Shown: piece after piece, positions 1 through 64,000 of the stretch | How positions within the stretch are numbered: position 1 is the first letter of the stretch | Layout of the letters: each line of letters opens with the position of its first letter | Virus record (IMG/VR): IMGVR_UViG_3300046323_000360 | Span: 32,192 to 96,191 of that record | Reading direction: 5' to 3' (one strand) | Source of the DNA: a virus | Length of the DNA: 64,000 nucleotides | Position numbers and translations under genes: made by a program | The notes under the pieces: model-generated | The model's input: the letters and a program-made list of their open reading frames with translations, nothing else | What the model was told of the DNA's origin: nothing | The model's database searches: none

Positions 1-760
1 TTATAACGTCCCGATTGTGGGTATCTATTTCTAGGGTTCCAGTAAAATTCTTATTTATACCGGTTATTGTTTCAGTAGTATATCCGGTAGCAGTTTTAGT
101 AATAGTTGCAGTACCAGAAGAGTAAGTACCTGATATTTCAAAGATAATTGGGGTTCTCACATTGCCAGAATTAGTTACAGTTACTCCGCTACTAATCACA
201 TTAGCGGTCTTATAGCCGCCATCGGTAGCTACATACTCGTATTTAATGGGGTCAGCTGCACGAAGTCCGATAGAGAACTCTGTTCTACCTCTAGCAGTGA
301 CAGTTGCAATATCTGGACGACCGTTTAGCCGCACAAAGGTAGTTTTAGGGGTAGATTCATTTACAGTAAGCCAATCACCCTCATATACAAGGCTAGTTGC
401 TGATATAAGTGTATTCCTAGCTGCCTCAACCTTAGACGGGTCAGGTGTTAAAAATACACCACTAAGCGTGATATCACGAGCTGCCCAGCGACCTCTGGCA
501 TCATATGATCCATCACCCCACCCGCGAGCTAGTTCTGGCATCTGAGGGTCTGGATGCTCCCACCAGCCCTGTATGTCTGTACAAACCCATACAACGCCAT
601 TGGCATCCACCGTATTGAGAGTTAAACTACCTAGAGATATGTCAGCATTGAGCTGCATACCGGTAACGTATGGATACGGATACTTAGTAAGAGCAATATT
701 TACTTGCTTATTTTCAGCAGCCTGAGTACCCGGATTAGTAGTTAAGCTTGGATCTACCAT
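1..760 (-). CDS. distal tail (Dit)-like minor tail protein, runs off the left window edge
   Basis: Not in the ORF track. ATG at 758-760 overlaps the tape measure stop (TAATG). My translation reads MVDPSLTTNP...VWVCTDIQGWW...GDGSYDARGRWAARDITLSG...FSIGLRAADPIKY. Position directly after the TMP fits Dit. Confidence 0.75.
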   Translation of the reverse strand, partial: MVDPSLTTNPGTQAAENKQVNIALTKYPYPYVTGMQLNADISLGSLTLNTVDANGVVWVCTDIQGWWEHPDPQMPELARGWGDGSYDARGRWAARDITLSGVFLTPDPSKVEAARNTLISATSLVYEGDWLTVNESTPKTTFVRLNGRPDIATVTARGRTEFSIGLRAADPIKYEYVATDGGYKTANVISSGVTVTNSGNVRTPIIFEISGTYSSGTATITKTATGYTTETITGINKNFTGTLEIDTHNRDVI

Positions 761-3700
761 TAGATTGTTCCCTTACGAATCTCGAATGCAATTCTTCTAG
801 ATACCATTTCTGCTAGTGAACGTTCATCCATACCAGGAGATGGATTTATGACCATGTTTATGGTAGGGGCTGTTTTAACTGATTGGTTGTTATTAATTCT
901 ATCTAGTAGCTCCCTATTCTCAGAGGTTGCCCTAGCATTGATTATATATTCACCATTTGAAAGCATCGCTGGTATCGAGTCAGAGCGGGATGTTCCAGCA
1001 CCAGATACATAACCACCAGGAGCTAGACGCTTAACATATCCACCATTGGCAAATCCGACAAATCCACCATCTTTTTTCTTAGGACCTGTAAGCCATCCAA
1101 AGATGTTATCCCAAAAACCAGAACCCTTACCGTAATTCTTTTTTATACTCTCTAGTTTTTCAGTAGCTTTACCAGTATTCGCATCTACAGAAATTTGAAT
1201 ATCTTTAGGGGTACCTAGAAGTGTATCTGCTAAAGTTTTTGCTTTATCTTTTGTTAGTCCCATTTTTTCGGCTGCCTTGACAAGGGATTCTCTACCCTTA
1301 TCCATTGATTTGGTGAGCTCATCGGTATTTCCAGTAGCCTTATAGATAGCAGTAGCTTGGTTAACTGCTGATCTAGCTAGGTCATCAAGTGCTGACTGGT
1401 TACTTCTACCAGCAGCTGTAGTGATATCTAGATTTTTACCATTAGTTTTTACTGACTCAGTTACGCTATCTACTGCAGCTTCAAATCTTCTGACTGCATC
1501 TCTAGTGTCAAGATTGGTCTTACCAAATCCTAAAATCTTGTCAGAAAGCCACTGAACTTTTTTAGATGCATTATCTGCAGCAGTATCGACGCCACCTAAA
1601 CCACTAGCCATAATATTTGAATAATCACCACCGCGCTGCATAGCAATATTTAGAAGCGTAGTATCATCTGTAGCCATTCCTGCATTTCTAGCAGTCTCCG
1701 CCAACTGGGTCTTCAGTTCTGGCATAGCTTCTAAGAATCGACGTGCATCAGCGTCAGTCATCTGGTATGCCTTGGTAAGCTCTAAAAATTTAGAAGAAGC
1801 ATCAGGAATAGAGCTACCAGCAAGCTGAGCCAGTGCAGATCCAGTATTTCCAATAGCGGTCTCAACTTTTGTCCAGTCAGACTCTTTATCAAACCAGTCC
1901 TGAGTACCACCTATACTCTTACCAAATCCAGTATTTTCTTTACTTAGTGCAGCCAATACTAGTTTCATTTTATCGCCACTAGTAGCTAAGTCATCCATAC
2001 TGGTTATATAGGTATTTAGATGTACAATTGGGGTATCTCCAATCATACCGCTTATCTCTCTCTTAACATACATGATGTTTCCACCAGTATCTTTGAGAGC
2101 CTCTTTCATGACATCTACACCAGATTTACCTGATAAAAATGCATTTCTAATTTTTTCGCCTGAAGTTACAGAATCTTTTTTAGCCTGCTCTAGTTGGTCA
2201 TTTAGAGCTATAACTCCAGCAACAACAGCGCCAATAATGCCTACTACACCAAAAGCACCTTTAAGGACCACACCAAACTTACCAACAGCAGTGGTTGCGG
2301 TGGTAAAAGCACCTGGAAGCCCCTTAATCATATTGTAGGGGCCTAGTATGACACCAGCAATAATCTTAAATCCAAAGCTAAATGCTTTGTGTAGAGTACC
2401 AACTGCTAGAGCTACACCTGAAATCTGAGTAACTATATTGACTAAACTCTTGAAAGTCTCATTATTAAGCGCATCCGCTGCAAATTTAGCGACATTTCTA
2501 AGAGTGCCAAAGTATACATTTATTTGCCCACTATCTGCAAAAATAGAAGCAATTTTAGTAATTTGAACTATCAAATCAGCAAGGATAGGTCCTGCTTTGG
2601 CTCCCTCGCGCAACATGCTACCTAGGTAAGGAGCACCTAGAGCTAAGGTATCAAAAGTTTTTTTAATTTCTGGCATATCAGCAAGCTTGCCAATTTCAGA
2701 AACTAAAGAACCAACTGACTGAAGAATAGCTTTAGAGTTTTTAGAGGCACCTAGAAAATAACCCTGAAGGTTTGCTTTGCCCATGTTCTCTGAGAGTTCT
2801 GCCCACTTTTTAGTGGCACCCTTAAGCCAGTTAAGCATATACTGACCACCACCAACAGTACCAAAGTTGGCTTTTATAATGTCACCTAAGAAGTTGAAAC
2901 TATTGCCAAAAACCTTGCCAAAATCAGCAGCTAGTTCTCCAGATCTATTAAAGAACTTTTCCAACTCCCCGGATGCTGCTTTAGTATCTAAGAAGTTACT
3001 GAAGGTTTCGCTTTGCTTCTCTAGATAGCCTACAAAACGACGAGTCAAGGGGTCAGCAGCTTTGATTATTGTTAGTAGACTGCTATAAACATTTCCTGCA
3101 ATATTCCCAAAAGAAGGTAGCAATCTTGCCATATTATCTAGAACATCTTGTAGATTAGCTAGATTCTTTGGAGATAGTAGTTTATCCGTGAAGTTGGCAG
3201 CAGCTAGTCCCATTGCCTGACCTATCCTATAAAATCCAGTCTGTAGGATTTTAGGGAGCGGAGATGCAACAATTCTTTCTAGCTGATCCTGCAAGATAGG
3301 TAGAAATCCTTTAGCAGCTGCTTCTTTTAGATCATCTAGGAGCGGTTTGAGACTAGCTAAATACTGCGCAAACTTTTTTTGACTAGGTGTTAGACCTGCA
3401 TAAGGGTCTGCACCACCACCTGAAGCATCTTTATTAGCATCTTTAGCTGATTTAGCTTTACGAAGTGCTAGTTCTGCTTCATTGTATGCTAGCTGCGCTT
3501 CCCTACGAGCTACGCTATTCCCAGGTAGATCCTGGGTCCTTAGCAGTGCCTCTCTAGCTTTTTCTAAATTAAGTGCAGCCCTGTCAACAGTGAGCGCTGC
3601 CTCTTCTGCATCAAATCCTATTTGCTTTAGTGATTTGCCGTACCCACCGTTGGCTTTAGTAGCAGCTTGCACTGCTTTCATTATACCACCTAGTGCTAGC

Positions 3701-4056
3701 TTTGCAACTCCAAAGCCAACTTTCAAGGTAATCATTGCACTACCTAAAGCTGCTATAGACCCAGCGGCCCCTCCAGCAGCTCCAACTATAGCACCTAGAC
3801 CTCCGACTAGGTCAGATACTCCAGCAGCTAAAGTTCCTACAGCTGTCTGAAGTTTGAAACTTGCTTTAGCTAGAGATGTCCATTTATCTTTAGCTGCCTC
3901 AGCCTCTCTTGCAAAGTCAGACTTAAAAGTCTTAGCTATACTTTGACCAGTTTTTTTAATGGTATCTTCGGCACCATCAAAACCACGCCTAATGTCATCT
4001 TTAACACTAGTAGTTATAGCACGAACGACAATATGAGCCTCGCCTACTACAGCCAT
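760..4056 (-). CDS. tape measure protein
   Basis: 1098 aa, Ala/Gly-rich helical repeats, hydrophobic central segment, C-terminal GG..GAGTSRSDSIPAMLSNGEYII motif typical of actinophage TMPs; follows the chaperone pair. Confidence 0.92.
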   Translation of the reverse strand: MAVVGEAHIVVRAITTSVKDDIRRGFDGAEDTIKKTGQSIAKTFKSDFAREAEAAKDKWTSLAKASFKLQTAVGTLAAGVSDLVGGLGAIVGAAGGAAGSIAALGSAMITLKVGFGVAKLALGGIMKAVQAATKANGGYGKSLKQIGFDAEEAALTVDRAALNLEKAREALLRTQDLPGNSVARREAQLAYNEAELALRKAKSAKDANKDASGGGADPYAGLTPSQKKFAQYLASLKPLLDDLKEAAAKGFLPILQDQLERIVASPLPKILQTGFYRIGQAMGLAAANFTDKLLSPKNLANLQDVLDNMARLLPSFGNIAGNVYSSLLTIIKAADPLTRRFVGYLEKQSETFSNFLDTKAASGELEKFFNRSGELAADFGKVFGNSFNFLGDIIKANFGTVGGGQYMLNWLKGATKKWAELSENMGKANLQGYFLGASKNSKAILQSVGSLVSEIGKLADMPEIKKTFDTLALGAPYLGSMLREGAKAGPILADLIVQITKIASIFADSGQINVYFGTLRNVAKFAADALNNETFKSLVNIVTQISGVALAVGTLHKAFSFGFKIIAGVILGPYNMIKGLPGAFTTATTAVGKFGVVLKGAFGVVGIIGAVVAGVIALNDQLEQAKKDSVTSGEKIRNAFLSGKSGVDVMKEALKDTGGNIMYVKREISGMIGDTPIVHLNTYITSMDDLATSGDKMKLVLAALSKENTGFGKSIGGTQDWFDKESDWTKVETAIGNTGSALAQLAGSSIPDASSKFLELTKAYQMTDADARRFLEAMPELKTQLAETARNAGMATDDTTLLNIAMQRGGDYSNIMASGLGGVDTAADNASKKVQWLSDKILGFGKTNLDTRDAVRRFEAAVDSVTESVKTNGKNLDITTAAGRSNQSALDDLARSAVNQATAIYKATGNTDELTKSMDKGRESLVKAAEKMGLTKDKAKTLADTLLGTPKDIQISVDANTGKATEKLESIKKNYGKGSGFWDNIFGWLTGPKKKDGGFVGFANGGYVKRLAPGGYVSGAGTSRSDSIPAMLSNGEYIINARATSENRELLDRINNNQSVKTAPTINMVINPSPGMDERSLAEMVSRRIAFEIRKGTI

Positions 4057-4089
4057 TTAACTACTCCTACTCTCTATTAAAGACGGCAA

Positions 4090-4452
4090 CTATCCAATTG
4101 GTGCGTCTAGAACATCTCCAAATGGATTCATAGAATCTGGATTGAATTCCGTTGGTTCTATATATGGTTTTAGTTCAATACCATCTTCTGATTTTGTAGG
4201 TTCAGGTTTCTCTATTACTGCATATGCATAATCTTTTTCATACATTGCTTTATATAGCCTGATTCTACGTCTTTCAGTTATGATGGCATGTTCCTGGGAG
4301 ATAAAACTATTGTCTTCTTCAAAGAAATAATGAATAACATCTAACATGTCTGATGCTTCCATCTGTAGTAGATGTATATCGTTCACTATTGCCTTTCCGT
4401 TAACGTAGTGCCAGAGGTCTATTGCCCAGTCGATTAGTCCTCTGGCTGCTGA
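4090..4452 (-). CDS. tail assembly chaperone, -1 frameshift extension (gpGT-like)
   Basis: The frame of ORF 4090..4386 stays open up to the slippery CCCAAAT at 4452-4458 (PKSAARGLIDWAIDLWHYVNGKAIVNDIH...). Confidence 0.85.
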   Translation of the reverse strand, partial: SAARGLIDWAIDLWHYVNGKAIVNDIHLLQMEASDMLDVIHYFFEEDNSFISQEHAIITERRRIRLYKAMYEKDYAYAVIEKPEPTKSEDGIELKPYIEPTEFNPDSMNPFGDVLDAPIG

Positions 4453-4772
4453 TTTGGGCGGTTAGTATACTCTGACATTAGCCACGATACAATCTCGCTT
4501 AGGGTCTCAACAGGAACTACTTTGTCCTTATCTTTAACTAGAGCATCAAAACGCTCGAAGCTCTCATTAATAAGTACATGAGAGAAAAAATCATTGATCA
4601 TGCGCAAAGATCCGACGGAATCACTCTCATCATTTGCAGCCGAGATAAGTTCAATAAGGAATCTGCCTTGAATAGCCTTTACACAAAAAAACTCTTCACC
4701 ATGTATCTTGAAGGAGATAGGCTCTACGTTTTCTTGATCTGGTCCAGAACCAAAGTCTTTGAATCTAGTCAT
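4434..4772 (-). CDS. tail assembly chaperone (gpG-like)
   Basis: 112 aa, lies between tail completion genes and TMP, in-frame C CCA AAT heptamer near its 3' end. Confidence 0.85.
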   Translation of the reverse strand: MTRFKDFGSGPDQENVEPISFKIHGEEFFCVKAIQGRFLIELISAANDESDSVGSLRMINDFFSHVLINESFERFDALVKDKDKVVPVETLSEIVSWLMSEYTNRPNQQPED

Positions 4773-4848
4773 TTTTTTCTTTCTTGTTATTTGTATTTGT
4801 ATTTAGGTATTTACCTGATATAAGTTTATCAAAATAAAAAACTGTCTA

Positions 4849-5391
4849 TTAGTACTTAAAGTGTCTAAGTTGACGGCTTAGGTATGGATTAGGTCTAGTT
4901 CCAGGGTGTAAAACTCTCTGACTTCTAATAATTTTAGATCCAGATCTAAATACCAAAACTCCACCTTCATCCTTAGGAGCGATAAAATGAGGTTTAGATC
5001 CGTTATGATGTAGCAGGGCATAACTCAGGTTGGATCCCATTATTACGGTCTGCCCCCTGGAGTCAGCAGTGTGAGTTTTATATAAAGACTTTCTAAGTGC
5101 TCCAGTTCTAACACCAACTTGAGCCTTAGCACCATACATAGCCATAGTGCTACGTCGCTCTAGGTCTTTCCAAAGCCCTCCGGCTGGAGTATGTAGTTCC
5201 AGATTTAGTGCCCATTCGTAGAACTTAATATCCTTATAACTCAGTGTCATAGTTATGTTTGTAGTTCTAAAAGCTACACCAGTTGCTTGTCTAGTTGATC
5301 TTCCAGATCTTCTAGATCTAGTAGATTTTCTAAGTGCCTTACCTACATAGTAGCCACCTATGCTATCTCCGATTAGCCCGTATGCTGGCAT
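4849..5391 (-). CDS. tail completion / HK97 gp10-like neck protein
   Basis: VRTGALRKS...SNLSYALLHHNG...HPGTRPNPYL motifs; position in head-tail module. Confidence 0.7.
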   Translation of the reverse strand: MPAYGLIGDSIGGYYVGKALRKSTRSRRSGRSTRQATGVAFRTTNITMTLSYKDIKFYEWALNLELHTPAGGLWKDLERRSTMAMYGAKAQVGVRTGALRKSLYKTHTADSRGQTVIMGSNLSYALLHHNGSKPHFIAPKDEGGVLVFRSGSKIIRSQRVLHPGTRPNPYLSRQLRHFKY

Positions 5392-5392
5392 T

Positions 5393-5899
5393 TTATGGTA
5401 CCGCCATGGTTATAGTCATATTGGTAGTTTGGAATCCACCCTCGGGACCAGAAGTCTCTAGAGTAGCTATCACACCTATTCCATAACCAGTTTCATCCCA
5501 TTGGTCAAGTAGGTTTATAGATTCCATCAAAATCCAAGAATCTATAGCCACCATCTCAGAGGCTATCTGTATTTTTTCTGGAGAAGGTGGTCTACCATTT
5601 TGACCAACTATGGGAGTTGCTCTAGATATAGAAATATTCAAAGTAGCACTACGAGGGACATGGCAACGCTGTGGCTCATTTACCTGAGCTCCAGGGGTAC
5701 CTAAAAACATCTGAGCAAATGAGACAACCAACTGCTCGCAGTCGATAGCTGGTTGACCCATCGTCCAGTAGCAACGGTTAGGGAGACTAACGTTATAAGA
5801 CTGGAATACTGTCTGGATGCGCTCTAAGACGCCTTCCATCATATCTCTTAGATTTGTGGCGTCTTCTGCAGCACCGCTTATATCAATAGCGGTTGCCAT
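5393..5899 (-). CDS. tail terminator-like protein
   Basis: 168 aa, PAIDCEQLVV / GPEGG motifs as in cluster-B-type neck genes; synteny. Confidence 0.6.
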   Translation of the reverse strand: MATAIDISGAAEDATNLRDMMEGVLERIQTVFQSYNVSLPNRCYWTMGQPAIDCEQLVVSFAQMFLGTPGAQVNEPQRCHVPRSATLNISISRATPIVGQNGRPPSPEKIQIASEMVAIDSWILMESINLLDQWDETGYGIGVIATLETSGPEGGFQTTNMTITMAVP

Positions 5900-5902
5900 T
5901 TA

Positions 5903-6115
5903 TTAGCCCTCTACTACTGGCTCTTCAGCTGCAACAACTACTTCTTCAATTACGGCAACTACCTCTTCAACTACAGCAACTGGCTCTTCTACAACTGGAG
6001 CAGCCTTAGCAGCTTTGGTACCCTTCAGAGCTGGAGCTGGCTTAGCAACTACTACCTCTGGCTTAGCGGTACCGAGCATGTCTTCCGCACGGAAGTTTGT
6101 CTGGATTCCTGACAT
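5903..6115 (-). CDS. small Ala/Val/Glu-rich hypothetical protein
   Basis: 70-aa ORF tightly packed between neck genes. Confidence 0.55.
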   Translation of the reverse strand: MSGIQTNFRAEDMLGTAKPEVVVAKPAPALKGTKAAKAAPVVEEPVAVVEEVVAVIEEVVVAAEEPVVEG

Positions 6116-6123
6116 TTTTATTC

Positions 6124-7242
6124 CTAACTATACATCTTGATCTGGAGGTTTCCAGATGCTACTGTTACAATATTTTCCACGCCATCGATTGTTTTGGTGG
6201 CATATAGAGTCCATGTACCCGGATCTATCATACCTAGAGCTGAAACAGCCTTACTGTAAGGTACAGTAAATGAAACTGTATCAGTTCCCTGATCGACAGT
6301 GATGCTACTTGAATCTAAATCAACAGATACAGATTCACCGTAGTTTTGTAGTGTAACTTCTGCAGCCCATCCGTCTTCAGGGAAGAAGTTACTCAAATCT
6401 AGTCCAAGGCCAGTTGATGACCACCCAGCTGAGTCATCACTAGTAGGCTGTACAACTATGTCATAGTCGACACCAGAAGCAAGTTTAAGTGGTTTTGGCG
6501 AGTAGCGACGTGCTCTAGGAGTGTCCACAGAGAATACTTTTGCCTTTTTACGAGCATTATCTGGGTTTACTGTCTTAAGGAAAAGGTCAACAACTAGAAG
6601 ACCAGTACGAAGTTCAGCAATAAATTCTTGATTGTCTAGGATTGTATATGAAACACCCTGACGAGAAACCGAAGTAACACGCTGTGGCAGCTGGCATGTG
6701 TCATCATCTGACCAGAGTTTAATAAATTCTGTAGCTAGAGTTCTGGCAGCCATTTTTCCTGCTACTGGAACAGGAGTACCGTAGGAATAAGTAACTTCGG
6801 TATTACAAGGTGTCCAAGCAGTTCCAGCTTTAACGTGAATAGTTGAGTGATCAACTAGGTAATAGTTACTAGGGTTGATAATCGCACCAACACGGTTGCG
6901 CATCGAGTGAATCTTAGTTACTGGACGCCCGCGCAATTTAATGCGAGAGTCAGGAGACATACCGTCAGCAGTTAGCTCTGAGTATTCATCGTAATCCCCC
7001 GAAGGAATATTGTAGACGTCTCCACCAAAAAGGATTGGGCTGGTGGTCTTTCTAGATGGACCTAATCTATTGTTTCTCAAGGTACATGTGTAACGCTCGG
7101 TTACAGTAGTCTCACCAGTATATTTTCTACCTGACATAGCCCAGAGTAGGTACGAAGCCATCTTAATTGCTTCAGTAGTGAACTCGGTATAGGCGTAGTT
7201 ATCTCCCAGCTCTTCGGCTGTGATCCATAGATTGTTACCCAT
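6124..7242 (-). CDS. head-to-tail adaptor with C-terminal extension
   Basis: ASYLLWAMSGRKY and CQLPQRVTSVSRQGVSY...TGLLVVDLFLKTVNP motifs typical of actinophage adaptors. Confidence 0.75.
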   Translation of the reverse strand: MGNNLWITAEELGDNYAYTEFTTEAIKMASYLLWAMSGRKYTGETTVTERYTCTLRNNRLGPSRKTTSPILFGGDVYNIPSGDYDEYSELTADGMSPDSRIKLRGRPVTKIHSMRNRVGAIINPSNYYLVDHSTIHVKAGTAWTPCNTEVTYSYGTPVPVAGKMAARTLATEFIKLWSDDDTCQLPQRVTSVSRQGVSYTILDNQEFIAELRTGLLVVDLFLKTVNPDNARKKAKVFSVDTPRARRYSPKPLKLASGVDYDIVVQPTSDDSAGWSSTGLGLDLSNFFPEDGWAAEVTLQNYGESVSVDLDSSSITVDQGTDTVSFTVPYSKAVSALGMIDPGTWTLYATKTIDGVENIVTVASGNLQIKMYS

Positions 7243-7265
7243 AATATACCTCTTATATAAGTTTA

Positions 7266-7307
7266 AACGGGTGACAGACTAGTGATTAGACCAGTCCGCC
7301 ACCCGTT
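7266..7307 (-). terminator. stem-loop after major tail gene
   Basis: AACGGGTG...CACCCGTT inverted repeat directly after the stop codon; no strong U-tract. Confidence 0.45.
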
Positions 7308-7319
7308 AACTGTTATGAC

Positions 7320-8444
7320 TTACGCGCCGGTTTCGTTACCGATGATGATGCGGTCTACAGTAGCATCAGCGTTGTAGTTGATGTTACCTGGAACGTTATA
7401 TGCACCAGCAGCCACTGGGTCAGTAAGTGTAGTAACTGCAATAGGAGCTGGGTGGCTCTCGGTAGTAGCATTGGTTACAGTTACACGAGCACCAGAGGTT
7501 ACTATGAACGAAGCAACGTTAGCTGTAATCGAGCTGTTAACAAAGTTAACTGTGTTAGCGACAACGTTAGCAACTGTACGAGTACCGTTGAATAGTTCTC
7601 CAACATTCTGAATGTATAGAGTGTCGCCAGCTTCAATTGCAGGAGCAGCACTAAATACAAGGCTAGCAACAGTGTTAGCAAGTGCAGCAGATGCACTGTT
7701 AATCGAAATCGTGTTAGCGACGTAGTTAGTTGCTGTGTTAGCGAGGAATACGACCTGGTCAGTCGAGTTATCGGTCCAGGTGTAGAAGCCCTTAAGACCA
7801 GTAGGTGCCCATGAAGTACGTGCATATGCGTATGGACGCTCTGCAGCAACTGGGAACTCCCAGCGACCATCAATTCCACCCTGGAAGCTAGCATTCCCAA
7901 GACCGAAGCCTTCGAAGGTGTTAGCCATCAGACCGTTTTCAATAACGCGGTCACCAGACTGACGCATCTTCACGTATGGGAATACCCAGTGGTAGTAAGG
8001 AAGAGTGCTTGAGCGCTTTCCATCCTTTACAGCATATGACCAAGCTTCGATTGAAACACCGTTACCAGCAGGGTCATCGCCAACACCAGGAGAAGCCCAA
8101 CCAACAGATTTAGTGTTTGGGTCTTCGGCTGATCCAATGTTCTTGCGAAGAAGGAGACCACCAGAGATTAGAGCTGAAAGCTCAGGATCTGGCTCACAAA
8201 TAGCGAGCTCCATGGTGATTCTCTTAAGAGTGTCCGGGGCTTTGTATGTCACACATACAACACCATTTGCACCCTTTTCAGTGATCTCGTCGCCCTCTTC
8301 ATATTCAGGGGTAAACGAAATACGCATGAAGGCAGAAGTGGTGTACGAGTCACCAGGTCCTGTCAACAGGTTTCCTGCAGCATCCAAGCGGGTGACACGG
8401 ATTGACACACCCTGGATGCTAGCAGCATATTCTTGAGTAGCCAT
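7320..8444 (-). CDS. major tail protein with C-terminal beta-rich extension
   Basis: SIRVTRLDAAG...PEYEEGDEITEKGANGVVC...LAICEPDPEL, typical of actinophage tail tube proteins. Confidence 0.85.
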   Translation of the reverse strand: MATQEYAASIQGVSIRVTRLDAAGNLLTGPGDSYTTSAFMRISFTPEYEEGDEITEKGANGVVCVTYKAPDTLKRITMELAICEPDPELSALISGGLLLRKNIGSAEDPNTKSVGWASPGVGDDPAGNGVSIEAWSYAVKDGKRSSTLPYYHWVFPYVKMRQSGDRVIENGLMANTFEGFGLGNASFQGGIDGRWEFPVAAERPYAYARTSWAPTGLKGFYTWTDNSTDQVVFLANTATNYVANTISINSASAALANTVASLVFSAAPAIEAGDTLYIQNVGELFNGTRTVANVVANTVNFVNSSITANVASFIVTSGARVTVTNATTESHPAPIAVTTLTDPVAAGAYNVPGNINYNADATVDRIIIGNETGA

Positions 8445-8470
8445 AAGCTATTTCTCCTTGGTTATCTTGT

Positions 8471-9349
8471 TTAAGCTGCGGTCAGGTCGACGCGAACAGC
8501 TAGGTGTATCGAGGTGTCAAAGTAAACCGCAGCTGGGCGGATTGCCTTGAGTCTCATGTCATTCTGGTTTCCTGCGACATCATAGGCTTGACCTAGATTA
8601 TCGTTTACGACATCGACATCTCCGATATACACTCGGACAGTTCCTGTTCCGTAAATCCATTTATTAGATACAGAAGCAGTAGCCCCTGTAGCACCATCAG
8701 GACCAGTTCCTGTATATCCTGATCCGGTCACAACTGGAGTACCGCCCATCGTCTGTAGGTGGTCTTTCTCCTTGTTGTGGAAAAGCATTTGGCTATTACT
8801 TGAAAGAATAGCAACAACATCGCGAGTGGCGTGAATAATTCCTTGCTCACCGGCATGAGAAGCTTCAGCAATTCCCTGCTCTAAAATAGATAAAGCACGT
8901 TTGGCAGAAACAGCAGTTCCACCATTAAGAACTACAACTCCAGTAGAGGTAAGAGCTTTATTAGGGTGACTAGTAGCTTTACGAATAGCTCCATCCCAGA
9001 GCTCTTGCTCGATGGCACGCTGAGTAGTGGCTTCAAGCTGACGCTTAATACGAGCAACCCGGTCAATTCCTCTAAAACCTAGAGCTGAGCGGTCTTCCTG
9101 AACTTCGATGAAGAAAGGTTTGATTTCATCATAATAATTTACTGATCCAGCGCCAGCAATTTGAGTCTCATTAGCATTGGTGTCATCTACGTTGTAGAGA
9201 GCATAAAGGTCGGTTTCCCACTCCTGTGAAAATCCACGTACCCAGTGGTCTTCGTTAGGGTCAGTGACAGCATCTACTACAGCAAGTAGGCCAAAAGCGG
9301 AGGGCACAATCTTTGGTGCCTCTACAACGCCATTCTTTGGGAAAGCCAT
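8471..9349 (-). CDS. second capsid protein (Rosebush-type pentamer/minor capsid protein)
   Basis: 292 aa immediately after the major capsid gene; AIEQELWDG and GTPVVTGSGY motifs; cluster-B-like synteny. Confidence 0.6.
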   Translation of the reverse strand: MAFPKNGVVEAPKIVPSAFGLLAVVDAVTDPNEDHWVRGFSQEWETDLYALYNVDDTNANETQIAGAGSVNYYDEIKPFFIEVQEDRSALGFRGIDRVARIKRQLEATTQRAIEQELWDGAIRKATSHPNKALTSTGVVVLNGGTAVSAKRALSILEQGIAEASHAGEQGIIHATRDVVAILSSNSQMLFHNKEKDHLQTMGGTPVVTGSGYTGTGPDGATGATASVSNKWIYGTGTVRVYIGDVDVVNDNLGQAYDVAGNQNDMRLKAIRPAAVYFDTSIHLAVRVDLTAA

Positions 9350-9435
9350 TTCAATCCTTAATATAAATCTGTTTGTGTTTTGTATCGGGGGAGCCAGTTT
9401 CCTGGCTCCCCTTCAACATTTACTTCAATCGAGTA

Positions 9436-11409
9436 TTAGAGCTCGATGGTTGCAGCAGCGGTGCCACCAGTGGTGTCGCGTAGTGCAGCAGCTACACCGT
9501 TGATGCTGATGGTCGAGGTGATCTTAAGAGCCTCAACACCAACCTTGGCTACGTTCTCGAAGGTTTCAACGAACATCTTGTAGTCGTTAGTACCAACAAG
9601 TGACGAGTCACGGATGATACCAAGGTCAAGAGTTCCACCATCAAGGAACAAGAAGGTTCCTTCAGCAAACAAGAACCAGTCGAAGCTGTCTGGGAACTCA
9701 AGAAGTGCAGCTGAGCCACTCTGAGTACCGAATACAGTTGCATCGAGCGAAGCTACTAGGTCAACGTTAGCGGTTGCTAGGTAGCCATCGATCTCTGACT
9801 TCGATAGTGATAGGGTTCCATCACCAGGCATCGACAAGGTTAGGTCTGCAGCCATAGCGTCATATACCCAAGCTGGGATGATTGCCTTCAGAGTGGTCTG
9901 AGGGTCAATGCGGTGACGTGAACGGTAAGCAGTAGCCGCACGACGGATCTGAACTAGGAAGTCGCGACCAAAACCAATTAGGTTAGTGGTAGTAACAGCA
10001 GTCGAAAGTGATCCGATGTTGGTAAGCAAGTTCTGCTCAGCCTCACGAGCGTGCTGTACAAGAGCAAGCTCGTTGTGACGAGCGATTAGCTCTGGGTAAG
10101 CGCGGCTCATTAGGTTACCAAACTGTAGCTGTAGAGTTACGGCGTCAGTCGAAACAGTGGTTTCGGTTGCAGCTGAAACAGACAAGCTAGTCTTGGTTGC
10201 GGTACCTGGAGAAGCATCTACAGCATTGGTCCATACACCAACAGCATTGGCATAGTCGCCAGTGTGGAAGGTAGGTGGAACGATGAAGCGGATACCGCCA
10301 CGGTCAGCCTGGAAGCGAGGCAATGCATCGCGAACTGGGCGAACTGAGGTAGCTCCCTGAGAGAAGATGTCGTACTTAACCTCGAATGGAGCCGAGTGAC
10401 CACCAGAAGCGGTAATCGCCTCAGGGCCTGAAACAGCCTGAATCTTGGTCCAGTTTGACTCTGCGTCTGTGGTTAGAACGCGCTCTTCTGGGAATGAAGT
10501 GGTTACAGAGGCAACAATGTGCTGCTCTCCATCTCCACCGTTTACACGGCGAAGAGAGTGAATTCTCTTCTCCATTGCCTGAGCTACTTCGCTCATGCTG
10601 TTGATTGTGCTTCCGGCTGTGTAACCAGGGATGTCAGCGCCCGCAGTGATTGCCACTGGAGCTGCTTCCGATACCTCGATTACAGGGAGACGGTCAGCTG
10701 GAGCCTCAAAGGTTCCTTCTGCTGCGGCGGTCACGGTTGCCTGCTCTTCCTGCTCTTCTGGAGCAATAGGTGTTGTTTCTTCTGATGTTGCTGGGGTTTC
10801 ATCTGTTGACGCTTCAGAGCCTTCAACTGCTTCAATAGCAGTGTCAGATACTTCTTCGGTGTCTTCAGGTTCGCTGGTCGAAAGTTCCGATCCATCTTCT
10901 GAGATTGTTGACGCTTCAGAGTCAATGTCAGCAGAAGCCTTTACAGGCTCCTTCTTCTCTTCCTCTTCAGTTTCCTTGGCTTCTTCTTCAGCGGTTCCTT
11001 CTTCAACCTGTCCAGGCTCCTCTTCAGGAGTTGGAGCAGTCTCTGTTGGTTCCTCTGCAGCTGGAGTTTCCTCCACTGGAGCTTCCTCTGCTGGGACTAC
11101 GTCCTCAACTGGGGCATCTTCATTCATAGCCATTTCTTCTCCCGACATCTCTGCCTCTCCCTTAACGCGCGAGGTTGCTTCCGCAGCCTTAGCAGCAAGC
11201 TCTTCAGCCTGTGCCTCTCGGCGAGAAAGCTCACCGCGAACGATGTCAAGTGAGTCAGCAAGTGACGTCATAGCATCAACTATCTCAGGAGTAGGGTCTG
11301 ATCCCTCAACCGATTCAAACTGCGAGACGATCTCACCCTGTAGCTCGGCGACCTGTTCGTCGCTAAGCTCAGCGATGGTGTCTAGCTGAGTTTTAATCTG
11401 GTCGTACAC
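9436..11409 (-). CDS. major capsid (hexamer) protein with N-terminal acidic scaffold/delta region
   Basis: Coiled-coil plus Glu/Pro-rich N-terminus, then ITASGG...RPVRDALPRFQADRGGIRF...GGTLDLGIIRDSSLVGTNDY. Confidence 0.88.
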   Translation of the reverse strand: MYDQIKTQLDTIAELSDEQVAELQGEIVSQFESVEGSDPTPEIVDAMTSLADSLDIVRGELSRREAQAEELAAKAAEATSRVKGEAEMSGEEMAMNEDAPVEDVVPAEEAPVEETPAAEEPTETAPTPEEEPGQVEEGTAEEEAKETEEEEKKEPVKASADIDSEASTISEDGSELSTSEPEDTEEVSDTAIEAVEGSEASTDETPATSEETTPIAPEEQEEQATVTAAAEGTFEAPADRLPVIEVSEAAPVAITAGADIPGYTAGSTINSMSEVAQAMEKRIHSLRRVNGGDGEQHIVASVTTSFPEERVLTTDAESNWTKIQAVSGPEAITASGGHSAPFEVKYDIFSQGATSVRPVRDALPRFQADRGGIRFIVPPTFHTGDYANAVGVWTNAVDASPGTATKTSLSVSAATETTVSTDAVTLQLQFGNLMSRAYPELIARHNELALVQHAREAEQNLLTNIGSLSTAVTTTNLIGFGRDFLVQIRRAATAYRSRHRIDPQTTLKAIIPAWVYDAMAADLTLSMPGDGTLSLSKSEIDGYLATANVDLVASLDATVFGTQSGSAALLEFPDSFDWFLFAEGTFLFLDGGTLDLGIIRDSSLVGTNDYKMFVETFENVAKVGVEALKITSTISINGVAAALRDTTGGTAAATIEL

Positions 11410-11533
11410 TGTACCTCCTAGGCCAGTTTGTTGGATAACTGTTATTTTGACAGTTATGGTGAACAGTCAAGGCCGAGGGACTCTACGCATGATACGCGAG
11501 GCGCTCTACCTATCACTAATTGTACCTTACTTT

Positions 11534-14500
11534 TTAGGTAAGGAGTCGGAGTAGCGTGCTCATCTCAGACTGAACTTCACCCTGAGAGTACACATCTGCA
11601 CCCGACATATAGGACTTAAGACTTGCAGTTGCAATGTCCGCATCCTTTTTACCGATCTTGTCTTCGACTCGGGAAATCATGCCTTTGATGAGATCCTTAA
11701 GTCCAGCAGGAAGATCGCTAAACCTTAGTTTGTCTGCGTCTTTTCCAAATGGAAGAGGCAGGTTAGAGATAACAGTTCCAAGTTCCTTGGCTGTAGCTCT
11801 TACATTTTCTAGAGATCTAGGGTTGAGAGCCTTAGAGTCAAGACGATCAATCATTTCTAGAAGCTTTCCGCTAGCCTTAGCTGAGTCCACGTAGTTACCA
11901 GCAAACTCTAGATTCTCTGCTGTCTGAACTTTATTCAGTGCATCCTGAAGACCTGCAACACCTAGATCTTGTCTTAGGCGAGCAAGAACCTTACGGTATT
12001 TACCGCGAGCATCACGAGGCTGAGTTACAGGTGTGTACTTAGTACGACCATTCTTATCATAAGCATCCTGAGCAGTAGTCTTACCAGCTTTGATATCTTC
12101 AGCTAGCTTAATCTCGTCTGCGGTCTGCTTATCTGCCTCAGCCTTAGCGTCTGCAAGTTTCTTTAGTTCTTCCTCAGAAATGGTCCCCTTAGCATCAGCA
12201 GAGTTGGCGAATTCACTGATTGATGCAATAATTGCACGCATCTCGTCTAGTGCAGAAGAAGCTTCCATAGATGAAGCAGACTTCCATTCTTCAGGAACTA
12301 GTACAGCAAGCTTTAGTGCACGAGCACGCTTACGTATGTGAGCGCGAACCTTTGCACGATCTTTAGGGTTAGAACGTCCATATGCCTTAATAGCATTCTT
12401 CAAGTCCTTCTCGTTACGGATTGGGTAAGAGCCATCTGGAAGCGCCGCACCTTCCTCGGCAAGAGCTTTACGCTCTTGCTCGGAGATAGTAGCTAGTTCA
12501 GCAATAGCTGATGCAACTAGAGCACGCTCACGAAGAGACTCTACCTGAGCAGATGCAGCAACAGTCTTTGGCTTCTTCCACTCTTCTGGAATTAAGTCAG
12601 CAACTTTGAGGGCACGAGCACGCTTTACAATGTGCTTACGAGCAGCTTCTTTATCCTTTGCACGTCCATAAGCGTGGATTGCAGCCTTTATATCATCCTT
12701 GGTCTTAATAGGGAAAGAACCATCTGGAAGAGCCCAGCCCTTAGAGGCATACTCTTCACGCTTTGCACGTGGGATGTAGCCAAACTCGGCTTCTGCACGC
12801 TGTAGAGCAGCTTCGGTAATTGCACCGAGTTCACTCATTTTCTGAGCCTTTAGAGATAGAGACATAACTGCTTCGCTCTTAAGAACTGCCATATCGTAGG
12901 CACCAGCTGCAACAAGAGCCATAACCTTACCAGAAGCTACCATTGCACGGGCAATCGGGAATCCTGGAACGTTAACCTGGCAAACTGCAACTAGCTCGAG
13001 TGAGCCACCGATTGGACGCCAGTCACCTGAAGGAGCAGATGCACGAAGTGCACGAATCTGAGCCTCAGTTACGTCTGGGCGTAGCGAGCCTGCTACCCAA
13101 ATACCGTAGTCATCTTCACCAGCGTGAACATCAGCAATTGCAGATGCGGTATCGTCGTAGTGCTTTGCTGCCTGCTCGGCTGAAGCGTGTAGGGAAGCGT
13201 GACCACCAGCAAGAGTCAGCTGACCTACTGGAACATCCTTACCTTCTGCAGTACGAACAACACCAGTGTGGAAGTAAGCGTACTTGCTCTTTGAGCGAGG
13301 TGGGCGGGTTGCACGAGGCATACCAATGTGGTTAACGTGCCAAGCAGCAATGTGACCAAAGATGTATCCATTAGTGTCAATGGTTAGCGGGGTAGCCTTG
13401 GTTAAAGCTGGCTTCTGGAACCACTCGCTAGGAGGAGTTACAGGGATTTCTGACTCTAAAAATCCAGAAGCAGTTAGAGCTTCGGCTGCTACGAACGAGT
13501 CAACAGACTCTTCGTAAATTCCATCTTGCGGAATCAATTCTTCCTCCTGATTAGCCGACTCCCCGTCGATAAAAATAGTGCATTCCTGGAATGCAGGCTT
13601 AGCTACAATTGTAGCAGCCATTACACGGGCATGATTTATGATGAGCTTCTGTTTACTGATTTCATCAGACTTTTCAGATGCTTCTGGTTCATATTCTTTG
13701 GCTTCAAACTGATCTAGGTCAGCAGATACTCCACGAATAAACCCGTTTCGTACTAGACGCTCTGCCTCTCGACCGTAAGGTCCAGTATCAAATACACCAT
13801 AAGCATTTCCGATACCATCTTCAGTACGCTCCATGTGGTCAATTCGACCAACAACTACAGAACCATTGTGACCTTCACCAGTTTTGATCTGCCATAGCAG
13901 AGGAAGTGGTAGATCACGAACTTCAATAGCATCCTTCTTGAACTTACGTCCATCCCCAGATTCCATTGTCTCGGGTATTAGAAGAGGAATTTTGAAACTA
14001 GCTCCATTAGAGTTTCCAGATGCTACTATTCCTAGTACACGCTCGCGTGCAAAATCTGCCTTAGCAGTAAGTGCTGCTGCAGCAATCATTGCAGTATCCA
14101 TCTCTTCTTCAGAGTTAAATAGGGAGAAGTATGCTTTGTTATTGTTTTTCCCCGGGTTAAATTTACTACCAGTGTAGACACCAGTAACTTCTTTATGGCG
14201 CAACTGACAATATCCCTTAGCGCGAACTCCCATGTATTTCGTTAGGTGTCGCACGCAACGAGTCCAATCTCCTGGAGTGCCCCAGCGGATCTTTAGTGCG
14301 CCTTCGCCTCTAGTCCAGTAGTGGCGAAGCTCTTCAGCATTACCCTTGTTACGATCTAAACCACCAGCAGCAATGAGTGCAATGAACTCATCATCCGCGC
14401 ACTGAGAGATTTCTTCCATTGCTTCGATAATCTCAAAGTCTGGCTCCCACTCGTTATCGTAGATATCATCGTGCTCTGCTTGAATATCTTCTACAGGAGT

Positions 14501-16708
14501 AAGTAGATGCTTGTCCTCTATGTAGCCAGGAACTCCAGTATCTTCTGCCCATACTTCTTCCATGATGTATTCATCATTAGAGAAGTTACCGCGGTCGCGC
14601 TTTGCGTGAGTAGCAGTGTAGTAGCCGAGAGCATCCTTGTGGCGAAGCTGGCAATATCCCTTGGCACGTGGGCCCATATATTTGGCTAGGTGCTTAACGC
14701 AACGCTTCCAGTCGCCAGGGGTTCCCCAGCGAATCTTAGCAGCTCCCTCTCCACGTACCCAGTAGCGGCGAAGTTTCTCTGCATTTCCACGGTTACGGTC
14801 TAGACCACCGGCAGCTGTTAAAGCTTCGATAGGGTCTACCTCTAGAAATGAAAGGAATACCTGAGCAAACAGACTTGCAGCGATAGGGGTCTTAATTCCA
14901 TCTACCTGCTTCAGTATGTCGTCAAGAATCTCATTAGTAATCATGACTACAGGAGGTGGAGTGGCAGACTGCATATCTCTAGCAATCTGAGGATCCTCTA
15001 CCCATTTCTTATCTTGTCTCTTGAAAGTTGCAGGAGCAGTGCTGGTAGCACTAGCAGGAATAAGAGCGACCAAATCCATAACTGCAGCAGGGTCTTCAGG
15101 AGATACGATAGCAAAATACTTTGGCGGGACATCAGTAGTTTCTGGGGTCAGAGCAGTATCTGACCCGGCAGCAATAATTGAAAAATTACCTTTAAACTTG
15201 GTAATTCCCCAGCGAGAAGTAGCTTTAGCAGCATCGGCGGCACTACTAGGCTTATAAGACTTACGCATGTCTGAAACATACTTAGTCCAGTCGGTAAGCA
15301 TGGTATGAATTTGCTTAGCATCCATCGGAGGAAGAGTTCCAGGAATATGTGCTTTTGGCTGATTAATTGGAGTGCGAGGTTCTCCAATAATTCCAGAAAG
15401 ATCTATAACGTTTGGCTCATTAGACACCTGAGTAGCATTGGGTCTAGATGCATTGGTATTTCCCTCTGGATAAAGAAATTTACCATCAACATTGACTTCA
15501 TTACCAGAATCTAGTTTTACCTTTACGGTCCCATCTGGATTGGTGCCTACTACAGTACCCTTGCCTTTAGTTTGGTCGTTTCCAACAGCAACTCGATCGT
15601 TACTCTTGATCCACCAGCCTTTAGCATTTCTAGACTGCTTCTGTACGTTCTGAGATCTCTCGTCTGGCGTGTAGCCATCAGACGGAGCAGCATTAGGGTC
15701 GGAACCAGTAGAAGTAGGGTTAGCAAACTCGTTTGCCGATGCCATAAGAACTAGGTCTAGGATATCTATATCTTCAGAGATAATCCCCTGAGCCATAAGC
15801 TCGGCTTCATCAGCATCAATGGTGTCGATGCTTACAGCCGAGTAAGGGTCTGAAGCAAGTCTTCCAGCAATGATTACAGCAGATTCAGGGTCAATGATGA
15901 AATAGTCATAATCTATCTGCTGATCTGAGTCAGCATCAAGAGCAGCATCTAGTGACCAGATATTGGAGTCAATGTCACCTAGGTTGTCCCAGGCATTGTC
16001 ATCCCAAAGGGCAACAGCTCCGTTTATGTCTACCTTATATAGTCGATCAATTCGACCATCGTTAAGTCTAACTCTGGCTACAAACTCTGGACCGTAGGTC
16101 TCATCAAGTTCATATGCCTCATCAAATGCTCTAAGTGCATCTATGTTAGGTCCGCTAGCATCGGCAGTTAGTGCGTTCTCACGCTCTACTATCTTCTTAG
16201 CCCAACGCCATCCAGCATCTCCACCCCAAAGTGCCCAAGCGATACGCCCGTTAGATGGGAAGTTATCTTCTCCAGGCTCCCAGCCTTTACCCTTCTTGTC
16301 AACTTCGTGACGAGGGAAATACTTAGCAACATGTCTAAGCTTTTCAATACCAATCTGCCCGCCTTTAGCAAGAGTGCGAGCAGTATTCATACCTACCGGG
16401 GTTCCGCCGCGGTGGTGCTCCTTGTGCCACTCCAAAGCCTTCTTTGCTTCAGCCTGGACGCCACTAGGAATGGTATACATTCTGCTACCAGAAGCAGAAA
16501 TAGGAGTGAGAGCATTGAATGATTTCTCGACTAGCTCCATAGTAGAGGTAGAGAACTCGATTGCAGCCTGAGACCATGTTCTCTTGCTAGAAAGGTGCTC
16601 TAGGTCACCAGTCTCGACTATTAGGTTGAGATTGATGTCTACAACAATCCCCTGACCGTCTAGCCCAAAAAGGGCAAGGTTGCTGGAGTGTCCAGAGTAT
16701 TCAAACAT
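11534..16708 (-). CDS. capsid maturation protease polyprotein (1724 aa)
   Basis: Protease-like segments (ESGDGRKF..LPLPLLWQ..GHNGSVVVGRID..GVSADLD and GGHA..HYDDT..SGDWR..LELVAV..VNVPGFP), two RYW.RGEGA.KIRWGTPGDW.RCV repeats, two ALPDGS(F/Y)PI repeats; directly upstream of the capsid gene. Confidence 0.82.
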   Translation of the reverse strand: MFEYSGHSSNLALFGLDGQGIVVDINLNLIVETGDLEHLSSKRTWSQAAIEFSTSTMELVEKSFNALTPISASGSRMYTIPSGVQAEAKKALEWHKEHHRGGTPVGMNTARTLAKGGQIGIEKLRHVAKYFPRHEVDKKGKGWEPGEDNFPSNGRIAWALWGGDAGWRWAKKIVERENALTADASGPNIDALRAFDEAYELDETYGPEFVARVRLNDGRIDRLYKVDINGAVALWDDNAWDNLGDIDSNIWSLDAALDADSDQQIDYDYFIIDPESAVIIAGRLASDPYSAVSIDTIDADEAELMAQGIISEDIDILDLVLMASANEFANPTSTGSDPNAAPSDGYTPDERSQNVQKQSRNAKGWWIKSNDRVAVGNDQTKGKGTVVGTNPDGTVKVKLDSGNEVNVDGKFLYPEGNTNASRPNATQVSNEPNVIDLSGIIGEPRTPINQPKAHIPGTLPPMDAKQIHTMLTDWTKYVSDMRKSYKPSSAADAAKATSRWGITKFKGNFSIIAAGSDTALTPETTDVPPKYFAIVSPEDPAAVMDLVALIPASATSTAPATFKRQDKKWVEDPQIARDMQSATPPPVVMITNEILDDILKQVDGIKTPIAASLFAQVFLSFLEVDPIEALTAAGGLDRNRGNAEKLRRYWVRGEGAAKIRWGTPGDWKRCVKHLAKYMGPRAKGYCQLRHKDALGYYTATHAKRDRGNFSNDEYIMEEVWAEDTGVPGYIEDKHLLTPVEDIQAEHDDIYDNEWEPDFEIIEAMEEISQCADDEFIALIAAGGLDRNKGNAEELRHYWTRGEGALKIRWGTPGDWTRCVRHLTKYMGVRAKGYCQLRHKEVTGVYTGSKFNPGKNNNKAYFSLFNSEEEMDTAMIAAAALTAKADFARERVLGIVASGNSNGASFKIPLLIPETMESGDGRKFKKDAIEVRDLPLPLLWQIKTGEGHNGSVVVGRIDHMERTEDGIGNAYGVFDTGPYGREAERLVRNGFIRGVSADLDQFEAKEYEPEASEKSDEISKQKLIINHARVMAATIVAKPAFQECTIFIDGESANQEEELIPQDGIYEESVDSFVAAEALTASGFLESEIPVTPPSEWFQKPALTKATPLTIDTNGYIFGHIAAWHVNHIGMPRATRPPRSKSKYAYFHTGVVRTAEGKDVPVGQLTLAGGHASLHASAEQAAKHYDDTASAIADVHAGEDDYGIWVAGSLRPDVTEAQIRALRASAPSGDWRPIGGSLELVAVCQVNVPGFPIARAMVASGKVMALVAAGAYDMAVLKSEAVMSLSLKAQKMSELGAITEAALQRAEAEFGYIPRAKREEYASKGWALPDGSFPIKTKDDIKAAIHAYGRAKDKEAARKHIVKRARALKVADLIPEEWKKPKTVAASAQVESLRERALVASAIAELATISEQERKALAEEGAALPDGSYPIRNEKDLKNAIKAYGRSNPKDRAKVRAHIRKRARALKLAVLVPEEWKSASSMEASSALDEMRAIIASISEFANSADAKGTISEEELKKLADAKAEADKQTADEIKLAEDIKAGKTTAQDAYDKNGRTKYTPVTQPRDARGKYRKVLARLRQDLGVAGLQDALNKVQTAENLEFAGNYVDSAKASGKLLEMIDRLDSKALNPRSLENVRATAKELGTVISNLPLPFGKDADKLRFSDLPAGLKDLIKGMISRVEDKIGKKDADIATASLKSYMSGADVYSQGEVQSEMSTLLRLLT

Positions 16709-16716
16709 AAGTGGGG

Positions 16717-17082
16717 TTACTCCTGGGTAGGAACGCTAATGATGTCCTTGTGGTCAATAATCTTGACTGCATACTTCTCTAGCTCACTGACATCTAGCTC
16801 GCCATTGTCGTACATTTTTACAGCAACGTGGTCACCATCAAAATCTTCAGATAGGAGAGAATCATCAACTACACCATTATCCTCGTCCGAGGACCAGTCG
16901 AGCTGATAGATATCATCCTGAGCTAGGTCAGTATCGATACGACTTTCTTCGCGAGTGACAAGATCCCAGGTACCGCCAGTGCGAATGAACATACCCATAG
17001 GAAAGAAGGCAAATAAGCCCTCAATGGAATCATCCTGAGGGTTCACATAGAACCAAACTGTTACTATATCGTCCATTGCCAT
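16717..17082 (-). CDS. acidic hypothetical protein
   Basis: 121-aa ORF with RBS-like AGAGAG; in head module. Confidence 0.65.
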   Translation of the reverse strand: MAMDDIVTVWFYVNPQDDSIEGLFAFFPMGMFIRTGGTWDLVTREESRIDTDLAQDDIYQLDWSSDEDNGVVDDSLLSEDFDGDHVAVKMYDNGELDVSELEKYAVKIIDHKDIISVPTQE

Positions 17083-17150
17083 TGGCTTAACTCTCTCTGT
17101 TGCTGAGGGAAATATCTCTATACATAGAGTATAGTCTTATTTTACCATCA

Positions 17151-17627
17151 TTATTGATTATTGTTATTATTGACAGTTATATTATTGATATCCCTAAAAA
17201 CAATTTCTTTGGCAGCCTCTGGGACCGTTCCAAGCATTAGTTTTAGATCAGAATCAGATGCTGTCTTTAGATCTAGATATTTCTTTATATGCTTACCAGA
17301 CTCTAAATCATCATATGAATATGAAATCATAGTCTTATAGCTACGAATATTTCGATTAGCTACCCTAGCTTTTAGTCGATCTTCTATTCTAGATATGAAT
17401 TTAATAAACTCGTCTGAAAACTGCAGCTCTTCAGCAGAATTCTTAAATTCTATTTGCTTTGCTTCATCTGTAATTAAGTCTTTAAACTTATCTGATGTGC
17501 CATAGAAGTAGAAATTGTCTGCATGCTTGTCCCAGGTTGCGCCGTCAGAGCTGTAGTAGTCAGACTGGTCAGCATTTAGCAGGGCACTACTGACTCTGGC
17601 TACGCTTATTACTTTTGATGTGCTCAT
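17151..17627 (-). CDS. hypothetical protein coupled to the polyvalent effector gene (possible partner/immunity)
   Basis: Starts 1 nt after the stop of 17629..20418. Confidence 0.6.
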   Translation of the reverse strand: MSTSKVISVARVSSALLNADQSDYYSSDGATWDKHADNFYFYGTSDKFKDLITDEAKQIEFKNSAEELQFSDEFIKFISRIEDRLKARVANRNIRSYKTMISYSYDDLESGKHIKKYLDLKTASDSDLKLMLGTVPEAAKEIVFRDINNITVNNNNNQ

Positions 17628-17628
17628 G

Positions 17629-20550
17629 TTATAAGATGTCTTTCTTTCTAACTTGAAGAATACCTCTATTTAATACTACAAAATAGCTTACTCCACCGCT
17701 GCCGCCATCTACTTCTATTGCATCGTATCCGGCTAGTGCATAGTAACTAGATGCTTTATTTATAGGTAGATCCGAGACTAACCCTCTAGCTCTGGAAATA
17801 ACATCTGAACTAGCTTCATCCGTGCCTGGATCTAATTCATTAGCGATCAATGATCGCATCATCTGATCTAGGGCATCCCTAAGTACAGATTCATTAGGCA
17901 TATTTGAATCTTTAGAAAACCCTAATCTTCCTCTACCTAGAACTGCGACTTTAGCCTTAGGATCTATTGCCATCTCTAGTATTACGCTTCCGTATCCTCT
18001 AGCTTCTGCAGATGTGCCGGCAGTATAAGTACCATCACCGTACGCAGTGGTAGTCGAGTAGTATGATGGAGTTGATCCAGTTGCAAATGCCCTGTGTAGA
18101 TCTTTCCCGGAATAGTGAGTACCGTCAGTTGTAGCTGCATTTACTCCACGGAATACCGTAGACCATCCTGGAGTAAAATCATCCACTAGCTGAGGCTTAT
18201 TACTACCAAATCCAAGAATTCTTCCGAGCCTTTGAGCTGTTCTAGATCCGAATATAGTGCCTGGTCCATATTTAGTTCTATCCATTTCAGGATAGTTAGC
18301 CGAGTTATTCTCTGCTAGAACTGTGTCTATCAATGACAATGCAGCTTGACCAAAGGCATCCTTGAACTTCTGTCTCCAAGCAGTACTTTTCTTACCCTTA
18401 GCATATCCATAAGACTCTAGTAGATTCTCAAACCAAGCTGCTCCATTTCCGGATGCAACCATCTGAGCAAATAACTCCGCAAAATTCTCTGCAGGGCTAG
18501 CTGCTCCTCTAGTGCTTACATCTGGAACAGGATTATCAGTTGCTGATTTATCACTAGAGGTACTAGCCTTGGCCTGCACCTGATCACCTGTTAGACCGTA
18601 TCTTCCAAGAATATAATCTCTTCTTTTTTGAAGAGTACCCTTTAGAGAACTAGCTACTGTAGGGTCAGTAATTATCGAGTCAACTATTGTAGAGATATCA
18701 GAATCAGCTAGTTTTAGAAGACGCTTAGCACTGTCAGTCTGGTCCTGCTGAGACATCGAGCTAAATAAGCGTACTGCGCCAGAGTTTGTACCGCCGCTAG
18801 TGAATGTACCTAGCTCGGTTACTGAGTCTCCAAAACTACTACCCTTTGCATCTCCCCTAGCTCGGTAGAGTAGTGCTCCTCCAACATCAATTCTAACAGG
18901 GTTTCCATTTGCGTCGGTGACAATATTATTGTTATACGGAGCGTCCCAGTTGCCTAGGAATGCATCTACAGCAAAACCCTCCTGAACTTTCTTCAGGTAG
19001 GCTGCATCATTATTTACCTTGGCATCAAAGTTTTCTTGGACTCCTGCAACATACTCTGCATATGTTGCAGCTCTTCCATTTATATTTGCAGGAAGTATAT
19101 CTGCAGTATCTATACCAAGAAACTTATATAGAGCTGATGCAAGTCTCTCATTTTGACCATGAAGCTCTGTCTTTTGGAATTTTGCATATACTTTAGTTCC
19201 AGTAGTAGGGTCTTGCCATGTTCCACCTGGGTTTGATCCCTGAGCACCTCCAACATTATTCCATGAAGATAGGTCAGTCGGTGTTGACTGGGCAGCCGCT
19301 ATATTATTAGCATCATCACTAGGTCCAGCTGTATTTAGAGTAGAGTCTGCTACAGATGTAGATGAAGATTCTGGTGCAGCATTGTAGAATTTGTGAAGAT
19401 CTGAACCAATCCTCTTTGAATTCTGAGAGCCATAGAGCTTCTCGGATAGTTGATGACCTACCTCGTGAGCTATGAAATGTTTATAAGCCTCTTGCTTATT
19501 GCTAAAGGATGTAGACCAATATCCAGGATGCCCCTTTGCAATTGATATCTGGTCAGATACCTTATCCACATATATGTGAATTGCATCTGCGTTATCGTAG
19601 GTGAATCCAATGGTATTGCCATCTACACCAGAAATTCCAGCAGGTAAGGCGCTACTATTGTCGAGAAGGTGTACTCGTACTTTTTCTTTGTAAAGCCCGC
19701 CTTCTCTTAGAGCGCCAAGAGCAGCAGAGGTGGCAGCAAAGTCTTCATGAGAAGCTTTAGGACTTAGTTTTCCAGTTCCATCTACAGCCATATGAACAAC
19801 AACAATGTTGCCCGTATTTGCATCAGTTACTTCGATGTGAGCCGTTTTTTGGTCTGATACTTTACTCTTAAGGCTATCTATAGTGGTTAGCTGAGCTTTA
19901 TATAAGGCTTCTGGGCGTGATACACCATTATTTGTGAAAGCATCGAATATGTCATTCTTTATGGAATCAGCATGAGCCTTAGCACCCTTAATATCCCATG
20001 ATCCGGAAACTCCAGCATAGAGAGGTCTAAGATCGGGAAGAGCATCTCTGTAGTCTATAATAGCAGCGTCATATGATTGAGATATATTTACTGGGGTAGT
20101 TCCAGTTCTAGCCTTATTACGGAACCTAGCGTTAATCATAGCTACACTCTTAGGATCTAGAAATCCATCTGAAACGTAGTTATGAGGTGTATAAGAATTA
20201 GCTGGATCCAAACTATCTAGCTGGAAATTCATCAAATCAATGATGGCATTCTTATATGCTTCGGTATCGTTATTTTGTCTAGCAAGGCGGGTAGCCTGTA
20301 TTAGTTCACTTAGCTTAGCGCTATCGTGCCCTGCAGGAATATTACTGTATACATTATCTTCTAAATCAGACAAAGATTTCCAAGAAGAATCTAGCTCAAC
20401 TCTAGATGGGGCTGACACAGTAGTTGCACTAGAGCCGTCAGATCCCTTAACCTTGAGCTGACGCAGTCCAGATAAGTCGAACTGTCTTCCAGGTGGCGTG
20501 CTCGGGGCTGGAGACCCTGGGGTAGCCCCAGGACCCGCAGCCCTATTTAT
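17629..20550 (-). CDS. polyvalent effector: zincin metallopeptidase + PI3K/HipA-like kinase + ADP-ribosyltransferase-like domain, probably made as the -1 frameshift extension of 20547..23459
   Basis: HEVGH and ENFAELFA; GSNPGG..YAK..NERLASALY..DAFLGNWD..NI..RIDVGG; FRG..YGDGTY..GYDAI..YFVVLNR. The frame is open from 20550 and no RBS precedes the GTG at 20418. Confidence 0.72.
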   Translation of the reverse strand: MNRAAGPGATPGSPAPSTPPGRQFDLSGLRQLKVKGSDGSSATTVSAPSRVELDSSWKSLSDLEDNVYSNIPAGHDSAKLSELIQATRLARQNNDTEAYKNAIIDLMNFQLDSLDPANSYTPHNYVSDGFLDPKSVAMINARFRNKARTGTTPVNISQSYDAAIIDYRDALPDLRPLYAGVSGSWDIKGAKAHADSIKNDIFDAFTNNGVSRPEALYKAQLTTIDSLKSKVSDQKTAHIEVTDANTGNIVVVHMAVDGTGKLSPKASHEDFAATSAALGALREGGLYKEKVRVHLLDNSSALPAGISGVDGNTIGFTYDNADAIHIYVDKVSDQISIAKGHPGYWSTSFSNKQEAYKHFIAHEVGHQLSEKLYGSQNSKRIGSDLHKFYNAAPESSSTSVADSTLNTAGPSDDANNIAAAQSTPTDLSSWNNVGGAQGSNPGGTWQDPTTGTKVYAKFQKTELHGQNERLASALYKFLGIDTADILPANINGRAATYAEYVAGVQENFDAKVNNDAAYLKKVQEGFAVDAFLGNWDAPYNNNIVTDANGNPVRIDVGGALLYRARGDAKGSSFGDSVTELGTFTSGGTNSGAVRLFSSMSQQDQTDSAKRLLKLADSDISTIVDSIITDPTVASSLKGTLQKRRDYILGRYGLTGDQVQAKASTSSDKSATDNPVPDVSTRGAASPAENFAELFAQMVASGNGAAWFENLLESYGYAKGKKSTAWRQKFKDAFGQAALSLIDTVLAENNSANYPEMDRTKYGPGTIFGSRTAQRLGRILGFGSNKPQLVDDFTPGWSTVFRGVNAATTDGTHYSGKDLHRAFATGSTPSYYSTTTAYGDGTYTAGTSAEARGYGSVILEMAIDPKAKVAVLGRGRLGFSKDSNMPNESVLRDALDQMMRSLIANELDPGTDEASSDVISRARGLVSDLPINKASSYYALAGYDAIEVDGGSGGVSYFVVLNRGILQVRKKDIL

Positions 20551-20556
20551 TTTGGG
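20505..20556 (-). promoter_or_regulatory. programmed -1 ribosomal frameshift signal
   Basis: C CCA AAA heptamer (20550-20556) right before TAA, 6-nt spacer, then GGGCTG-CGGGT-CCTGGGG-CTA-CCCCAGG-GTCTC-CAGCCC hairpin (20505-20543). Confidence 0.82.
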
Positions 20557-23459
20557 CTGCGGTTCTCGCTCTTCTCTACAACTTCAACCTGCTCATTACC
20601 ATTTTCATCGATATAGAAGACAGCTAATCCAGGGGCTCCACCATCAGCAGCAGGCACCTCTTGAGTCTCAACTACGACTCCTAGGTAGTCTCCATTTGAG
20701 CCATAAAAACTATCATTAGGCTGCAACTGGGTAACGTTTCCATCTACAGGAGCTGCTGGAGTAGCATCTGCAGCAGGAGTATTATCCACTGCTGGAGTAG
20801 CATCTGCAGCAGGGGTACCTGTATTTACTACAGGAGTTGCAGTGCTGCTATCACTAGTCTGAGTGCCACTAGAGTTAGCTGGCTTACCATTGCTTCCAAG
20901 GTATGGCTGGCTAGCATTAGGGTTAGCTGCATTAGGGTCAATAGGAGTGGTATCAGATGGCTTCTGCTCAGCAGGGGTTTCACCAGAACGCTTCTGGTTG
21001 AAGACATCTAGTGCTGGACCTAGCAGTGCTTTTCTTAGGGCTAGCTTCTCGTCCAGTTTTGCATTTGCAGTGTAGTTAGTTAGGTCTGGATTCCCGAACT
21101 CTGAGGTTGGACCAGCAGGGAACATATTACGAGTCTGTAGTAGATCTACAGAAGTACCATCAGCAAACTGCACACGAACTGTGTCGTGATACTGACCATT
21201 CTTACCGCTACCAGCATTGAATGCAATAATCTGACCTACAGAGTGGTCTTTCTCATTAGGGAAGTAGACTACCTTATCGCCAAGCTTGGCAACAGTATTT
21301 CCATCTCCATAGACATACGGGGTTCTGTTCACATCGCGAAGATCAACTTTGTTGCTCTTCATATACATGTCTAGAAGGTTTGCATAGGTGTGGAATCCCT
21401 TAGCATTACTCTGACCAGCAAATCTAGATACAATACCCTTACGTAAGGTGTCAGTCAGAAGTTTACGTGAATCAGGGCTATCTGGCATTCTTCCAAGCAG
21501 CTGAGTAATTCGCCACTTCATATCTTCGTAGTTCTTAGACTCTAGAGCATCCCAGAATGGTGATACCTGACCACGAAGTACGTTACCGAACTGGTAGCGT
21601 GGCTCACCGTCTGGACCAATACCAGTCTGCACCATGCTCATGTTAAGCTTACGGTCTGTTCCTTCTAGGAACTTACTAATATTTTCTTCAGGTGTTAGGA
21701 ATGCCCAACCGAACTTGTCGCTTCCCTTGCGGAAATACTTTAGACGTTGATTTAGGTCTTTATTAGGGCCAAAGTAAGTAGAGATTTCACGAGTAATCTT
21801 AGTTCCAGGTCTAGTCTCACCTAGAAGATGACCGCGCATCGTAAGAAGACCATTTCTCTTAGCAAAGATGCCAGCAAATGAGTCCTTATAGTCAGCTAGT
21901 TGGAAGTCCTTAACTTCACCAGTGGCTGCATCAGTAAATTTGTAGTGCTGTACAAACTGGTTTCCGTAAGTCCTAGATAGTCCCATCTCGAAGGCATACT
22001 TCTTACCAGTTACAGGGTCAGTCCACTCACTGCGCTCAAGGATGATCTTGTTGTTATCTCCCTGAACCTTAGCATCAGGGAACTTCTCTAGAATTGCGTT
22101 TACAATCGCATTAGGATCCTGAATAATCTTCTTAGGGTTATTAGGGTCGCGAACTGGTTTACCGTTCTCGTCTAGTAGGGGGGTGTTTAGTTCTAGGTCG
22201 CGGAGAGCATTATCATCTAGACCATTGGTGTTTAGGGCTACATCTCCACCGTCATCAATGCGACCCTTAGCCTTAGCAATCTCTGCTGCACTCTTCTTCT
22301 CTACTGGAGGGATAGTAGGGGCGGCCTTCTTAGGTGCAACAACAGTAGGGGTCTTCTTAGGGCTAGTTGACTTACCAAAGTGAGCCTTAACCTGGTCAAG
22401 AACTGCCTTAGCGTCATCTGAAGAAACATCTTCACCGTTGTCTAGTCTAGAGACTAGATCATCGAAGCTCTGCTTAACAGCAGGGTCAATGTTAGGGTCA
22501 TTTGCAACCTGGTCAGCAAAGTTGTCAATCTGATCAACCTGAACCTTAGTAACTGACTTGGCTGCAGGAGTTGAAGCTGGAGCAGGAGCAGCCTTCTTAG
22601 GAGCAACATTAAAGTTAGTGTTTGATGCAGCAATAGTCTTTGCTGTTGTACCATCTGCCTTAGTGAAGGTGATCTCAGAGCGACCGTTTCCTGCATCTTT
22701 GCTGGTTACATAAGTAACTATGTTGCCATTCTTGTCAACAATCTGGTCACCAGGATTAAGGTCAATAAGCTTCTTTGTCTTGGCTCCGCCATCGCTCGGC
22801 CCCTGCGCTGCATTGATTACTATATCAACGGTAGGAGTTCCACCGTTCATAGCGTCGTTCCATGCATTGGCTATTGCCTGATCATGGGAGTCACCTGGTG
22901 CAGCTGGTGTAGCTGGTGCAGGAGAACCATTAGCATCTGCAGCATCTCTAGCTTTACCTTCTGCAGAGTCTTTGTACTGAGACATCTCTTTACCCTCAGG
23001 GGTAGCAGTCCCGCCATCAGCTAGGTTTAGGTCACCAGGTGTGATGTCAGCAGTCTCTGTAGTTGCAAGATCCTGAGGCACAAGACCTCCAACATCATTA
23101 CCAAACTTATCTGCATTAGGGTCAATACCCTGAGACTTTAGATATTCAGCCGATAGCTGAGCCTTGATGGATTCCAAGCTATCAGAGTTAACGGCATAGA
23201 CGCCATCTTTGAGATTAGGATTACCCTTAATGAGGATACGAGCCTGGTCTGCGCTACCAGTTGAACCAACAACCTTACCAATCGCGCTGAACTCTTCAAC
23301 GGTTCCATCGGCACGGAGCTTCTTGAATAGAGCACGGGCTTCGGCACCCATCTCCATCCAACGCTTCTTGTGGTCACGAGGCTGGTGACGCCAGAAGCCC
23401 TTGTTAGCACCATCGTTAAATCCGATACCCGCTACGATTGGGTCAAGTTCGTTGGACAT
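20547..23459 (-). CDS. large putative virion/internal head protein (970 aa), Pro/Ala-rich linkers
   Basis: Between portal/Dps and protease; N-terminal FWRHQPRDHKKRWMEMG motif; PAADATPA repeats. Confidence 0.65.
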   Translation of the reverse strand: MSNELDPIVAGIGFNDGANKGFWRHQPRDHKKRWMEMGAEARALFKKLRADGTVEEFSAIGKVVGSTGSADQARILIKGNPNLKDGVYAVNSDSLESIKAQLSAEYLKSQGIDPNADKFGNDVGGLVPQDLATTETADITPGDLNLADGGTATPEGKEMSQYKDSAEGKARDAADANGSPAPATPAAPGDSHDQAIANAWNDAMNGGTPTVDIVINAAQGPSDGGAKTKKLIDLNPGDQIVDKNGNIVTYVTSKDAGNGRSEITFTKADGTTAKTIAASNTNFNVAPKKAAPAPASTPAAKSVTKVQVDQIDNFADQVANDPNIDPAVKQSFDDLVSRLDNGEDVSSDDAKAVLDQVKAHFGKSTSPKKTPTVVAPKKAAPTIPPVEKKSAAEIAKAKGRIDDGGDVALNTNGLDDNALRDLELNTPLLDENGKPVRDPNNPKKIIQDPNAIVNAILEKFPDAKVQGDNNKIILERSEWTDPVTGKKYAFEMGLSRTYGNQFVQHYKFTDAATGEVKDFQLADYKDSFAGIFAKRNGLLTMRGHLLGETRPGTKITREISTYFGPNKDLNQRLKYFRKGSDKFGWAFLTPEENISKFLEGTDRKLNMSMVQTGIGPDGEPRYQFGNVLRGQVSPFWDALESKNYEDMKWRITQLLGRMPDSPDSRKLLTDTLRKGIVSRFAGQSNAKGFHTYANLLDMYMKSNKVDLRDVNRTPYVYGDGNTVAKLGDKVVYFPNEKDHSVGQIIAFNAGSGKNGQYHDTVRVQFADGTSVDLLQTRNMFPAGPTSEFGNPDLTNYTANAKLDEKLALRKALLGPALDVFNQKRSGETPAEQKPSDTTPIDPNAANPNASQPYLGSNGKPANSSGTQTSDSSTATPVVNTGTPAADATPAVDNTPAADATPAAPVDGNVTQLQPNDSFYGSNGDYLGVVVETQEVPAADGGAPGLAVFYIDENGNEQVEVVEKSENRSPK

Positions 23460-23551
23460 ATGTATCCTCTACGTGATAATAGTAAATGAGTGCTAATAAA
23501 GCACTATCTCAATTTTATAGAATAATTTGAATGTTGATTTGAGTGAAGCAG

Positions 23552-23586
23552 AAAAAACTGCCCTGCTTGGTGTAAACAGGGCAGTT
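23552..23586 (-). terminator. intrinsic terminator after dps
   Basis: AACTGCCCTG-loop-CAGGGCAGTT followed by a T-run on the minus strand. Confidence 0.75.
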
Positions 23587-23593
23587 AATTTAA

Positions 23594-24130
23594 CTACTTA
23601 AGACCTAGCGTAGCCTTTAGCTGCCAGTTCCACTTTTGGTGCATGTCGATGCGCTCTGCAAGGAAATTTGCAATACCCTGCTCATTGATTCCGTTAGCTA
23701 CACTGAATGCGCTCTTTGCACAGCCAATTAGGTGACCATTCAGTTCGAATAATGACTCAATCATTTCCTTGGCGTAGCCGTCTTCAATACGTGCAATATC
23801 CTTGATACAGCTTAGAGCTTCAAAATCTCCTAGGAAATATGGAGCGTCATATCCGAGCTTAACTATGTTTTCTGCTAGAGGGTCAATAGCACCGTCCAGG
23901 TCTCCATAGATCTCTGAGAAGAAAGCGTGCATCTCCTTGAAGTCTGGTCCAGTGACATTCCAGTGGTATCCCTGCGCAATGTGGCTGAGGGCTACAGTGT
24001 CAGCCAGTAGGTGCGCAAGACTTTCTGCAAGCTCAGCTTTAGGGCTAACCTCTGGAACAACTGATTCTTCTGTTTCATACTCCTGAATAGCATCTATATC
24101 AAACTCTGGAGCGTTTACTTCTTCATACAT
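23594..24130 (-). CDS. dps: Dps-family ferritin (DNA protection during starvation)
   Basis: HWNVTGPDFKEMHAFFSEIY...IDPLAE ferroxidase signature and HQKWNWQL C-terminus. Confidence 0.92.
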   Translation of the reverse strand: MYEEVNAPEFDIDAIQEYETEESVVPEVSPKAELAESLAHLLADTVALSHIAQGYHWNVTGPDFKEMHAFFSEIYGDLDGAIDPLAENIVKLGYDAPYFLGDFEALSCIKDIARIEDGYAKEMIESLFELNGHLIGCAKSAFSVANGINEQGIANFLAERIDMHQKWNWQLKATLGLK

Positions 24131-24131
24131 A

Positions 24132-25901
24132 TTATGCCTTTGGTTCTGCTAGAGCAGGGGCTTGCCCTGCGGGTGGGGTTGTGGATTGTCCTTCTGGAGC
24201 AGCAGCTGGCTGACCTTGTAGAGCCTGTGCAAGCTCTGGTGGAATCGGCGCTACTGAGTTCTGTTGCTGAATACTCTTAGTCATGTCCATAATCTCTGGA
24301 GCCACGGCGCTAAGCATTGCTTCTGTTAGGTCCGGGGTAATTGTCCCCTTATTGATAATCAAACGAAGAGCCAGTTCCTGAGGGGTTGGGGCATCTTGGT
24401 CTGAGAATCCGTGAGCACGTCTCCAGGTCTCGTAACTGACTGCAAGCTTGTCAAATCCAGCATCTGCATCAGCAGCGCGGTCATTACGAGTTGCTACAAG
24501 GCTTGGGTCATACCAGATGTGGAGGCGGTTTACGCTCTCCTCTGGGTATCCGAGAGACTTAAGATATGGACGCAGGTATACAACTGTTAGAGCGTCAACA
24601 ATCAAAAGCATTAGAGGCTCGATGTGAGCCTTGTATAGACTCTCGTCAATCTGCATAGCATTTGAGTACTTAACATTGGCAAGTCCAGTAACGATGTCTT
24701 TTGGAACATCAAGACCCTGCATAATGCGCTCAAGAACTCGATCAGCACGAGCAACTAGGTTCTCATCGAATGAACGCTCGAACTTGAACTGCTTAATCTT
24801 GTCACCAAGTTCTGCAGGTCCACGAATAATAAGTGGAACTACGGCGCTTGCTGAGTCTTCATCCTTAATCGGAGTGGTCATTGCATCGATAAGCTGGTCT
24901 TCAAAGTCATCAGCGGCTTCTTCAGTATTGTAGACCTCGTTGTAATTACCCTCTTCATCGTAAGGGTAGTCAGGGTCAGGAGAAGATGCAACGCTTAGAC
25001 CGTCCGGAAGGTAAAGAGCTCCAGCGTTGAGGCGTGAACGTGCAGTGGCACGGAAGGTGCGGTTAAGTAGAAGTAGTTCAGCGCAGAGGTCTAGTAGACC
25101 GCGTAGCGAGCTGTCAGCCTCCTGGCTGTAGCGTGGGTGCGCCTTCCAGACGCGACCAATAAATGCGTCTTTAGGGAGTCGAATTGATCCAATAGATCCA
25201 CTTCCCAGACCGGAAGTTCCAGAAGATACTTCACGGCGAGGAACAATAACATAGTTACCTTTAGAGTCGATCTGAAGTTCATCAGTTGATCTCATGTCCC
25301 AGGTTTCTGGGAGCTGAGAGCCAATACGCTCTGGAATCTGAACTAGGTAGCATTCACCAGTAACCTGCAGGTTTAGTGCAGCATCCTTAAGAAGACCTGG
25401 CTGACCACCGTAAGCACTGCTAAGACGGTTTAGTGCACGCTCTGCAGCAGCTCCTAGGTCTGAATCAATAACTGTTGACTTATCAACTGGAATAGGTGCT
25501 TCAGCTGAACTCTCTACAACAGCAGTGTAAAGACGAATGCGTGAGACAACGCTGGCAACTAGGTTGAAGGCGTATTTGATTTCACCAATTGCGTCGTAGT
25601 ATTCCCACGCCTCTGACTGCCAGCTAGATGCAGCTGACTGACGACGTGCCTTGAAAAGCTGAGCTTCCTGAGGGTCACCAATTTTAATTTGAACTGCAGC
25701 AGCTGTCAGTGGACGTGGTGCGTTAAAAGCTTGAGGTTCTGCATATACGATTCCGAAAGAATCTACAGATACACCAGGAGCAACCTGAGTGCGGTTAGTT
25801 CCAGCAGATGCAGCACTGGCACGGAGTCTACCGTTTCCGTTAGAAACGTTACGGTTGTTGTTACCGTTTCCGTTATTAGAGTTACGTCTAAAGATACCCA
25901 A
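24132..25901 (-). CDS. portal protein
   Basis: WQSEAWEYYDAIGEIKY...SRIRLY and SAVVPLIIRGP motifs of cluster-B-type portals; downstream of TerL. Confidence 0.85.
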   Translation of the reverse strand: MGIFRRNSNNGNGNNNRNVSNGNGRLRASAASAGTNRTQVAPGVSVDSFGIVYAEPQAFNAPRPLTAAAVQIKIGDPQEAQLFKARRQSAASSWQSEAWEYYDAIGEIKYAFNLVASVVSRIRLYTAVVESSAEAPIPVDKSTVIDSDLGAAAERALNRLSSAYGGQPGLLKDAALNLQVTGECYLVQIPERIGSQLPETWDMRSTDELQIDSKGNYVIVPRREVSSGTSGLGSGSIGSIRLPKDAFIGRVWKAHPRYSQEADSSLRGLLDLCAELLLLNRTFRATARSRLNAGALYLPDGLSVASSPDPDYPYDEEGNYNEVYNTEEAADDFEDQLIDAMTTPIKDEDSASAVVPLIIRGPAELGDKIKQFKFERSFDENLVARADRVLERIMQGLDVPKDIVTGLANVKYSNAMQIDESLYKAHIEPLMLLIVDALTVVYLRPYLKSLGYPEESVNRLHIWYDPSLVATRNDRAADADAGFDKLAVSYETWRRAHGFSDQDAPTPQELALRLIINKGTITPDLTEAMLSAVAPEIMDMTKSIQQQNSVAPIPPELAQALQGQPAAAPEGQSTTPPAGQAPALAEPKA

Positions 25902-25932
25902 GGGTATTCGTTCTCCCTGCTTGCGAGGCGGG

Positions 25933-26226
25933 CTAGTCTAACTTATTAGAAATTAGCCCTATAACCGCTGATATGGACAGTACTAATGATACCACATACA
26001 TTACTGCTGGTACTAAGAAATACCCTACAGCAAACAATATGGATACATACATTCCAAAGCACCAGTTACAGGTAATCAGATAGCCGAGGAAGGTATTTGG
26101 AGGGAACTTAGACCAGATCTTCTGGCGTAGAGGTTCTGTAATAGCGTCGGTTGTTATTAAACGCGTTAGTCTAAACGCCCCTAAGGATAGAAGCAGAAAA
26201 AGAAAAGGGTCTATTACGGGAAGCAT
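25933..26226 (-). CDS. DUF1360-like membrane protein
   Basis: FRLTRLITTDAITEPLR...GYLITCNWCFGMY signature. Confidence 0.75.
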   Translation of the reverse strand: MLPVIDPFLFLLLSLGAFRLTRLITTDAITEPLRQKIWSKFPPNTFLGYLITCNWCFGMYVSILFAVGYFLVPAVMYVVSLVLSISAVIGLISNKLD

Positions 26227-26235
26227 CTTTACAGT

Positions 26236-26601
26236 CTACCCCTTTATGGAGGTTACAGTCTTGTATGGATTCCATCCGCGTAGACGTGAACCGCAACCGC
26301 AGTTTTCATCTTTTTTGAAAGCTACCATTTTTCCAGTGTCCGTAATGACTCGGTGGTCATCTGCCTTTGAGACTGGCTGGTAATAGTTCTCTCTTGTGTA
26401 AGTTTCCATGAACGCAATTACTGGACCTTGAGGACTATCGATAGCAATGAAGATATCTGTTTCGGTCATAACAACGCGAGCTGTTTGAACGTAGGTTGCA
26501 CCTTTAGTAGGTGGGTCGGATTTGAGTAGGTCAATAGTCTCTAGTTCTCCGGGAGCAATGATTGCAACGTGTGCAGGGAAAACATCTACAGTGATTCGCA
26601 T
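26236..26601 (-). CDS. hypothetical protein (CGCG motif)
   Basis: Start overlaps the TerL stop; C-terminal NCGCGSRLRGWNP. Confidence 0.65.
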   Translation of the reverse strand: MRITVDVFPAHVAIIAPGELETIDLLKSDPPTKGATYVQTARVVMTETDIFIAIDSPQGPVIAFMETYTRENYYQPVSKADDHRVITDTGKMVAFKKDENCGCGSRLRGWNPYKTVTSIKG

Positions 26602-29048
26602 TATCGTACTCGGAAGATTCCGCCACCGCGGTTTGGATTCTGAATTCCAATCTTGCGGTCTGACATAGACTTGGCTCTTATTTTTCCTCCGCTAAATCCG
26701 GCAGGTGGTTTGATGAGCAGAGCTGTGAGTGCGTGAACAAGTGCATCAACTCGGTCAGGAGATTTTCCTTCTCCTGGAACCCAGCTGATCATCTGAGACT
26801 CTAGATCAGCAATGTGTCCAACATGGTGAACGCGTCCCTGCTCGTAGGCAAGAGTGATAGGTTCTGCACGCAGTGCCTTACCTTGCTTTGAGTGGACTTC
26901 AAGAACCTTAATGGTCGGGTCAATAGTGTTGATTGCATTGCGAACCAGGGCTCCACCCTGGTTAACCTCGGCAACAACCGGGCAGCCCCACTTGCGTGCC
27001 ATCTTTACAACCTGCTCTGCCCAGACAGTCGGGGAGCCTAGAATCGACGCGTCTTCTAGCACCCAGGCGTTTCGCTTATATAAGTCGTGCTCTGCGGTAG
27101 ACGCAACTACAACAATTCCGCATTCGTCACGTGGGTTTTCAGCAACCGAAGGGTCAACGCCGATAACTCGTAGAGGTGTGGAGAATGGGTACATAGACTC
27201 TCGTCCAGCTTCAATCATCTCTTCAGTCCAGAGAGCGCCTTCCATGGCTTCAAGCATTTCTCCGTAGAGCTCCTGGCGAGCTAGAGAGGTTCCTTGGTAG
27301 ACACCAAGCATGGTATCCATATAGGCACCAGATAGGTTACCTGCGTTGTCCATCGTAGAACCGCGAGTAATAACAACTCGGTCTGTGCGGGACTCTTCAA
27401 TAAGTTTGTAGAGAAGCGGAGTACGCTTCGGGGTAGTAGTTACCAGAATCTTTGGGTGAGCTCCAAGACGAGTACCAACACGCAAGTTATCAAATGCGGT
27501 CATACCTGCGGCATCAGGGGTCTGACGCCAGGCTGCAATTTCGTCCCCCCATGCGTGGGTGTTAGATGTAGGAATCATACCTTCACCTGCTAAGTATAGG
27601 TGGCTCTCGGAGTCAACGGTGATACAGCGCATAAGAACTGGAGAGATAGGATCAATTGAAATAATCGAGTGCTCAGTCGCTTGATAAGTCCAAGTATATC
27701 TAGCCTTAGCAACCTTACGTGGATTCCTAGCAAGCGGAATAGTAGAATTTACCTGAACATACCAAGACTGCTTATCATCTTGGACTCCACGTCGGCTACG
27801 AGGTTTTCTCTTATAAATCTTAGGAACCAGACCGAGACTTCTAGCTATCTCAGCGTAGCCGTCGATAAGATTTTTATTAGTGTTATAGAACCTAAATGCC
27901 CCGCTAGGCTCGACTCCGCCATCTGAATCTGTCATACCTTGCAGCAATGCAAGTCTTTCTTCTGGTGTTGATTTTAGGTATAAGTCAGGGATGTGCTTAT
28001 TACCGTAGAGTCCCATCTTGCGCCACGCGCCGATAAGCCCTGGTGCCCAGACATGGTCTTTATTCTTATCCTCGCCAGAAATACCAGCGGCTGCTAATTC
28101 AGAGAATAACCACTCTTTATCTTCAGAACTAGTTGCAATATAGCTAGGGGCCTTGCTTGCACCGTCGCCTAGAATGATTCCAAGAACCCAAGGGTCAATT
28201 GGTAGAGGGACGTCATTTGGTGAATATTGAATAGCCCCTGTTGAAGGAATGTAAAGGCGTCTACCTAGATTTGCTAATAGTTGATTTGTATCTTTAACCT
28301 GGTGATTCTTAGACTCTCTACCGAAAGGCTGCGTGGCCCAAGTGTCGGGAATGTTTCCGCCAAAGTGAGTAGTCACATAACGAAGGTCAGTCTGTGTAAG
28401 GACCTTCCAGCGATGCTTGCCATCAGCATCAATGTGAGTCCCATTTGAAAAGTTAAGTCGGTAGCTATCAACTGCAAGGTCAATCTCATGCACCGCTGTT
28501 ACTGTGCAAGGATTTCCAAGTTCATCAAAAACTTTATCGCCAACCTTTAAATCGCCCATGGTAGTCCAACCCGAGGGGGTAGGGATAGGAGTTGCAATAT
28601 CTAAACGAAACTGCGGACCACGGAGCGAGTCTGGCTCGTCAGCAGTGAATAGGGTGGCAGTATTTCCATTAGGCCAGGTTAGACGTCTCTTAGAGGGCTC
28701 GTATAGAGGTTTCTCTGATGGAGGCGTGACATTCATAATGCCAGATTCACCTTCAACGATAACGTCACGGACGTCTGCAGCAGTACGGGCAACAAGTGCG
28801 AAACGGCGTTGGCCCGTATTGGTGTACTTAGCCTGCTCTCTAACCCATTCCGAGGCTAGACGAGTTTTACCAAAACCACGTCCCGCAAGGACGAGCCAGA
28901 TATTCCAGTCGCCTGCAGGAGCTTGCTGCTCTGGACGCCCCCAGATACTCCAGTCCCAGAGTAGATGTTCTGGATCCATTTCAGAAAGAGCAATAGCCCG
29001 CTCCTCCGGTGAGAGAAGAGCGAGTTGCTCCATAATACTTTTTCCCAT
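26601..29048 (-). CDS. terL: terminase large subunit containing an intein
   Basis: Walker A AGRGFGKT, LRGPQF|THAWGDE Walker B after intein removal, TTTP motif, RNase-H nuclease GVDPS...SPDRVDA. Confidence 0.95.
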   Translation of the reverse strand: MGKSIMEQLALLSPEERAIALSEMDPEHLLWDWSIWGRPEQQAPAGDWNIWLVLAGRGFGKTRLASEWVREQAKYTNTGQRRFALVARTAADVRDVIVEGESGIMNVTPPSEKPLYEPSKRRLTWPNGNTATLFTADEPDSLRGPQFRLDIATPIPTPSGWTTMGDLKVGDKVFDELGNPCTVTAVHEIDLAVDSYRLNFSNGTHIDADGKHRWKVLTQTDLRYVTTHFGGNIPDTWATQPFGRESKNHQVKDTNQLLANLGRRLYIPSTGAIQYSPNDVPLPIDPWVLGIILGDGASKAPSYIATSSEDKEWLFSELAAAGISGEDKNKDHVWAPGLIGAWRKMGLYGNKHIPDLYLKSTPEERLALLQGMTDSDGGVEPSGAFRFYNTNKNLIDGYAEIARSLGLVPKIYKRKPRSRRGVQDDKQSWYVQVNSTIPLARNPRKVAKARYTWTYQATEHSIISIDPISPVLMRCITVDSESHLYLAGEGMIPTSNTHAWGDEIAAWRQTPDAAGMTAFDNLRVGTRLGAHPKILVTTTPKRTPLLYKLIEESRTDRVVITRGSTMDNAGNLSGAYMDTMLGVYQGTSLARQELYGEMLEAMEGALWTEEMIEAGRESMYPFSTPLRVIGVDPSVAENPRDECGIVVVASTAEHDLYKRNAWVLEDASILGSPTVWAEQVVKMARKWGCPVVAEVNQGGALVRNAINTIDPTIKVLEVHSKQGKALRAEPITLAYEQGRVHHVGHIADLESQMISWVPGEGKSPDRVDALVHALTALLIKPPAGFSGGKIRAKSMSDRKIGIQNPNRGGGIFRVR
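27561..28607 (-). mobile_element. class 3 intein with LAGLIDADG homing endonuclease (349 aa)
   Basis: RLDIATPIPTPSGWTTMGDLKVGD N-terminus, block B HRW, block F MRCITVD, block G IPTSN|T; endonuclease motifs LGIILGDG and LQGMTDSDG. Confidence 0.9.
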
Positions 29049-29236
29049 ATAACTATTCTACCTCTTGCTCTTGGAGAGCTCATAAATTTTGGTTCCCGCG
29101 TAGAGGTCTATGGTAGTGGTGCCGTTTGCTTTATTATTCAGCACCACTCCATATCGACTCATACCTTGAAAACTGGATATACGTCCGTAGGGGAACTTAA
29201 CTAGCGTGATCCCTACGCAACGTAATAAACGCCGCA

Positions 29237-29821
29237 TTATTTAGTGGCGCGGTTCTCTGGGTTGATAGGTGTGTAAACCTTCGAGGTTGCAGTTAGAGGT
29301 TGCTTGTAGCCGTAGCGTACAAGACGGAAGCGTAGTGCTCCGTGGGTAACGCCAAGGCGCTTTGCTAAACGGTAAAGCGTGACGCCTTCAACAACGTGAG
29401 CGTGATTTAGCAGTGCTGTATATTCTTCCGCCTCTTCGCGGTACTTGGCTCCGTTTGAACGCACCTGCTGAGCATAAGGCTGAAGTTCCAGTAGACGTGC
29501 AAGGGTTTCTGGAGTTGGCTCGATATAAGAAGGAGCAGCCTTTACTGGCTTTAGAGGTGGGCTTGGAAGTTCAACCTTGATTTCGATTGGAAACGGAGCT
29601 TCCTTAAGTGAAATTTGACGGACGCGCTCGCGGGTTAGATCTGTAGCCGAGGCAATGGACTCTAGCGTCCAGCCATTGGTACGGAGCTGACGAATGAGCT
29701 GGTCTCGAATCTCTGAATCAACAATGTGATCGAACTCGTCTTTGATGTATTCGGGAAGCTGCTGGTTCTTTTTGATGTAATCGGTTGGCATTTCTGTTCT
29801 CCTGTTTTCTGTATGCGTCAC
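29237..29821 (-). CDS. HTH DNA-binding protein (sigma-70 region-4-like plus second HTH)
   Basis: WTLESIASATDLTRERVRQI and TLYRLAKRLGVTHGALRFRL. Confidence 0.75.
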   Translation of the reverse strand: MTHTENRRTEMPTDYIKKNQQLPEYIKDEFDHIVDSEIRDQLIRQLRTNGWTLESIASATDLTRERVRQISLKEAPFPIEIKVELPSPPLKPVKAAPSYIEPTPETLARLLELQPYAQQVRSNGAKYREEAEEYTALLNHAHVVEGVTLYRLAKRLGVTHGALRFRLVRYGYKQPLTATSKVYTPINPENRATK

Positions 29822-29854
29822 TTTGTTACGGTACTACGTTGTGTTGTAAGTTTA

Positions 29855-30118
29855 CTACTTTACTCGGCCTTCTGCAACCTGCAGAGGAACATCTTCAATC
29901 TTAACATGAAAGAAGGAGATGTCAATAATGAATGTAACCGTGATGTTGGTTACGTTAATAATCGAGTTGATCATCGTAATCATTTTTTCGATATCAGCTT
30001 CATCTGCATCGCCTGGAGCATCAATCTGAACTTTACAATCTGTCATTTCAAAGACGCCTGATTGTGGAAGTGCATCTCGTAATTCGTCTGGACTACTTAC
30101 CTGCAGTTTTACGCTCAT
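29855..30118 (-). CDS. hypothetical protein
   Basis: 87-aa ORF overlapping upstream gene. Confidence 0.55.
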   Translation of the reverse strand: MSVKLQVSSPDELRDALPQSGVFEMTDCKVQIDAPGDADEADIEKMITMINSIINVTNITVTFIIDISFFHVKIEDVPLQVAEGRVK

Positions 30119-30275
30119 TTAGGTGGTTCTCCTCTTCTGGCTCGAAATAGTAATCGAGTCGGTCTGGTGCATTTAGCACAATAGTAATGAAAGTGTAAGC
30201 GATTAGCAAAAACGCCCCTATTGATAGCAACAGAAGAAACGCCGCTATGGCTAGAAAGATTACTAGAGGTGTCAT
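30093..30275 (-). CDS. small membrane protein
   Basis: One long hydrophobic helix. Confidence 0.55.
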   Translation of the reverse strand: MTPLVIFLAIAAFLLLLSIGAFLLIAYTFITIVLNAPDRLDYYFEPEEENHLNERKTAGK

Positions 30276-30524
30276 CTATCCGAGCTTTGAGTTGATGGAG
30301 AGGACTGCAAGGGTAATTGAGGCGGTAGAGAGGGAGAGAATGGTTGGGAGCCCTTCTAGACCCGTAAAGATAGAGAGAATGGTCGCTGCAAGGGCAGTAA
30401 GGACTGCAAATACCGGCGTCCACGCAATTTGACTGAGAAACAGTAGGAAGTTGGTCATTATTGTGTCTTTCTGGGTGGGTGGTTGTACAACTCCGAGTAG
30501 GGGAGCTGGGGATTTCTTTGTCAT
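30276..30524 (-). CDS. small two-helix membrane protein
   Basis: Hydrophobic segments; TACTAT-N6-ATG leaderless-type start. Confidence 0.55.
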   Translation of the reverse strand: MTKKSPAPLLGVVQPPTQKDTIMTNFLLFLSQIAWTPVFAVLTALAATILSIFTGLEGLPTILSLSTASITLAVLSINSKLG

Positions 30525-30595
30525 GTTGCTATAGTAGCACAGAAAAAATTAAATGGAGCAGTTTTTAGTCATGCTCCAGGACTTGTTTTTGTAAC

Positions 30596-31237
30596 TTATT
30601 GGGTAAGAACCCGAGTGTATGTTACTTTACTGTATTTTCCGCCAAACTTACTGATGGAAACAATCGAGGTTTGGAATCCTCGTCGATTTCCAGCATGAAT
30701 CATTTTGTCGGGGCCAAGGTAAATCCCAACATGATATGCCGAGTTAGTACCTTTGTAGGTAAAAGCAACAATGTCTCCTAGTTTTGGGTTCTTAACTAGA
30801 ATTCCTGAATGCTTTTGAATAGACGCCCTGTGCTCAAGGGTGACGCCCATTTGCTCGTAGGCCCAGCGAACTAGACCTGAGCAGTCCCAGCCTGAGGGGC
30901 TGGCACCAGAAAATACGTACCAAGTGTGGTTCACATATTTCTTGAGCGTGTGAACCGTGGTGTGGATTTTCTTTGTATTGCTTAATTTCAGTTTAACAAG
31001 GGCATCGTGCTTCGCAATAGTTGCCGGACTGGCAACTCCTGGACGCATTAGCTTACTTGTTACGTCTGTATGTGTCTCACTCTGGATAGTAAGGGCGTCT
31101 ACTACTTTTAGTTGAGCCTTAGCTGGTCCAGCATATACAAACTGTGCAGATCCTGCTGCGTTAGCCTCAGAGGATGTGATGCATCCAGTGATTCCTAGCA
31201 ACGTTACTGCAGTGACTATTCCAATTAGCCATTTCAT
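30596..31237 (-). CDS. secreted NlpC/P60 cell-wall peptidase
   Basis: Signal peptide; GWDCSGLV (Cys), YHVGIY (His), MIHAG. Confidence 0.9.
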   Translation of the reverse strand: MKWLIGIVTAVTLLGITGCITSSEANAAGSAQFVYAGPAKAQLKVVDALTIQSETHTDVTSKLMRPGVASPATIAKHDALVKLKLSNTKKIHTTVHTLKKYVNHTWYVFSGASPSGWDCSGLVRWAYEQMGVTLEHRASIQKHSGILVKNPKLGDIVAFTYKGTNSAYHVGIYLGPDKMIHAGNRRGFQTSIVSISKFGGKYSKVTYTRVLTQ

Positions 31238-31944
31238 TTAGCGACCTACCTTTCTATGGGTTAGTTCAGTCGTTTATTGTCTTGGGGTTTTAGACATTAT
31301 CCTTTTCAGTTGTATTGTTTCTTTGGTGCCGAGTGTACAAAAGAGCACTCCCTACTTTTATTGTAAGAAGCGCTCTCCGTACATCAATATTATCACTGCA
31401 TGAAGCGGGGGATGTCAAATCGGGAAATAGGGGCGTCTATTTGAACGTATTTTTTGAAAATTTGTGGAGCGGGATTTTAAAAAGAGGGGGTCAAAAGGTA
31501 CAGAAGTTTTTGACGAATTGGACGAATACCGTATACTAGACGATGAACTGCTTTTGGGATGCGAGAGGGCAGTTGTTGTTTTTCGGGCAATTCAAAATCG
31601 TTTCCGGGCGGGTCGGGATTGACCAGTAAAGCCCCCCTTTACAGGCATAGTGCCCTCATTATTTTTCTGATGAGTCAGGTGATAACACTTGTTCAAAAGT
31701 ATTTTGAAAATCTATAAGAAAATCTCTGAAGCCTATTTAATTGTGCCTAGAACCCGTCAAACCCCGCCTAGCGAGTTATTGCCTATAGAGCTATAGAAAG
31801 CGTCAAAATAAAGGGTCTAATACTTCATACACAAACTAAATGATGAGCGATAGATCGTCAGCTAGTCGGTAGGCGTAGTAAGTATGTAGAGCAACACTAT
31901 GCAGACACTAGCTAAGCTATAGTCACTTAGGGGTAGCCACCTAT

Positions 31945-32178
31945 CTAGCTCTGGCGATTGTTAGAAGGATAGTCACTATCAAGCTCTGAATCAATCTCAT
32001 CGAGAATAGCCAAGACCCTAGCAAAGATTAATGAAGCTAGTCCAAGTAAGCCTAGGACTACAGTCGGCAATAAATCAGGCACGGCATAGCCTAGTAAGTT
32101 AGCCACGGCACAACCACAGAGGGCTATGCCTAGTCCACGGCATACTATCCGCAAGCCTTCGGCGTCAGACTTACTCAT
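31945..32178 (-). CDS. small membrane protein
   Basis: Two hydrophobic helices. Confidence 0.55.
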   Translation of the reverse strand: MSKSDAEGLRIVCRGLGIALCGCAVANLLGYAVPDLLPTVVLGLLGLASLIFARVLAILDEIDSELDSDYPSNNRQS

Positions 32179-32338
32179 TGCGGTAGACCTTATTGACGGT
32201 CAAGACACTAGTGTCGGGGTTATAGGTTGCGTCAATCAAGTAGTCGGTATTGTTCTCCAACTTATGTAGTCGGTTCTTGACTGACTTGCGCCCAGCAATG
32301 AACGCGCAGACCATAGCAACGGCAATGAAAAGTTCCAT
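32171..32338 (-). CDS. small membrane-anchored protein (paralog of 36473..36640)
   Basis: TATGGT-N6-ATG leaderless start at 32338; GRKSVKN..ENNT..VLTV resembles GRLSVGN..ENAT..VLTI. Confidence 0.6.
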   Translation of the reverse strand: MELFIAVAMVCAFIAGRKSVKNRLHKLENNTDYLIDATYNPDTSVLTVNKVYRNE

Positions 32339-32422
32339 ACCTACACCATACACCAACTGGCTCTAAGTATTTATTTTTTCTGAGCAGGTCGGCAGGGCAA
32401 GTCGGCGAGCGCCAGACTCAAT

Positions 32423-32650
32423 GCTAGGCAGGGTTACGGCAGGGGCTAGGGTTTAGGGCTTCTAGGGGCTAGTCGGCAAAGGGCTAGGGGCTAGGCAGGG
32501 CTAGGCAGAGTCTTCTAGGGGCTAGGCAGGGCTAGGCGAGTAAATACCTAGTCTGAGCCGTGTAGGGCTTCTAGGGGCTTCTAGGGGCTTCTACGGCAAT
32601 AACCCTAGTGAATGGCTATTGGCAGGGCTAGGCAGGGCTAGGCAGGGTAA
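32423..32650 (+). repeat. degenerate G-rich tandem repeats (GGCAGGGCTA / CTTCTAGGGG units)
   Basis: Many consecutive ~10-bp units in a gene-free stretch. Confidence 0.8.
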
Positions 32651-32702
32651 AAGAAAACCGCCTAACCCCAAAGGGCTAGGCGGTCTCGAGAGCCGTGTAG
32701 GG

Positions 32703-32969
32703 CTAGCAGTCCAAGTCTTGAAGACTTGCCAACTTCATACCAATAAGGTCTAGGAAGTCCGCATACTTCGCAGTGTGTGGGGCTTGACGAACAGCGTCAG
32801 CACGGTCACGCAGAGCGTAGCGGATAGCCGAAACTTCATCATCGCTGAAGTGGTTCAGCAAGTCTGAAGTCGCATCGGCAACAACCATAACGGTTCCGAA
32901 GTCATTAGTAACAACTGGAATAGGCACGATAAATCCCCTTTCAGGATTATGAAGTCCGATTGACTTCAT
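32703..32969 (-). CDS. hypothetical cassette protein (leaderless)
   Basis: TTGCGA-N17-TATGAT-N6-ATG at 32969. Confidence 0.7.
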   Translation of the reverse strand: MKSIGLHNPERGFIVPIPVVTNDFGTVMVVADATSDLLNHFSDDEVSAIRYALRDRADAVRQAPHTAKYADFLDLIGMKLASLQDLDC

Positions 32970-32975
32970 ACCTAA

Positions 32976-33004
32976 ATCATACAGCAACTAATCAGCAATC
33001 GCAA
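32976..33004 (-). promoter_or_regulatory. sigma-A-type promoter, example of the cassette promoter class
   Basis: TTGCGA-17 nt-TATGAT with extended TG; the same layout (TTGCG(A/C), often TGTCG in the spacer, TAnnnT) recurs ~18-30 nt downstream of the 17-bp motif. Confidence 0.75.
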
Positions 33005-33115
33005 ATCGAGCGAATAGGGTCAGGGCCATTTGCCAGAAAAAATAAATACATCAACCGGCGAGCGCCGGCAAGCGCACAAACTTGAGCCGTGTGCCAGTCC
33101 ACGCCAGCGGAAACG

Positions 33116-33146
33116 CAAAAAGCCCCCTGCCTTTCGGCAAGGGGCT
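33116..33146 (-). terminator. intrinsic terminator, example of the cassette terminators
   Basis: AGCCCC-TGCC-TTTC-GGCA-AGGGGCT hairpin with an A-run on +, i.e. U-tract on -; similar hairpins follow nearly every cassette gene. Confidence 0.75.
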
Positions 33147-33160
33147 TCGGGGGTTTGTGT

Positions 33161-33511
33161 CTAGCGGAACAAGTTCACAATCACCGAAAAGCGAGTGCGC
33201 TTCTTGCTCTGGTCAATCAGCGGAACAATCGCCGACACAAGGTCAGGGTAGGTTGCGGTTAGGGCTTCAACGAAATCGGCTTCGTTGAATGTGGCACGCT
33301 CACGCCAGTCACGGCGAGCAACTTCAACATTGTGGTGAACCAGCAAATCGCTGTCACCAAAAGCCGTGTTGATGGCCTTGTCCAACTGCTTCTTTTCGGC
33401 TTCAAGGTCAGCAATCTGCTTCTTGACTTCGGCGAAACGCTTGACGGTTTCGACAATCTCACGGCTTGCCTTGCTTGCTACTGCGGTTGTTACTGCGGTC
33501 ATTGTGACCAC
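33161..33511 (-). CDS. coiled-coil hypothetical protein, paralog family A
   Basis: LLVHHNVEVARRDWRERATFN shared with 38410 and 45800 ORFs. Confidence 0.75.
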   Translation of the reverse strand: MVTMTAVTTAVASKASREIVETVKRFAEVKKQIADLEAEKKQLDKAINTAFGDSDLLVHHNVEVARRDWRERATFNEADFVEALTATYPDLVSAIVPLIDQSKKRTRFSVIVNLFR

Positions 33512-33722
33512 CCCTTTCGGGCTACTTATGTTTCACCCTTGCTTGATACTTCAAGCATACAGGGTTTCAACCAGAAGCGCAAATCGAAATGCCACGCAGG
33601 GGAAACTTCCAGAAAAAATAAATACATCAGCCCTGCCCGCCAACTCGCCTGCGAGAAGTGAGCCGTGTAGGGTAAAAGAAAACCCCCTAGCCTTTCGGCT
33701 AAGGGGTTACTGGGGGCTACAC

Positions 33723-33911
33723 CTATTCGGCGTAGTTGAAGCGCTTGTCCAGCAACTCTGGAGCAAACGCCTCAAGAATGTTGGCAATCTCGCTAATGCG
33801 AGTTAGGCGAGCGTCAGGGCGCTCGTCATCGCTAGAGCCGTTGAAGCCTTCGGCTTCGACAGCGTCCATTAGCGTCGAACACTCGACGGCTAGAGCCTTT
33901 AGGTTAGACAT
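33723..33911 (-). CDS. hypothetical cassette protein
   Basis: GAAAGGGG RBS, own promoter and terminator. Confidence 0.7.
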   Translation of the reverse strand: MSNLKALAVECSTLMDAVEAEGFNGSSDDERPDARLTRISEIANILEAFAPELLDKRFNYAE

Positions 33912-34126
33912 TTGAAACCCCTTTCGCCAGAACCTTTCTGGCTTGATAAATCAAGCATAGCACTATCGGCAAACTCTCGCAACACGCACGCACCGACGCG
34001 GATCGTTTTTCAGAAAAAATAAATACATCATCTTCCCCGAACTTTGAAGTTGTTCAGAAGTGAGCCGTGTTACGCAGAGCAAAGAAAAACCCCCAGCCTA
34101 ACGGCTAGGGGTCAAACTTTCTTGGG

Positions 34127-34306
34127 CTAGAACTCTACGCCCTCAGCGCCATAACGAACACGATAGGCGTGGATAGTCTCAGCGTTACGGCGAGCCTGAG
34201 CCTTGAACTCTTTAGCCTCTTGGAACTTATAGACGGCAATCAAGATACCAAAGGCTAGAACATTAGCCCCCACGATAAAGGCGATAACGGATACAAAAGT
34301 TAGCAT
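34127..34306 (-). CDS. small membrane protein (59 aa, below ORF-track cutoff)
   Basis: MLTFVSVIAFIVGANVLAFGILIAVYKF...; start overlaps previous stop. Confidence 0.6.
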   Translation of the reverse strand: MLTFVSVIAFIVGANVLAFGILIAVYKFQEAKEFKAQARRNAETIHAYRVRYGAEGVEF

Positions 34307-34503
34307 TACTTTTCACCCCCATTGCCATAGGCAAATAAGCCAACTAGAAAACCAACAAAACCTAATGACGCAAAGAACGCAGGAACAAATAGCAACTCGA
34401 AAGTCTGCACTGAGCCGTGTTTGATTGCGTCACCTAGCCAGATAAGTATTGCCCCAAAAAACATTACGGCTACGAAGTTCGCAACCTTTACCTTGAAGTT
34501 CAT
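34306..34503 (-). CDS. small two-helix membrane protein
   Basis: Likely start MNFKVKV after GAAAGGGAG RBS. Confidence 0.65.
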   Translation of the reverse strand: MNFKVKVANFVAVMFFGAILIWLGDAIKHGSVQTFELLFVPAFFASLGFVGFLVGLFAYGNGGEK

Positions 34504-34697
34504 TACTCCCTTTCCCTCAAGCAACTCTTGCTTGATACATCTAGCATACACCTTGCCTACGACAAAAGCAAACTCTGAAGTAAGCCGTGTATAGGGTTTT
34601 ACATAAAAAATAAATACACTCGGGCGACCTGCGATTTCGCCAAACTCGGCAAACAAAAAACCCGCCACTAGGGCGGGTTAGTTGTTGAGTTGTTGGG

Positions 34698-34904
34698 TTA
34701 GAAAAGTTTGCCTTTTCCAGTGAAGAAAGTGAATACGACTGCGCCAGCGATACCGAAAGTGAATCCATTATTCCACGCTTCGGCAATACCGAAACTAGCA
34801 CCAGCACCAAGTCCGATTAGCAATGCACAAAGAACTACATAAGCAAGAGCAATGGCAGGAACTAGAACAATACTTGCTACTGCTCGGCGGATTACATACT
34901 TCAT
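34698..34904 (-). CDS. small membrane protein
   Basis: Likely start MKYVIRR after AAAAGAGGG RBS. Confidence 0.65.
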   Translation of the reverse strand: MKYVIRRAVASIVLVPAIALAYVVLCALLIGLGAGASFGIAEAWNNGFTFGIAGAVVFTFFTGKGKLF

Positions 34905-35121
34905 TTTTTCCCTCTTTTCAGTTGGAACTTTTCCAACTAACTCAATGCTACACCAACTGAAAAACTTTCGCAACTTCAAGTGAGCCGTGTAGTAGTAGTT
35001 GGCGGAAAAAATAAATACACGAACAACAAAAGAAAAAACTGAAGTCACTCGCGGCGACTCCAGCCCAGACAAAAGAAAAGAGGGCTAATCAGTTTCCTGA
35101 CTAACCCTCTCGCCTCACGAA

Positions 35122-35352
35122 CTAGTGGCTCTTGCTGAACCCTAGGCAATCCTCGTTACCGCACTCGCACTGCTCGACTCCGTGTAACTGCTCTGAGCAA
35201 CCCTCGGCAGAACATACCTGCCCGAAGTCCAACTCTACGCACCCATACCAGCCTGCGTAACTTGCGTGGCTCTTTGCGTGAAAGTCTGAACAAAAGTATT
35301 CAGCCTCGACTACATCGCCCTTAGTGTCCTCGATAAGAACTGCGTTAGCCAT
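35122..35352 (-). CDS. Cys-rich hypothetical protein
   Basis: GAGGGGAG RBS; several CxxxxC/CxC motifs. Confidence 0.6.
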   Translation of the reverse strand: MANAVLIEDTKGDVVEAEYFCSDFHAKSHASYAGWYGCVELDFGQVCSAEGCSEQLHGVEQCECGNEDCLGFSKSH

Positions 35353-35566
35353 AATGACCAACTCCCCTCTATTTAGTTTCCAACTCAAGCCCCTCGGCTT
35401 GATACATCTAGCCTAACACGACCCTCTGACTTTTCGCTTGACTCTCGCCGTGTCCTAGTCCAACTTGCAGAAAAAATAAATACAGCCGCCGGCGACAACT
35501 TTGAAATAAAAATAAGAAAAAGAAAACCCCCGCCTTTCGACGGGGGTTCGCTGGTTTATTTGTTTG

Positions 35567-35836
35567 TTAGCGGTTTAGGTTTGAGAGGTTGAAGTGTTCA
35601 ACCATAGAGAGTTCATACTCTGCCCATTCTTTGGCTTCGGCTTCGGCTTGCTCGATAGTTGTCACGCCATACACCGTGCGAATGTCCACTACATCAAAGA
35701 AGATACCTGCGTAGTGCGCTGGCTTGAACCACTGAAAAGTTGCTGACCCGTTCCAAGTAATGAAAAACTCGTTCTCGCTGTCTGCGTAAATAATCGCCCC
35801 GTTGTCCTTGACGATGTCATAAATCTTATTGCTCAC
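35567..35836 (-). CDS. hypothetical cassette protein
   Basis: GAAAGGGG RBS, promoter and terminator. Confidence 0.7.
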   Translation of the reverse strand: MSNKIYDIVKDNGAIIYADSENEFFITWNGSATFQWFKPAHYAGIFFDVVDIRTVYGVTTIEQAEAEAKEWAEYELSMVEHFNLSNLNR

Positions 35837-36021
35837 TTGTTGCCCCTTTCAACCAGACTTTCTGGCTATGTCTATAGCCTACCCTACTCCCACGACATTT
35901 GCCACCCCACCCCGGCGCGGTTACCAGAAAAAATAAATACACTAACCACCATCAAGAAAAACCAAACAAGCAAAAAGAAACCCCGTGTTTCCACGGGGTA
36001 TCTCCGAATACTTTTTAGTTG

Positions 36022-36279
36022 TTAGAAAACCAACTCTGGCAACTCAAACACTTCACGCAACTTTGCTTCCAACTTGTTTAGGTTGCTCTCGGCTTTCTCG
36101 AATGAACCCCAAACATAGTTTGTAGTTAGACGCTGGATTTCTGCGTTGCGAGCGCACTCTGCCCAAACCATAGCGATAGTCATTTCACTCTGGTAATAGG
36201 CTTTCAAGTCGCCACCAACCAACTTGCGAACGATAGCAAACGCCGTGTCTTGGTTTTGCTTGATAGTCAAATCAGTCAT
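36022..36279 (-). CDS. hypothetical cassette protein
   Basis: GAAAGGG RBS, promoter and terminator. Confidence 0.7.
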   Translation of the reverse strand: MTDLTIKQNQDTAFAIVRKLVGGDLKAYYQSEMTIAMVWAECARNAEIQRLTTNYVWGSFEKAESNLNKLEAKLREVFELPELVF

Positions 36280-36472
36280 TTGTCTTTCCCTTTCTCAAGC
36301 CCCTTGCTTGATAGTTCAAGCATACACCACCCCTTCGACAAAACAAGTATTCTTATTGCGTTGTTGCGTCACCTGGCAGAAAAAATAAATACAGATAGAC
36401 ACAACAAAAAAGCAAAGATAAACGGGCAAAGAAAAAACCCCGTGTTATCCACGGGGCTTCAACTTCAAACTA

Positions 36473-36640
36473 TTAGCGAATAGTCAATACGCCCTTGCTA
36501 TCAAGTTCAACTTCCAAGTCAAAGTGCGTTGCGTTTTCAACGACCTTGATTTGGTTGCCAACTGATAAGCGACCTACCAAGATACCTGCTCCCAAAATAC
36601 CGAAACAAATAATGGCAAAAGCCAATCCTGCGTAATCCAT
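36473..36640 (-). CDS. small membrane-anchored protein (55 aa)
   Basis: MDYAGLAFAIICFGILGAGILVGRLSVGN...; start overlaps upstream stop. Confidence 0.6.
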   Translation of the reverse strand: MDYAGLAFAIICFGILGAGILVGRLSVGNQIKVVENATHFDLEVELDSKGVLTIR

Positions 36641-36807
36641 TATGCCCACTCCCTTAGTGCGTTAGTCTTGCGAGCCAATCGAGTATTGGCACGCTTTGTT
36701 GCTTTGTTGCCGTGAACGCCACTTGCGTTCGAGCGTGAACGCTCACGCAAGATTACGGCGAGCGCCTTGCTCTCTGCCTTGCGTCTTGCTTCGTTAGCCT
36801 TGTTCAT
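36640..36807 (-). CDS. small basic protein (55 aa)
   Basis: MNKANEARRK...RSRSNASGVHGNKATKRANTR; GAAAGGGG RBS. Confidence 0.6.
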   Translation of the reverse strand: MNKANEARRKAESKALAVILRERSRSNASGVHGNKATKRANTRLARKTNALREWA

Positions 36808-36977
36808 CTTGAACCCCTTTCATCTGGCTTATTCCAAGCCTACCACACCCCTACGACAAAGCAACTTATGACTGCACCGTGTGTAGGGTTATTGACAGAA
36901 AAAATAAATACACCAAACCCCTACAACTTTCGGGCAAAAGAAAACCCCCGCCGAAGCGGGGGCTTGCTTGCTGGGGG

Positions 36978-37145
36978 CTAGAGCCGAGGGTCGTGTTCGC
37001 TCATCTCTGACGGCTTTGGATAATAACCCTCGGTAACCTCCCAAGGGAAGTCTGGCGTTGGGTCGTAGCAGCTCTCGCAAACGCTATCGCTTTCGCTAAT
37101 CTCGGCTTTGCAGTATCGGCAAATCTCTGTTTCGTTGTTTGACAT
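36978..37145 (-). CDS. small Zn-ribbon acidic protein (55 aa)
   Basis: CRYC...CESC; GAAAGGTAGGG RBS. Confidence 0.55.
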   Translation of the reverse strand: MSNNETEICRYCKAEISESDSVCESCYDPTPDFPWEVTEGYYPKPSEMSEHDPRL

Positions 37146-37289
37146 TTCCCTACCTTTCTTTCTTGGTTACTACCAAGTTACACCATCTGACCAACAAAGT
37201 CAAATCGAAGTTCCGTGTTGGGGTTTATTGGCAGAAAAAATAAATACATACAGGGGTCGAGAAAAAAGGCGGGTTTCCCCGCCCTTTCC

Positions 37290-37652
37290 CTAGTTGCTTG
37301 CGTAAGCCAACACTGCTTGCTCTGTCGCCTTGAGAAACGCTTCAACATCAGACTCGCTGAGTGGAAGTTCATTGCCCTCGTCATCTGTCTTGTTCGATAC
37401 CAAAACAACATCGCCCAAGATAACATCTGTCTTGCCGTATGACGCTTCCCAAATAGCGGTGGCAATGTCGTTGAATGGGAGTCCAATCAACTTGCCCTCG
37501 TCGTGAATGTAAAGTGCCAAGCCCTTAAACGCTCCACGCAACGCAATGTGCTGGATAGTTCCGCCTACTGCTTCACGAATGTCCTTGTAAGCAATCTCTG
37601 GCATCTCTACCAAGTCCAAGTCCGTTGTGATACGAACACCTGCTACAGCCAT
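37290..37652 (-). CDS. DUF3846-like protein
   Basis: AVGGTIQ...YIHDEGKLIGLPFNDIAT...DVILGDVVL. Confidence 0.8.
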   Translation of the reverse strand: MAVAGVRITTDLDLVEMPEIAYKDIREAVGGTIQHIALRGAFKGLALYIHDEGKLIGLPFNDIATAIWEASYGKTDVILGDVVLVSNKTDDEGNELPLSESDVEAFLKATEQAVLAYASN

Positions 37653-37850
37653 TTCTGACCCCTCTCGTAGCCCTCCGCAACTTGCTTCCTGACTACATAA
37701 GTAGTCTACTCAATCCCTACGACTTTCGCTTGACTCGACTACCCGTGTGTGCGTTAGTTACATAAAAAATAAATACATAAGATAGCCCGTAACTTTCAGA
37801 CAAAAAGAAACGCCCTGCCTTTCGGCAGAGCGTCCTTTGGTGGTTGAGGT

Positions 37851-38216
37851 TTATTCGTCCTCGTCCTCGTCGTCGTCGTCGTTACAGACACCAGCGCAAC
37901 CAGCCTCACCGCAGTCCTCGCACTCGTCCTCGTCAAACTGTCCGATTAGAGTGGTGAAGCCGTCGTTAGGGTCAGCCAAGTTTGTAGCCACGGCACTCAC
38001 GAAACGAAGTGAGCAAGACTGGTCAAACCATTTCTTGACAGTTTCAAGCATTTCGATCGACGACATCTCACTAGCCGTGATGATTGGGTCATACTCATAC
38101 TTACGCATAAGTTCAACTTGCTCGTCATCCATAAGAACATAAATCTTGTGGCAAGTGTCCCAGGTGATTGCCTTAGCGTCCTCTAGGTATTCCTCTACCT
38201 TGTCGAAGTTAGCCAT
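37851..38216 (-). CDS. acidic hypothetical protein
   Basis: Likely start MANFDKV; WDTCHKIY...WFDQSCSLRFV; Asp/Glu tail. Confidence 0.7.
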   Translation of the reverse strand: MANFDKVEEYLEDAKAITWDTCHKIYVLMDDEQVELMRKYEYDPIITASEMSSIEMLETVKKWFDQSCSLRFVSAVATNLADPNDGFTTLIGQFDEDECEDCGEAGCAGVCNDDDDEDEDE

Positions 38217-38409
38217 TTCATTTCCCTTTCCTTGTATCAACTTTTGTTGATAACTCAATCTTACTCGTCTGCTATGACTTTCGCAAATCGTCGCCAACTG
38301 AGAGCCGTGTTTACAGAAAAAATAAATACACCTCCGGCACGCAACTTTTTTCATTTCCGGCAAACGCAAAAAACCCCGCCAACTTAGGCGGGGTATCTGC
38401 GACTAACTC

Positions 38410-38805
38410 TTACTTGTAGAGAGTTGTCAAGGTTGTGTAGATAGTCTGGCTCTGGGCTTCGGCAGTTGCCTCGGCAAGCATAGTGTCTAGGCTATCTGCC
38501 AACTCTGGGTGAGTGGCAACAACTAGGTTGGTGAACGCTACCTTGAAAGCGTCAAGGTTGAAGTTGGTGCGACTACGCCAATCCAAGCGAGCGACCTCGA
38601 TGTTGTGATGAATAAGAGTGTCGAACGCTGAAGTCTTAGCCGTGTCGTCTTTCTCAAACTCTTTCTCCAAGACAGCAACAACTTTCTTAGCCTGACCCTC
38701 TAGAGCCTTGACCTCGGCACGAATGTTTACAAGTTCCTTAACTTGCTCAACAACTACCTTGCTGACTTTCTTAGTGCGAACCTCGGTTGCGGTTGCGATA
38801 GACAT
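38410..38805 (-). CDS. coiled-coil hypothetical protein, paralog family A
   Basis: TLIHHNIEVARLDWRSRTNFN. Confidence 0.75.
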   Translation of the reverse strand: MSIATATEVRTKKVSKVVVEQVKELVNIRAEVKALEGQAKKVVAVLEKEFEKDDTAKTSAFDTLIHHNIEVARLDWRSRTNFNLDAFKVAFTNLVVATHPELADSLDTMLAEATAEAQSQTIYTTLTTLYK

Positions 38806-39017
38806 TTGTTCCCTTTCTATAATCTCTGGCATTTCCTTCGACTACCTAAGTAGTCTATACCCTATTTACGACATTTGCCAAACTCTGAGCCGTGTCGAGG
38901 GTAATACGCAGAAAAAATAAATACACTAACCGGCTGCCACCTTCAGCAAACTTTTGAATAAGAAAAAACCGCCTTAGTCGAAACTAAGACGGATTATCTT
39001 TTTGCTTGTGAGTTTGG

Positions 39018-39296
39018 TTACTGCCAGCGAACAACACGCTTACGGCTATTGCTAGGCGTAATGTGCCAAATAGCCTGCCTTGCCCAATGACCATTCGCAT
39101 AACGCATAGCGGTTGCGAAGTTGTCATAAGTCTTAGACGAACGCCCATTATCCCAAGCGAGTGTCAAGACAAACTTTCCCTTGACCTCACCCGTGTATGA
39201 ACGAACATCAACAATGTTTCCGCTGTAATCTTTTTCTTCGATTACTAATGCGCCCTCGACCTCACCTTTGGTGAAGTAATCTTTGTTGTAAATCAT
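39018..39296 (-). CDS. hypothetical cassette protein
   Basis: Likely start MIYNKD after GAAAGGG. Confidence 0.65.
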   Translation of the reverse strand: MIYNKDYFTKGEVEGALVIEEKDYSGNIVDVRSYTGEVKGKFVLTLAWDNGRSSKTYDNFATAMRYANGHWARQAIWHITPSNSRKRVVRWQ

Positions 39297-39480
39297 TTGT
39301 TTCCCTTTCTTATTGTCCCTTTCGGGCTTACCTAATAAGCCTAACATACTCTACGGCAAAGTCAAGTTCAGCCAGAGATAGTGGCAAAACTAGCAGAAAA
39401 AATAAATACACGCAGGTCGAAATAAAAAAATCAGCAAAAGAAAAACCCCTGCCAAAAGGCAGGGGCTTGTCCGTGTCTGA

Positions 39481-39669
39481 TTACCAGACACGAACTCCGT
39501 GAACGCTACCGCACTTACAGTGTGCCTGAGCGATACCGCCGTCAATCATCGCTGGGTCAATCTCTACATCAGCAGAGCAGACTGGGCAGGTGAAGAACTC
39601 TACAGTCTCGACTACACCGCCTAGGTAAGTTACCTCGCGAGTGCTTACTACTACATTTAGAAGTGCCAT
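39481..39669 (-). CDS. small Zn-ribbon protein
   Basis: CPVC...CKC; GAAAGGG RBS. Confidence 0.6.
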   Translation of the reverse strand: MALLNVVVSTREVTYLGGVVETVEFFTCPVCSADVEIDPAMIDGGIAQAHCKCGSVHGVRVW

Positions 39670-39841
39670 TTCTTTTCCCTTTCGTTGGCTTATGTAATAA
39701 GCATAGCATTGTTTTAGACTTTTTCAACTTTTATTATTTTCTTCTTTTTGATTAGCAGAAAAAATAAATACAAAAAAAAAAAAAAAAAAAAAAAAAGGCA
39801 AAAGAAAAACCTCGGGTTTCCCCGAGGCTTCCTTTCTGCCC

Positions 39842-40060
39842 TTAGGCTACTGACTTCTCCGTGTCAGCAATGGCTTCCTTTAGCCAAGCCAATGCTTCCT
39901 GACGACCCTTGACTCCGCGACCAAAAGTCTTATAAGCGTCAATACCCATTAGACGACCTAGTGACTTCATTGCTGGCTCGCGGGTCATTTGAAACTTACC
40001 CTCCGACTTAATCTCGGCTTCTAGTCCAATGACTAGCAACTTCGCCTGTAGTAGGTTCAC
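39842..40060 (-). CDS. hypothetical cassette protein
   Basis: GAAAGGGGTAGG RBS. Confidence 0.65.
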   Translation of the reverse strand: MNLLQAKLLVIGLEAEIKSEGKFQMTREPAMKSLGRLMGIDAYKTFGRGVKGRQEALAWLKEAIADTEKSVA

Positions 40061-40253
40061 GACCTACCCCTTTCACTTTTGTAACCCTGGTTGGTTACAT
40101 ACCAACTATACACCTTTCCAAAGACTTTTTCAACTTCTTTTATTTTTTCTTTGGCCACCATAAAAAATAAATACAGCTCAGCCGTGTTAGTTATTTCGGG
40201 CAAAAAGAAAACCGGCTGAACATTTCTGTTCAACCGGCTGACTTCGGATTAGG

Positions 40254-40457
40254 CTACTTGACAGTAACCCAAGCCATCGCAGTTTGTAGCAAGTGGTTGT
40301 AGTCGCCACTCATTGAGTCTTTTAGGTAAGCGTCAATCTCTTCTTTTGAAACGCCGTGTTTCTTGAGCGCTGACTTGACAGCCCCCATAATCGCAAAAGC
40401 ATTTCCGTCTTGACCAACTAACTTGACCTTGATTGCTGGATACTTTACATCTGACAT
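40254..40457 (-). CDS. conserved phage hypothetical protein
   Basis: VKLVGQDGNAFAIMGAV...SGDYNHLL motif, recognisable as widespread in phages. Confidence 0.7.
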   Translation of the reverse strand: MSDVKYPAIKVKLVGQDGNAFAIMGAVKSALKKHGVSKEEIDAYLKDSMSGDYNHLLQTAMAWVTVK

Positions 40458-40711
40458 TTGTTTCCCCTTTTTGGTGGGCTTCCAAGTCGGTGGTTGGGAA
40501 GAACTCTCCATTGCCACTCTTATCTAGTCCTAGGCTGGAAGCGTTAGGTTTTTTACCTAACACTCTTATAGTAGCACTTCGCACAGACAAAATGTGATTA
40601 CTATTTTGAAGTTGCTCCCGCCGCCAGAAAAAATAAATACACGCAAACAAAAGCAAAAACAAAAAAAAAAACCAGCCAACCTTTCGGCTGACTGGCTCTT
40701 TATTTTTTCGG

Positions 40712-40942
40712 CTATTCGGCAGAAACCGCAGCGAAATCTGCGCCACTGGCAAAGGTATCCGAAATGTATTCGATAGCGATACCTACAGGGTCGTCGCAAT
40801 CAGACTCCATACACTTCAACTGATAATCCAAAACTACTCCCGTGAGAGAGTCCGTGTAACGAACAATCTCAACTTTGTGTCCATAGTGAGCAGACAACTG
40901 CTCATTGAACCACTGCTCGCCCTTTACGAGTTTTTTACTCAT
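40712..40942 (-). CDS. hypothetical cassette protein
   Basis: GAAAGGGG RBS; HYGHKVEIVRY. Confidence 0.65.
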   Translation of the reverse strand: MSKKLVKGEQWFNEQLSAHYGHKVEIVRYTDSLTGVVLDYQLKCMESDCDDPVGIAIEYISDTFASGADFAAVSAE

Positions 40943-41085
40943 TTGTTTCCCCTTTCTAGGTATCTATAGACTACAGCACACCTACGACAAAAACTCTGAA
41001 CATTATTTAGAACTTACCACGCAGCCATAAAAAATAAATACACTTTACGATTCGAAGAAAGTGAAAACATTTGGGCAAAGAAAAA

Positions 41086-41183
41086 GGGCTAGAGAGTTGG
41101 GGGGAACTCTCTAGCCCGTGTTGCCTAGTGAAAGGGGGATAAAACTAGGCAACCTTTTACCTAGCGAGGGGGGTGCTAGGTAA
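41086..41183 (-). ncRNA. candidate 3'-UTR RNA: three perfect hairpins with C-rich (anti-SD) loops ending in a terminator
   Basis: Stems of 13, 10 and 9 bp; minus-strand loops CCCCCC, TTTATCCCCCTTTC, ACCCCCCTC. Confidence 0.5.
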
Positions 41184-41192
41184 GTCTAAAAA

Positions 41193-41345
41193 CTAACTAC
41201 GCCAATACTCGTGCCAAAAGTTTTTCTTGCCTTTTAGCATACGAATAAGACTTGGCTTCCAAAAACAATACCACCTATTGCGTAACCAAAACATCTCACG
41301 CTTGAGTTGTGTCCTGATGTCACGCTTCTCTTTGTGCTTTGCCAT
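41193..41345 (-). CDS. small basic Trp-rich protein (50 aa)
   Basis: MAKHKEKRDIRTQLKREMFWLRNRWWYCFWKP...; GAAAGGGAG RBS. Confidence 0.55.
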   Translation of the reverse strand: MAKHKEKRDIRTQLKREMFWLRNRWYCFWKPSLIRMLKGKKNFWHEYWRS

Positions 41346-41523
41346 TTCTTTCTCCCTTTCTCTGGCAACAAGATAACTCTACTACAACTGAGCCGTGTTC
41401 GCAACAACAACACGACGCGACTTCAAACTAACAGAAAAAATAAATACAGCTTCCGGATAACAAACAAATAAGCAAGGCAATAAAAAAGCCCCGCCTTTCG
41501 GCAGGGCTTTCTTGTTTTGTTGT

Positions 41524-41682
41524 TTAGTAGTTTTCGTTCACAAACTCTAGGGCTTGCTCTTGCGAAACACTTGCGTCACGAAGCAAAGTAATCAACTGCT
41601 CGTCTTCTGACAACAACTGAACTGGAACTGTGCTTTCGCCCGAAAGCATTAGCAACTTCTCGAATAGGCTTGGGGTTGTCAT
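41524..41682 (-). CDS. small acidic protein (52 aa)
   Basis: MTTPSLFEKLL...; GAAAGAGGG RBS. Confidence 0.55.
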   Translation of the reverse strand: MTTPSLFEKLLMLSGESTVPVQLLSEDEQLITLLRDASVSQEQALEFVNENY

Positions 41683-41881
41683 TTGTCCCTCTTTCTAGTT
41701 GGTTTTCCAACTAATCCAATACTACACCTTTGATACGACATTTTCAACTCCCGTGTTTAGCCCGCGTGCTATTTCGCAGAAAAAATAAATACACCTATCT
41801 TCGGCAGCGCTACCACGCAACTTCTAAATAAGGTAAAAAGAAAACCTGCCCGAAGGCAGGTTTCCCGTGAGAGCCTAAGCC

Positions 41882-42322
41882 CTAGAAACGCTTGGCACAG
41901 ACTGGACCAATGCCATTAGCCACGCTCTTAGCGTCAGTAAGAAACGCGCCACAGACACAGCACAAACCTGTTTCAACGCCAAACGCCTTAGCCTCGTCAA
42001 GGGTCATCTTGTCCGTGTGACGCAACTTGCGGATAGCACCAGACTCATAGTCAAAACCGCCCTGAATGTTTAGGCGCTTGGCGTAAAGGTTGCCTGTTTC
42101 ACGCGAAGCCTGAACGCGGTAAATCGCGTAGTCAGCGGTGCGATACATACCAACCTCAACGGCAGGTGCGGAAGTGATTGGCATTTTTAGCAAATCACCA
42201 ATGAGGCGACTAGCCTCGCTAACGCCTAGAGTGGCGTAGTCAATCGGCTGAGCGTAGTTGCGCTCGCCAGTGAGCGACTTGATAAAAGCAACTTGCTTTT
42301 CGGTCGCGCGTAGTGTGGTCAT
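41882..42322 (-). CDS. DUF6011-like Zn-finger protein
   Basis: ATEKQVAFI N-terminus; CCVCGAFLTDAKSVANGIGPVC C-terminus. Confidence 0.75.
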   Translation of the reverse strand: MTTLRATEKQVAFIKSLTGERNYAQPIDYATLGVSEASRLIGDLLKMPITSAPAVEVGMYRTADYAIYRVQASRETGNLYAKRLNIQGGFDYESGAIRKLRHTDKMTLDEAKAFGVETGLCCVCGAFLTDAKSVANGIGPVCAKRF

Positions 42323-42579
42323 TTTTCCCTCCTCTGCCAGCCCCTTGCTGGACTATTCCAGCATACACCTATCTACGGACATTCGCAAAACGAAATACCA
42401 CCGGCTACGGCGAGCGCCAGAAAAAATAAATACGCTACTCGCCAATGGAAAATCTCGGGCAAAGAAAAAACTAGGCAGATAGCGAGGGGGGTGCTATCTG
42501 CCTAGTCCGTGTCCGAAGTGTTTGTCTGTTCAGTTAGAAAGGGGGGTTTTTACTGAATGAAATACACTCCGAAGTCTAT

Positions 42580-42801
42580 TTAGTCTGTGCCAAACTTTTG
42601 GTCAAAAGCCGCACGATAACGCTCTGACATACGATAAGCCATTACGACTTTCTCCCGATAGTCAAGCATTTCTTGCTCCGTGTCAAAGGTCATAGCAAGA
42701 CCCTCGCTGTCACGAAGTTCCCACTCGCCATTTACACGAGGCCAGTTCTTTACCCAGTAGCCACCAAGAAAAGTTTCTTCTTGAAGAAGTGAGCCTGCCA
42801 T
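42580..42801 (-). CDS. hypothetical cassette protein
   Basis: GAAAGGG RBS. Confidence 0.65.
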   Translation of the reverse strand: MAGSLLQEETFLGGYWVKNWPRVNGEWELRDSEGLAMTFDTEQEMLDYREKVVMAYRMSERYRAAFDQKFGTD

Positions 42802-42990
42802 TTTGTTTCCCTTTCGTTTTGTTGATAGTTCTATCTTATAGCCTGTCTATGACATTTCGCAAATCTTGTTTCGAAGTTTGTGCCGTGTCCCAGAAAAAAT
42901 AAATACAGCCACTTCTCGCAGGGTAAAAGAAAATCCCCAATCCAAACTCTCGGCTTGGTTTATTGGGGATTATCTTTTTTGGCTAGGCTA

Positions 42991-43509
42991 CTAGCAAATC
43001 TCGAAGCCACCACAGTTCTCTAGAAAGTCGGCAAACTCTGCCAAAACCTCTAGGTCAAAGTTATAGTTGGTTTCCCAAGCGTCTACCTTGCCCTCGCCAG
43101 AGCAACCATTACACCAGCCGTGTGTCCTGCCAGTAATCGAAGCAATCTCTGGTGAGAGTTCCTTAGTGGTCATTCCGTGTTCTACACCGATAGCGTCAGA
43201 GCGGATACCAGTTCCCTCGCAATGCTTACACGCAGGGCGTTCCAACTCTGCCAGCATAGCGTTACGCTCACTTGCGTATTGAGTTGCCACGCCATTAGCG
43301 ATAGTGCCACGAATAGCCATAGCCAGTTTTAGGCTATCCCGACCATTCAAGCCATCGCCATCGTTAGAGTGTCCGTGCTTGACCTTGCCAGCCAACTCTG
43401 GAAAGTTTACCTCGCAGTATTCCCAGAGCGGATGCCAATACCAAACATTCGAACGAAAGTATTCGCCCACCTCACTAGACGGATTCTTTCCGTATACATC
43501 CATTCCCAT
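42991..43509 (-). CDS. hypothetical protein with DnaJ-type CxxCxGxG Zn finger
   Basis: MGMDVYG..YFRSNVWYWHPLW; CKHCEGTG and CNGCSGEG. Confidence 0.7.
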   Translation of the reverse strand: MGMDVYGKNPSSEVGEYFRSNVWYWHPLWEYCEVNFPELAGKVKHGHSNDGDGLNGRDSLKLAMAIRGTIANGVATQYASERNAMLAELERPACKHCEGTGIRSDAIGVEHGMTTKELSPEIASITGRTHGWCNGCSGEGKVDAWETNYNFDLEVLAEFADFLENCGGFEIC

Positions 43510-43702
43510 TTGAATCACCTTTCTTTTGGACACTTCTAACTTACACCAGCCCAGCGACATTCGCAACTCTTTCGCCGGCGTGCGAGGGGTAGCAGAAAAA
43601 ATAAATACAACCCCTGAAAGTTTGGCGAGCCAGTTTAGCGACTTGGCTCTAGGTCGGGCTGACTAAAGACAGCGAGGTCGCCAATCCTCGCTTGCCTATT
43701 CT

Positions 43703-44086
43703 TTAGTCGTCTGTGTCTGACCTGACTAAAACATTGCGAGTAAAAGTTGCGCTACCCCACGACAAGTCGTGTCCAATAGCCTTAGCCTCAACCTCGACTG
43801 AAGTTCCTGAACGCTCTCCATTATCCCAGTCACGAACGCGCAGAGTTCCATAGAGAAAAATGCGGTCGCCTTTATTTACAGACGAAGCCGTGTTCACGGC
43901 GAGGTCGCGGAATGAGGTAATGGTATACCAGTTGGTTTCACCATCTACCCACTTGCTACTTGACCTATCGAACCTACGCTGACTTGAAGCCAAACGGAAT
44001 GAAGTGATAGGCAAGCCATCCTGCGTGACTAGGTGACGTGGGTTTGTTGCTACTAAACCAGTAATAGTGATGTTTTCGGTAATCAT
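43703..44086 (-). CDS. ssb: single-stranded DNA-binding protein (actinobacterial type, no acidic PF tail)
   Basis: ITITGLVATNP..ITSFRLASSQRRFD..WVDGETNWY..KGDRI..GTLRVRDW..VEVEAKAIGHDL. Confidence 0.9.
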   Translation of the reverse strand: MITENITITGLVATNPRHLVTQDGLPITSFRLASSQRRFDRSSSKWVDGETNWYTITSFRDLAVNTASSVNKGDRIFLYGTLRVRDWDNGERSGTSVEVEAKAIGHDLSWGSATFTRNVLVRSDTDD

Positions 44087-44252
44087 TTTTCCCTTTCTTG
44101 TTACCTCTACTCTACCCTATCTATACGACAAATCGCAACTATCCCGTGTTCACCACAGAAAAAATAAATACAGATCGACTGATGAGCCAACTTTCAAATA
44201 AGGCAAAAGAAAAACCGCCACCTTTCGGTGACGGCTTGTCTTGAAGTTTTGG

Positions 44253-44657
44253 TTACTCGCCCTCGTAAACCTCGCCCTTGCTAAAGGTGAACAATGCACC
44301 AAACTCATCGTGACTTGAACGCACGCAAGTCAAGTCTTTGCCATCCAACTTGTAACGAAGTGTAAAGTCGCCATTCAAGGTTAGACAATCAACAACTTGA
44401 TTAGCGTAAATGTTTGTCCAGCCAGCAACTTGATTCCAGTTCATGTTGCCACTGAAAACATAAACCAGAGATTCCGTGTTCCAGCCATTAGCCTCAAGCC
44501 ACGGATTCAAAACCTCATACTTGAAGTTGTCTTTATCTTCTTCGAAGCAACCAAAACATTCGTTGCTAGGCGTTGAAGTATCGGTATCTTCGTCATAAGC
44601 CTCGCACGAACAATCGCTTGATAACTCAAACTCGATAACTGTCTTTGTGTCGCTCAT
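44253..44657 (-). CDS. acidic hypothetical protein
   Basis: GAAAGGG RBS; CSC..CFGC; RSSHDE. Confidence 0.7.
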   Translation of the reverse strand: MSDTKTVIEFELSSDCSCEAYDEDTDTSTPSNECFGCFEEDKDNFKYEVLNPWLEANGWNTESLVYVFSGNMNWNQVAGWTNIYANQVVDCLTLNGDFTLRYKLDGKDLTCVRSSHDEFGALFTFSKGEVYEGE

Positions 44658-44842
44658 CGTATTCCCTTTCGTTGTTTGACTTGCTTGCTATTAGTTTACC
44701 CTAATGCCACGACAAAAACCAAACACTAATGCGAAGTTGTAGCCCCCTTCAGAAAAAATAAATACAACGCGGCGAGCGCAACTTTCCAGACAAAGAAATA
44801 AGGGTTGAACCGAAGTCCAACCCTTACAAAGTTTCCGTGTTG

Positions 44843-45091
44843 CTAGTCCATTTGACTTTCACGCCAAGCGTCATAGTCAGCGTCCTCGTCACGCTCGTCA
44901 CGACTAGGCAACTCAATCTCAAGTTGCTGTCCACACTTAGGGCAATCAGCATAAGCGTTGCTCTGCCAATCGTCAGTTGAGCCGTCCAACTCAAACTCGT
45001 CCTCGCAAGTGTCGCAGTAGAAAACTCCCGTGTAGTCCTGAGCGTAGATACCAGAGCCACGCATTGAACCCTCTGGATAGTTGCTTGACAT
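44843..45091 (-). CDS. very acidic Zn-ribbon protein
   Basis: Likely start MSSNYPEG; CDTC...CPKC. Confidence 0.65.
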   Translation of the reverse strand: MSSNYPEGSMRGSGIYAQDYTGVFYCDTCEDEFELDGSTDDWQSNAYADCPKCGQQLEIELPSRDERDEDADYDAWRESQMD

Positions 45092-45289
45092 TTCTTTCCT
45101 TTCTAGCCAGCCCCTCTGGCTATGTAAATAGCCTATACCCAACCAACGACATTTCGCTAGTGAGTTTTCCGTGTTAGTTCCGTGCAGCAGAAAAAATAAA
45201 TACACTAATGCGAAGTTGCGAAAAGTATAATCTTCCAGACAAAAAGAAAACCCCGAACCTAAGTTCGGGGCTTCCGTGTTTGGTGCTTG

Positions 45290-45607
45290 CTAGTAGTAAA
45301 GCCTAGCCATACGCTCAATGCGCTTTTTGTCATAGTGGCTAGACTTAGCCATTAGGTCGAACACTACGCTTTTAGGTAAAGCACGAATGATACGCCCTAG
45401 CAAGGTGCTAGTGGTTTGTGAAATGTAACCAAGTGCTAGTGAGTCAATGGTTTGTGTTTCAATGTTGTAGTCCAGAATAACCGTGTTCCAGTGGACAACT
45501 GAATAACGCTCGCCCGAACGAATGGCGTGGATACTGCTGTTGTAGTTTTCAAAACTTTCCCAGTTGGCAAGTTTCTCGTCAATCTTGTGGTTCGCGATGC
45601 GTGCCAT
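45290..45607 (-). CDS. hypothetical cassette protein
   Basis: GAAAGGG RBS. Confidence 0.7.
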   Translation of the reverse strand: MARIANHKIDEKLANWESFENYNSSIHAIRSGERYSVVHWNTVILDYNIETQTIDSLALGYISQTTSTLLGRIIRALPKSVVFDLMAKSSHYDKKRIERMARLYY

Positions 45608-45799
45608 TAGATACCCTTTCTATTTCTATCTGTTGTTTTCCAGATACTCCAACTATACCCTAACCACTAGACTTTTTGCCCCGTGTTATTTGGAAGTTGC
45701 AGAAAAAATAAATACAAGCCGGGAGCAAAAAAAAATCGCCAAATACGGCGAGCGCGGAAACGGGCTGAACCGAAGTCCAGCCCGTTCGCGGTGTGCCGC

Positions 45800-46141
45800 C
45801 TAGCGCGGGATAATGTCCACTACGCGACTAACGCCGTGCTTGACAACCAGCGCGTGAATCTCTGGAAACTCGGTGGCGAGTTTCTTGCTGTCCACGCGAG
45901 TGGTGTCGCGCAAGGCGATACGAACAACATCTAGCCCGTGGTGAACTAGGGTGGTGGCGGTTCCAGCCTCAACTAGAATCTCCTCGCGCAAAGCGTCAGC
46001 CTCAGCCTCAGCCTCGCGAATGAGCGCACGCAAGTCTGCCAAGCGTTGCGCCTTAGCGACCATTACCTTGGAAATCTTCTTGACTTCCGTGGTAGTGGTG
46101 GTGGTTGCCTTAGCAACCGAAGCGGTGGTGGCGGTAGCCAT
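45800..46141 (-). CDS. coiled-coil hypothetical protein, paralog family A
   Basis: TLVHHGLDVVRIALRDTTRVDSKKLATEFPEI. Confidence 0.75.
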   Translation of the reverse strand: MATATTASVAKATTTTTTEVKKISKVMVAKAQRLADLRALIREAEAEADALREEILVEAGTATTLVHHGLDVVRIALRDTTRVDSKKLATEFPEIHALVVKHGVSRVVDIIPR

Positions 46142-46332
46142 CTCTGCCCCTCTCTATAAGTCTTACTTCTGTTTCTGACTTATGTAGTAAGTCTATACCC
46201 TAACTACGACTTTTGCGCAAATCGTTTGCTGAAAAATCCCGTGTCGTCAGAAAAAATAAATACACTCCCGGGTTGAAAAAATCGGGCAAGAAAAAACCCT
46301 CTCTTGCGAGAGGGCATTTCCCGTGTCGCTCG

Positions 46333-46539
46333 CTAGTTGCGAACATCAAGTCCACGGCGACGCAAGTCTTGAAGTATGTTTTTCAAGGCTCGATTGTCGC
46401 TTGGGGTGCTTGCTGAAAAGAAGAAGTCCCGTGCGTTAGGTGCTATCCACTTGTAGTGTCCACCCTTAGTGAGTTCGACTCTCCAGCCAGCCTTGATAGC
46501 GAGTTTTATCAAGTTGCCTAGTTCCTTTTTGTTAGCCAT
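46333..46539 (-). CDS. HicA-like protein
   Basis: AGWRVELTKGGHYKW...STPSDNRALKN...DLRR, HicA-like pattern common in actinophages. Confidence 0.7.
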   Translation of the reverse strand: MANKKELGNLIKLAIKAGWRVELTKGGHYKWIAPNARDFFFSASTPSDNRALKNILQDLRRRGLDVRN

Positions 46540-46773
46540 TTGTGTTTCCCCTTTCTTTGGCTATACTCATAGCCTACACCTTGCCAGCGACATTTGCACA
46601 AAAAACTTTTTGTTTGGCGTGTCAAGTTCAGAAAAAATAAATACACTTGCCCCCGTGACAAAAAAAAAAAGAGAGCCACAACCGAAAGGGGGTAAGGTTG
46701 TGACTCTCTAGGCGGAGTAATCTCACGCCTTTGTTGGCAGGGGAAAGGGGGGTTTACCCTGCCAAGTTTGTGC

Positions 46774-47109
46774 CTAGACTTTTGTCTTGGCAAACTCCGT
46801 GATAGTTTCGCCCTCGTATTCGTATTCACCCGTGTCGGCGTTTACGATTACAGTTGGGTTATCCATCCAAACATCGTCATTGTCTGCGTAGTTGTCAATC
46901 CCGAAACTCAACTCGCCATCGTAGTTGCCTAGTTTGGCGAACTCAAAGAATAGTTGAGCCGTGAGATAGGTAACATCTCCAATGCGCCCCGTGCGAGCCA
47001 AAACATTACGCACGGCAGTTAGGTTGTCGTCACCTGACCAGTGACCATAAAAAGTTATCGGTGTTGGAAAAGCCTCTGCCTTTACAACAATCATACTGCG
47101 GTCGCCCAT
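46774..47109 (-). CDS. conserved phage hypothetical protein
   Basis: MGDRSMI...YGHWSG motif. Confidence 0.7.
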   Translation of the reverse strand: MGDRSMIVVKAEAFPTPITFYGHWSGDDNLTAVRNVLARTGRIGDVTYLTAQLFFEFAKLGNYDGELSFGIDNYADNDDVWMDNPTVIVNADTGEYEYEGETITEFAKTKV

Positions 47110-47274
47110 TTCAAATCCCTTTCATCTGGCTACTGCGCTTCACCTGATACTTCAACATTACCAGCATTTACACTCCAGCGCAACATCTGGCAAATCCCGT
47201 GTCTAGTGTCAGAAAAAATAAATACAAATCCCGTATAAGAAAAAACGCTGGCGACTTCTCACCAGCGTTATTCC

Positions 47275-47568
47275 TTAGTTGATTAGGTTGTCAATGTCGA
47301 AGTGAAACTTTTCTGGCAGGTTCTCTTTTGTCCAAGCAGAAAACTCTTTGTATTCTGCCAAGATTGCGTGTCCCTTTGCCATAATGTCTGACATTTCGGT
47401 AATGATGTAGCCAATAATCTCTGGCGTTAGTTCAATGTCCTTATGTCCAATGTATGCCTGTAGCCCCTCAATGCGAGCGTCAAGACCCATTTTGCGTTTG
47501 CTGATAATGTCGCCTGTAATCTTGGCGACCTGTAAGTTCAGCATTAGGTTTTTTTCGTTTTTACTCAT
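47275..47568 (-). CDS. hypothetical protein (leaderless)
   Basis: TAGAGT-N6-ATG at 47568. Confidence 0.65.
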   Translation of the reverse strand: MSKNEKNLMLNLQVAKITGDIISKRKMGLDARIEGLQAYIGHKDIELTPEIIGYIITEMSDIMAKGHAILAEYKEFSAWTKENLPEKFHFDIDNLIN

Positions 47569-47678
47569 ACTCAAACTCTATCCCAACCCTGTGACATTTT
47601 GCTAGAACCTTTTGGCAAGTGTCAGAAAAAATAAATACAACCTCGGCAAAAAAGAAAAAGTGCCTTTCGGCACTTTCA

Positions 47679-47912
47679 CTACTTGCGGTTTAGCAACTCC
47701 GCTTTTTCGTTGTGGTTGCGAACGAATACAGACTCCACCGCTACGGCTTCGTGTCCGCGCAACTGCTGAACCTGACCAGCCGTCAAAAAGTAGAACCTGC
47801 GAACGAGTCCGTCTTTGTATTCGGCGAGCGCGGTTGTCGCAAGCGTTTGAGTGCGAAAGGTAGCAACTAGGCTATCCGCGCCGTCATACAGAGCGTAGGC
47901 TTTAGGCTTCAT
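47679..47912 (-). CDS. hypothetical protein
   Basis: Likely start MKPKAY overlapping upstream gene end. Confidence 0.55.
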   Translation of the reverse strand: MKPKAYALYDGADSLVATFRTQTLATTALAEYKDGLVRRFYFLTAGQVQQLRGHEAVAVESVFVRNHNEKAELLNRK

Positions 47913-48267
47913 CGTCCTCGCCGTCCTCGTCAATGAACACAATCTCAAGTTTGGTAACGCGCTCGCCCCAGCCGTCAATCTCGCGCAAGGTAGCATACAC
48001 AGGATAGTATCCGTCACCCAAGCCTGTCCGTGAAACTACACCCGCGCCTGCCGTTCCACCGTCAAACTCCAACTGACCGATAGGGTGCTTGTGCTCCGCT
48101 AATGTAGTAGCGCACGCCCCGCCGTATGAGTAGTGTCCAATGTAACCCTCGCCGTAGCCCTCTTTGCCCCAGCCGTCGAGGTAGCCAGGGTCGGTAATCA
48201 AAATCTGTCCGCTATCAACCGCGCAATAGCCGATACAAACTGTCCGTTCCGTGTATGTGTTAGCCAC
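47902..48267 (-). CDS. DUF4241-like protein
   Basis: IGYCAVDSGQILITDP...TGLGDGYYPVYA. Confidence 0.7.
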   Translation of the reverse strand: MANTYTERTVCIGYCAVDSGQILITDPGYLDGWGKEGYGEGYIGHYSYGGACATTLAEHKHPIGQLEFDGGTAGAGVVSRTGLGDGYYPVYATLREIDGWGERVTKLEIVFIDEDGEDDEA

Positions 48268-48269
48268 GC

Positions 48270-48401
48270 CTACGCCTTTCCTTGTAGTGCTAGTGCGAAC
48301 CAATCTTCGAACGCCGTGTCGCAATCCTCGCATAAAGGGTGAACCGCGCCGACAGGTGCTTCAATCTCCGTGTCGCACTTATAGCAAGTTGTCTGTTCCA
48401 T
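48270..48401 (-). CDS. small Zn-ribbon protein (43 aa)
   Basis: CYKC...CEDC; fills the gap in a short operon. Confidence 0.5.
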   Translation of the reverse strand: MEQTTCYKCDTEIEAPVGAVHPLCEDCDTAFEDWFALALQGKA

Positions 48402-48405
48402 AGTT

Positions 48406-48690
48406 CTAACTTACCACTAAGTCGGCGTATTCGTCAAGTGCTTCTGGCGTGTCTGGAATGGTGTGTCCAGCCATACGAAATCCAGCCTCGATGATTAGGC
48501 TGTGTGGTTCAAAACCTAAGGCGTGTGCCACAATCTCAAGAAACTCTGACGAGATTTCCTTTTTGCCACGCTCAACTTCTGACAGATAGCCAAGAGCAAT
48601 AAAGCCTTTGTCTGACAAGTCGCGCAACACCATTCCACGACTTAGGCGTGTTTCGCGTAGCACTTCGCCAAGAGCGTCTTTGAATAGCAT
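48406..48690 (-). CDS. ClgR-like XRE-family transcription regulator
   Basis: LGEVLRETR...LRDLS...LGYLSEVERGKKEISSEFL closely follows the actinobacterial ClgR pattern. Confidence 0.82.
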   Translation of the reverse strand: MLFKDALGEVLRETRLSRGMVLRDLSDKGFIALGYLSEVERGKKEISSEFLEIVAHALGFEPHSLIIEAGFRMAGHTIPDTPEALDEYADLVVS

Positions 48691-48885
48691 TTAGTGTTCC
48701 TCTCCTTTTCGTGTTTCGTATCAAAACTCTACCAGCAACCTATGACATTCTCCAACTTCGTATTAGCGTGTTCAAAAGTTAGCAGAAAAAATAAATACAT
48801 TCGTGTTCCCCTGAAAATAGAGAAGTCGCCAACGAACCCGAGGGGGGGGGTTCGCTGACGACCTCGTGTGTCTGACCTCTGGGGG

Positions 48886-49275
48886 TTAGATAGTCAGAAC
48901 CTTAGGTGACACCTTGCTTGGTGGTAGCAAGAATGTAGCAAGCATTTCTGGGTGGTTCTTGGTGATGAAGTCCAGCATAGCCTTAGCGTCATACTTAGGC
49001 GTGTCAGAGGGCTTATCGTAACGAACCTTGACAAGACGCTTGCCCCTTGCGTCTGTGCCAATGACAGTAACGCCAAAGTCAAGTTCGCCCAGAACAATCT
49101 CACGAGCAGACTTGATGTTAGCGTCAATCTCTTTTTCGAGTAGGTGTGCCTGTGCCAAAGCCTTTACAGCCTTTTGCGCCTTAGGCGTGATTACGACCAG
49201 AGTTTCCTCGGTGGTCGCAGTGAGGTCGCTAGTAGCAACCTTAGCGGTGGTGCTTGGTTTTGTTTTAGTAGCCAT
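48886..49275 (-). CDS. hypothetical protein, distant member of family A (leaderless)
   Basis: TTGCGA-N17-TAAGGT-N7-ATG at 49275; Thr/Ala-rich N-terminus, YDAKAML..NHPEM tail. Confidence 0.65.
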   Translation of the reverse strand: MATKTKPSTTAKVATSDLTATTEETLVVITPKAQKAVKALAQAHLLEKEIDANIKSAREIVLGELDFGVTVIGTDARGKRLVKVRYDKPSDTPKYDAKAMLDFITKNHPEMLATFLLPPSKVSPKVLTI

Positions 49276-49388
49276 ACCTAAAACCTTAGCAGGTTGTTTC
49301 GACATTCGCAACTCCTCGCAGAAAAAAGTCAGAAAAAATAAATACACGCTGGGGGAAAAGAAAACCCAGACTTTCGTCTGGGCGTTTC

Positions 49389-49601
49389 TTACCAGAAAAC
49401 TGGAATAGGTTTTTTCTCTGTGTCAATGGATAGGACTTTCCAAGAGTCCACTCCCCAGAGCAATCCGAGTTCTGAACCGTTGTCCCACTTGACGCGTAGA
49501 ACGCGTCCCCAAATGTCATTGGTTTCGCTGACAACAGTTCCCAAATCACCGGGCTTCAAATCCGTGTGCTTGTCCGTTGTGTGTAGTAGTTGGATACGCA
49601 T
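49389..49601 (-). CDS. DUF4314-like protein
   Basis: LKPGDLGTV...VKWDNGSELGLLWGVDSW. Confidence 0.75.
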   Translation of the reverse strand: MRIQLLHTTDKHTDLKPGDLGTVVSETNDIWGRVLRVKWDNGSELGLLWGVDSWKVLSIDTEKKPIPVFW

Positions 49602-49605
49602 TGCT

Positions 49606-49869
49606 CTACTCCTCTTCGTCTGTGTAGTGTGCGTCAATCTCTGTAAGCGAGCCGAGTTCATAACTGTCGCAGTAGTAGCACTCGCCGTCACTATCCGCTG
49701 GCATTGGGTGGTTGTTATCTACGAACCACGCCGCCCACTCTGATAGGTCATACTCACGCACCGATTCAATGTATTCATCAAAGTGGTCGTCCAAGCCAGC
49801 CGTGTCAATAATGGTAATACCCTCGGCACTGCCCCACGAGCCGTCCTCGGCAAAAAACATCTTAGCCAT
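49606..49869 (-). CDS. acidic hypothetical protein
   Basis: FFAEDGSWGSAEG.. motif; GGAGGAG RBS. Confidence 0.65.
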   Translation of the reverse strand: MAKMFFAEDGSWGSAEGITIIDTAGLDDHFDEYIESVREYDLSEWAAWFVDNNHPMPADSDGECYYCDSYELGSLTEIDAHYTDEEE

Positions 49870-49978
49870 TAGTGGTTCTCCTCCGCATCGCAACCTTGGT
49901 CAAAGCACTCTTCGCAATAGCCGTTTCCCAGCAAGCCGTCCGTAACCGAACAGGCTTGGCACTTACATTCTTTTTCCA

Positions 49979-50203
49979 TTAGAAAACCATTTCTCCTAGA
50001 ACCTTGCCGATACGAATGCGAGCCTCGTTGAGAATGGCATACTCGTCACTGTCCTCGCCAATGATGTCAGCGACAATCGGCATAGCCTGTTCAATCGCAT
50101 ACTCGGCTGTTTCAGTTGGCACTTCTAGGTCTGACTCGGCTTCAGCAATCTTGGCAATCAAGCCAGACAGAAGCAAAACATCTTCTTTCAAATCCCGTTC
50201 CAT
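49979..50203 (-). CDS. acidic helical hypothetical protein
   Basis: GAAAGGA RBS. Confidence 0.65.
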   Translation of the reverse strand: MERDLKEDVLLLSGLIAKIAEAESDLEVPTETAEYAIEQAMPIVADIIGEDSDEYAILNEARIRIGKVLGEMVF

Positions 50204-50544
50204 TTGTGTCCTTTCTTTGGGGTCTTATCAAGTTAGCAGTTTATTGAGTTGTTGTCAAATCATTAGTCATAATCATCATAAAAAATAAATACATAGTCAT
50301 AAGGTGGAAAAGCCACAGGGAAGTTTTCTGGTTAGCGTTCGCGCTTTGGACAAGTCCAGTCGGCTACTGACATTCAGGTTATCCCTGTGGCTGTTCCGTG
50401 TTTAGCGACACTGCTGTCGGTTTTCCTAGCAAAATGGTCAGTTTCTAAGCATAGTAGCGGAGTCTAGAACACTCCTACACCGCAACTGATTTACAGCGTC
50501 CCTCGGGGCAATCCGTGCTAGGGAAGTCTTTATTTAGTTCTAGG

Positions 50545-51537
50545 TTACACGCTTGCCGTTTCTGTGTCAAGTGGCTTCTCCTCATTACAGAATACGCAGG
50601 AGAACCCGACCTGCTGGGTCGTGCCGTCCACTAGTTTGCTTAGAGGCACAAACTTGTGTTCGCAGACTTTGACTTTAGGCTCGCCGTCATTCAGCGTAGG
50701 GAACAAACGCTCGCCGTTTTCATTGGTAACAAAAATCGCCGTGTTGTCCTCTTGTAGTTCCATTTGCTCGTCAGGGTCATTGTCCTGTGCGAGTTCCCAA
50801 GCGTTCTCTGCCGTGTTGGTGCGAACCTTGTAGGTCTTGGTGACAACTACATAGAAGTCCTGCTCTGGGCGTGGGCAGTCCTCATACCAGTCGTCTTGGT
50901 CGTCAGAGTGTTCGCAGGGACACTCGCGGTCACGCGCAACATAGTCGGCGTGGCAATCAGGAATGTCCCACTCCTCCGTGGTAATCAGAGAACGCTCGCC
51001 CTCGTCGCCGTCAGACGAAGTAAACTTCACGCCCCAGCCCTGTTCCTCCTCGCACTCAAAGTCGAAGTCCAGAGTCGGGTGCTGTTCGACCATAGCCACG
51101 AAGACAGGTTCAGGAACAGACCACGCAGTTTCAAAAGTAATGTTGGCAGAGGCGTTGCCCTTGTCGTCCTTACTGATTTCGACATTCGGGCTACCAGCGT
51201 CCCACTTAGTTCCCCACTCACGAATGTTCCAGTCATACCAGCCATTGCCAGTAAACTTCAGGTCAAACGCAAACTGCTCCTCTTTAGTCCAGCCCTCGTA
51301 TTCATCTGGCTTCTTGCCGTGTGCGTCTGCGAAGTAGGCTTCCTTGTCCTCTGGCTCAATGAAGTTCCAGAATGAGAATGGGCTTTCGTTCATAGCGTCC
51401 TTGGTTTCATTCTCCTTGGTTTCGGAGTTCCAAGTGGTGTGCTTGGTTGGGTATTGCTTCCCAGCCTTTTCCACGAACGCAGTAATGTCTGCTTCTGTTC
51501 CAGACACTCCTACATAGTTGTAAACCCAGTTTGGCAT
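50545..51537 (-). CDS. DUF1281/Api92-like ferredoxin-fold protein
   Basis: MPNWVYN...WYDWNIREWGTKWDA...FETAWSVP. Confidence 0.75.
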   Translation of the reverse strand: MPNWVYNYVGVSGTEADITAFVEKAGKQYPTKHTTWNSETKENETKDAMNESPFSFWNFIEPEDKEAYFADAHGKKPDEYEGWTKEEQFAFDLKFTGNGWYDWNIREWGTKWDAGSPNVEISKDDKGNASANITFETAWSVPEPVFVAMVEQHPTLDFDFECEEEQGWGVKFTSSDGDEGERSLITTEEWDIPDCHADYVARDRECPCEHSDDQDDWYEDCPRPEQDFYVVVTKTYKVRTNTAENAWELAQDNDPDEQMELQEDNTAIFVTNENGERLFPTLNDGEPKVKVCEHKFVPLSKLVDGTTQQVGFSCVFCNEEKPLDTETASV

Positions 51538-51796
51538 TTGATTTCCTTTCGTTGCCTTAGTTCAGGATAGCATACCTTCAATCAACAAGCAACTACTAAT
51601 CAAAAGTTTTCTCTTTCTTTTTTTCAGAAAAAATAAATACTCCCCTCGAAAATACCGGGCGAAGCGAAACCCCCGACCAGTGAAAGGAGTTGGTCAGGGG
51701 TTTCTAATCTGGTGGTCAGTAGCACTTCATTGGGCTATGCGCGGAGAAAGGAACGGAACAACACCGCGCCCTGACCACCAGACTTCTTGGGGCTAG

Positions 51797-53659
51797 TTAG
51801 AAACCAGCCGTTGCTTTTTCCAGAGCCTCGCTCGCTGACTTTCCAATCAGGGTCGCAATGTTGCTTGGCTCTAGTCCGTCAAGCAGAACCGCGTGAGTTC
51901 CCTTGATAATCTCACGAGCGTTCCAACGCTCGCCGTGAACCTTGTCTGGGCTAATCCAGAGAACAGCCACGCCGTTCTTTTCGCAAGCCTTGACAGCCTG
52001 ACGCGCGTTCTCGGTTTCAACATCTGTATAACAGCCGTCCGATACGACAACCAACATACGCGCACCGCGTCCGTAGAGCAGGTCAAGTGTGCCGTCCAGA
52101 GCCGAGAAACCCTTGCCAAACTTTTCTGTGCCGTCCGTTGCCGAATAGACGCGAACCTCGTCCAACTTCTGTCCGACCTTTAGAGTGGCGAACACATCAT
52201 TGCCGTAATAGACCATAGCGGTCTTGGCTTGAATACGCTTGCCAGCCTCACCAAGAACCCACGCCGTAGTTGCCATAGGGTTCATAGCCGAACCCATAGA
52301 ACCGCTAATGTCCACCATTACGCCGATAGACAGAGTTGGCTCGTCCGTGTGCTTGCGAACCTTGTGTTCCCACGCAGGGTTCTTGCTCATAATGCCCTTG
52401 CTCTCTAATGCCTTGTTCTGAACAAGAGCGCGAGAACGCAGACGACCTGCTGGCAGTTCCGAGCGAATAATCGTCAAGTCGCGCTCGCGGTATTTTGCCT
52501 TGTCCAACATCTGCGCGACTTTGACAGAGGCAATGCGCTCTGCCGAAGTTGGCTTGCGAACCTCGACCAAGCGAGAGCCAGAGCGAGAGGAGGGCATAGT
52601 GGTCGTGCCTTTGCTATCGCCATTGCTCTGCTCAAAAACTTCTTGGGCAGTTGCCTTGTTAGAACGAATAATCTTTTGGGTCTTGGCGCGTTCTTTGGTT
52701 TCCTTATCCCAATCCTCTTGGGTCTGCTGGTCGCCCAGAGCGTTGCCAGTTGCGATAGCAGTTTCCATTGCGTCCTCTGCCAGAGCCTCAATGAGTTCGA
52801 CAATAAAGTTGCCCTCGCCCTCGCCCTCGCCCTCGCCAGAACCAGAGCCAGCGATAACAAAGCCACCCTCGCCCTCGCCAGTTTCCTCGCCCTGTTCCTC
52901 GGCGCGTTCCTTTAGCAGTTCGACCCACTTGGTAGCCAGCGCAATGCCAGCCTCTAGGTCGCCTGTCTTGTGGCAAACGAGAGCCTGAAAGTCAATCCAG
53001 ATTTCGCGCAACTTGGCAACTAGGTCTGGGCTAAGAACCTCAAGAACCTTTTGCTCAACAAGCAGAATGTCGCTTGTTTCAAGAACGCCAGCGTCCACGC
53101 GAGCCAAAGACAATCCTGCTAGGTGAGCAGTTGCGAAAGTCTTGGTCATTTTTTCAAGGTCGCCCTCGCTAAGGTCGCCCAGAGCAAGTTGTAGAGCAGA
53201 GGCGCGTAGGAACAACTTGTTCTCTGGCATACCCTTTGCCCCTAGACCCTCAATGCGACTTTCCTCCAAGAGCATAAAAGCGTCAATGACCTGCTTGTCT
53301 TGAGTCAGAGTTTCAAGATACTCAATGTTCCAAGTGGTGTGCTTGGCGTGTAGTGCCTCGTGATAGATAACCCCTGTTGCTTGTGGAAACTCAAACTGCT
53401 GGTCGCGCTCGCGGAGGTCGCCAACCATTGTTGGCGTAGTTGCCTTGCCAAAGGCAATAGGCAAGTTGATTTCGATTTCGGCGGTATCGCGGTAAAATGC
53501 GGCGAGTGCCTCTCCATTTACAGCGTCAATGCCAGCGTAAACAACTAGGTCAGTTCGACCTGCCCAATCGTTTGCGACCTGTCCAATCTGGGCGCAGGTG
53601 TGTAACCATTCGCGCGGAGTTTCGCTTTTGCGTTCCGCAATCCTTGAGTAGTGAGCCAT
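51797..53659 (-). CDS. vWA-domain protein with N-terminal HExxH domain (CobT/MoxR-partner type)
   Basis: YHEALH...LEESRIE; MIDAS VDISGSM and VVSDG. Confidence 0.85.
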   Translation of the reverse strand: MAHYSRIAERKSETPREWLHTCAQIGQVANDWAGRTDLVVYAGIDAVNGEALAAFYRDTAEIEINLPIAFGKATTPTMVGDLRERDQQFEFPQATGVIYHEALHAKHTTWNIEYLETLTQDKQVIDAFMLLEESRIEGLGAKGMPENKLFLRASALQLALGDLSEGDLEKMTKTFATAHLAGLSLARVDAGVLETSDILLVEQKVLEVLSPDLVAKLREIWIDFQALVCHKTGDLEAGIALATKWVELLKERAEEQGEETGEGEGGFVIAGSGSGEGEGEGEGNFIVELIEALAEDAMETAIATGNALGDQQTQEDWDKETKERAKTQKIIRSNKATAQEVFEQSNGDSKGTTTMPSSRSGSRLVEVRKPTSAERIASVKVAQMLDKAKYRERDLTIIRSELPAGRLRSRALVQNKALESKGIMSKNPAWEHKVRKHTDEPTLSIGVMVDISGSMGSAMNPMATTAWVLGEAGKRIQAKTAMVYYGNDVFATLKVGQKLDEVRVYSATDGTEKFGKGFSALDGTLDLLYGRGARMLVVVSDGCYTDVETENARQAVKACEKNGVAVLWISPDKVHGERWNAREIIKGTHAVLLDGLEPSNIATLIGKSASEALEKATAGF

Positions 53660-53791
53660 TTCCGTTCCTTTCGTTTATGGCTTGTATTTTGTTGTAGTCC
53701 TAGTAAAGCAGTTTTTGGAGAGCGTGTCAAGTTGATTTTGAAAAAAGTTTTTTGACACGCTCTCCCTGCTTTAGCGAAAGGACGAGAAACG

Positions 53792-54808
53792 CTAAATCTT
53801 TGCTGGCTTGACTTCCTCACCAAAGACGCGAGTGAAAACATCTGCCACTACTGGGCGGTCATTTTCAGGCGCACCTGCGAGCAAGTTAGCAACAGCCCAC
53901 TTAGTTCCAAAGGTCTTGGAAAGGTCGCGGAAAGCAAGTAGTTCGCGCATTTGTGGCGACCAAGAAACCTCACCCGAAACCTGCTTCTTAGACAAGTTCT
54001 GGCTGGCAGTAATCATTGGGGCAGATACACCCAACTTCTTAGCCAATCCCCAATCAGTAGTCATTTCGACCTGAATGGTGAAACGCGATAGCAGAGCCTC
54101 TGACAAGCGAACCCCAGGTGCGTTTGGGTTAGTTGCGCCAACAACATAAAAGCCCTCTTTGGCTTTGATAGTTCCGCGCTCTGGGTTCTGGGTAATGGTC
54201 AGTTCACCGCGTCCGTCCATAAGACCATAGACAGCAGACATAACCTTTGGGTCAATCAGACCAACCTCGTCAATCAAGAGAGGACGACCCTGCTCAACAG
54301 CGCGAACCAATGCGCCGTCAATCCACTCAAAGCCACCAGACGGAGTTTGAACATAGCCACCAATGAAGTCTGAAAGTTCGGTGTCGCCAGAGCCAATAAT
54401 GGTTTCTAGTTCGTCACCAAAAGCACCCTCAACGAGAGCAGTTTTTCCACAGCCCGGTGCGCCATAGAGCAAAACAAACTGGTGAGCCTCACGCGCTTTG
54501 CGTAGAACCTCAATGTCGGTGTGTTCGCCCCAACCACGCGAGTAGTAGTCGTGACCATTCGGGCGAGCATACTTCTCTGCGCCCTTGAGTGCGTCTGTTT
54601 CCACTTTTGCCTTGTCTGCTTGTTTGTGGGTCGTTGGCTCTCCACCCCTATTACGAAGTGTAGCACGACCAGCAGTAGGCATAAGGCTGTCAAGTCCAGC
54701 AGGAACAGCAGTAGGGTCAAGTTGCTGAATAGCAACTCCATAGACCAGAGCCGAAAGGTCTGGGTAGAGAGCGTCAATGTCGTTCTCGACAGGGGCAATA
54801 CTTGTCAT
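53792..54808 (-). CDS. MoxR/CbbQ-family AAA+ ATPase
   Basis: GAPGCGKT, LLIDEV, ATNP, LSEALLSRF. Confidence 0.9.
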   Translation of the reverse strand: MTSIAPVENDIDALYPDLSALVYGVAIQQLDPTAVPAGLDSLMPTAGRATLRNRGGEPTTHKQADKAKVETDALKGAEKYARPNGHDYYSRGWGEHTDIEVLRKAREAHQFVLLYGAPGCGKTALVEGAFGDELETIIGSGDTELSDFIGGYVQTPSGGFEWIDGALVRAVEQGRPLLIDEVGLIDPKVMSAVYGLMDGRGELTITQNPERGTIKAKEGFYVVGATNPNAPGVRLSEALLSRFTIQVEMTTDWGLAKKLGVSAPMITASQNLSKKQVSGEVSWSPQMRELLAFRDLSKTFGTKWAVANLLAGAPENDRPVVADVFTRVFGEEVKPAKI

Positions 54809-54850
54809 TTTGTTTTCGTCCTTAGTTAGTTGGTTTGTTGCTATAAGTGA

Positions 54851-55312
54851 TTATAGCACTTTTTCTGGAAAGTTCAAAGCGACACGCGCTTTCTGGATAC
54901 GGCGTAGCAGAGCAGACGGAGTTTTCCAATCCTTGACTTCTGCTAGGTCAATGGTGCTTACCTCGGCAACAATAGGTGTCTTGCGAAGTTCCATTTCGTA
55001 GGCAATCTGACGCTTGATAACGCTCTCAATCTGGGCAACCATTTCGACAGCCTTTTCCTGTGCTGTGGTCTGCGCGATAGGCGTTCCAAAAAGTTCCTTG
55101 TTGTTCACGCGAGAAAGCGAGATACGCCATTGCTTACGAGGCGACCAATCGCTCACGGTGCGAGAGTGAACAGCCATTGGAACATAGTTGGCACTCTCGT
55201 CAAAACCCTCTGGTGTTACGAGGATTTGGGTAACAACATTCTGACCTGCCTCTTTGGTGGTCTTTGGCACTAACTCAATGTAGATAGCCTTGCCAACAAT
55301 CTTGTCTGTCAT
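54851..55312 (-). CDS. hypothetical protein
   Basis: 153-aa ORF with AAGGA RBS, heads the MoxR operon. Confidence 0.7.
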   Translation of the reverse strand: MTDKIVGKAIYIELVPKTTKEAGQNVVTQILVTPEGFDESANYVPMAVHSRTVSDWSPRKQWRISLSRVNNKELFGTPIAQTTAQEKAVEMVAQIESVIKRQIAYEMELRKTPIVAEVSTIDLAEVKDWKTPSALLRRIQKARVALNFPEKVL

Positions 55313-55433
55313 TTCTTTTCGTCCTTAGTTCGATTTGTTTGTTTTGGTATTCAGTTGTAGTTATGACTTTACTCGCTTATTTTGAAGTTGTCAAGTCTTA
55401 TTACGAAGTTTTTTATAACGAAATGGTAACGCT

Positions 55434-55964
55434 CTAATAGTGTAGGTCTACGGGAATGAGATACTGCTTTGCTGGGTTGGTCTTTACACGCTCAACGAAA
55501 GAGCGTAGGTTCGCTGTCCAATCAGTTAGGTCATAGATAGCAGTATCTGGTGTCCACTCATCATCAAGTAGTTGTGCCAACTTCTTAGTTCCATACAAGT
55601 CCATGTCCCAAGTTTTCGTGTATGGGTCATAGGCGTATGTAGATAGGTCAATCGCTTTTGACTTGTAGTTGCGAATCTCATCTAGGCGTTGCTGGAGAAA
55701 CTTCTCAATAACAAGTTCGGCGAGCGCAGGCTCGTCTGCGTAGCAGAGGTGGTTAGCAATCTCTGCGTCTGGGTCTGGCTCGCCATTTTTGTTAGGAGTA
55801 AAGAACACAGCGTTAGACCAGCGACCTGCAAAGTCTTTCGTGTGTGCGCCAGAGGCTTCGTGCCAATCTGACCAACTAGGGCTTTCAGACAGTGCGCCCT
55901 CTACTGCGTCAAATGCTTCCTCTGGGCTATCTGCCTCAACGAGCATAATCTGACATACGTGCAT
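55434..55964 (-). CDS. conserved phage hypothetical protein
   Basis: MH..ILVEA...WSDW...GRW...YLIPVDLHY pattern. Confidence 0.7.
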   Translation of the reverse strand: MHVCQIMLVEADSPEEAFDAVEGALSESPSWSDWHEASGAHTKDFAGRWSNAVFFTPNKNGEPDPDAEIANHLCYADEPALAELVIEKFLQQRLDEIRNYKSKAIDLSTYAYDPYTKTWDMDLYGTKKLAQLLDDEWTPDTAIYDLTDWTANLRSFVERVKTNPAKQYLIPVDLHY

Positions 55965-56083
55965 TTGGGTCGTCCTTTCGTATTTGGATACAACAAGAAC
56001 ATTACCCTATTTAGTTGTTCAATGCAACTCGTGTTGCGGTGTGTCAGAAAAAATAAATACAGTATTGGCTCGTATTTATTTTT

Positions 56084-56323
56084 TCAGAGTTCATCAACCT
56101 CAGGTTCGATGACTGGAGCTGAGCATTCAATACATACTGAATACCCGTCGTCCTTATAGGTAAGTGTGATTACGTAAGGCTCGAATGTTCCATCTTCGAG
56201 TGCTCCTATAGCTTCCCAGCAATTGGCGCATTCGTAAGTGTCGATACCATCCGTTAATCCAGCAAGGTCCGCTAGTTCGATGTCGGACTCAGTCTCGATG
56301 AGGTGTACTTCATAACTCTTCAT
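56084..56323 (-). CDS. acidic Zn-ribbon protein
   Basis: CANC...CIEC. Confidence 0.6.
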   Translation of the reverse strand: MKSYEVHLIETESDIELADLAGLTDGIDTYECANCWEAIGALEDGTFEPYVITLTYKDDGYSVCIECSAPVIEPEVDEL

Positions 56324-56459
56324 AGCAGTAGCTTACCCGTTACACAAACTAGTGATTTGTGGGGTACCCGCTAAGCGCTTGCCGCTAGTTCCTTCGCAAC
56401 TTCGCACTAAGGTAAAGCGCTCGCCGCGGATGAGCTGGCCGGTTAAGCACGCCGTCTTC

Positions 56460-56756
56460 TTATTTAGAAGTTGCCATCCGCTGCTGAAGGCGGGCCGACT
56501 GCGGATAGATACCGTGATTGATTGGAGCATCCGTGAAGTCATCCGCGGTTAACCTATCTCCGAGCCGCGCCTCGAGGCATCCGATGCATAGCATGCCGTC
56601 CCCGCCGAAGTCTTCAGTGGCAACTTCCCACACACCGTCATTAACCATGTAGTACTCATCGGTGTGTAGCGTATTTACATTACAGTCCCAGCAATTGAAT
56701 CCGTAGCAGTACTCGCCGTTGCATTCAGTGTCATTGCACTTGTTATGTGTAGTCAT
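56460..56756 (-). CDS. Cys-rich conserved hypothetical protein (leaderless)
   Basis: CWDC..EYYMV..LCIGCLEARLG..LTADDF; TTGACA-N17-TAACCT-N6-ATG. Confidence 0.7.
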   Translation of the reverse strand: MTTHNKCNDTECNGEYCYGFNCWDCNVNTLHTDEYYMVNDGVWEVATEDFGGDGMLCIGCLEARLGDRLTADDFTDAPINHGIYPQSARLQQRMATSK

Positions 56757-56923
56757 GAGTCCAGGTTACTGCAGCACCGTTAATTTGTCAAGCTACGCGG
56801 CGGGCCAGCTTTTAATTAGTAATTATTTGTAGCTCCGGATCGGAAGACCTTCTGATGCATTCCGTTAACTTCTTATTTAGAAGTTCAAGCTGCGGGCCCT
56901 GGATCTGATCTAGCAACTAACCG

Positions 56924-57196
56924 TTAATGTGAAGTTGGTAGCTGCAGCTCAGATCCGGATCCGTAACGTCGCACTAACTTGAGCAGGCCCGTTACTAGTA
57001 GGACATCGTCGAGCTGGCCTAGTACAGGAATGAAATCCGGGATGAGGTCGATGGGGCTCAGTAGGTACAGCAGGCCGACCGTTACTAAAACCTTCACGTA
57101 CCATGGCGCATGCCGCAGTCCGTCGCGAATCTCGCGAGCCGTCTCCTTAAGCTTGCCGCTACTTTTCCCAGACACTGTGGTCACCCGTAAACCCAT
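56924..57196 (-). CDS. YkvA/DUF1232 membrane protein
   Basis: LLYLLSPIDLIPDFIPVLGQLDD. Confidence 0.85.
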   Translation of the reverse strand: MGLRVTTVSGKSSGKLKETAREIRDGLRHAPWYVKVLVTVGLLYLLSPIDLIPDFIPVLGQLDDVLLVTGLLKLVRRYGSGSELQLPTSH

Positions 57197-57353
57197 CCGA
57201 CTCTAAGTCGTAATCGCGTGCCGCTTCTTCCTCAGGAGTCATTCCGTCACGTAGTAGTTGGTACCCCGTCTCCAGGGCTTCTTCCTCGCTTGCCGCCTCA
57301 ACAACAAATGTGTGGAAGAACCGTTCATCAATCTTTACCAGGTATTCAGTCAT
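57159..57353 (-). CDS. small acidic protein (leaderless)
   Basis: VEAASEEEA motif; TTGCAA-N17-TACAGT-N6-ATG. Confidence 0.65.
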   Translation of the reverse strand: MTEYLVKIDERFFHTFVVEAASEEEALETGYQLLRDGMTPEEEAARDYDLESDGFTGDHSVWEK

Positions 57354-57554
57354 AGATCTACTGTAACACTCCGTGCCGTTATTTGCAAGCTTACCTGGGA
57401 CGGGCCGCTGCGTACAACTTCATATTAATGATGTCCGCTGCAGATCGATGAGCTCGCCGCCGGTTAACTTTTAATTAGTTGTTTGAAGACCAGGCCGCGG
57501 TCTTCCGGCTACCTTCGCTGCGCACTTCTTATTTGGAAGTTTGAACCGGTCGAG

Positions 57555-58412
57555 CTATTCAGTTACCTGGAAGAGTCCAGTGTCTGAAGCTAGCCGCTTT
57601 AAAGTTGGAAGATCTGGATCTGAAGCTGAAGCTGCACTTCCCACTATTCCGATGTTGCGTCGGAACCTGGCGAATGCAGCTGCAGTCTGTCCGTCCCACT
57701 TCCCACGTTCAACATCTTTGATGTCCGTTACCTGGGACAGTGCAAGCTGCACCGTTGCTATTTGCTTGTTGCGAGTGTTAGCACGCAGTGCACGTAGGCT
57801 CACCGTTTCTTGGATGCGGGCCGCTTTTTGAATCTCCTGGAGCTCTAGCTTATCCGGGCCGGATCCGGTTAACTTCTTAACAAGCTTAATCAGAAGATGA
57901 GGAATGCGGGCCGCCGCTGAACTTTTCGCGACCGGGCGGCAGAACAAAACAACATCCGTTAAATGTCGACTCTTAGGATGCACGCCGTCAAATTGCTTAT
58001 ACTGGCCCGTGCCTGCTACATTTCCTTCGATCGTCATGAAGACACCCGTCGTGTTGACGTACCTGGTATCCGTAACAATTGCACAGTGGGGTGATGAGAA
58101 GGCGCTCGCCGCTGGTCCGCTATTTGATGCGAAGTTGAAGATGGCAATATCTCCTGGCTGAGGGGTCCGTGAGATCTTACCCTGGCGAATGAATTCCGCG
58201 AGCGCCGCTGGAGTATAAGTAAAAGATGGAAGATGCAAGCCGCTCTCTCGGGCGACGACGTCAATAAATGCTCCAGCCCATGGGGCGGTTAGATATCCAA
58301 CGCGCTCGCCGAAGATGTTGCGACCCAGGTTTTCGGACTGGTACCCGACGTACTTGTTAGCTGTCTCGATGAACTTCTTAATTTGTTCTGCAGCTGCTGA
58401 GCTCTTCTTCAT
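57555..58412 (-). CDS. CHAP-like domain plus peptidoglycan-binding-like domain, catalytic Cys apparently absent
   Basis: ANKYVGY..PWAGAFID..PQPGDIAIFNF..HCAIV..TIEGN; VQLAL..GKWDGQTAAA. Confidence 0.7.
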   Translation of the reverse strand: MKKSSAAAEQIKKFIETANKYVGYQSENLGRNIFGERVGYLTAPWAGAFIDVVARESGLHLPSFTYTPAALAEFIRQGKISRTPQPGDIAIFNFASNSGPAASAFSSPHCAIVTDTRYVNTTGVFMTIEGNVAGTGQYKQFDGVHPKSRHLTDVVLFCRPVAKSSAAARIPHLLIKLVKKLTGSGPDKLELQEIQKAARIQETVSLRALRANTRNKQIATVQLALSQVTDIKDVERGKWDGQTAAAFARFRRNIGIVGSAASASDPDLPTLKRLASDTGLFQVTE

Positions 58413-58506
58413 GATTTTGATCTTATCACATTATGTCAAGTTACGTAGGTAGTACTAGTTCCAGGCCGCTGCGTGCAGCTAGCTGTACGTACAAAACAAT
58501 TAACTC

Positions 58507-58698
58507 TTATTTAGAAGTTGATGCGGATCCGTCTTCCGGGATGTTCAAGATCTCAATAACTAGATTCTCCGCTTGTTGAGCTAGAGCTGTGAGTCTGACA
58601 TGTTCAAATCTAGTTGTTGCATTGTTGATGTCCGATTGAAGGTTTCTAAACAATGCAGTAGCTGCATCCGTTAACTTTGACTTAGCATCTTTATTCAT
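58507..58698 (-). CDS. hypothetical protein
   Basis: 63-aa helical ORF overlapping upstream stop. Confidence 0.55.
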   Translation of the reverse strand: MNKDAKSKLTDAATALFRNLQSDINNATTRFEHVRLTALAQQAENLVIEILNIPEDGSASTSK

Positions 58699-59656
58699 TT
58701 GATGAGCTCTCTTCTAGATCTGGGCCGTTACCGTTATCTTCATCACTAACTATAACTGCATCTTCGATCTGATCCGGGCCGTTATTAACATGTAGTCCCG
58801 CTTCAGCTAAGCGGGCCGCAGTCTGAATTGCACCTTGGGCTAGACGCTCTAGACGCTCCGCGATTACTTGAGCAGCAGGCCGCGCATCAATATTAACCGT
58901 TGTATCAATCTCAACACCACCGCGAATACCGGCGCGGTCCAAGATCTCAGTAGCGGCTTTTAGCTTAACCGGTTCTGACTCCGCGTTCTCCATCAAGTTC
59001 TCAAGCATGTCTACCGCATATGGTGCAGCTTGAGTTAGTTTAGCGCGGGCCCGTTCGATGTCATCCGACGTCTTGTGTTTAGTTGAACGTAAGTGGATCC
59101 GGCAGAGTCCGTCATCATGTGGACGTCCACTGGACCATAGCATACAACGAATACCGTCATCTTTGATTTGATTACAACGATGAGGTAAGGCAAGCGGTTG
59201 ACGTTTTTCACTGCGCGGGCCGCCCGCTTCTTGTTCCTTAATCCAAAGTCGAGTAGCACCGATCACCCACGGCGGAACTAAATAGTCGGAAGCTTCCTCC
59301 GCTATCAGATCCAGGCCGGTTAAGAAATCTGAGTTCCGGTTATTAGGTTCTACTAGTAGCGGCTTCTTCTCCGCAAGAGAGAGGATCCGTCTTTCAATAG
59401 TTGTTTGTTTGGAGCGGGCCTTAATCAAACCTGTAGGCACGCCGTTAGTTGAATAAACAGGATCCCAGTTGAGATGCGCTCGCCGCAAGATTTGGCGGTT
59501 CTCGTATGTGTCTTCGCAGACGCCCTTATCGACTTCTTCTATTCCGATCTCTGTTAGATCGGGCCGGAGGTCGAGTGCTTCGTCTATTTGATATTCGGCA
59601 ACATCGTCTTTGGGTGCGTCGAATAAAGATGATGGGAGTTTATTTAGATCCGTCAA
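58691..59656 (-). CDS. Zn-finger plus helical protein, possibly terminase-small-subunit-like
   Basis: RCNQIKDDGIRC...LCRIH and AVDMLENLM..VKLKAATEILDRAG. Confidence 0.45.
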   Translation of the reverse strand: MTDLNKLPSSLFDAPKDDVAEYQIDEALDLRPDLTEIGIEEVDKGVCEDTYENRQILRRAHLNWDPVYSTNGVPTGLIKARSKQTTIERRILSLAEKKPLLVEPNNRNSDFLTGLDLIAEEASDYLVPPWVIGATRLWIKEQEAGGPRSEKRQPLALPHRCNQIKDDGIRCMLWSSGRPHDDGLCRIHLRSTKHKTSDDIERARAKLTQAAPYAVDMLENLMENAESEPVKLKAATEILDRAGIRGGVEIDTTVNIDARPAAQVIAERLERLAQGAIQTAARLAEAGLHVNNGPDQIEDAVIVSDEDNGNGPDLEESSSNE

Positions 59657-59943
59657 CTTTGTACCAACTTCTTAATAAGCCTGTGTATAACTTCTTAATA
59701 AGGAACTTATAAGTTTTATTATAGTTTCTTATTTAATAAATTTTATTAAGACGTCGGCCTACCTGGTAGGGGAGAGGACTTGCAAGTAGACCGACGCCGT
59801 TATTAATTTTATCCGAAGTCAAGCTGTTCGATTATTGTCGGACGAATTTTTTGCGCGTGGATGGGGAGAGAGTTACTTTTTCGCCCCTCATAAACAACTT
59901 TTTATCTAGAGTCGTGCTTGCCGCTTTTTAAAAATATGGTAAG

Positions 59944-60195
59944 TTACCGAACGGTTTTATCATCAAGGAACACAAAACGCCCTCGTTCATCTCGTGGAAT
60001 GTTTAGCAGTCTCATCTGTGACGAGGCTACTTTCTGATGCTCAGCTATCGCTTTTGCTTTCTTAGCAGCAGATAGCATTACATAGCCAGGAGAGGTAGTA
60101 GCTAGTAACTCATTAGCTATCCAGTTATAGATAGTCTTTGGAGTTACATCAAGTTTCTCAGCAGCGAGTGCAATCTTGATTGGTGTCTCTTTCAT
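59944..60195 (-). CDS. excisionase/MerR-like HTH protein
   Basis: IALAAEKLDVTPKTIYNWI; GAAGGAGA RBS before MKETPIK. Confidence 0.65.
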   Translation of the reverse strand: MKETPIKIALAAEKLDVTPKTIYNWIANELLATTSPGYVMLSAAKKAKAIAEHQKVASSQMRLLNIPRDERGRFVFLDDKTVR

Positions 60196-60281
60196 AATCT
60201 CTCCTTCAAAGCCTAAGACCATAGTAACAGAAAACGAGCCGTTAGCCAACGCTAACGACCCGTTCTCTTTTTAACTAAAAA

Positions 60282-60605
60282 TTACTTCTTAGTAGTTGGT
60301 GGTGTCTTCTTAGCAGCTGGCTTTGCAGCTGGCTTTGGCTTTGCAACGCGAGCAGCTTTGGCCTCATCGATAAGGATATCAATTGCCTTTTCGGTGAGAG
60401 ACTTTTCCTCAGCAAACTCAGGAAGTTCTACAGAATCTTCCAGAGTAATCTCGCCGTTGTTTAGTCCGATGCGAAGAACCAAAGTTCCACCATCACGAGC
60501 AACCTTTTCGAGGTTACTCAATACATCATCTAGCTTCAGTACGAATACCGAAGATAGCTTGCTCTTGGCCGAGAGCAACTTAATAAGAACGCTAATTAGC
60601 TTCAT
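60282..60605 (-). CDS. hypothetical protein with Lys/Pro/Ala-rich tail
   Basis: KPKPAAKPAAKK tail. Confidence 0.6.
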   Translation of the reverse strand: MKLISVLIKLLSAKSKLSSVFVLKLDDVLSNLEKVARDGGTLVLRIGLNNGEITLEDSVELPEFAEEKSLTEKAIDILIDEAKAARVAKPKPAAKPAAKKTPPTTKK

Positions 60606-60772
60606 GTTCTACTTTCTTCTTTTTATTTTTTATTCTCTCAAGTCAATCTACTCGACTTGAAACCTTATTGACGCAACAACCTTCACCACAGCACGCTTCA
60701 TTTTGCTTTAGCAGAATGCGTGGTCCGTGCTCATTAGGAAGTGCCTTCCCTTTGCGCAGCCAGCGACGAAAC

Positions 60773-60997
60773 TTATTCAGAATCTTCTTCATCTTCAGAA
60801 TCCTCTTCTTCCACACTATCCAAGTTATGTACAAGATGTAGCCAAGACTTATCTACATCAATAATCGGATCGATCTCTCCGATGATACTCCAAACATACT
60901 CGGTGAGAGTATCCGCTACTTGAGCATCTAGTACATCATAGTCTACCAAAACTTGCAGGTGCTCTTCAATCTTTCGAGCAGCTTCTTCTTTCATCAT
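60773..60997 (-). CDS. acidic hypothetical protein
   Basis: 74-aa ORF. Confidence 0.55.
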   Translation of the reverse strand: MMKEEAARKIEEHLQVLVDYDVLDAQVADTLTEYVWSIIGEIDPIIDVDKSWLHLVHNLDSVEEEDSEDEEDSE

Positions 60998-61166
60998 TCT
61001 GTAGAACCGCTTTCTTCTGATTATTCCGATTTTTCTGATTCCTTAGACTTAACATTACAGGAACACTTGCAAATCCACAACTTATCAAAGTACTGGATTT
61101 CTTTTCGACATCCGTCATGATGACCAGACATACACCAGCCACATAACATTCCGCCAGCTTCTTTAC

Positions 61167-61466
61167 TCATAAAACTTCCTCGTCATCGATATTAAACTCT
61201 GAAATCATTTGCTCCAACAACCTACCAAATTCGTCTACTGTAAGTTCTTTAATGAATTCAGCATCTTCAGGATTAACCAAACAACACTGAAAAATATAGA
61301 ACGCCTGGTTAGCGACACTAGAACTTAATCCTAAGTACTCGTAATTTTCAACTTGCTCTACAGTCATTGACCTTGGATTACGAACTTCTAAGAAGTGACC
61401 ATCATCAGTTATTAAAGTGGTTTTCTCTTTAAACACTATGAACGATTCTCTCGACATTCCATACAA
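61167..61466 (-). CDS. acidic hypothetical protein
   Basis: 99-aa ORF overlapping upstream gene. Confidence 0.55.
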   Translation of the reverse strand: MYGMSRESFIVFKEKTTLITDDGHFLEVRNPRSMTVEQVENYEYLGLSSSVANQAFYIFQCCLVNPEDAEFIKELTVDEFGRLLEQMISEFNIDDEEVL

Positions 61467-61960
61467 AGCAACTTGTCATAGCCAGTTGCCTCACTAACGA
61501 TAACCCCACGCTGAGTAACTGGAACTGGACTTAACTGTTTTGTCTTTTCACACAGGTCACATTTTTGCGCAATCAACCATTCAATCTTCTGTCCATCTTT
61601 ATGAGCAGCCAACAATCCTTGGCTCAAAGCGTGCAAGGCTCCTCCACCTTTTGTCCTACGCAAAAAAATACGTGCGTTTTCAACTTTGACTACTGCACGA
61701 ACATTCTTACAAGGGCAAGTAGATTTTCCTGCACTACACATTACCAATCCAGAAACATTGTCATGCCTTCCAACAGGATGTCCACAAATGCAAATCACTC
61801 CACGAACATCCTCTTTCAACTCGACCTCTGCAATCTGCTTCTCCGCTTCACTTACCGTAAAATCAAAAAAGCCAAAAGCGTCTTTGTCTTCCATTATTTC
61901 CTCCAGTCTAATTCCAATTCCAATTTTTCCTGACTTCAATATGGTATCACATAAATCCAC
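61436..61960 (-). CDS. Cys/His-rich Zn-binding protein
   Basis: CICGH..H..C..CPC and CDLC..CMEC; true start probably MEDKD after GGAGG. Confidence 0.65.
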   Translation of the reverse strand: MDLCDTILKSGKIGIGIRLEEIMEDKDAFGFFDFTVSEAEKQIAEVELKEDVRGVICICGHPVGRHDNVSGLVMCSAGKSTCPCKNVRAVVKVENARIFLRRTKGGGALHALSQGLLAAHKDGQKIEWLIAQKCDLCEKTKQLSPVPVTQRGVIVSEATGYDKLLCMECRENRS

Positions 61961-62106
61961 TTAAACATACTTAAATCATTCTTAAATACTCTTAACAATA
62001 TTAAACGATCAAACTCGCTTTACTTTCGGCTAGCCCGGATACTAAGAATATACGCGCGTAGTAAATTTAAAGCTAGTTTGATCATTTAACTAGTTTAAGT
62101 TATATC

Positions 62107-62277
62107 TATTAGCAGAAAAATAAAGTACAACACATTCATTTCTTGCTAATATCTACCCCTACTTATTAGCAAAAAACAAAAGTACTACCATTTCATTTTC
62201 TGCTAATACTAAGGGCGTCTATTCCATCCCACTAAAACGTATTAGCAAAAAATTACCGCTCTTTTTTCTTGCTAATA
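62107..62277. repeat. three inverted-repeat units TATTAGCA(G/A)AAAA...TT(T/C)TGCTAATA in the divergent intergenic region
   Basis: 62107-62151, 62164-62208, 62240-62277. Confidence 0.75.
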
Positions 62278-62342
62278 CACCCCTCTAAAACTCCGCCAGC
62301 ACCACCCAACTACCCCTCCAAAGACCCCCTTATACTATTTTT

Positions 62343-62600
62343 ATGGCATACGAAGCACCTAAATATATCTCTCCGCCGAAGGATAGAGATTCACTTAAAC
62401 GCGCTCTAGATAGACTTCAGCTATGCTCCTTTACTATCCAAGAAGCACACTATGAAATCGAAGCTCCGGCAAATCCAGAGCATAAAGCAGACCTACTACT
62501 CGCTGCAGAGAACCTCGCTTACGAGGCAGTAGACCTACTAAACACAGTCAAGTTATACGTGTGGGGGCCAGAACCCGAAGAAGACCCCGAAGACGATTAG
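62343..62600 (+). CDS. hypothetical protein (leaderless)
   Basis: TATACT-N6-ATG; first plus-strand gene. Confidence 0.7.
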   Translation: MAYEAPKYISPPKDRDSLKRALDRLQLCSFTIQEAHYEIEAPANPEHKADLLLAAENLAYEAVDLLNTVKLYVWGPEPEEDPEDD

Positions 62601-62652
62601 CCTTATAATTATATAAGGGAGAGATACACCTACCAACCAGGAAGTATCTCAA

Positions 62653-64000
62653 GTGAAAAACCAATACCAATACACAAACAAAAATAAAAAAGGGTCACAT
62701 CCTGCTGTAAAAGCAGTTGCAACCCTTTTAATAGCGTACCCTACGTCGCTAGTTGTATTTACCTCCGCTTACGCGTTTTCAGGCTCTGGAAAATACCTAC
62801 CACCAACACAATCACAACAGGTACAAATAGCCCTAATACAAAGCTACCTAAGTCAAACAATTCAAACGATACAGTCATATCTAGCTACAACTCCTTCAAG
62901 TCTTACAGCATATACATTAGATACTATAGATTCTATACTACTAAACCTACAGAGTCAAGGCTATCTCAATACCAACATAGCAGCCAAGCAAGTAGCCTAC
63001 CTACGTACTCAGCTTAGTGATCTCCAGACTCTATACTCAAATAAGAGCCAAGCTTCCGCAACGCTTAGCCAGTATGACGCACAGCTACAAGCAGTCCAAG
63101 ATGCTTTAACGATTTTAAACTCTGCTGATGCATCGATGCTTAATCAAACTCAAATCACAGACCAATCACTCTTAACATTAACTGCAAACCAAGATGCTCT
63201 CAGCACAGCAACATCAAATTATGATGCAGCTCTTCTTTTATTTAACAGCTACTCAGACCCAGCAGGTTCTCCACAACTACTTCCCATCTCCGTTCAACTA
63301 GAGACTGGTGAAGGTGGCGTTATTACAGCAGTAACCCCAGACGGTTACAAAGTCAATGCAGTCATGTTTGCATCATACGGAACCCCAAACAACTATCAAA
63401 TAGATATCACCTGCCATGCAGATAGTTCCTACCAGATAGTCCAGAACGCATTCATTCAGAACCCAGATTCAGTAACTATCTACACAAACAACTCAGTGTT
63501 TGGCGACCCCTGTGTTGGAACATACAAAAGACTTCAGATAGTTATTAGCTATGACCCACTGACAACCGTAACCCCAACCGCTAACCCATATACACAGCAA
63601 CTAGACCAAGCAAAGCAAGATCTAACTACTGCAACTTCTAATTACAATGCAGCAGTAGATTTATATAATACTGAACTCGCTACCTTAGAAGCCCTTAAGG
63701 CTGAATACCAGTTAGCACTAAGTTCTTATGAAGGTATTAAATTAACTGCGCCAACTTCTGAACAGTATTCACTAGTTGCTAATAATATAACTACACTTAC
63801 TTCAGACATCTCGACTCAAGAGTCCAGCATGACTACAACAATGTCAGACATATCTAATTCATTGTCTAGCATTTATCTTCCTACACCCCCTCCAACCCCA
63901 ACCCCCACTCCAACACCAACTCCGACACCTATACCTACAACCACACCAACTGTTGTTCCGACCCCCACTCCGACAATAACCCTAACCCCAGAACCAACCC
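62653..64000 (+). CDS. secreted coiled-coil protein with SUEL-type (Gal/Rha) lectin domain and Pro/Thr linker, runs off the right edge
   Basis: Not in the ORF track. GTG after AGGAAG; signal peptide ending SAYA; FASYGTP..CHADSS..NNSVFGDPCVGTYKRL at about 63360-63540; PTPTPT repeats. Confidence 0.8.
   Translation, partial: MKNQYQYTNKNKKGSHPAVKAVATLLIAYPTSLVVFTSAYAFSGSGKYLPPTQSQQVQIALIQSYLSQTIQTIQSYLATTPSSLTAYTLDTIDSILLNLQSQGYLNTNIAAKQVAYLRTQLSDLQTLYSNKSQASATLSQYDAQLQAVQDALTILNSADASMLNQTQITDQSLLTLTANQDALSTATSNYDAALLLFNSYSDPAGSPQLLPISVQLETGEGGVITAVTPDGYKVNAVMFASYGTPNNYQIDITCHADSSYQIVQNAFIQNPDSVTIYTNNSVFGDPCVGTYKRLQIVISYDPLTTVTPTANPYTQQLDQAKQDLTTATSNYNAAVDLYNTELATLEALKAEYQLALSSYEGIKLTAPTSEQYSLVANNITTLTSDISTQESSMTTTMSDISNSLSSIYLPTPPPTPTPTPTPTPTPIPTTTPTVVPTPTPTITLTPEPT

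Follow-up and report, generated by a model that had tools for sequence, protein, structure and literature searches.

The window analysed here is a 64-kb stretch of a 96-kb record from an uncultured freshwater actinobacterial phage, a siphovirus with WhiB, apparently lytic and of about 150 kb. It contains a domain that is almost devoid of ten 4-bp palindromes (AATT, ACGT, AGCT, ATAT, CATG, GATC, GGCC, GTAC, TGCA and TTAA; Table 1). AATT and GTAC do not occur in it at all, against 101 and 60 copies expected, respectively, and the density of 4-bp palindromes is 0-4 per kb inside compared with 31-65 per kb outside, where it is normal or raised. Palindromes of 6 bp are depleted 8-fold. The same kind of purged domain is found in the relatives G001-G004.

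The domain holds about 36 promoter-terminator cassettes, each headed by one copy of a conserved box, the T-box. This is followed, in order, by the hexamer ACACGG (often), a -35 element TTGCGA, the motif aTGTCGTa, a -10 element TAnnnT, a 5' hairpin, a Shine-Dalgarno sequence (SD), a small gene and a terminator. Terminator-like sites number 67 against 23 expected, nearly all of them on the - strand. The innermost conserved operon is palindrome-purged as well, yet its sole ACACGG is the copy at 52345. A repeat array at the outer edge of the ACACGG block is a candidate for a terminus, a pac or cos region, or a binding array, and the relatives show an enrichment of CCCCTA/CCCTAG in the corresponding position.

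Table 1 Coordinates of the features discussed, numbered from the first letter of the window
Feature	Position	Strand	Remark
Palindrome-purged domain, 24 kb	32036..56000 (about)		borders sharp, within about 100 bp
Inverted T-box copy, outer domain border	32367..32382	+	
Array of CCTAGCCC(C)T / CTAGAAGCCC repeats, outer block end	32400..32680		non-coding; holds first ACACGG copy
ACACGG block, 58 copies	32558..52350	- (sense; CCGTGT on +)	none in opposite orientation; exact counts
T-box GTATTTATTTTTTCTG, 16 bp	33034..56060	-	36 near-exact copies
Three-paralogue family	33161-33502, 38410-38805, 45800-46141		
172-aa protein	42991-43509		
HTH_3 protein, 94 aa	48406-48690		
Innermost conserved four-gene operon	51797..56060	-	176 aa, 153 aa, MoxR-type ATPase, vWA protein
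Inverted T-box pair, CAGAAAAAATAAATAC N11 GTATTTATTTTTTCTG, inner domain border	56045..56087		
Second polar word (T)AACGG, just outside purged domain	56251..60460	-	25 sense vs 1 antisense, genes and spacers

The ACACGG block lies inside the purged domain, at what is probably the genome end, beside the terminase and lysis genes. All of its genes are encoded on the - strand, so that CCGTGT on the + strand reads as ACACGG in sense. The initial annotation had estimated by eye about 58 copies of CCGTGT in 20 kb against about 5 expected. Exact counting gave precisely 58, the first at 32558 and the last at 52345 (ending at 52350), where an order-1 Markov model predicts 3.0-5.4 (P(>=58) between 1e-52 and 6e-39), an 11-19-fold excess. 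No further CCGTGT, nor any close variant of it, was found on the + strand in the rest of the 64-kb window, in agreement with the earlier statement that positions 1-31 kb are essentially free of it. ACACGG on the + strand is absent from the block (about 3-5 expected), again as reported, and occurs four times elsewhere in the window (at 6890-13623); the + strand of the whole 96-kb record carries 59 CCGTGT and 9 ACACGG. The proposed test of hexamer skew thus returned 58:0, neither near expectation nor symmetric between strands, and the block is the top-scoring hexamer block of the contig (log-likelihood ratio 117). The longer form GAGCCGTGT, described as frequent, has 10 copies against none on the other strand.

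The copies divide equally between genes and intergenic DNA (29 each), and the examples given earlier for both classes were confirmed (intergenic, 33663, 34985 and 38305; within genes, 33364, 36243, 39191, 45481 and 50811). They occur at a density of 1 per 340 bp within knife-sharp limits, starting ~500 bp from the domain border and thinning towards the inner side. Their spacing is more even than for random placement (CV of the gaps 0.66 compared with 0.975, P=0.0008). No enrichment was seen for any of the 18 variants that differ by one letter, which defines ACACGG as a strict hexamer, and its flanks are nearly free of information except for a weak CTCA after the word.

The proposed test of whether synonymous codons are chosen to create ACACGG had a positive outcome: genes of the block contain 29 copies compared with 6.3+-2.3 under synonymous shuffling (4.6-fold), which shows that the in-gene copies are made by synonymous codon choice. 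As 22 of the 29 share one frame, NAC-ACG-GNN, and the block is unusual in composition, with its purge of palindromes and a sense strand rich in G, one could regard the word as a functionless by-product of codon or oligonucleotide bias, of palindrome avoidance or of recent cassette duplication. Such a by-product is at odds with the excess over both the Markov and the shuffled expectation, with the lack of enriched one-letter variants and of flanking information, and with the presence of the word in unrelated genes and spacers while homologues elsewhere are without it. So far as counts can refute a reading, they refute this one, to which we attach practically no probability. ACACGG is a selected directional signal and no coding or repeat artefact. 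The directional DNA-level signal proposed by the initial annotation therefore stands, on the strict 58:0 polarity, the synonymous-codon origin, the occurrence in unrelated genes and spacers, and the analogous words of relatives described below.

Early genes shared with G001-G004 contain 10 sense copies in this phage but 1, 0, 0 and 1 in the respective homologues, indicating that the sites arise in place, under what would be a lineage-specific reader. For example, Asn-Thr-Ala of the SSB is encoded by AAC ACG GCT here and by AAC ACC GCT in G003. Outside the block, genes contain no sense ACACGG compared with 5.0+-2.1 expected, and all DNA contains 1 compared with 9.5, a moderate depletion (P about 0.007) that is absent in G001. 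Since antisense copies are present there in normal number (9-10), the word looks harmful in sense orientation in non-block genes. A one-sided orientation is also known from T7, where all CAGCAG sites of the genome share one orientation as an evasion of type III restriction, for which no excess is needed. In our case, 9 inverse copies occur elsewhere in the record and the block is enriched 11-19-fold, which does not match such evasion.

The word also has a preferred place within the cassettes. ACACGG was found 2-33 nt downstream of 19 of the 36 T-boxes, between the T-box and the -35 element, in addition to the 29 copies in genes and about 10 in 3' regions. Counted by start, 14 copies lie 0-15 nt and 16 within 40 nt after a T-box, compared with 4 in the 40 nt upstream (P=0.012). 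Only 3 of 35 cassettes are without ACACGG, compared with 7.7 expected (P=0.012), and in six the copy upstream of the -35 element is the sole one. No copy was found at an SD. This fixed place relative to the T-box argues that the signal is not indifferent to position.

About two thirds of the copies fall in transcribed sequence (genes and 3' UTRs), and the word is in sense in every unit. Together with its avoidance in sense in other genes, and with the short, strict words typical of RNases, this could point to a tag in early mRNAs, targeted by a T4 RegB-like endoribonuclease or an RNA-binding protein that would inactivate or mark early transcripts at the class switch. However, the densest class, the 19 copies upstream of their own -35 element, lies past the previous terminator and would be transcribed by read-through only, and it is this upstream copy alone that six cassettes have. 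RegB, moreover, has its targets in RNA that is transcribed, for the most part at the ribosome-binding sites of early genes, whereas a third of the present copies are upstream of the -35 element and none is at an SD. An RNA-level tag thus appears distinctly improbable.

We compared the purged domains of the relatives, counting skewed words as polar words only if they were context-free. They contain ACACGG/ACACGA, TGCGGT/G, GCTCGC, GGCGTG and GGCGAG, each in a set position with respect to a conserved 16-bp box that precedes the promoters. In G001, G003 and G004, ACACGG or ACACGA peaks just downstream of the T-box, as in this phage, while TGCGGK is found upstream of it (13 vs 1 in G004). Several polar words occur per genome, and they vary among close relatives (TerL 90% identical) and between adjacent sub-blocks. 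In this phage, a second word, (T)AACGG, follows the purged domain (Table 1), and AACGGA is found in the corresponding position in both G001 and G002. This change of word among relatives, the purged setting and the preferred promoter place had not been recorded in the initial annotation. Codon, repeat or RBS effects explain part of the skews of GGCGAG, CAGAGG, GACGAG and CTACGC seen in some genomes. No near-identical DNA was found in isolate phages; the nearest record of isolate type is that of Actinomycetia phage DSL-LC01 (TerL 65%), where promoter-like repeats occur but no comparable hexamer. A search for closer relatives of the early block yielded 53% identity at best, and no match usable for site conservation.

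The setting of the block resembles the first-step-transfer region of T5 (10.1101/866236; PMC10644984), where small genes of host-takeover type, driven by strong promoters of their own, form a terminal block and restriction sites matter in that block alone. The T5 region lies in a long terminal repeat and enters first, with a stop signal; in our phage, the inverted T-box pair sits at the inner border of the domain. By analogy, our purged domain, with its near absence of 4-bp palindromes, may be first-entering, restriction-exposed DNA. The two phages are unrelated and differ in that the domain spans 24 kb here compared with about 10 kb in T5, two-step entry is putative here, and these studies mention no polar hexamer array in T5.

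Exposed DNA of this kind could require a Chi-like signal. ACACGG, on the strand ending 3' at the entering end, would then be read by a helicase-nuclease of the host (RecBCD, AddAB or AdnAB type) or of the phage, stopping degradation or promoting recombination of the first-exposed DNA. There is precedent in LLS, MD8 and P1, with many co-oriented Chi sites towards their right, first-entering end (32:0 in MD8; PMC12315714). The present word resembles these in being short, strict and of single orientation, in being written into genes and concentrated at the presumed first-entering end, and in being gained and lost as modules shuffle. The location of the block at the presumed genome end, its inward thinning, and a purge that would mark exposure to host nucleases are consistent with such a role; a single entry direction would explain the total polarity, searches for YqaJ, RecT, RecA and Erf genes found none, and T5 faces the same unsolved problem at its own exposed end (10.1101/866236). 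However, the Chi of those phages is the known 8-mer of the host, at about 1 per 1.9 kb, and is thus both longer and sparser than our hexamer. Furthermore, the position of a Chi-like site in the DNA should be irrelevant and each host should have one word; instead, different words occupy different fixed places relative to the T-box, several coexist in one genome, and they change between close relatives and sub-blocks. The second word falls beyond the purged domain, the sense-strand depletion elsewhere is left unexplained, and a Sak4-like AAA_24 recombinase is present alongside the SSB. The host-chromosome comparison proposed earlier revealed no notable excess of ACACGG in 151 Actinomycetia genomes, and one 1.44-Mb genome sample, in which replichores could not be resolved, displayed no polar use of the word; with stand-ins for the host of the phage, this is a weak test. 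Attenuation of a nuclease, one of the options of the initial annotation, is in our opinion unlikely, though it is the foremost rival of the reading favoured below.

A polar array that points to a putative terminus and stops there, with the same orientation avoided elsewhere, could also guide or brake a one-way motor (a terminase nearing the terminus, an FtsK-like pump or an entry ratchet) on the last-packaged, first-ejected 20 kb. Words in an already entered segment cannot help to pull in the rest, and promoter-specific placement and the differences between adjacent sub-blocks of relatives also speak against a motor; we know of no such word-guided mechanism for terminases. We regard this reading as very improbable, and the earlier idea of a translocase pulling DNA in found no support, the words being block-limited and different in adjacent blocks. 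On the coating protein, another of the earlier options, the data are neutral. KOPS and SRS are genome-wide polar 8-mers that converge on the terminus and are read by the gamma domain of FtsK. The present words instead keep within blocks of 4-20 kb and differ from one block to the next, which speaks against the KOPS option.

Of the systems named in the initial annotation, which had not chosen among them, the stoperators provide the favoured comparison, and ACACGG probably has to do with early transcription. Repressors of the L5 type recognise asymmetric sites that lie both at promoters and inside transcription units; all of these sites point in the direction of transcription, and a reversed site loses its effect (PMC9283540). 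In Cluster A mycobacteriophages (L5 gp71, TipsytheTRex repressor), these sites are 13-mers, about 25-35 in 50 kb (PMC9283540, PMC6550527). Shared with our phage are the actinobacterial host, the asymmetric transcription-oriented sites at promoters as well as in and between genes, their number of dozens per genome, and a specificity that varies among relatives. On the other hand, the 13-bp stoperators are read by a monomeric repressor with HTH and stoperator domains, whose binding blocks initiation as well as elongation, whereas here a strict 6-mer with uninformative flanks occurs 58 times in 20 kb of a single early domain, in an apparently lytic phage of about 150 kb whose relatives carry several words per genome.

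A search for a reader among 30 early proteins, scanned with Pfam and PHROGs, returned only the 94-aa HTH_3 protein (Table 1), the sole conserved HTH protein, and no gp71-like two-domain repressor. We rejected the HTH_3 protein as reader, given that relatives with other words share its recognition helix. The 172-aa protein was rejected as a Q-antiterminator: its weak PHROG match stems from two CxxCxGxG zinc-finger motifs, and it has no PDB relative. Three paralogues form a family with similarity to RecE-like exonucleases (phrog_434), namely to the C-terminal 100 residues of these enzymes. Of 7 ACACGG-rich loci, 6 contain the family, as do 6 of 40 ACACGG-poor ones, a comparison confounded by the amount of early DNA per locus; the family serves as a lead only to a word-linked gene.

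By analogy with operators and stoperators, we tentatively propose, as a plausible reading short of an even chance, that ACACGG constitutes oriented sites for a putative phage factor acting on early-cassette transcription. Such a phage-specific factor, presumably a protein, would recognise the oriented word and control the early cassette regulon within the restriction-site-free 24-kb end that may enter first. One copy would act at the promoter, immediately after the T-box and ahead of the -35 element, and further co-oriented copies would act throughout the transcription units, nearly every cassette having at least one. The likeliest purpose would be a timed shut-off or roadblock of early transcription through a presumed action on RNA polymerase, with an elongation or antitermination variant also conceivable; late genes on the same strand would have to remain without the sense-oriented word. 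The variation of words among close relatives and sub-blocks, and the tagging of the next block by (T)AACGG, fit class-specific regulators. Other points tell against this proposal: a protein that binds DNA specifically would be expected to need a site much longer than 6 bp (13 bp in L5), a 1.5-Mb host would carry hundreds of random ACACGG, and elongation blocks seem redundant where each cassette has its own promoter. Moreover, with all genes on one strand, transcriptional orientation is inseparable from orientation to the genome end, and the inverted T-boxes of relatives, which drive no genes, cannot separate the two.

If a protein does read the hexamers, about 36 independent transcription units would be addressed at once; early units could be switched off or protected while the rest of the genome is untouched, with a specificity that evolves quickly among relatives. 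More broadly, it is possible, if rather doubtful, that the first-entering end is split into blocks, each sense-tagged by its own 5-6-nt word and read by putative fast-evolving phage factors, and that a large family of actinophages from freshwater, all uncultured, is built in this way; such a positional or temporal DNA address code would then include stoperators and the Chi clusters of phages as special cases. The sharp palindrome-free domain, the conserved promoter box and the polar words would together provide a sequence-only signature of first-step-transfer-like entry outside T5, in phages whose hosts, uncultured freshwater Actinobacteria, cannot yet be grown. The finding bears on two questions stated as open for T5, namely how pre-early genes are shut off and how the exposed first DNA escapes nucleases (10.1101/866236; PMC10644984).

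Between 32558 and 52350 of the window, the + strand carries 58 copies of the hexamer CCGTGT, against 3.0-5.4 expected (P(>=58) = 1e-52 to 6e-39), and the word is found nowhere else in the 64 kb. Its reverse complement, ACACGG, is absent from the + strand of this block and appears elsewhere on that strand of the window only four times, at 6.9-13.6 kb. The initial annotation, which had estimated about 58 copies in 20 kb by eye, with none in the opposite orientation and essentially none at 1-31 kb, was accurate on each of these points, and the distribution is neither symmetric between strands (58 vs 0) nor near expectation. Over the whole 96-kb record, the + strand carries 59 copies of CCGTGT and nine of ACACGG, and the CCGTGT block is the strongest hexamer block of the record. 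As all 43 small genes in the block lie on the - strand, the word reads ACACGG in the sense direction. None of its 18 one-letter variants is enriched and its flanks carry no information except for a weak CTCA, which defines ACACGG as a strict, context-free hexamer.

Copies within genes and between genes, both of which had been noticed at first reading, number 29 each, with intergenic DNA making up 30% of the block. The genic copies are read as NAC-ACG-GNN (22), xxA-CAC-GGx (6) or ACA-CGG (1). Synonymous shuffling of the block genes yields 6.3±2.3 copies compared to the 29 observed, showing that synonymous codons are chosen to create the word, as the initial annotation had proposed to test. All other genes contain no sense copy (5.0±2.1 under the same shuffling), while their antisense copies are normal (10 vs 6.5 expected). 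The copies are also spread more evenly than by chance (gap CV 0.66 vs 0.975, P=0.0008).

The block is built of cassettes, each comprising a terminator hairpin and a T-box (a conserved 16-bp box upstream of the promoter), followed by a -35 TTGCGA, aTGTCGTa, a -10 TAnnnT, a 5' hairpin, a Shine-Dalgarno sequence and the gene. The T-box, which we take to resemble the distal subsite of an UP element, lies 18 to 40 nt from the -35. Terminator-like sites number 67 vs 23 expected, nearly all on the - strand; past one terminator, a run of ~25 T immediately precedes a T-box. Only three cassettes lack ACACGG (7.7 expected, P=0.012). Nineteen of the intergenic copies sit between T-box and -35. Of these, 14 begin 0-15 nt downstream of the T-box and 16 no more than 40 nt downstream, as opposed to four copies in the 40 nt upstream (P=0.012); about ten are located in 3' UTRs, in terminators or directly past them. 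A role of ACACGG as a target at the RNA level is less likely, as the most densely populated class of sites falls upstream of the -35 of its own cassette.

The block is enclosed by a domain with sharp borders in which ten 4-bp palindromes are nearly missing (AATT 0 vs 101 expected, GTAC 0 vs 60, AGCT 3 vs 103), with none of the ten occurring at 46.6-55.6 kb; 6-bp palindromes are depleted 8-fold. Palindrome density is 31 per kb outside the left border; the right flank (56-59 kb) has 49-65 per kb, more than the genome average of ~30. ACACGG is present throughout the domain except for its innermost 3.7 kb, where a conserved operon encodes a MoxR ATPase and a vWA protein; a (GGC GAG)n Gly-Glu repeat within the vWA gene inflates GGCGAG counts. 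A non-coding repeat array at the outer end may represent a terminus, a pac site or a set of binding sites for a protein, and CCCCTA/CCCTAG are enriched at its place in L019, L022, L024, L083, L085 and L088, all loci of relatives. In T5-like phages, only sites in the first-step-transfer DNA matter for restriction (PMC10644984). By this comparison, the domain would be the first DNA to enter the cell, where it would wait unprotected, and its position next to the lysis/terminase end fits a last-packaged, first-ejected end.

The window covers bases 32192-96191 of the 96-kb IMG/VR record (CheckV completeness 57%). Between TerL and the block lie a TerS-like HTH protein, an NlpC/P60 lysin and small membrane-type ORFs. 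The 815-aa TerL aligns in two pieces with a gap, against relatives and the nearest named record, the lake-derived Actinomycetia phage DSL-LC01, alike. WhiB genes, present in the record and three relatives, suggest that the host is an actinobacterium. An SSB gene is placed amid the early cassettes, and the only domain recognised in one 172-aa early protein is a pair of DnaJ-type CxxCxGxG zinc-finger motifs. The sole multi-copy family of the block consists of three small paralogous proteins with a conserved L-V-H-H motif, which match PHROG 434 ('RecE-like recombination exonuclease') over its C-terminal 100 positions (E ~1e-6) and are more frequent in ACACGG-rich relatives, a comparison confounded by differing amounts of early DNA among the loci.

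TerL relatives in IMG/VR comprise 88 loci (76-91% identity), and in each of the four long relatives examined (G001-G004) a palindrome-poor domain is found upstream of TerL. Their context-free polar words (short words strongly biased to one strand) are found inside this domain or beside it. More distant relatives, reached via a 330-aa early protein, carry GGCGAG (47 vs 2, sense vs antisense) and GGCGTG (28 vs 0); GGCGAG, which in L149 (61-13148) and L143 is accompanied by TGCCGA (26 vs 1) on the sense strand of genes and spacers, is stronger than any other polar word met with outside the studied record. ACACGG or ACACGA also follows the T-box in G001, G003 and G004, while TGCGGK is positioned upstream of it. 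The T-box itself has two variants among the phage and its relatives; G003 and G004, whose form is GTATTCGTTTTTTCCG, have additional inverted T-boxes directly after terminators with no gene downstream. Early genes are weakly conserved even at 90% TerL identity, about ten being common to the phage and its relatives. These shared genes contain ten sense ACACGG copies in the phage and 1, 0, 0 and 1 in the homologues of the four long relatives, and the Asn-Thr-Ala of SSB is encoded by AAC ACG GCT in the phage and AAC ACC GCT in G003, indicating that the sites arise in place. A literature search retrieved no description of such an array, and to our knowledge no hexamer array this dense, limited to a restriction-site-free early domain and with words varying across a phage family, has been described.

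Positions of the features and polar words in the phage and its relatives
Feature	Genome or locus	Position	Sense vs antisense	Remark
Structural module (siphovirus)	window	1-29 kb		- strand; tape measure, major tail, major head, portal, TerL
TerL gene	window	26601-29048
Palindrome-poor domain	window	32036 to ~56000
Inverted T-box copies	window	32367 and 56060/56072		flanking the domain
Repeat array, CCTAGCCC(C)T / CTAGAAGCCC	window	32400-32680		280 bp, non-coding; outer domain end
T-box, GTATTTATTTTTTCTG	window	33049-56060		36 copies, 30/36 exact
Paralogous small proteins	window	33161-33502, 38410-38805, 45800-46141
T run	window	39772-39796
172-aa protein	window	42991-43509
SSB gene	window	43703-44086
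Gly-Glu repeat	window	52819-52896
(T)AACGG	window	56251-60460	25 vs 1	genes and spacers; past the domain's inner border
Sak4-like AAA_24 gene	record	19542-20306		left part of record
Palindrome-poor domain	G001	131-145 kb
Palindrome-poor domain	G002	46-64 kb		partial
Palindrome-poor domain	G003	50-80 kb
Palindrome-poor domain	G004	6-36.5 kb
AACGGA	G001	145.1-149.6 kb		place equivalent to (T)AACGG
AACGGA	G002	39-45 kb		place equivalent to (T)AACGG
GCTCGC	G002		33 vs 0
GGCGTG	G002		31 vs 3
TGCGGT	G003		29 vs 1
TGCGGT	G004		24 vs 0
TGCGGG	G004		18 vs 0
ACACGA	G004		28 vs 2
ACACGG	G004		20 vs 0
ACACGG	L032		19 vs 0
ACACGG	L013		15 vs 1

An origin of the array as a by-product is excluded, as the excess is too large, the word is too strict and copies are found in unrelated sequence, leaving two explanations with precedents. 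The first is that of Chi-like sites acting on a helicase-nuclease that enters from the exposed first-entering end. Phages LLS, MD8 and P1 have co-oriented Chi sites clustered at this end (PMC12315714), the problem of the exposed end has been stated for T5 by Davison (10.1101/866236), and a single direction of entry would account for the total polarity. However, we found no strong ACACGG excess in the sampled Actinomycetia genomes, which argues weakly against Chi-like sites. The sample includes seven genomes marked unpublished (G011, G019, G028, G034, G036, G040 and G047), which bear only on this absence; G144, G035, G071, G120 and G133, whose DNA was retrieved, are not so marked. The presence of a Sak4-like recombinase gene is likewise weak counter-evidence; RecT, Erf, YqaJ and RecA family genes were found neither in the record nor in one complete relative.

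The second precedent is provided by the repressors of Cluster A mycobacteriophages, whose asymmetric sites are found at promoters and within transcription units and all point in the direction of transcription (PMC9283540). Against a similar role of ACACGG, six bases make a short recognition site for a protein, no reader protein was found, and transcriptional and absolute orientation are inseparable because all genes lie on one strand. In its favour are the preferred place at promoters, with different words in different places, a copy in nearly every cassette, the absence of the sense orientation from other genes, the variation of words between adjacent blocks and among close relatives, and the marking of the next block, beyond the purged domain, by another word. 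Chi-like sites account for none of these. On this comparison, we favour the interpretation that the ACACGG copies would be transcription-linked, stoperator-like sites of the phage's early cassettes.

Follow-up and report, generated by a model that had tools for sequence, protein, structure and literature searches.

The window analysed here, a stretch of 64,000 nucleotides of viral DNA (positions 32,192 to 96,191 of the IMG/VR record IMGVR_UViG_3300046323_000360), contains between positions 33,000 and 56,060 about 36 minus-strand cassettes, each consisting of a promoter motif, a GAAAGGG-type Shine-Dalgarno (SD) sequence, a small gene and a terminator. The cassette array itself (33037-51640, minus strand) comprises about 35 of them, each with an exact 13-mer motif at its head and GAAAGGG-type SDs, which are the predicted targets of the loops described below. 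The SD consensus of the cassettes is GAAAGGG(G/A), the sense strand of the region is G-rich, and the cassette mRNAs are probably of the early, host-takeover type. A plain tetraloop terminator closes about 28 of the 35 cassette 3'UTRs, and long-stem hairpins with large C-rich loops occur in five of the 35. The genes bearing these hairpins obtained no functional assignment from Pfam, PHROGs or the ESM Atlas.

A marker gene of the phage has more than 2,000 homologues in metagenomes, the closest ones with 92-64% identity. A 6-kb segment had no megablast match among the INPHARED phages, a scan of viral contigs with a promoter 16-mer yielded mostly single chance matches and recovered one relative, G001, and a scan of a genome collection returned only two MAG contigs, filed under Ca. 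Limnocylindrus and Lysinibacter. The relatives used for comparison are IMG/VR records only, and their start codons were assigned by a simple rule. Between relatives, the cassettes are shuffled at the promoter motif.

An earlier note on this DNA had described hairpins with C-rich loops in 3'UTRs and terminators, and these were found where it had placed them. Among perfect stems of at least 7 bp between 33,000 and 56,060, seven hairpins have GGGGG in the plus-strand loop, that is, a C run in the minus-strand RNA, whereas none of 30 dinucleotide shuffles gave any such hairpin; no C-loop hairpin of the opposite polarity was detected in the same interval at the same stem length. The hairpins at 42512-42574, 48826-48861 and 51666-51704, which contain G-U pairs or a composite stem, fold as first described. 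All the hairpins listed earlier sit between a stop codon and the promoter motif of the next cassette, and the C-loop elements, which start 3-100 nt past the stop codon of a phage gene, lack a promoter motif of their own. Reading the runs as a G-quadruplex or i-motif was considered but given up, as long stable stems separate them.

Three of the arrays, all on the minus strand, end in a hairpin that has a U run behind it and is the intrinsic terminator itself. In cassette P41435 this terminator (41086-41117) has a 13-bp stem and a six-C loop closed by UU/AA, an apex of the 6C type. It shares its 3'UTR with a hairpin at 41120-41153 (10-bp stem, 14-nt loop of the UUAYC5UUUC type at 41130-41143) and another at 41157-41183 (9-bp stem), which lies 10 nt past the stop of the gene 41345-41193 and whose 9-nt loop (41166-41174) reads six C then UC. 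The terminator of cassette P42894 (42470-42506, 14-bp stem) displays a 9-nt loop identical to the latter, and is accompanied by a composite hairpin at 42512-42574, in which an outer 10-bp stem with two G-U pairs and an inner 6-bp stem carry a 17-nt loop (42535-42551) in which six C precede UUUC. In cassette P47213, the terminator (46677-46702) has a stem of up to about 14 bp with one G-U pair, a 12-nt UUAC5UUUC loop (46684-46695) and 11 U behind it; the hairpin at 46734-46765, with a 9-bp stem and a 14-nt loop (46743-46756) of six C then UUUC, is the first element past the stop of a 111-aa gene (47109-46774). The same combination of a GC-rich hairpin and an adjoining U run was not found at 41120-41153, 41157-41183, 42512-42574, 46734-46765 or 51666-51704.

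Further minus-strand hairpins lie outside these three arrays. The one at 48826-48861, 3' of a 139/153-aa gene, exposes eight C in its loop (48840-48849), and the hairpin at 48871-48898 holds in its loop a run of five C as well as the stop codon 48886-48888. The 3'UTR of the vWA gene holds two hairpins, the second of which (51666-51704) has a 14-bp stem and an 11-nt loop at 51681-51691. The earlier note had seen a mimic of the 16S tail in the loops in general; this applies only to 51681-51691, with its U, the other loops being uninterrupted C runs. Three related elements were absent from the first list: the hairpin at 48871-48898 with the stop codon in its loop, the vWA loop at 51745-51763, which is gene-specific, and a hairpin at 53770-53796.

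The C-loop hairpins are a conserved family of RNA elements located in 3'UTRs. In 1.54 Mb of related phage sequence, C5-loop hairpins number 99 on the sense strand vs 31 on the antisense strand. When distinct hairpins are considered, 81 of 83 fall outside long ORFs of the sense strand, 75 of these 81 being at most 100 nt downstream of a stop codon. The same gene families precede them across phages; for the 111-aa family, the 19 loci correspond to 13 of 25 distinct orthologous 3'UTRs. Behind orthologous genes the stems are unrelated and the loops recurrent, so that the earlier observation of differing stems with recurring loops extends to the relatives, in which loops are kept while stems turn over. 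The recurring loops are of two types, UUAYC5UUUC and UUC6AA. A covariance model of a loop type, R1, which within the window matches 41120-41153 (E 6e-4), 46677-46702 (E 6e-5) and 46734-46765, gave 42 matches, all on the sense strand.

Over 8-10 nt, the C loops are perfectly complementary to the cassette SDs, as expected from the earlier proposal that they complement the phage's own ribosome-binding sites. Predicted duplexes between loops and cassette SDs range from -13 to -18.7 kcal/mol, compared with -9.9 (median) when the 16S tail is paired with these sites. This complementarity is class-specific: by predicted energies, the loops form much stronger duplexes with the cassette translation initiation regions (TIRs) than with those of the phage's other genes (median -12.9 vs -5.9 kcal/mol, p 1.7e-12). 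Across 63 phage loci, C5 loops are denser where GGGG-type SDs make up a larger share (rho 0.51, p 2e-5, relatedness ignored). The number of C per loop (5-8) exceeds that of G in any SD (3-4), a surplus not needed for simple SD pairing. The earlier note had also envisaged a shut-off of host mRNAs; the data do not point to this, since C runs without interruption suit the G-run SDs of the cassettes and would leave a mismatch against a canonical GGAGG.

The possibility that every C loop targets the ribosome site of its own gene was rejected. In the window, the poly-C loops have no preference for it (own TIR at rank 14-26 of 36), family-wide the mean percentile of the own TIR is 0.45, which is not significant, and exact matches, own versus cross, are at background level for every gene except AAA and vWA. 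Moreover, a leader may be missing from one bearer gene, and in some phages another bearer family has no clear SD; the elements therefore cannot all be autoregulatory. Neither was a single conserved target gene family retained, since no constant best target was found in the 20-kb loci compared. The site of the next downstream cassette is weakly preferred (mean percentile 0.385, three of four window units, relatedness ignored), and targeting of that cassette might be considered as a faint side possibility.

The vWA and AAA genes are of a different kind. In the first hairpin of the vWA 3'UTR (51739-51769, minus strand), a 6-bp GC stem inside a longer stem presents the loop 51745-51763, of which the segment 51746-51758 is complementary at 13 of 13 positions to the gene's own ribosome-binding region (53660-53672), just before the start codon 53659-53657 of this 620-aa gene. 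In G001 the corresponding loop matches its own site at 15 of 15 positions, with letters that differ from those of the window. Matches of at least 10 nt were found for 24 distinct variants of the vWA site, and the mean own match is 8.9 vs 6.5 after permutation (p<=5e-5). The AAA ATPase gene (54808-53792) repeats this pattern, and no other gene position does: the hairpin at its 3' end (53770-53796) has a 13-nt loop (53777-53789) with an 8-nt complement of the gene's own SD region. The loops in the vWA and AAA 3'UTRs covary with their own ribosome sites across 59 relatives (p<=5e-5), which shows that pairing between 3'UTR loops and SDs is under selection in this phage lineage.

This arrangement recalls the icaR mRNA of Staphylococcus aureus, in which a C-rich 3'UTR motif pairs with the mRNA's own SD (PMC3868564). 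The vWA (13/13) and AAA (8 nt) genes each have a 3'UTR motif that complements the SD region of their own mRNA; this does not hold for the poly-C loops, which are not own-gene specific. The phage element also differs from icaR in being phage-borne, in another phylum, in showing its motif in a hairpin loop and in that the support for its pairing comes from covariation in dozens of relatives and not from experiment. The analogue first proposed, RNAIII, has to give way to icaR and to the actinobacterial 6C sRNA, which are nearer. RNAIII and the other Firmicutes sRNAs with UCCC motifs, such as RsaE/RoxS (PMC2790875), likewise target SDs in trans through C-rich loops or unpaired motifs, but they are stand-alone sRNAs of low-GC Gram-positives and have no sequence or Rfam relation to the phage elements.

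The likeness to 6C RNA (RF01066; B11 in M. tuberculosis) lies in the tandem stable hairpins with loops of at least five C, the U-rich tail after the last of them and the actinobacterial setting, and would include chaperone-free pairing with G-rich ribosome-binding sites, which is documented for 6C loops (PMC6486639) and predicted for the phage. Two adjacent hairpins with loops of about six C are found at 48871-48898 and 48826-48861 (5 and 8 C), as well as in the arrays 41086-41183, 42470-42574 and 46677-46765. The former pair forms the first and second halves of a full-length 6C match at 48818-48901, the best hit of an Rfam scan that gave no match above threshold (28.5 bits vs 47, per-genome E 0.004); the other weak Rfam matches were discarded as terminator look-alikes. 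In 31 related phage records, a 6C search gave three weak matches, none over the cut-off, and no clear 6C was seen in the Ca. Limnocylindrus and Lysinibacter MAGs. Likely true copies were present in 12 of 26 Microbacteriaceae genomes (37-49 bits with the same tool), and these carry on both hairpins the UUC6AA apex that also tops 41086-41117 and 18 more sense-strand hairpins in the relatives, vs 1 antisense. The arrays might therefore be host-directed 6C mimics that act against host mRNAs whose ribosome sites are G-rich, repressing them and arresting host replication or division at takeover, the more so as 6C overexpression stops growth through the C loops (PMC6486639) and the relatives of the phage are actinophages (PMC10611076). 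In mycobacteria, mRNAs of this kind include dnaB and panD. We nevertheless regard this reading as unlikely, because the commonest loop type ends in a UUUC extension, which suits the GAAAGGGG sites of the phage and which none of the 6C loops seen carries, because loop density tracks the SD usage of the phage itself and because the Rfam threshold is not reached. 6C is a free-standing gene of actinobacterial chromosomes, whereas the phage elements are embedded in the 3'UTRs of protein-coding mRNAs, where one to three hairpins with stems of differing length make up an array.

Protein operators, too, typically combine invariant loop letters with variable stems, and the hairpins lie at mRNA 3' ends, where stabilisers act. 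They could thus bind a protein with a liking for pyrimidine tracts, such as S1 or a KH-type protein, or block 3' exonucleases, the SD complementarity being incidental, which would leave room for the UUA flank and the surplus of C that SD pairing does not explain. This we hold to be rather improbable, as two loop types and C runs of variable length speak against a single protein site, the complementarity is class-specific and tracks SD usage, and the neighbouring gene-specific loops covary with ribosome sites; that no bearer gene has a recognisable RNA-binding domain is weak evidence in the same direction. Very unlikely, in our opinion, is that the hairpins are ordinary intrinsic terminators whose loops are functionless by-products, left as inverted ribosome-site remnants by cassette shuffling or produced by homopolymer slippage. 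Three hairpins are indeed terminators with a GC-rich stem and a U run at the end of the transcription unit, cassettes do shuffle at the promoter motif, and C and G runs are prone to slippage. However, most C-loop hairpins have no U run and lie upstream of the real terminator, their loops are large and conserved where tetraloops suffice for most cassettes, the C runs go against the G-rich composition of the sense strand, the loops persist behind orthologous genes although the stems are fully replaced, and all 42 model matches are on the sense strand.

We tentatively favour the possibility that the C-loop hairpins are anti-SD regulatory elements, similar to 6C and icaR, that damp or time the translation of the phage cassettes from within 3'UTRs. 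Each array has one to three stable stems, the last often being the intrinsic terminator, which places the elements at the transcript's protected 3' end. The single-stranded loop displays its C run, mostly with UUUC behind it or UU/AA around it, and would base-pair, with no chaperone, with the G-run SD regions of the GAAAGGGG type in the phage's own cassette mRNAs, in trans or possibly in cis on read-through transcripts reaching the next cassette. The ribosome site would then be occluded and translation damped or timed, and the duplex may become a target of a double-stranded RNase; in pairing of the icaR type, the duplex blocks initiation and is cut by RNase III. We infer this pairing in the cell, the ensuing repression and the identity of the true target mRNAs, with 6C sRNA and the icaR 3'UTR as models for the mode of action.

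To our knowledge, regulation by 3'UTRs and C-rich anti-SD loops is documented for a handful of bacterial cases, in one species each, and such 3'UTR elements are ignored by annotation pipelines. Here the same logic appears as a repeated and conserved building block in a very abundant group of uncultured freshwater phages, whose natural variation already yields covariation evidence for pairing between 3'UTR and ribosome site. Should the loops function in the proposed way, phage takeover genes, and perhaps host genes, would be timed or limited by RNA elements concealed in terminators, and these elements would provide a compact, chaperone-free translational control module for Actinobacteria. A bolder version, to which we give little credence, is that a large and abundant freshwater actinophage lineage has mimics of host 6C built into its takeover genes' 3'UTRs, with the same loops silencing host mRNAs with G-rich sites and timing the phage's own early genes; this would amount to a phage-borne, mRNA-embedded sRNA regulon, beside a 5'-3' UTR circuit on the vWA/AAA pair proven by covariation. 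One RNA library contained assembled contigs of a relative of about 88%, in which the cassettes are rearranged.

The minus strand of the window carries, between 33,000 and 56,060, about 36 short transcription units (cassettes), each headed by an exact 13-mer that is followed in order by a sigma-70-like -35/-10 pair, in many cases a short 5' hairpin, a Shine-Dalgarno (SD) sequence with the consensus GAAAGGG(G/A), a small ORF and, last, a terminator. The 3'UTRs of 35 cassettes were all folded. An ordinary terminator with a GC stem and a tetraloop ends about 28 of the 35, whereas five units (with ends at 41193, 42580, 46774, 48886 and 51797) differ and carry long-stem hairpins with large pyrimidine loops in which a C run is dominant. 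A search for perfect stems of at least 7 bp with GGGGG in the plus-strand loop, which is a C run in the minus-strand RNA, returned seven hairpins between 33,000 and 56,060 and none in any of 30 dinucleotide shuffles, and no hairpin of the opposite polarity was detected by the same search. Base composition does not account for the C runs, since the sense strand as a whole is rich in G. Folding and the shuffle control thus confirmed the C-loop hairpins at the positions where an earlier note had placed them. In three arrays, a U run follows the final hairpin, which is the terminator, and the upstream hairpins are devoid of such a run. Additional related elements were found at 48871-48898, at 51739-51769 in the 3'UTR of the gene for a 620-aa vWA protein, and at 53770-53796, a hairpin that follows the AAA ATPase gene (54808-53792).

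The C-loop feature is real, conserved and strand-specific. In the complete relative phage G001, whose orthologues are 30-73% identical to the window proteins, C-loop hairpins are present in two of 14 3'UTRs, and one of them follows the orthologue of the 111-aa gene (47109-46774), with a nearly identical loop and wholly different stems. The comparison was extended to 80 IMG/VR loci of relatives (1.54 Mb), retrieved with an alignment of vWA homologues, in which hairpins with loops of at least five C residues number 99 in the sense and 31 in the antisense orientation. Of the 83 distinct hairpins, 81 are not within long sense ORFs, and for 75 of these 81 a stop codon is found no more than 100 nt upstream. 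They concentrate behind few families, namely the 111-aa family (19 loci), the vWA family (9), another small family (9) and the family of gene 49347-48886 (5). The 25 distinct orthologous 3'UTRs of the 111-aa family include 13 that contain them, corresponding to 13 of the 17 closer relatives and none of the eight distant ones; when 14 of these 3'UTRs were folded, the loops recurred and the stems were unrelated. Two loop types are recurrent, UUAYC4-6UUU(C) and a run of five to seven C residues closed by UU/AA. A covariance model of the former, seeded with twelve examples and used with a cut-off of E<=1, gave 42 matches, 30 of them new and all 42 on the sense strand. All stem pairs vary in the seed and eight or nine loop positions are invariant, counts that are descriptive, as the seed was chosen as hairpins. 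The apex of the second type, UU-C-run-AA, occurs 19 times in sense and once in antisense.

The C loops are perfectly complementary to 8-10 nt of the cassette ribosome sites, the GAAAGGGG form of which is present in eight window genes, and complementarity to the phage's own ribosome sites, as proposed in the earlier note, is thereby upheld. The predicted loop:site duplexes go down to -13 to -18.7 kcal/mol, compared with a median of -9.9 for a 16S-type tail on the same sites. When all called genes of the 96-kb contig were paired with the loops, the cassette sites showed a median of -12.9 kcal/mol versus -5.9 for the other genes (Mann-Whitney p 1.7e-12), and GGGG is found in 11 of 40 cassette sites versus four of 64 other sites. 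Phage loci in which GGGG-type SDs make up a larger share also tend to have a higher density of C5-loop hairpins (63 distinct loci, Spearman 0.51, p 2e-5, without phylogenetic correction). From this complementarity, the difference in energies between cassette and other sites and the correlation with GGGG, it follows that the loops are tuned to the phage's own cassette-class ribosome sites. A general shut-off of host translation is disfavoured, since an uninterrupted C run would mismatch the A of the canonical GGAGG.

Pairing of another kind was found at the vWA and AAA genes. The vWA ribosome site (53660-53672) has a 13-nt complement in a loop of its own 3'UTR (51746-51758). The ribosome site differs in the G001 orthologue and is complemented 15/15 by the 3'UTR of that gene, and an own-site complement is also present in phage DSL-LC01, in other letters again. 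For 59 relatives with distinct sites, in which a simple rule was used to assign start codons, the longest perfect complement to the vWA site in the 3'UTR of the same gene has a mean length of 8.9 nt. This mean is 6.5 nt when the 3'UTRs are permuted, and the observed value was not attained in any of 20,000 permutations. The matches of at least 10 nt comprise 24 different site variants, and folding left most of the complement unpaired in 22 of 28 cases. For the AAA gene of the window, the loop at 53777-53789 has an 8-nt complement to its own SD region (54809-54833), and in 32% of the AAA genes of relatives the own complement is 9 nt or longer, whereas at all other gene positions in the relatives own-site complementarity is at background level. 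The covariation of ribosome sites and 3'UTR loops in these two genes is real, from which it follows that selection acts on loop-to-site pairing in this lineage. A mechanism of the same class is accordingly the economical interpretation of the C loops.

The C loops themselves are not aimed at the ribosome site of the gene just upstream of them, which ranks only 14-26 of 36 in the window, with a family-wide mean percentile of 0.45 (not significant). The site of the next downstream cassette is mildly favoured, ranking fifth or better in three of the four window units, with a modest effect family-wide (mean percentile 0.385, p 3e-4); at one locus, L147, the match to this site is 14 nt long and extends on both sides of the C run. 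In the DNA examined, no single gene family stands out as the best target throughout, and one of the C-loop bearer genes may be leaderless. For these reasons we favour an action of the C loops in trans on the cassette class, to which an action in cis on read-through transcripts might possibly be added.

Such an action would resemble that of the 6C sRNA of Actinobacteria, which forms two hairpins with six-C loops, binds without a chaperone to G-rich ribosome sites such as that of panD, and upon overexpression causes growth arrest via its loops (PMC6486639). The Rfam 6C model matches 48818-48901 over its full length with 28.5 bits, below the threshold of 47. One 6C-like copy each (37-49 bits) is found in 12 of 26 Microbacteriaceae genomes, with a UUC6AA apex on both hairpins, and this apex is also that of the window hairpin at 41086-41117 and of many hairpins of relatives. 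The phage elements are partly alike in appearance and are predicted to work alike, but are not members of 6C, because their score is sub-threshold and they are located in the 3'UTR of phage mRNAs. The vWA and AAA loops have their closest precedent in the icaR 3'UTR (PMC3868564), whereas the poly-C loops differ from it in not being directed at their own gene. No description of phage elements of this kind was found in the literature searched. A role of the hairpins as protein-binding sites is another possible reading, because SD pairing accounts neither for the surplus of C residues over the G residues of the SDs nor for the UUA flank. In phage 3'UTRs, the C-loop hairpins most likely represent an anti-SD RNA module akin to 6C and icaR, with a mechanism that we infer.

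The window covers positions 32,192-96,191 of a 96-kb IMG/VR virus contig (~57% complete, G+C ~45%), and the sequencing runs containing its DNA are freshwater metagenomes. The marker protein adjoining the C-loop region is the vWA protein, preceded by the MoxR-type AAA ATPase. It has more than 2,000 homologues in metagenomes, and its nearest named phage is Actinomycetia phage DSL-LC01 (46% identity), followed by Microbacterium and Gordonia phages. The DSL-LC01 genome is an assembly of lake metagenome data, with a host that is only predicted (PMC10611076). The actinobacterial host guessed earlier is therefore plausible. vWA-bearing contigs of relatives were binned in MAGs named Ca. Limnocylindrus (46% identity) and Lysinibacter (34%), but the binning of phage contigs is an unreliable guide to the host. 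A LAGLIDADG-type domain (Pfam) splits the large terminase (26601-29048), which fits an intein or a homing endonuclease insert.

The 13-mer is present in 38 copies between 32367 and 56084 (e.g. 41029-41041), versus 0.15 expected, and in 15 copies in G001 (153.7 kb). It lies about 30 nt upstream of the -35/-10 pair, a position that suggests it may be an upstream element or a factor site and not the core promoter. Two inverted copies, at 32367 and 56048/56072, flank the cassette domain. The only RNA library consists of contigs of a ~88% relative, with the cassettes in a different order. Related-phage contigs from runs X24, X10 and X6 link the cassettes of 40600-49400 in another order, with junctions at the 13-mer or next to it (e.g. 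41046 to 44845, 43609 to 47241), which suggests that cassettes are shuffled via recombination at this common sequence. The unit headed at 47626 looks leaderless, its ATG (47568) being 6-7 nt past the -10-like box, and that headed at 49333 has two in-frame starts (49275-49305), one leaderless and the other with a GAGGAG SD within the promoter region. Near-identical short hairpins open several cassette 5'UTRs at 33500-36400, just 3' of the -10 boxes; they overlap the -10 box and the transcript start and are possible 5' stabilisers. Two cassette proteins have weak family matches, 41882-42322 to a DUF6011 C-terminal motif (E 6e-13) and 46333-46539 to a HicA-like toxin (E 0.0015, sub-threshold). 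Finally, about 25 consecutive T residues (U in the mRNA) are located at 39772-39796, where they follow the terminator of the unit that ends at 39842.

Follow-up and report, generated by a model that had tools for sequence, protein, structure and literature searches.

Two adjacent phage genes, encoding a CobS/MoxR-like AAA ATPase and a CobT-like protein with a vWA motif, are each followed by a sequence that is complementary to the ribosome-binding site (RBS) of the same gene. The complement of the vWA gene is displayed in a hairpin loop; both complements are specific for their own gene and covary with the RBS among related phages. Since the match is kept in dozens of these phages despite sequence change, we infer that the mRNAs pair with themselves and limit their own translation.

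The vWA gene and the complement of its ribosome-binding site

The window is the whole stretch of 64,000 nucleotides that was analysed, part of a genome of 96,191 bp, and all positions refer to it. Its source virus is a freshwater actinobacterial phage. The vWA gene and its upstream region comprise the following features.

51797 to 53659, minus strand: coding sequence (open reading frame) of a CobT-like protein of 620 aa, whose C-terminal part contains a vWA/MIDAS motif (DISGS)
53660 to 53672, minus strand: 13-mer of the vWA RBS, GAAAGGAACGGAA (SD plus spacer), adjoining the ATG at 53659
53702 to 53730, minus strand: putative promoter, TTGACA-17-TTTACT, belonging to the vWA gene itself, read from the sequence

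Upstream of the start, the minus strand reads ...aaaCGAAAGGAACGGAA-ATG, and the start codon is backed by residues M1 and H3, which are invariant in an alignment of 29 proteins; the stop codon lies at 51799-51797. For the vWA protein, 2295 homologues were found, and the MIDAS residues D450, S452 and S454 (DISGS, a DxSxS motif) are invariant among 29 of them. The similarity to Pfam VWA_CoxE was weak (E=0.0014, 18.5 bits, under the cut-off of 26.4 bits), a PDB profile search with the vWA protein gave no sequence matches, and a PHROGs search gave none either. The homologue from phage DSL-LC01 is annotated as 'cobalamin biosynthesis protein'. The vWA gene may have its own promoter, as a promoter-like site is located 42 nt upstream of the ATG, with its -35 box inside the intergenic hairpin listed below, on the 3' arm. 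A consensus promoter scan did not call this TTGACA-17-TTTACT site; promoter-like regex matches are found 21-48 nt before the vWA ATG in 20 of 44 lineages, and in further lineages ctgaTATAAT was seen by eye upstream of the gene.

The initial annotation had described a perfect 13-nt complement of this RBS in the 3'UTR of the same gene, displayed in the loop of a GCGCGG/CCGCGC stem nested in a second stem. The complement is present (53660-53672 against 51746-51758), and its display was reproduced by RNA folding.

51746 to 51758, minus strand: anti-RBS UUCCGUUCCUUUC in a hairpin loop, 13/13 complement of the vWA RBS, duplex energy -21.7 kcal/mol
51708 to 51782, minus strand: 3'UTR hairpin 1 with a 12-bp outer stem and a 6-bp inner stem closing a 19-nt loop, from RNA folding
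51666 to 51704, minus strand: terminator-like 14-bp hairpin with the loop ACUCCUUUCAC and a weak U tract, from RNA folding

The anti-RBS, which reads TTCCGTTCCTTTC on the minus strand from 51758 to 51746, begins 38 nt past the stop codon and is placed between the stop and the terminator-like hairpin. The RBS 13-mer and its complement are the sole two exact copies, in the 64-kb window as well as across all 96,191 bp of the genome. In the predicted fold, the inner stem GCGCGG/CCGCGC (51769-51764 / 51744-51739) closes the anti-RBS loop, and the outer stem is formed by TCTGGTGGTCAG/CTGACCACCAGA (51782-51771 / 51719-51708). Hairpin 1 has a folding energy of -37.3 kcal/mol (z -5.1), the entire vWA 3'UTR one of -79.7 kcal/mol (z -5.8). 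The loop of the terminator-like hairpin is a generic anti-SD sequence with a 7-nt match to the vWA RBS.

In the nested MFE structure of a modelled 2043-nt mRNA, the SD of the vWA gene is unpaired; the helix between loop and RBS is a pseudoknot, and the contact is absent from this structure, which cannot show pseudoknots. Formation of a 13-bp helix in the closed 19-nt loop requires either opening of the inner stem or threading of the 5' end. Covariance models of Rfam 15 gave no matches at the gathering score in the 64-kb window, and a search of the window for tRNA and tmRNA genes found none.

The adjacent AAA gene and gene specificity in the genome

Upstream of the vWA gene and adjacent to it lies the gene for the AAA protein, with the following features.

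53792 to 54808, minus strand: coding sequence of a 338-aa CobS/MoxR-like AAA ATPase (Pfam AAA_5, 1.6e-18)
54812 to 54823, minus strand: AAA RBS AAGGACGAAAAC
53774 to 53791, minus strand: AAA 3' element CGUUUCUCGUCCUUUCGC, beginning 1 nt past the AAA stop
53717 to 53766, minus strand: intergenic hairpin of 14 bp, GGGAGAGCGUGUCAA...UUGACACGCUCUCC, located past the AAA 3' element and before the vWA RBS
55970 to 55980, minus strand: RBS CGAAAGGACGA of a 176-aa gene, the first of the cassette (coding sequence 55434-55964)

The AAA protein matches the PHROG 16448 ATPase and PHROG 249, 'porphyrin biosynthesis'. Its 3' element has an 8-nt complement to the AAA RBS, with 4 further nucleotides beyond a bulge. 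The best complement of the element genome-wide is the RBS of the 176-aa gene (11/11), and in a local fold it also complements the vWA RBS, so that its target is ambiguous in the window, where several RBSs of the cassette match. Sequestration of the vWA RBS by the AAA 3' element in read-through RNA was considered and rejected, since the homologues do not conserve this fold, for all its strength in the window (-48.8 kcal/mol, z -7.4). The TGTCAA/TTGACA intergenic hairpin is recurrent in the homologues.

In 893 pairings of an RBS with the 3' region of a different gene of the genome, complements reached at most 11 nt, and when 90 genes were paired with their own 3' region, the vWA gene alone exceeded 9 nt. 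Judged from the window alone, the 13/13 match is suggestive, and it is the homologues that settle the question. Gene-specific matches between RBS and 3' region were identified genome-wide (96 kb) only for the vWA gene and the adjoining AAA gene; the remaining anti-SD loops of the phage have at most generic matches of 5-9 nt. The proposal that each anti-SD loop is addressed to its own gene was rejected, as the own-RBS complements of the other genes never exceed 9 nt genome-wide. The vWA match had also been taken as evidence that the anti-SD loops function, a view that we do not extend to the other loops with their generic matches. Because only the vWA and AAA genes show a gene-specific match, these other loops are left unexplained.

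Covariation in homologous phage loci

For the comparison, homologous phage loci with 43-56% protein identity were used, for which 80 of about 250 IMG/VR relatives were taken in; for the closer relatives (64-92% identity; P0002-P0008), no loci were found in IMG/VR. For the lineage statistics, lineages were defined at 70% identity, and each was represented once (n=53).

Among the vWA homologue loci, the longest perfect complement of the own RBS in the own 3'UTR was 8.8 nt, in comparison to 6.2 nt for other loci, 6.1 nt in the same-sense orientation and 5.4 nt for the own CDS end. The duplex energy was -18.5 kcal/mol for own pairs, -14.5 kcal/mol with other loci and -14.0 kcal/mol with the reversed own UTR. 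The check for covariation in homologues, which had been proposed together with the original observation, was positive: own pairs exceeded pairs with the 3'UTRs of other lineages (8.66 versus 6.24 nt, Wilcoxon p=3e-9, n=53 lineages), and a complement run of at least 10 nt was found in 36% of the lineages versus 3.4% of the cross pairs. At least 17 different co-varying RBS/3'UTR sequence pairs were identified, for example CAACGAAAGGACGAA, TGACGGAAGGAC, TAAACAGAAAGGATT, CTTTTAGAAAGGG, GGACAACAACAGA and AAGGATAAGAAA, and the complement reaches up to 15 nt across the loci. An anchored column analysis gave 2-4 Watson-Crick pair types per helix column, a value to be read for the diversity of pair types only, because the analysis is biased near the anchor (the best run was picked for own pairs only). 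In 19 of 53 lineages, the 28-nt RBS window contains the best complement to the 3'UTR within the whole locus of about 4.8 kb.

In most lineages, the vWA anti-RBS is found about 20-50 nt past the stop or inside the terminator loop. Six lineages (L002, L005, L018, L070, L153 and L155) contain only a generic 6-7-nt anti-SD core, or nothing. Phage DSL-LC01 (OQ999401), an isolate from a lake sample, has the feature, with AAAGGACAA paired with the loop TTGTCCTTT. For more distant cultured phages, the complement is absent: only 5-6 nt were found for cyanophage S-RIM32 CobS and Pelagibacter phage Mosig, likewise for Gordonia phage GodonK and Microbacterium phage Pumpernickel, and by eye none is present at the vWA homologue of Microbacterium phage Cece. 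These phages exclude the RBS/3' complement as a general companion of CobS genes.

For the AAA homologues, the 3' element also covaries with the AAA RBS (7.42 versus 5.71 nt, p=3e-7), and 19 of 32 lineages have the anti-RBS 0-6 nt past the stop. Within the same phage, the vWA element matched its own RBS over 8.33 nt versus 6.17 nt for that of the neighbour (p<1e-6), and the AAA element over 7.42 nt versus 5.54 nt (p<1e-6); the duplex energies concur with this preference. It could be argued that pyrimidine loops mimicking the 3' end of 16S rRNA match any strong SD and that chance extended the match to 13/13, and matches of 6-7 nt are indeed usual between loci. However, own pairs exceed both the cross pairs and the pairs with the neighbour's RBS, and the matches reach into lineage-specific flanks which are not complementary to the 16S tail (ACGGAA in this phage; TGAC or ATAAGAAA elsewhere). 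A generic or chance match is already disfavoured and hardly credible. The claim of a specific functional pairing between RBS and loop thus gains from covariation and gene specificity for the two genes, while its extension to the other anti-SD loops does not.

Inverted copies would also covary if they were sites on the DNA for a protein bracketing the gene, by looping or as an operator pair, and changed to fit that protein. Internal mismatches were too scarce for a test of G-U versus A-C wobbles to show strand specificity for RNA. However, one copy always lies over the SD and spacer, and 53 of 90 loci, versus 12.3 expected, have the other inside a hairpin loop; these hairpins still form although their flanking stems vary in sequence between lineages. 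The same-sense copies are not enriched, and the different private pairs of two adjacent genes would demand two proteins changing in step in each lineage. Such DNA sites are considered very improbable.

Possible modes of action and known systems

The best reading, by analogy to icaR of Staphylococcus aureus, is that base pairing of the 3' element with the RBS in the RNA may lower translation. In icaR, the SD region is paired with an anti-SD motif, UCCCCUG, in the 3'UTR of that mRNA, by which formation of the initiation complex is blocked and a substrate for RNase III is created; it was called a singular example by its authors (PMC3868564). The putative 3'UTR of the phage vWA gene contains a sequence complementary to the gene's own SD region (13/13, with covariation in 53 lineages). 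Whereas icaR is a single bacterial gene, two adjacent genes of the phage each have a private element. The complement of the phage is also the longer one, with up to 15 nt, passes beyond the SD, is displayed in a loop and covaries in about 50 lineages.

Pairing in vivo, repression and action in cis are what we infer from these features. The mRNAs of both genes probably fold back from the 3' to the 5' end within one molecule, compete with the 30S subunit and repress their own translation. Each gene would carry its private anti-RBS in the RNA just past the stop, and once transcribed, the element would pair with the SD and spacer of the same gene in competition with the 30S subunit. Ribosomes would then be loaded mainly during synthesis of the transcript, and the completed mRNA would be closed, perhaps additionally cleaved or stored. 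That the finished transcript is silenced and translation confined to nascent RNA is plausible by analogy to icaR and to aSD-like 8-mers (PMC3868564, PMC12697547). In Bacillus subtilis, such pyrimidine-rich 8-mers pair with the RBS from hundreds of nucleotides downstream, inhibiting initiation and promoting decay; they were introduced as synthetic substitutions, and natural genes are reported to be depleted of them (Gill et al. 2025 preprint, PMC12697547). The phage elements, in contrast, are kept by selection and matched to the RBS of their own gene. A natural contact of 5'- and 3'-UTR within one mRNA is known for B. subtilis hbs, where it is reported to affect ribonuclease access and mRNA stability rather than SD occlusion (PMC5737220). 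To that extent, hbs resembles the phage case in the proposed 5'/3'-UTR contact in a single bacterial mRNA.

Type I toxin mRNAs encode small toxic peptides, are countered by an antisense antitoxin RNA and are activated by 3' trimming. In hok, the full-length mRNA is inert by the fbi/tac fold-back of its paired ends, with the 3' end pairing with the 5' end and not with the SD. The toxin mRNA aapA3 of Helicobacter pylori is reported to be kept inert by long-distance 5'-3' pairing (PMC6733600). The comparison to type I toxins drawn by the initial annotation may hold for the mode of action, but not for the gene products, as the phage reading frames code for proteins of 620 aa (vWA) and 338 aa (AAA) instead of small hydrophobic toxic peptides.

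Covariation and gene specificity fit an action in trans equally well as one in cis. The 3'UTR, cut off or stable, could be an autoregulatory sRNA pairing with the RBS of other copies of the parent mRNA, so that the early vWA gene would be under dose-dependent negative feedback or be shut off at a set time, which is possible, although rather unlikely. 3'UTR-derived sRNAs have the same layout, namely a structured hairpin that exposes a seed loop, with a terminator hairpin behind it, and three lineages (L020-L022) have two loops with an identical anti-RBS. However, the consensus scan gave no promoter-like site near the CDS end, the position of the AAA element 0-6 nt past the stop in most lineages is unnecessary for a free sRNA, and actinobacteria are not known to contain Hfq. 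OppZ and CarZ of Vibrio cholerae act in trans on their own operons: they are encoded at the 3' end, released by RNase E, and pair Hfq-dependently with their own transcript, so that translation is inhibited in a negative feedback, with OppZ additionally triggering Rho termination (PMC7398697). The phage elements resemble them in a seed complementary to the RBS of their own gene, while the stop-adjacent AAA element argues for cis. The fold-back within one molecule is moderately favoured over a released 3' fragment.

In the lineages counted above, the AAA anti-RBS falls within the region that a ribosome covers when it stands at the stop codon. This would suit an element that joins stop and start, where the terminating ribosome strips the anti-RBS off the RBS and licenses a new initiation, so that ribosomes are metered or recycled instead of the mRNA being plainly silenced. 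The vWA anti-RBS, however, mostly lies beyond the footprint, and the known long-range anti-SD pairings, natural and synthetic, repress (PMC3868564, PMC12697547). Gating by termination is therefore judged improbable. Also improbable is a self-closing mRNA built from the private addresses of the AAA and vWA subunit genes, in which termination on AAA would reopen the RBS and gate initiation.

Natural cases of long-range occlusion of a bacterial RBS by the 3' end are very few, with just three reports listed in a 2025 preprint (PMC12697547). With the mRNA fold-back as the preferred reading, the phage case would be a conserved, gene-specific version of this rare arrangement, present in two adjacent genes. 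The approximately 17 or more independent sequence solutions are ready-made natural compensatory mutants, and experiments are feasible, since DSL-LC01 has been isolated and shows the same feature. The system is suited to asking if an mRNA can use its 3' end to time or to limit its translation, and if it does so in cis or in trans. It also cautions annotators against taking 3'UTR hairpins of phage early regions for mere terminators, since they may have a regulatory role. If gating by termination were true, a ribosome-counting, closed-loop bacterial mRNA would fix the output per transcript, and hence the subunit ratio. The finding also raises the question why a CobS/CobT-like AAA/vWA pair needs tight dosing.

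The vWA gene and the complement of its ribosome-binding site

The window makes up the right-hand 64 kb of one virus contig, 96,191 bp in length. On its minus strand, a cassette of four consecutive genes was identified, in which the gene for an AAA ATPase (AAA gene) is followed by that for a CobT-like protein (vWA gene).

Features of the cassette, in the order of transcription
55434-55964, minus strand: 176-aa gene, first of the cassette
54851-55312, minus strand: 153-aa gene
53792-54808, minus strand: 338-aa AAA ATPase, CobS/MoxR type (Pfam AAA_5, 1.6e-18; PHROG 249 'porphyrin biosynthesis')
53791-53774, minus strand: AAA 3' element, CGUUUCUCGUCCUUUCGC
53730-53702, minus strand: putative vWA promoter, TTGACA-17-TTTACT, read from the sequence
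53672-53660, minus strand: 13-mer of the vWA ribosome-binding site (RBS), ...CGAAAGGAACGGAA-AUG, read on the mRNA strand
51797-53659, minus strand: 620-aa vWA protein, with an invariant DISGS MIDAS-like motif
51758-51746, minus strand: vWA anti-RBS in the 3'UTR, UUCCGUUCCUUUC, read on the mRNA strand

The match of the 620-aa protein to Pfam VWA_CoxE is below the cut-off, and in the isolated phage DSL-LC01 its homologue bears a cobalamin biosynthesis (CobT-like) annotation. In the central, weakly conserved part of the protein alignment, tandem ggcgag units (about 52815-52895, minus strand) encode a low-complexity linker rich in Gly and Glu (GEGEG repeats). Among cultured phages, strong matches to both proteins were identified in Actinomycetia phage DSL-LC01 and in Microbacterium and Gordonia phages, all of which infect actinobacteria, and lake metagenomes were the main source of metagenomic relatives, which makes a freshwater actinobacterium the probable host. 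The 16-mer GTATTTATTTTTTCTG stands at the head of the cassette, ahead of the 176-aa gene (56045-56060, minus strand), and a second copy heads the next cassette, past the vWA terminator (51625-51640, minus strand). It also lies 3' of the vWA gene in the homologous phage locus L001 (about 4955-4975), a relative at only 55% protein identity.

The initial annotation had described a 13-nt complement between the vWA RBS and the 3'UTR of the same gene, and this description proved accurate throughout. Neither the window nor the whole genome contains any further exact copy of the 13-mer or its complement, and the 3' copy is displayed in a 19-nt loop closed by a 6-bp GC stem, itself nested in a 12-bp stem (-37.3 kcal/mol, z -5.1). 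A separate 14-bp terminator-like hairpin follows, the loop of which, ACUCCUUUCAC, is a generic anti-Shine-Dalgarno (anti-SD) sequence. The duplex of RBS and loop comprises 13 bp (-21.7 kcal/mol), and the nested minimum free energy fold of the modelled vWA mRNA leaves the SD unpaired. Of 90 genes of the genome compared with their own 3' regions, only the vWA gene has an RBS complement exceeding 9 nt there; the longest among 893 pairs from different genes was 11 nt.

Covariation across vWA homologues

More than 2000 relatives of the vWA protein were found, and 172 loci (43-56% identity) were fetched from metagenomes and IMG/VR, with start and stop placed by tblastn. For each locus, 28 nt (-25 to +3) were compared to the first 150 nt downstream of the stop codon. 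The longest perfect antiparallel complement between a gene's RBS and its own 3'UTR averaged 8.8 nt in 124 non-redundant loci, compared to 6.2 nt with the 3'UTRs of other loci (cross pairs), 6.1 nt in the same sense and 5.4 nt with the last 150 nt of the own coding sequence. Own pairs had a duplex energy of -18.5 kcal/mol, as against -14.5 for cross pairs and -14.0 when the own UTR was reversed. The covariation proposed in the initial annotation as a check was thus found, and it held with one representative per 70%-identity lineage (n=53; 8.66 nt for own versus 6.24 nt for cross pairs, Wilcoxon p=3e-9), runs of at least 10 nt being present in 36% of the 53 lineages versus 3.4% of cross pairs.

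The matched sequences are diverse: GAAAGGAACGGAA in this phage, CAACGAAAGGACGAA in L001, TGACGGAAGGAC in L029, TAAACAGAAAGGATT in L034, CTTTTAGAAAGGG in L091, GGACAACAACAGA in L065, AAGGATAAGAAA in L020 and L028, and TTTTGGAAAGG in L093. At least 17 distinct co-varying pairs of 9 nt or more were identified, and each helix column is filled by two to four types of Watson-Crick pair. The covariation shows that the complementarity between RBS and 3'UTR is under selection. The extensions fall outside the reach of pairing with a 16S 3' tail, and for this reason the anti-RBS loops are more than simple rRNA mimics.

In 19 of the 53 lineages, the best complement to the 3'UTR anywhere in the locus of about 4.8 kb lay in the 28-nt RBS window. 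When the 3'UTRs were folded, 53 of 90 loci had the complement inside a hairpin loop, with 12.3 expected from random placement; for the isolated phage DSL-LC01, RBS AAAGGACAA faces loop TTGTCCTTT in a hairpin with a 15-bp stem. In some lineages the terminator loop holds the complement in place of the first hairpin, or both hairpins do, and a few have an anti-SD core of 6-7 nt only, or nothing.

Two further observations concern these 3'UTRs. Within the lineage of L020-L022 and L028, the RBS of L018 (and L109) has switched to an AGGTGAG-type SD and the match is lost, while the 3' loop is still TTTCTTATCCTTTCT; a naturally occurring decoupled variant would explain this, as would a wrongly assigned start codon. 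The hexamer TTGAGC is present in 32 of 124 vWA 3'UTRs (0.04 expected per 120 nt of coding sequence) and in 11 of 53 lineages, with instances in the first 120 nt past the stop in L002, L004, L005, L006, L011, L060, L091, L093 and L107. In most of the 11 lineages, the hairpin has a conserved helix GGA-UU-GAGC/GCUC-UCC (UU bulge) just outside the anti-RBS loop; the hexamer is absent from the vWA hairpin of the window.

The 3' element of the AAA gene

For AAA homologues, the RBS region also complements sequence past the own stop (7.42 versus 5.71 nt, 48 lineages, p=3e-7). In 19 of the 32 lineages having a run of at least 7 nt, the stop and the element are 0-6 nt apart. Often the element forms the loop of a 3-bp mini-hairpin (e.g., cag-TTCCGTTC-ctg versus GAACGGAA); elsewhere a terminator loop carries it, with the match taking in the start codon (GACACCCATG versus CATGGGTGTC). 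The AAA gene provides an independent second case of the same design. Within one phage, the vWA element matches the vWA RBS over 8.33 nt and the AAA RBS over 6.17 nt, and the AAA element matches the AAA RBS over 7.42 nt and the vWA RBS over 5.54 nt (p<1e-6 for both), in agreement with the duplex energies. Since each element prefers the RBS of its own gene, genome composition and ancestry are removed as explanations.

In the window, the AAA element matches the AAA RBS over 8 nt, plus 4 across a bulge, and that of the 176-aa gene over a perfect 11 nt, its best match genome-wide. It is less selective here than in the homologues because the RBSs of the cassette resemble one another.

The vWA match had also been put forward as evidence for the anti-SD loops of the phage at large. 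This is not supported: a genome-wide comparison found gene-addressed complements in the AAA and vWA genes only, and the result does not extend to the remaining anti-SD loops in the early cassette array. The feature is absent from the more distant CobS homologues of cultured cyanophages, a pelagiphage, and Gordonia and Microbacterium phages.

Proposed RNA pairing and transcript layout

Pairing at the RNA level is suggested by the overlap with the SD, by the exclusively antisense orientation and by the display in a loop. A reading at the DNA level, by which the matches would be inverted protein sites, is unlikely, as it accounts for neither the loop display and the SD overlap nor the two private pairs per phage. 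In the simplest RNA-level reading, both 3' elements, once transcribed, would pair with the RBS of their own gene and compete there with the 30S subunit. Repression by RBS/3' pairing of this type was demonstrated experimentally for icaR (PMC3868564), and in B. subtilis for aSD-like 8-mers located hundreds of nucleotides downstream (PMC12697547). Rather than acting within one molecule, the elements might act in trans as released fragments, like OppZ and CarZ (PMC7398697). The hairpin-plus-terminator layout of the vWA 3'UTR would suit a released fragment as well as cis action. For the AAA element, the location next to the stop codon speaks for cis action. The closed form might undergo decay, be kept for activation at a later stage, as hok-type mRNAs are, or be opened again by terminating ribosomes.

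In 20 of 44 lineages, a regular-expression search (TTGAC/TTGCG-type -35 box, 16-19-nt spacer, TAnnnT) placed a promoter-like element 21-48 nt upstream of the vWA start codon; in others, ctgaTATAAT was found by eye instead. At the putative promoter of the window (53730-53702), a consensus promoter scan made no call. The vWA message would have a short leader, and the RBS/3' pairing would therefore be close to end-to-end. Consensus-type promoters also precede the AAA gene (TTGAAC-16-TATAAT with TG, 54850-54877, minus strand, overlapping the stop of the 153-aa gene) and the 153-aa gene (TTGACA-17-TAAAGT, 55366-55394, minus strand), and as many as four transcription starts may serve the four-gene cassette.

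A 14-bp hairpin in the AAA-vWA intergenic region (53717-53766, minus strand) holds TGTCAA and TTGACA in its arms, so that the 3' arm also supplies the putative vWA promoter with its -35 box, an arrangement which recurs in many relatives. Without a U tract it is no obvious terminator, and it may be an operator or processing site. In the predicted read-through RNA (53657-53800, minus strand), the AAA element and the vWA RBS with its start codon form a long interrupted helix enclosing this hairpin (-48.8 kcal/mol, z -7.4); this local fold is not conserved among the relatives. If it forms, the vWA RBS would be free only on transcripts from the internal promoter.
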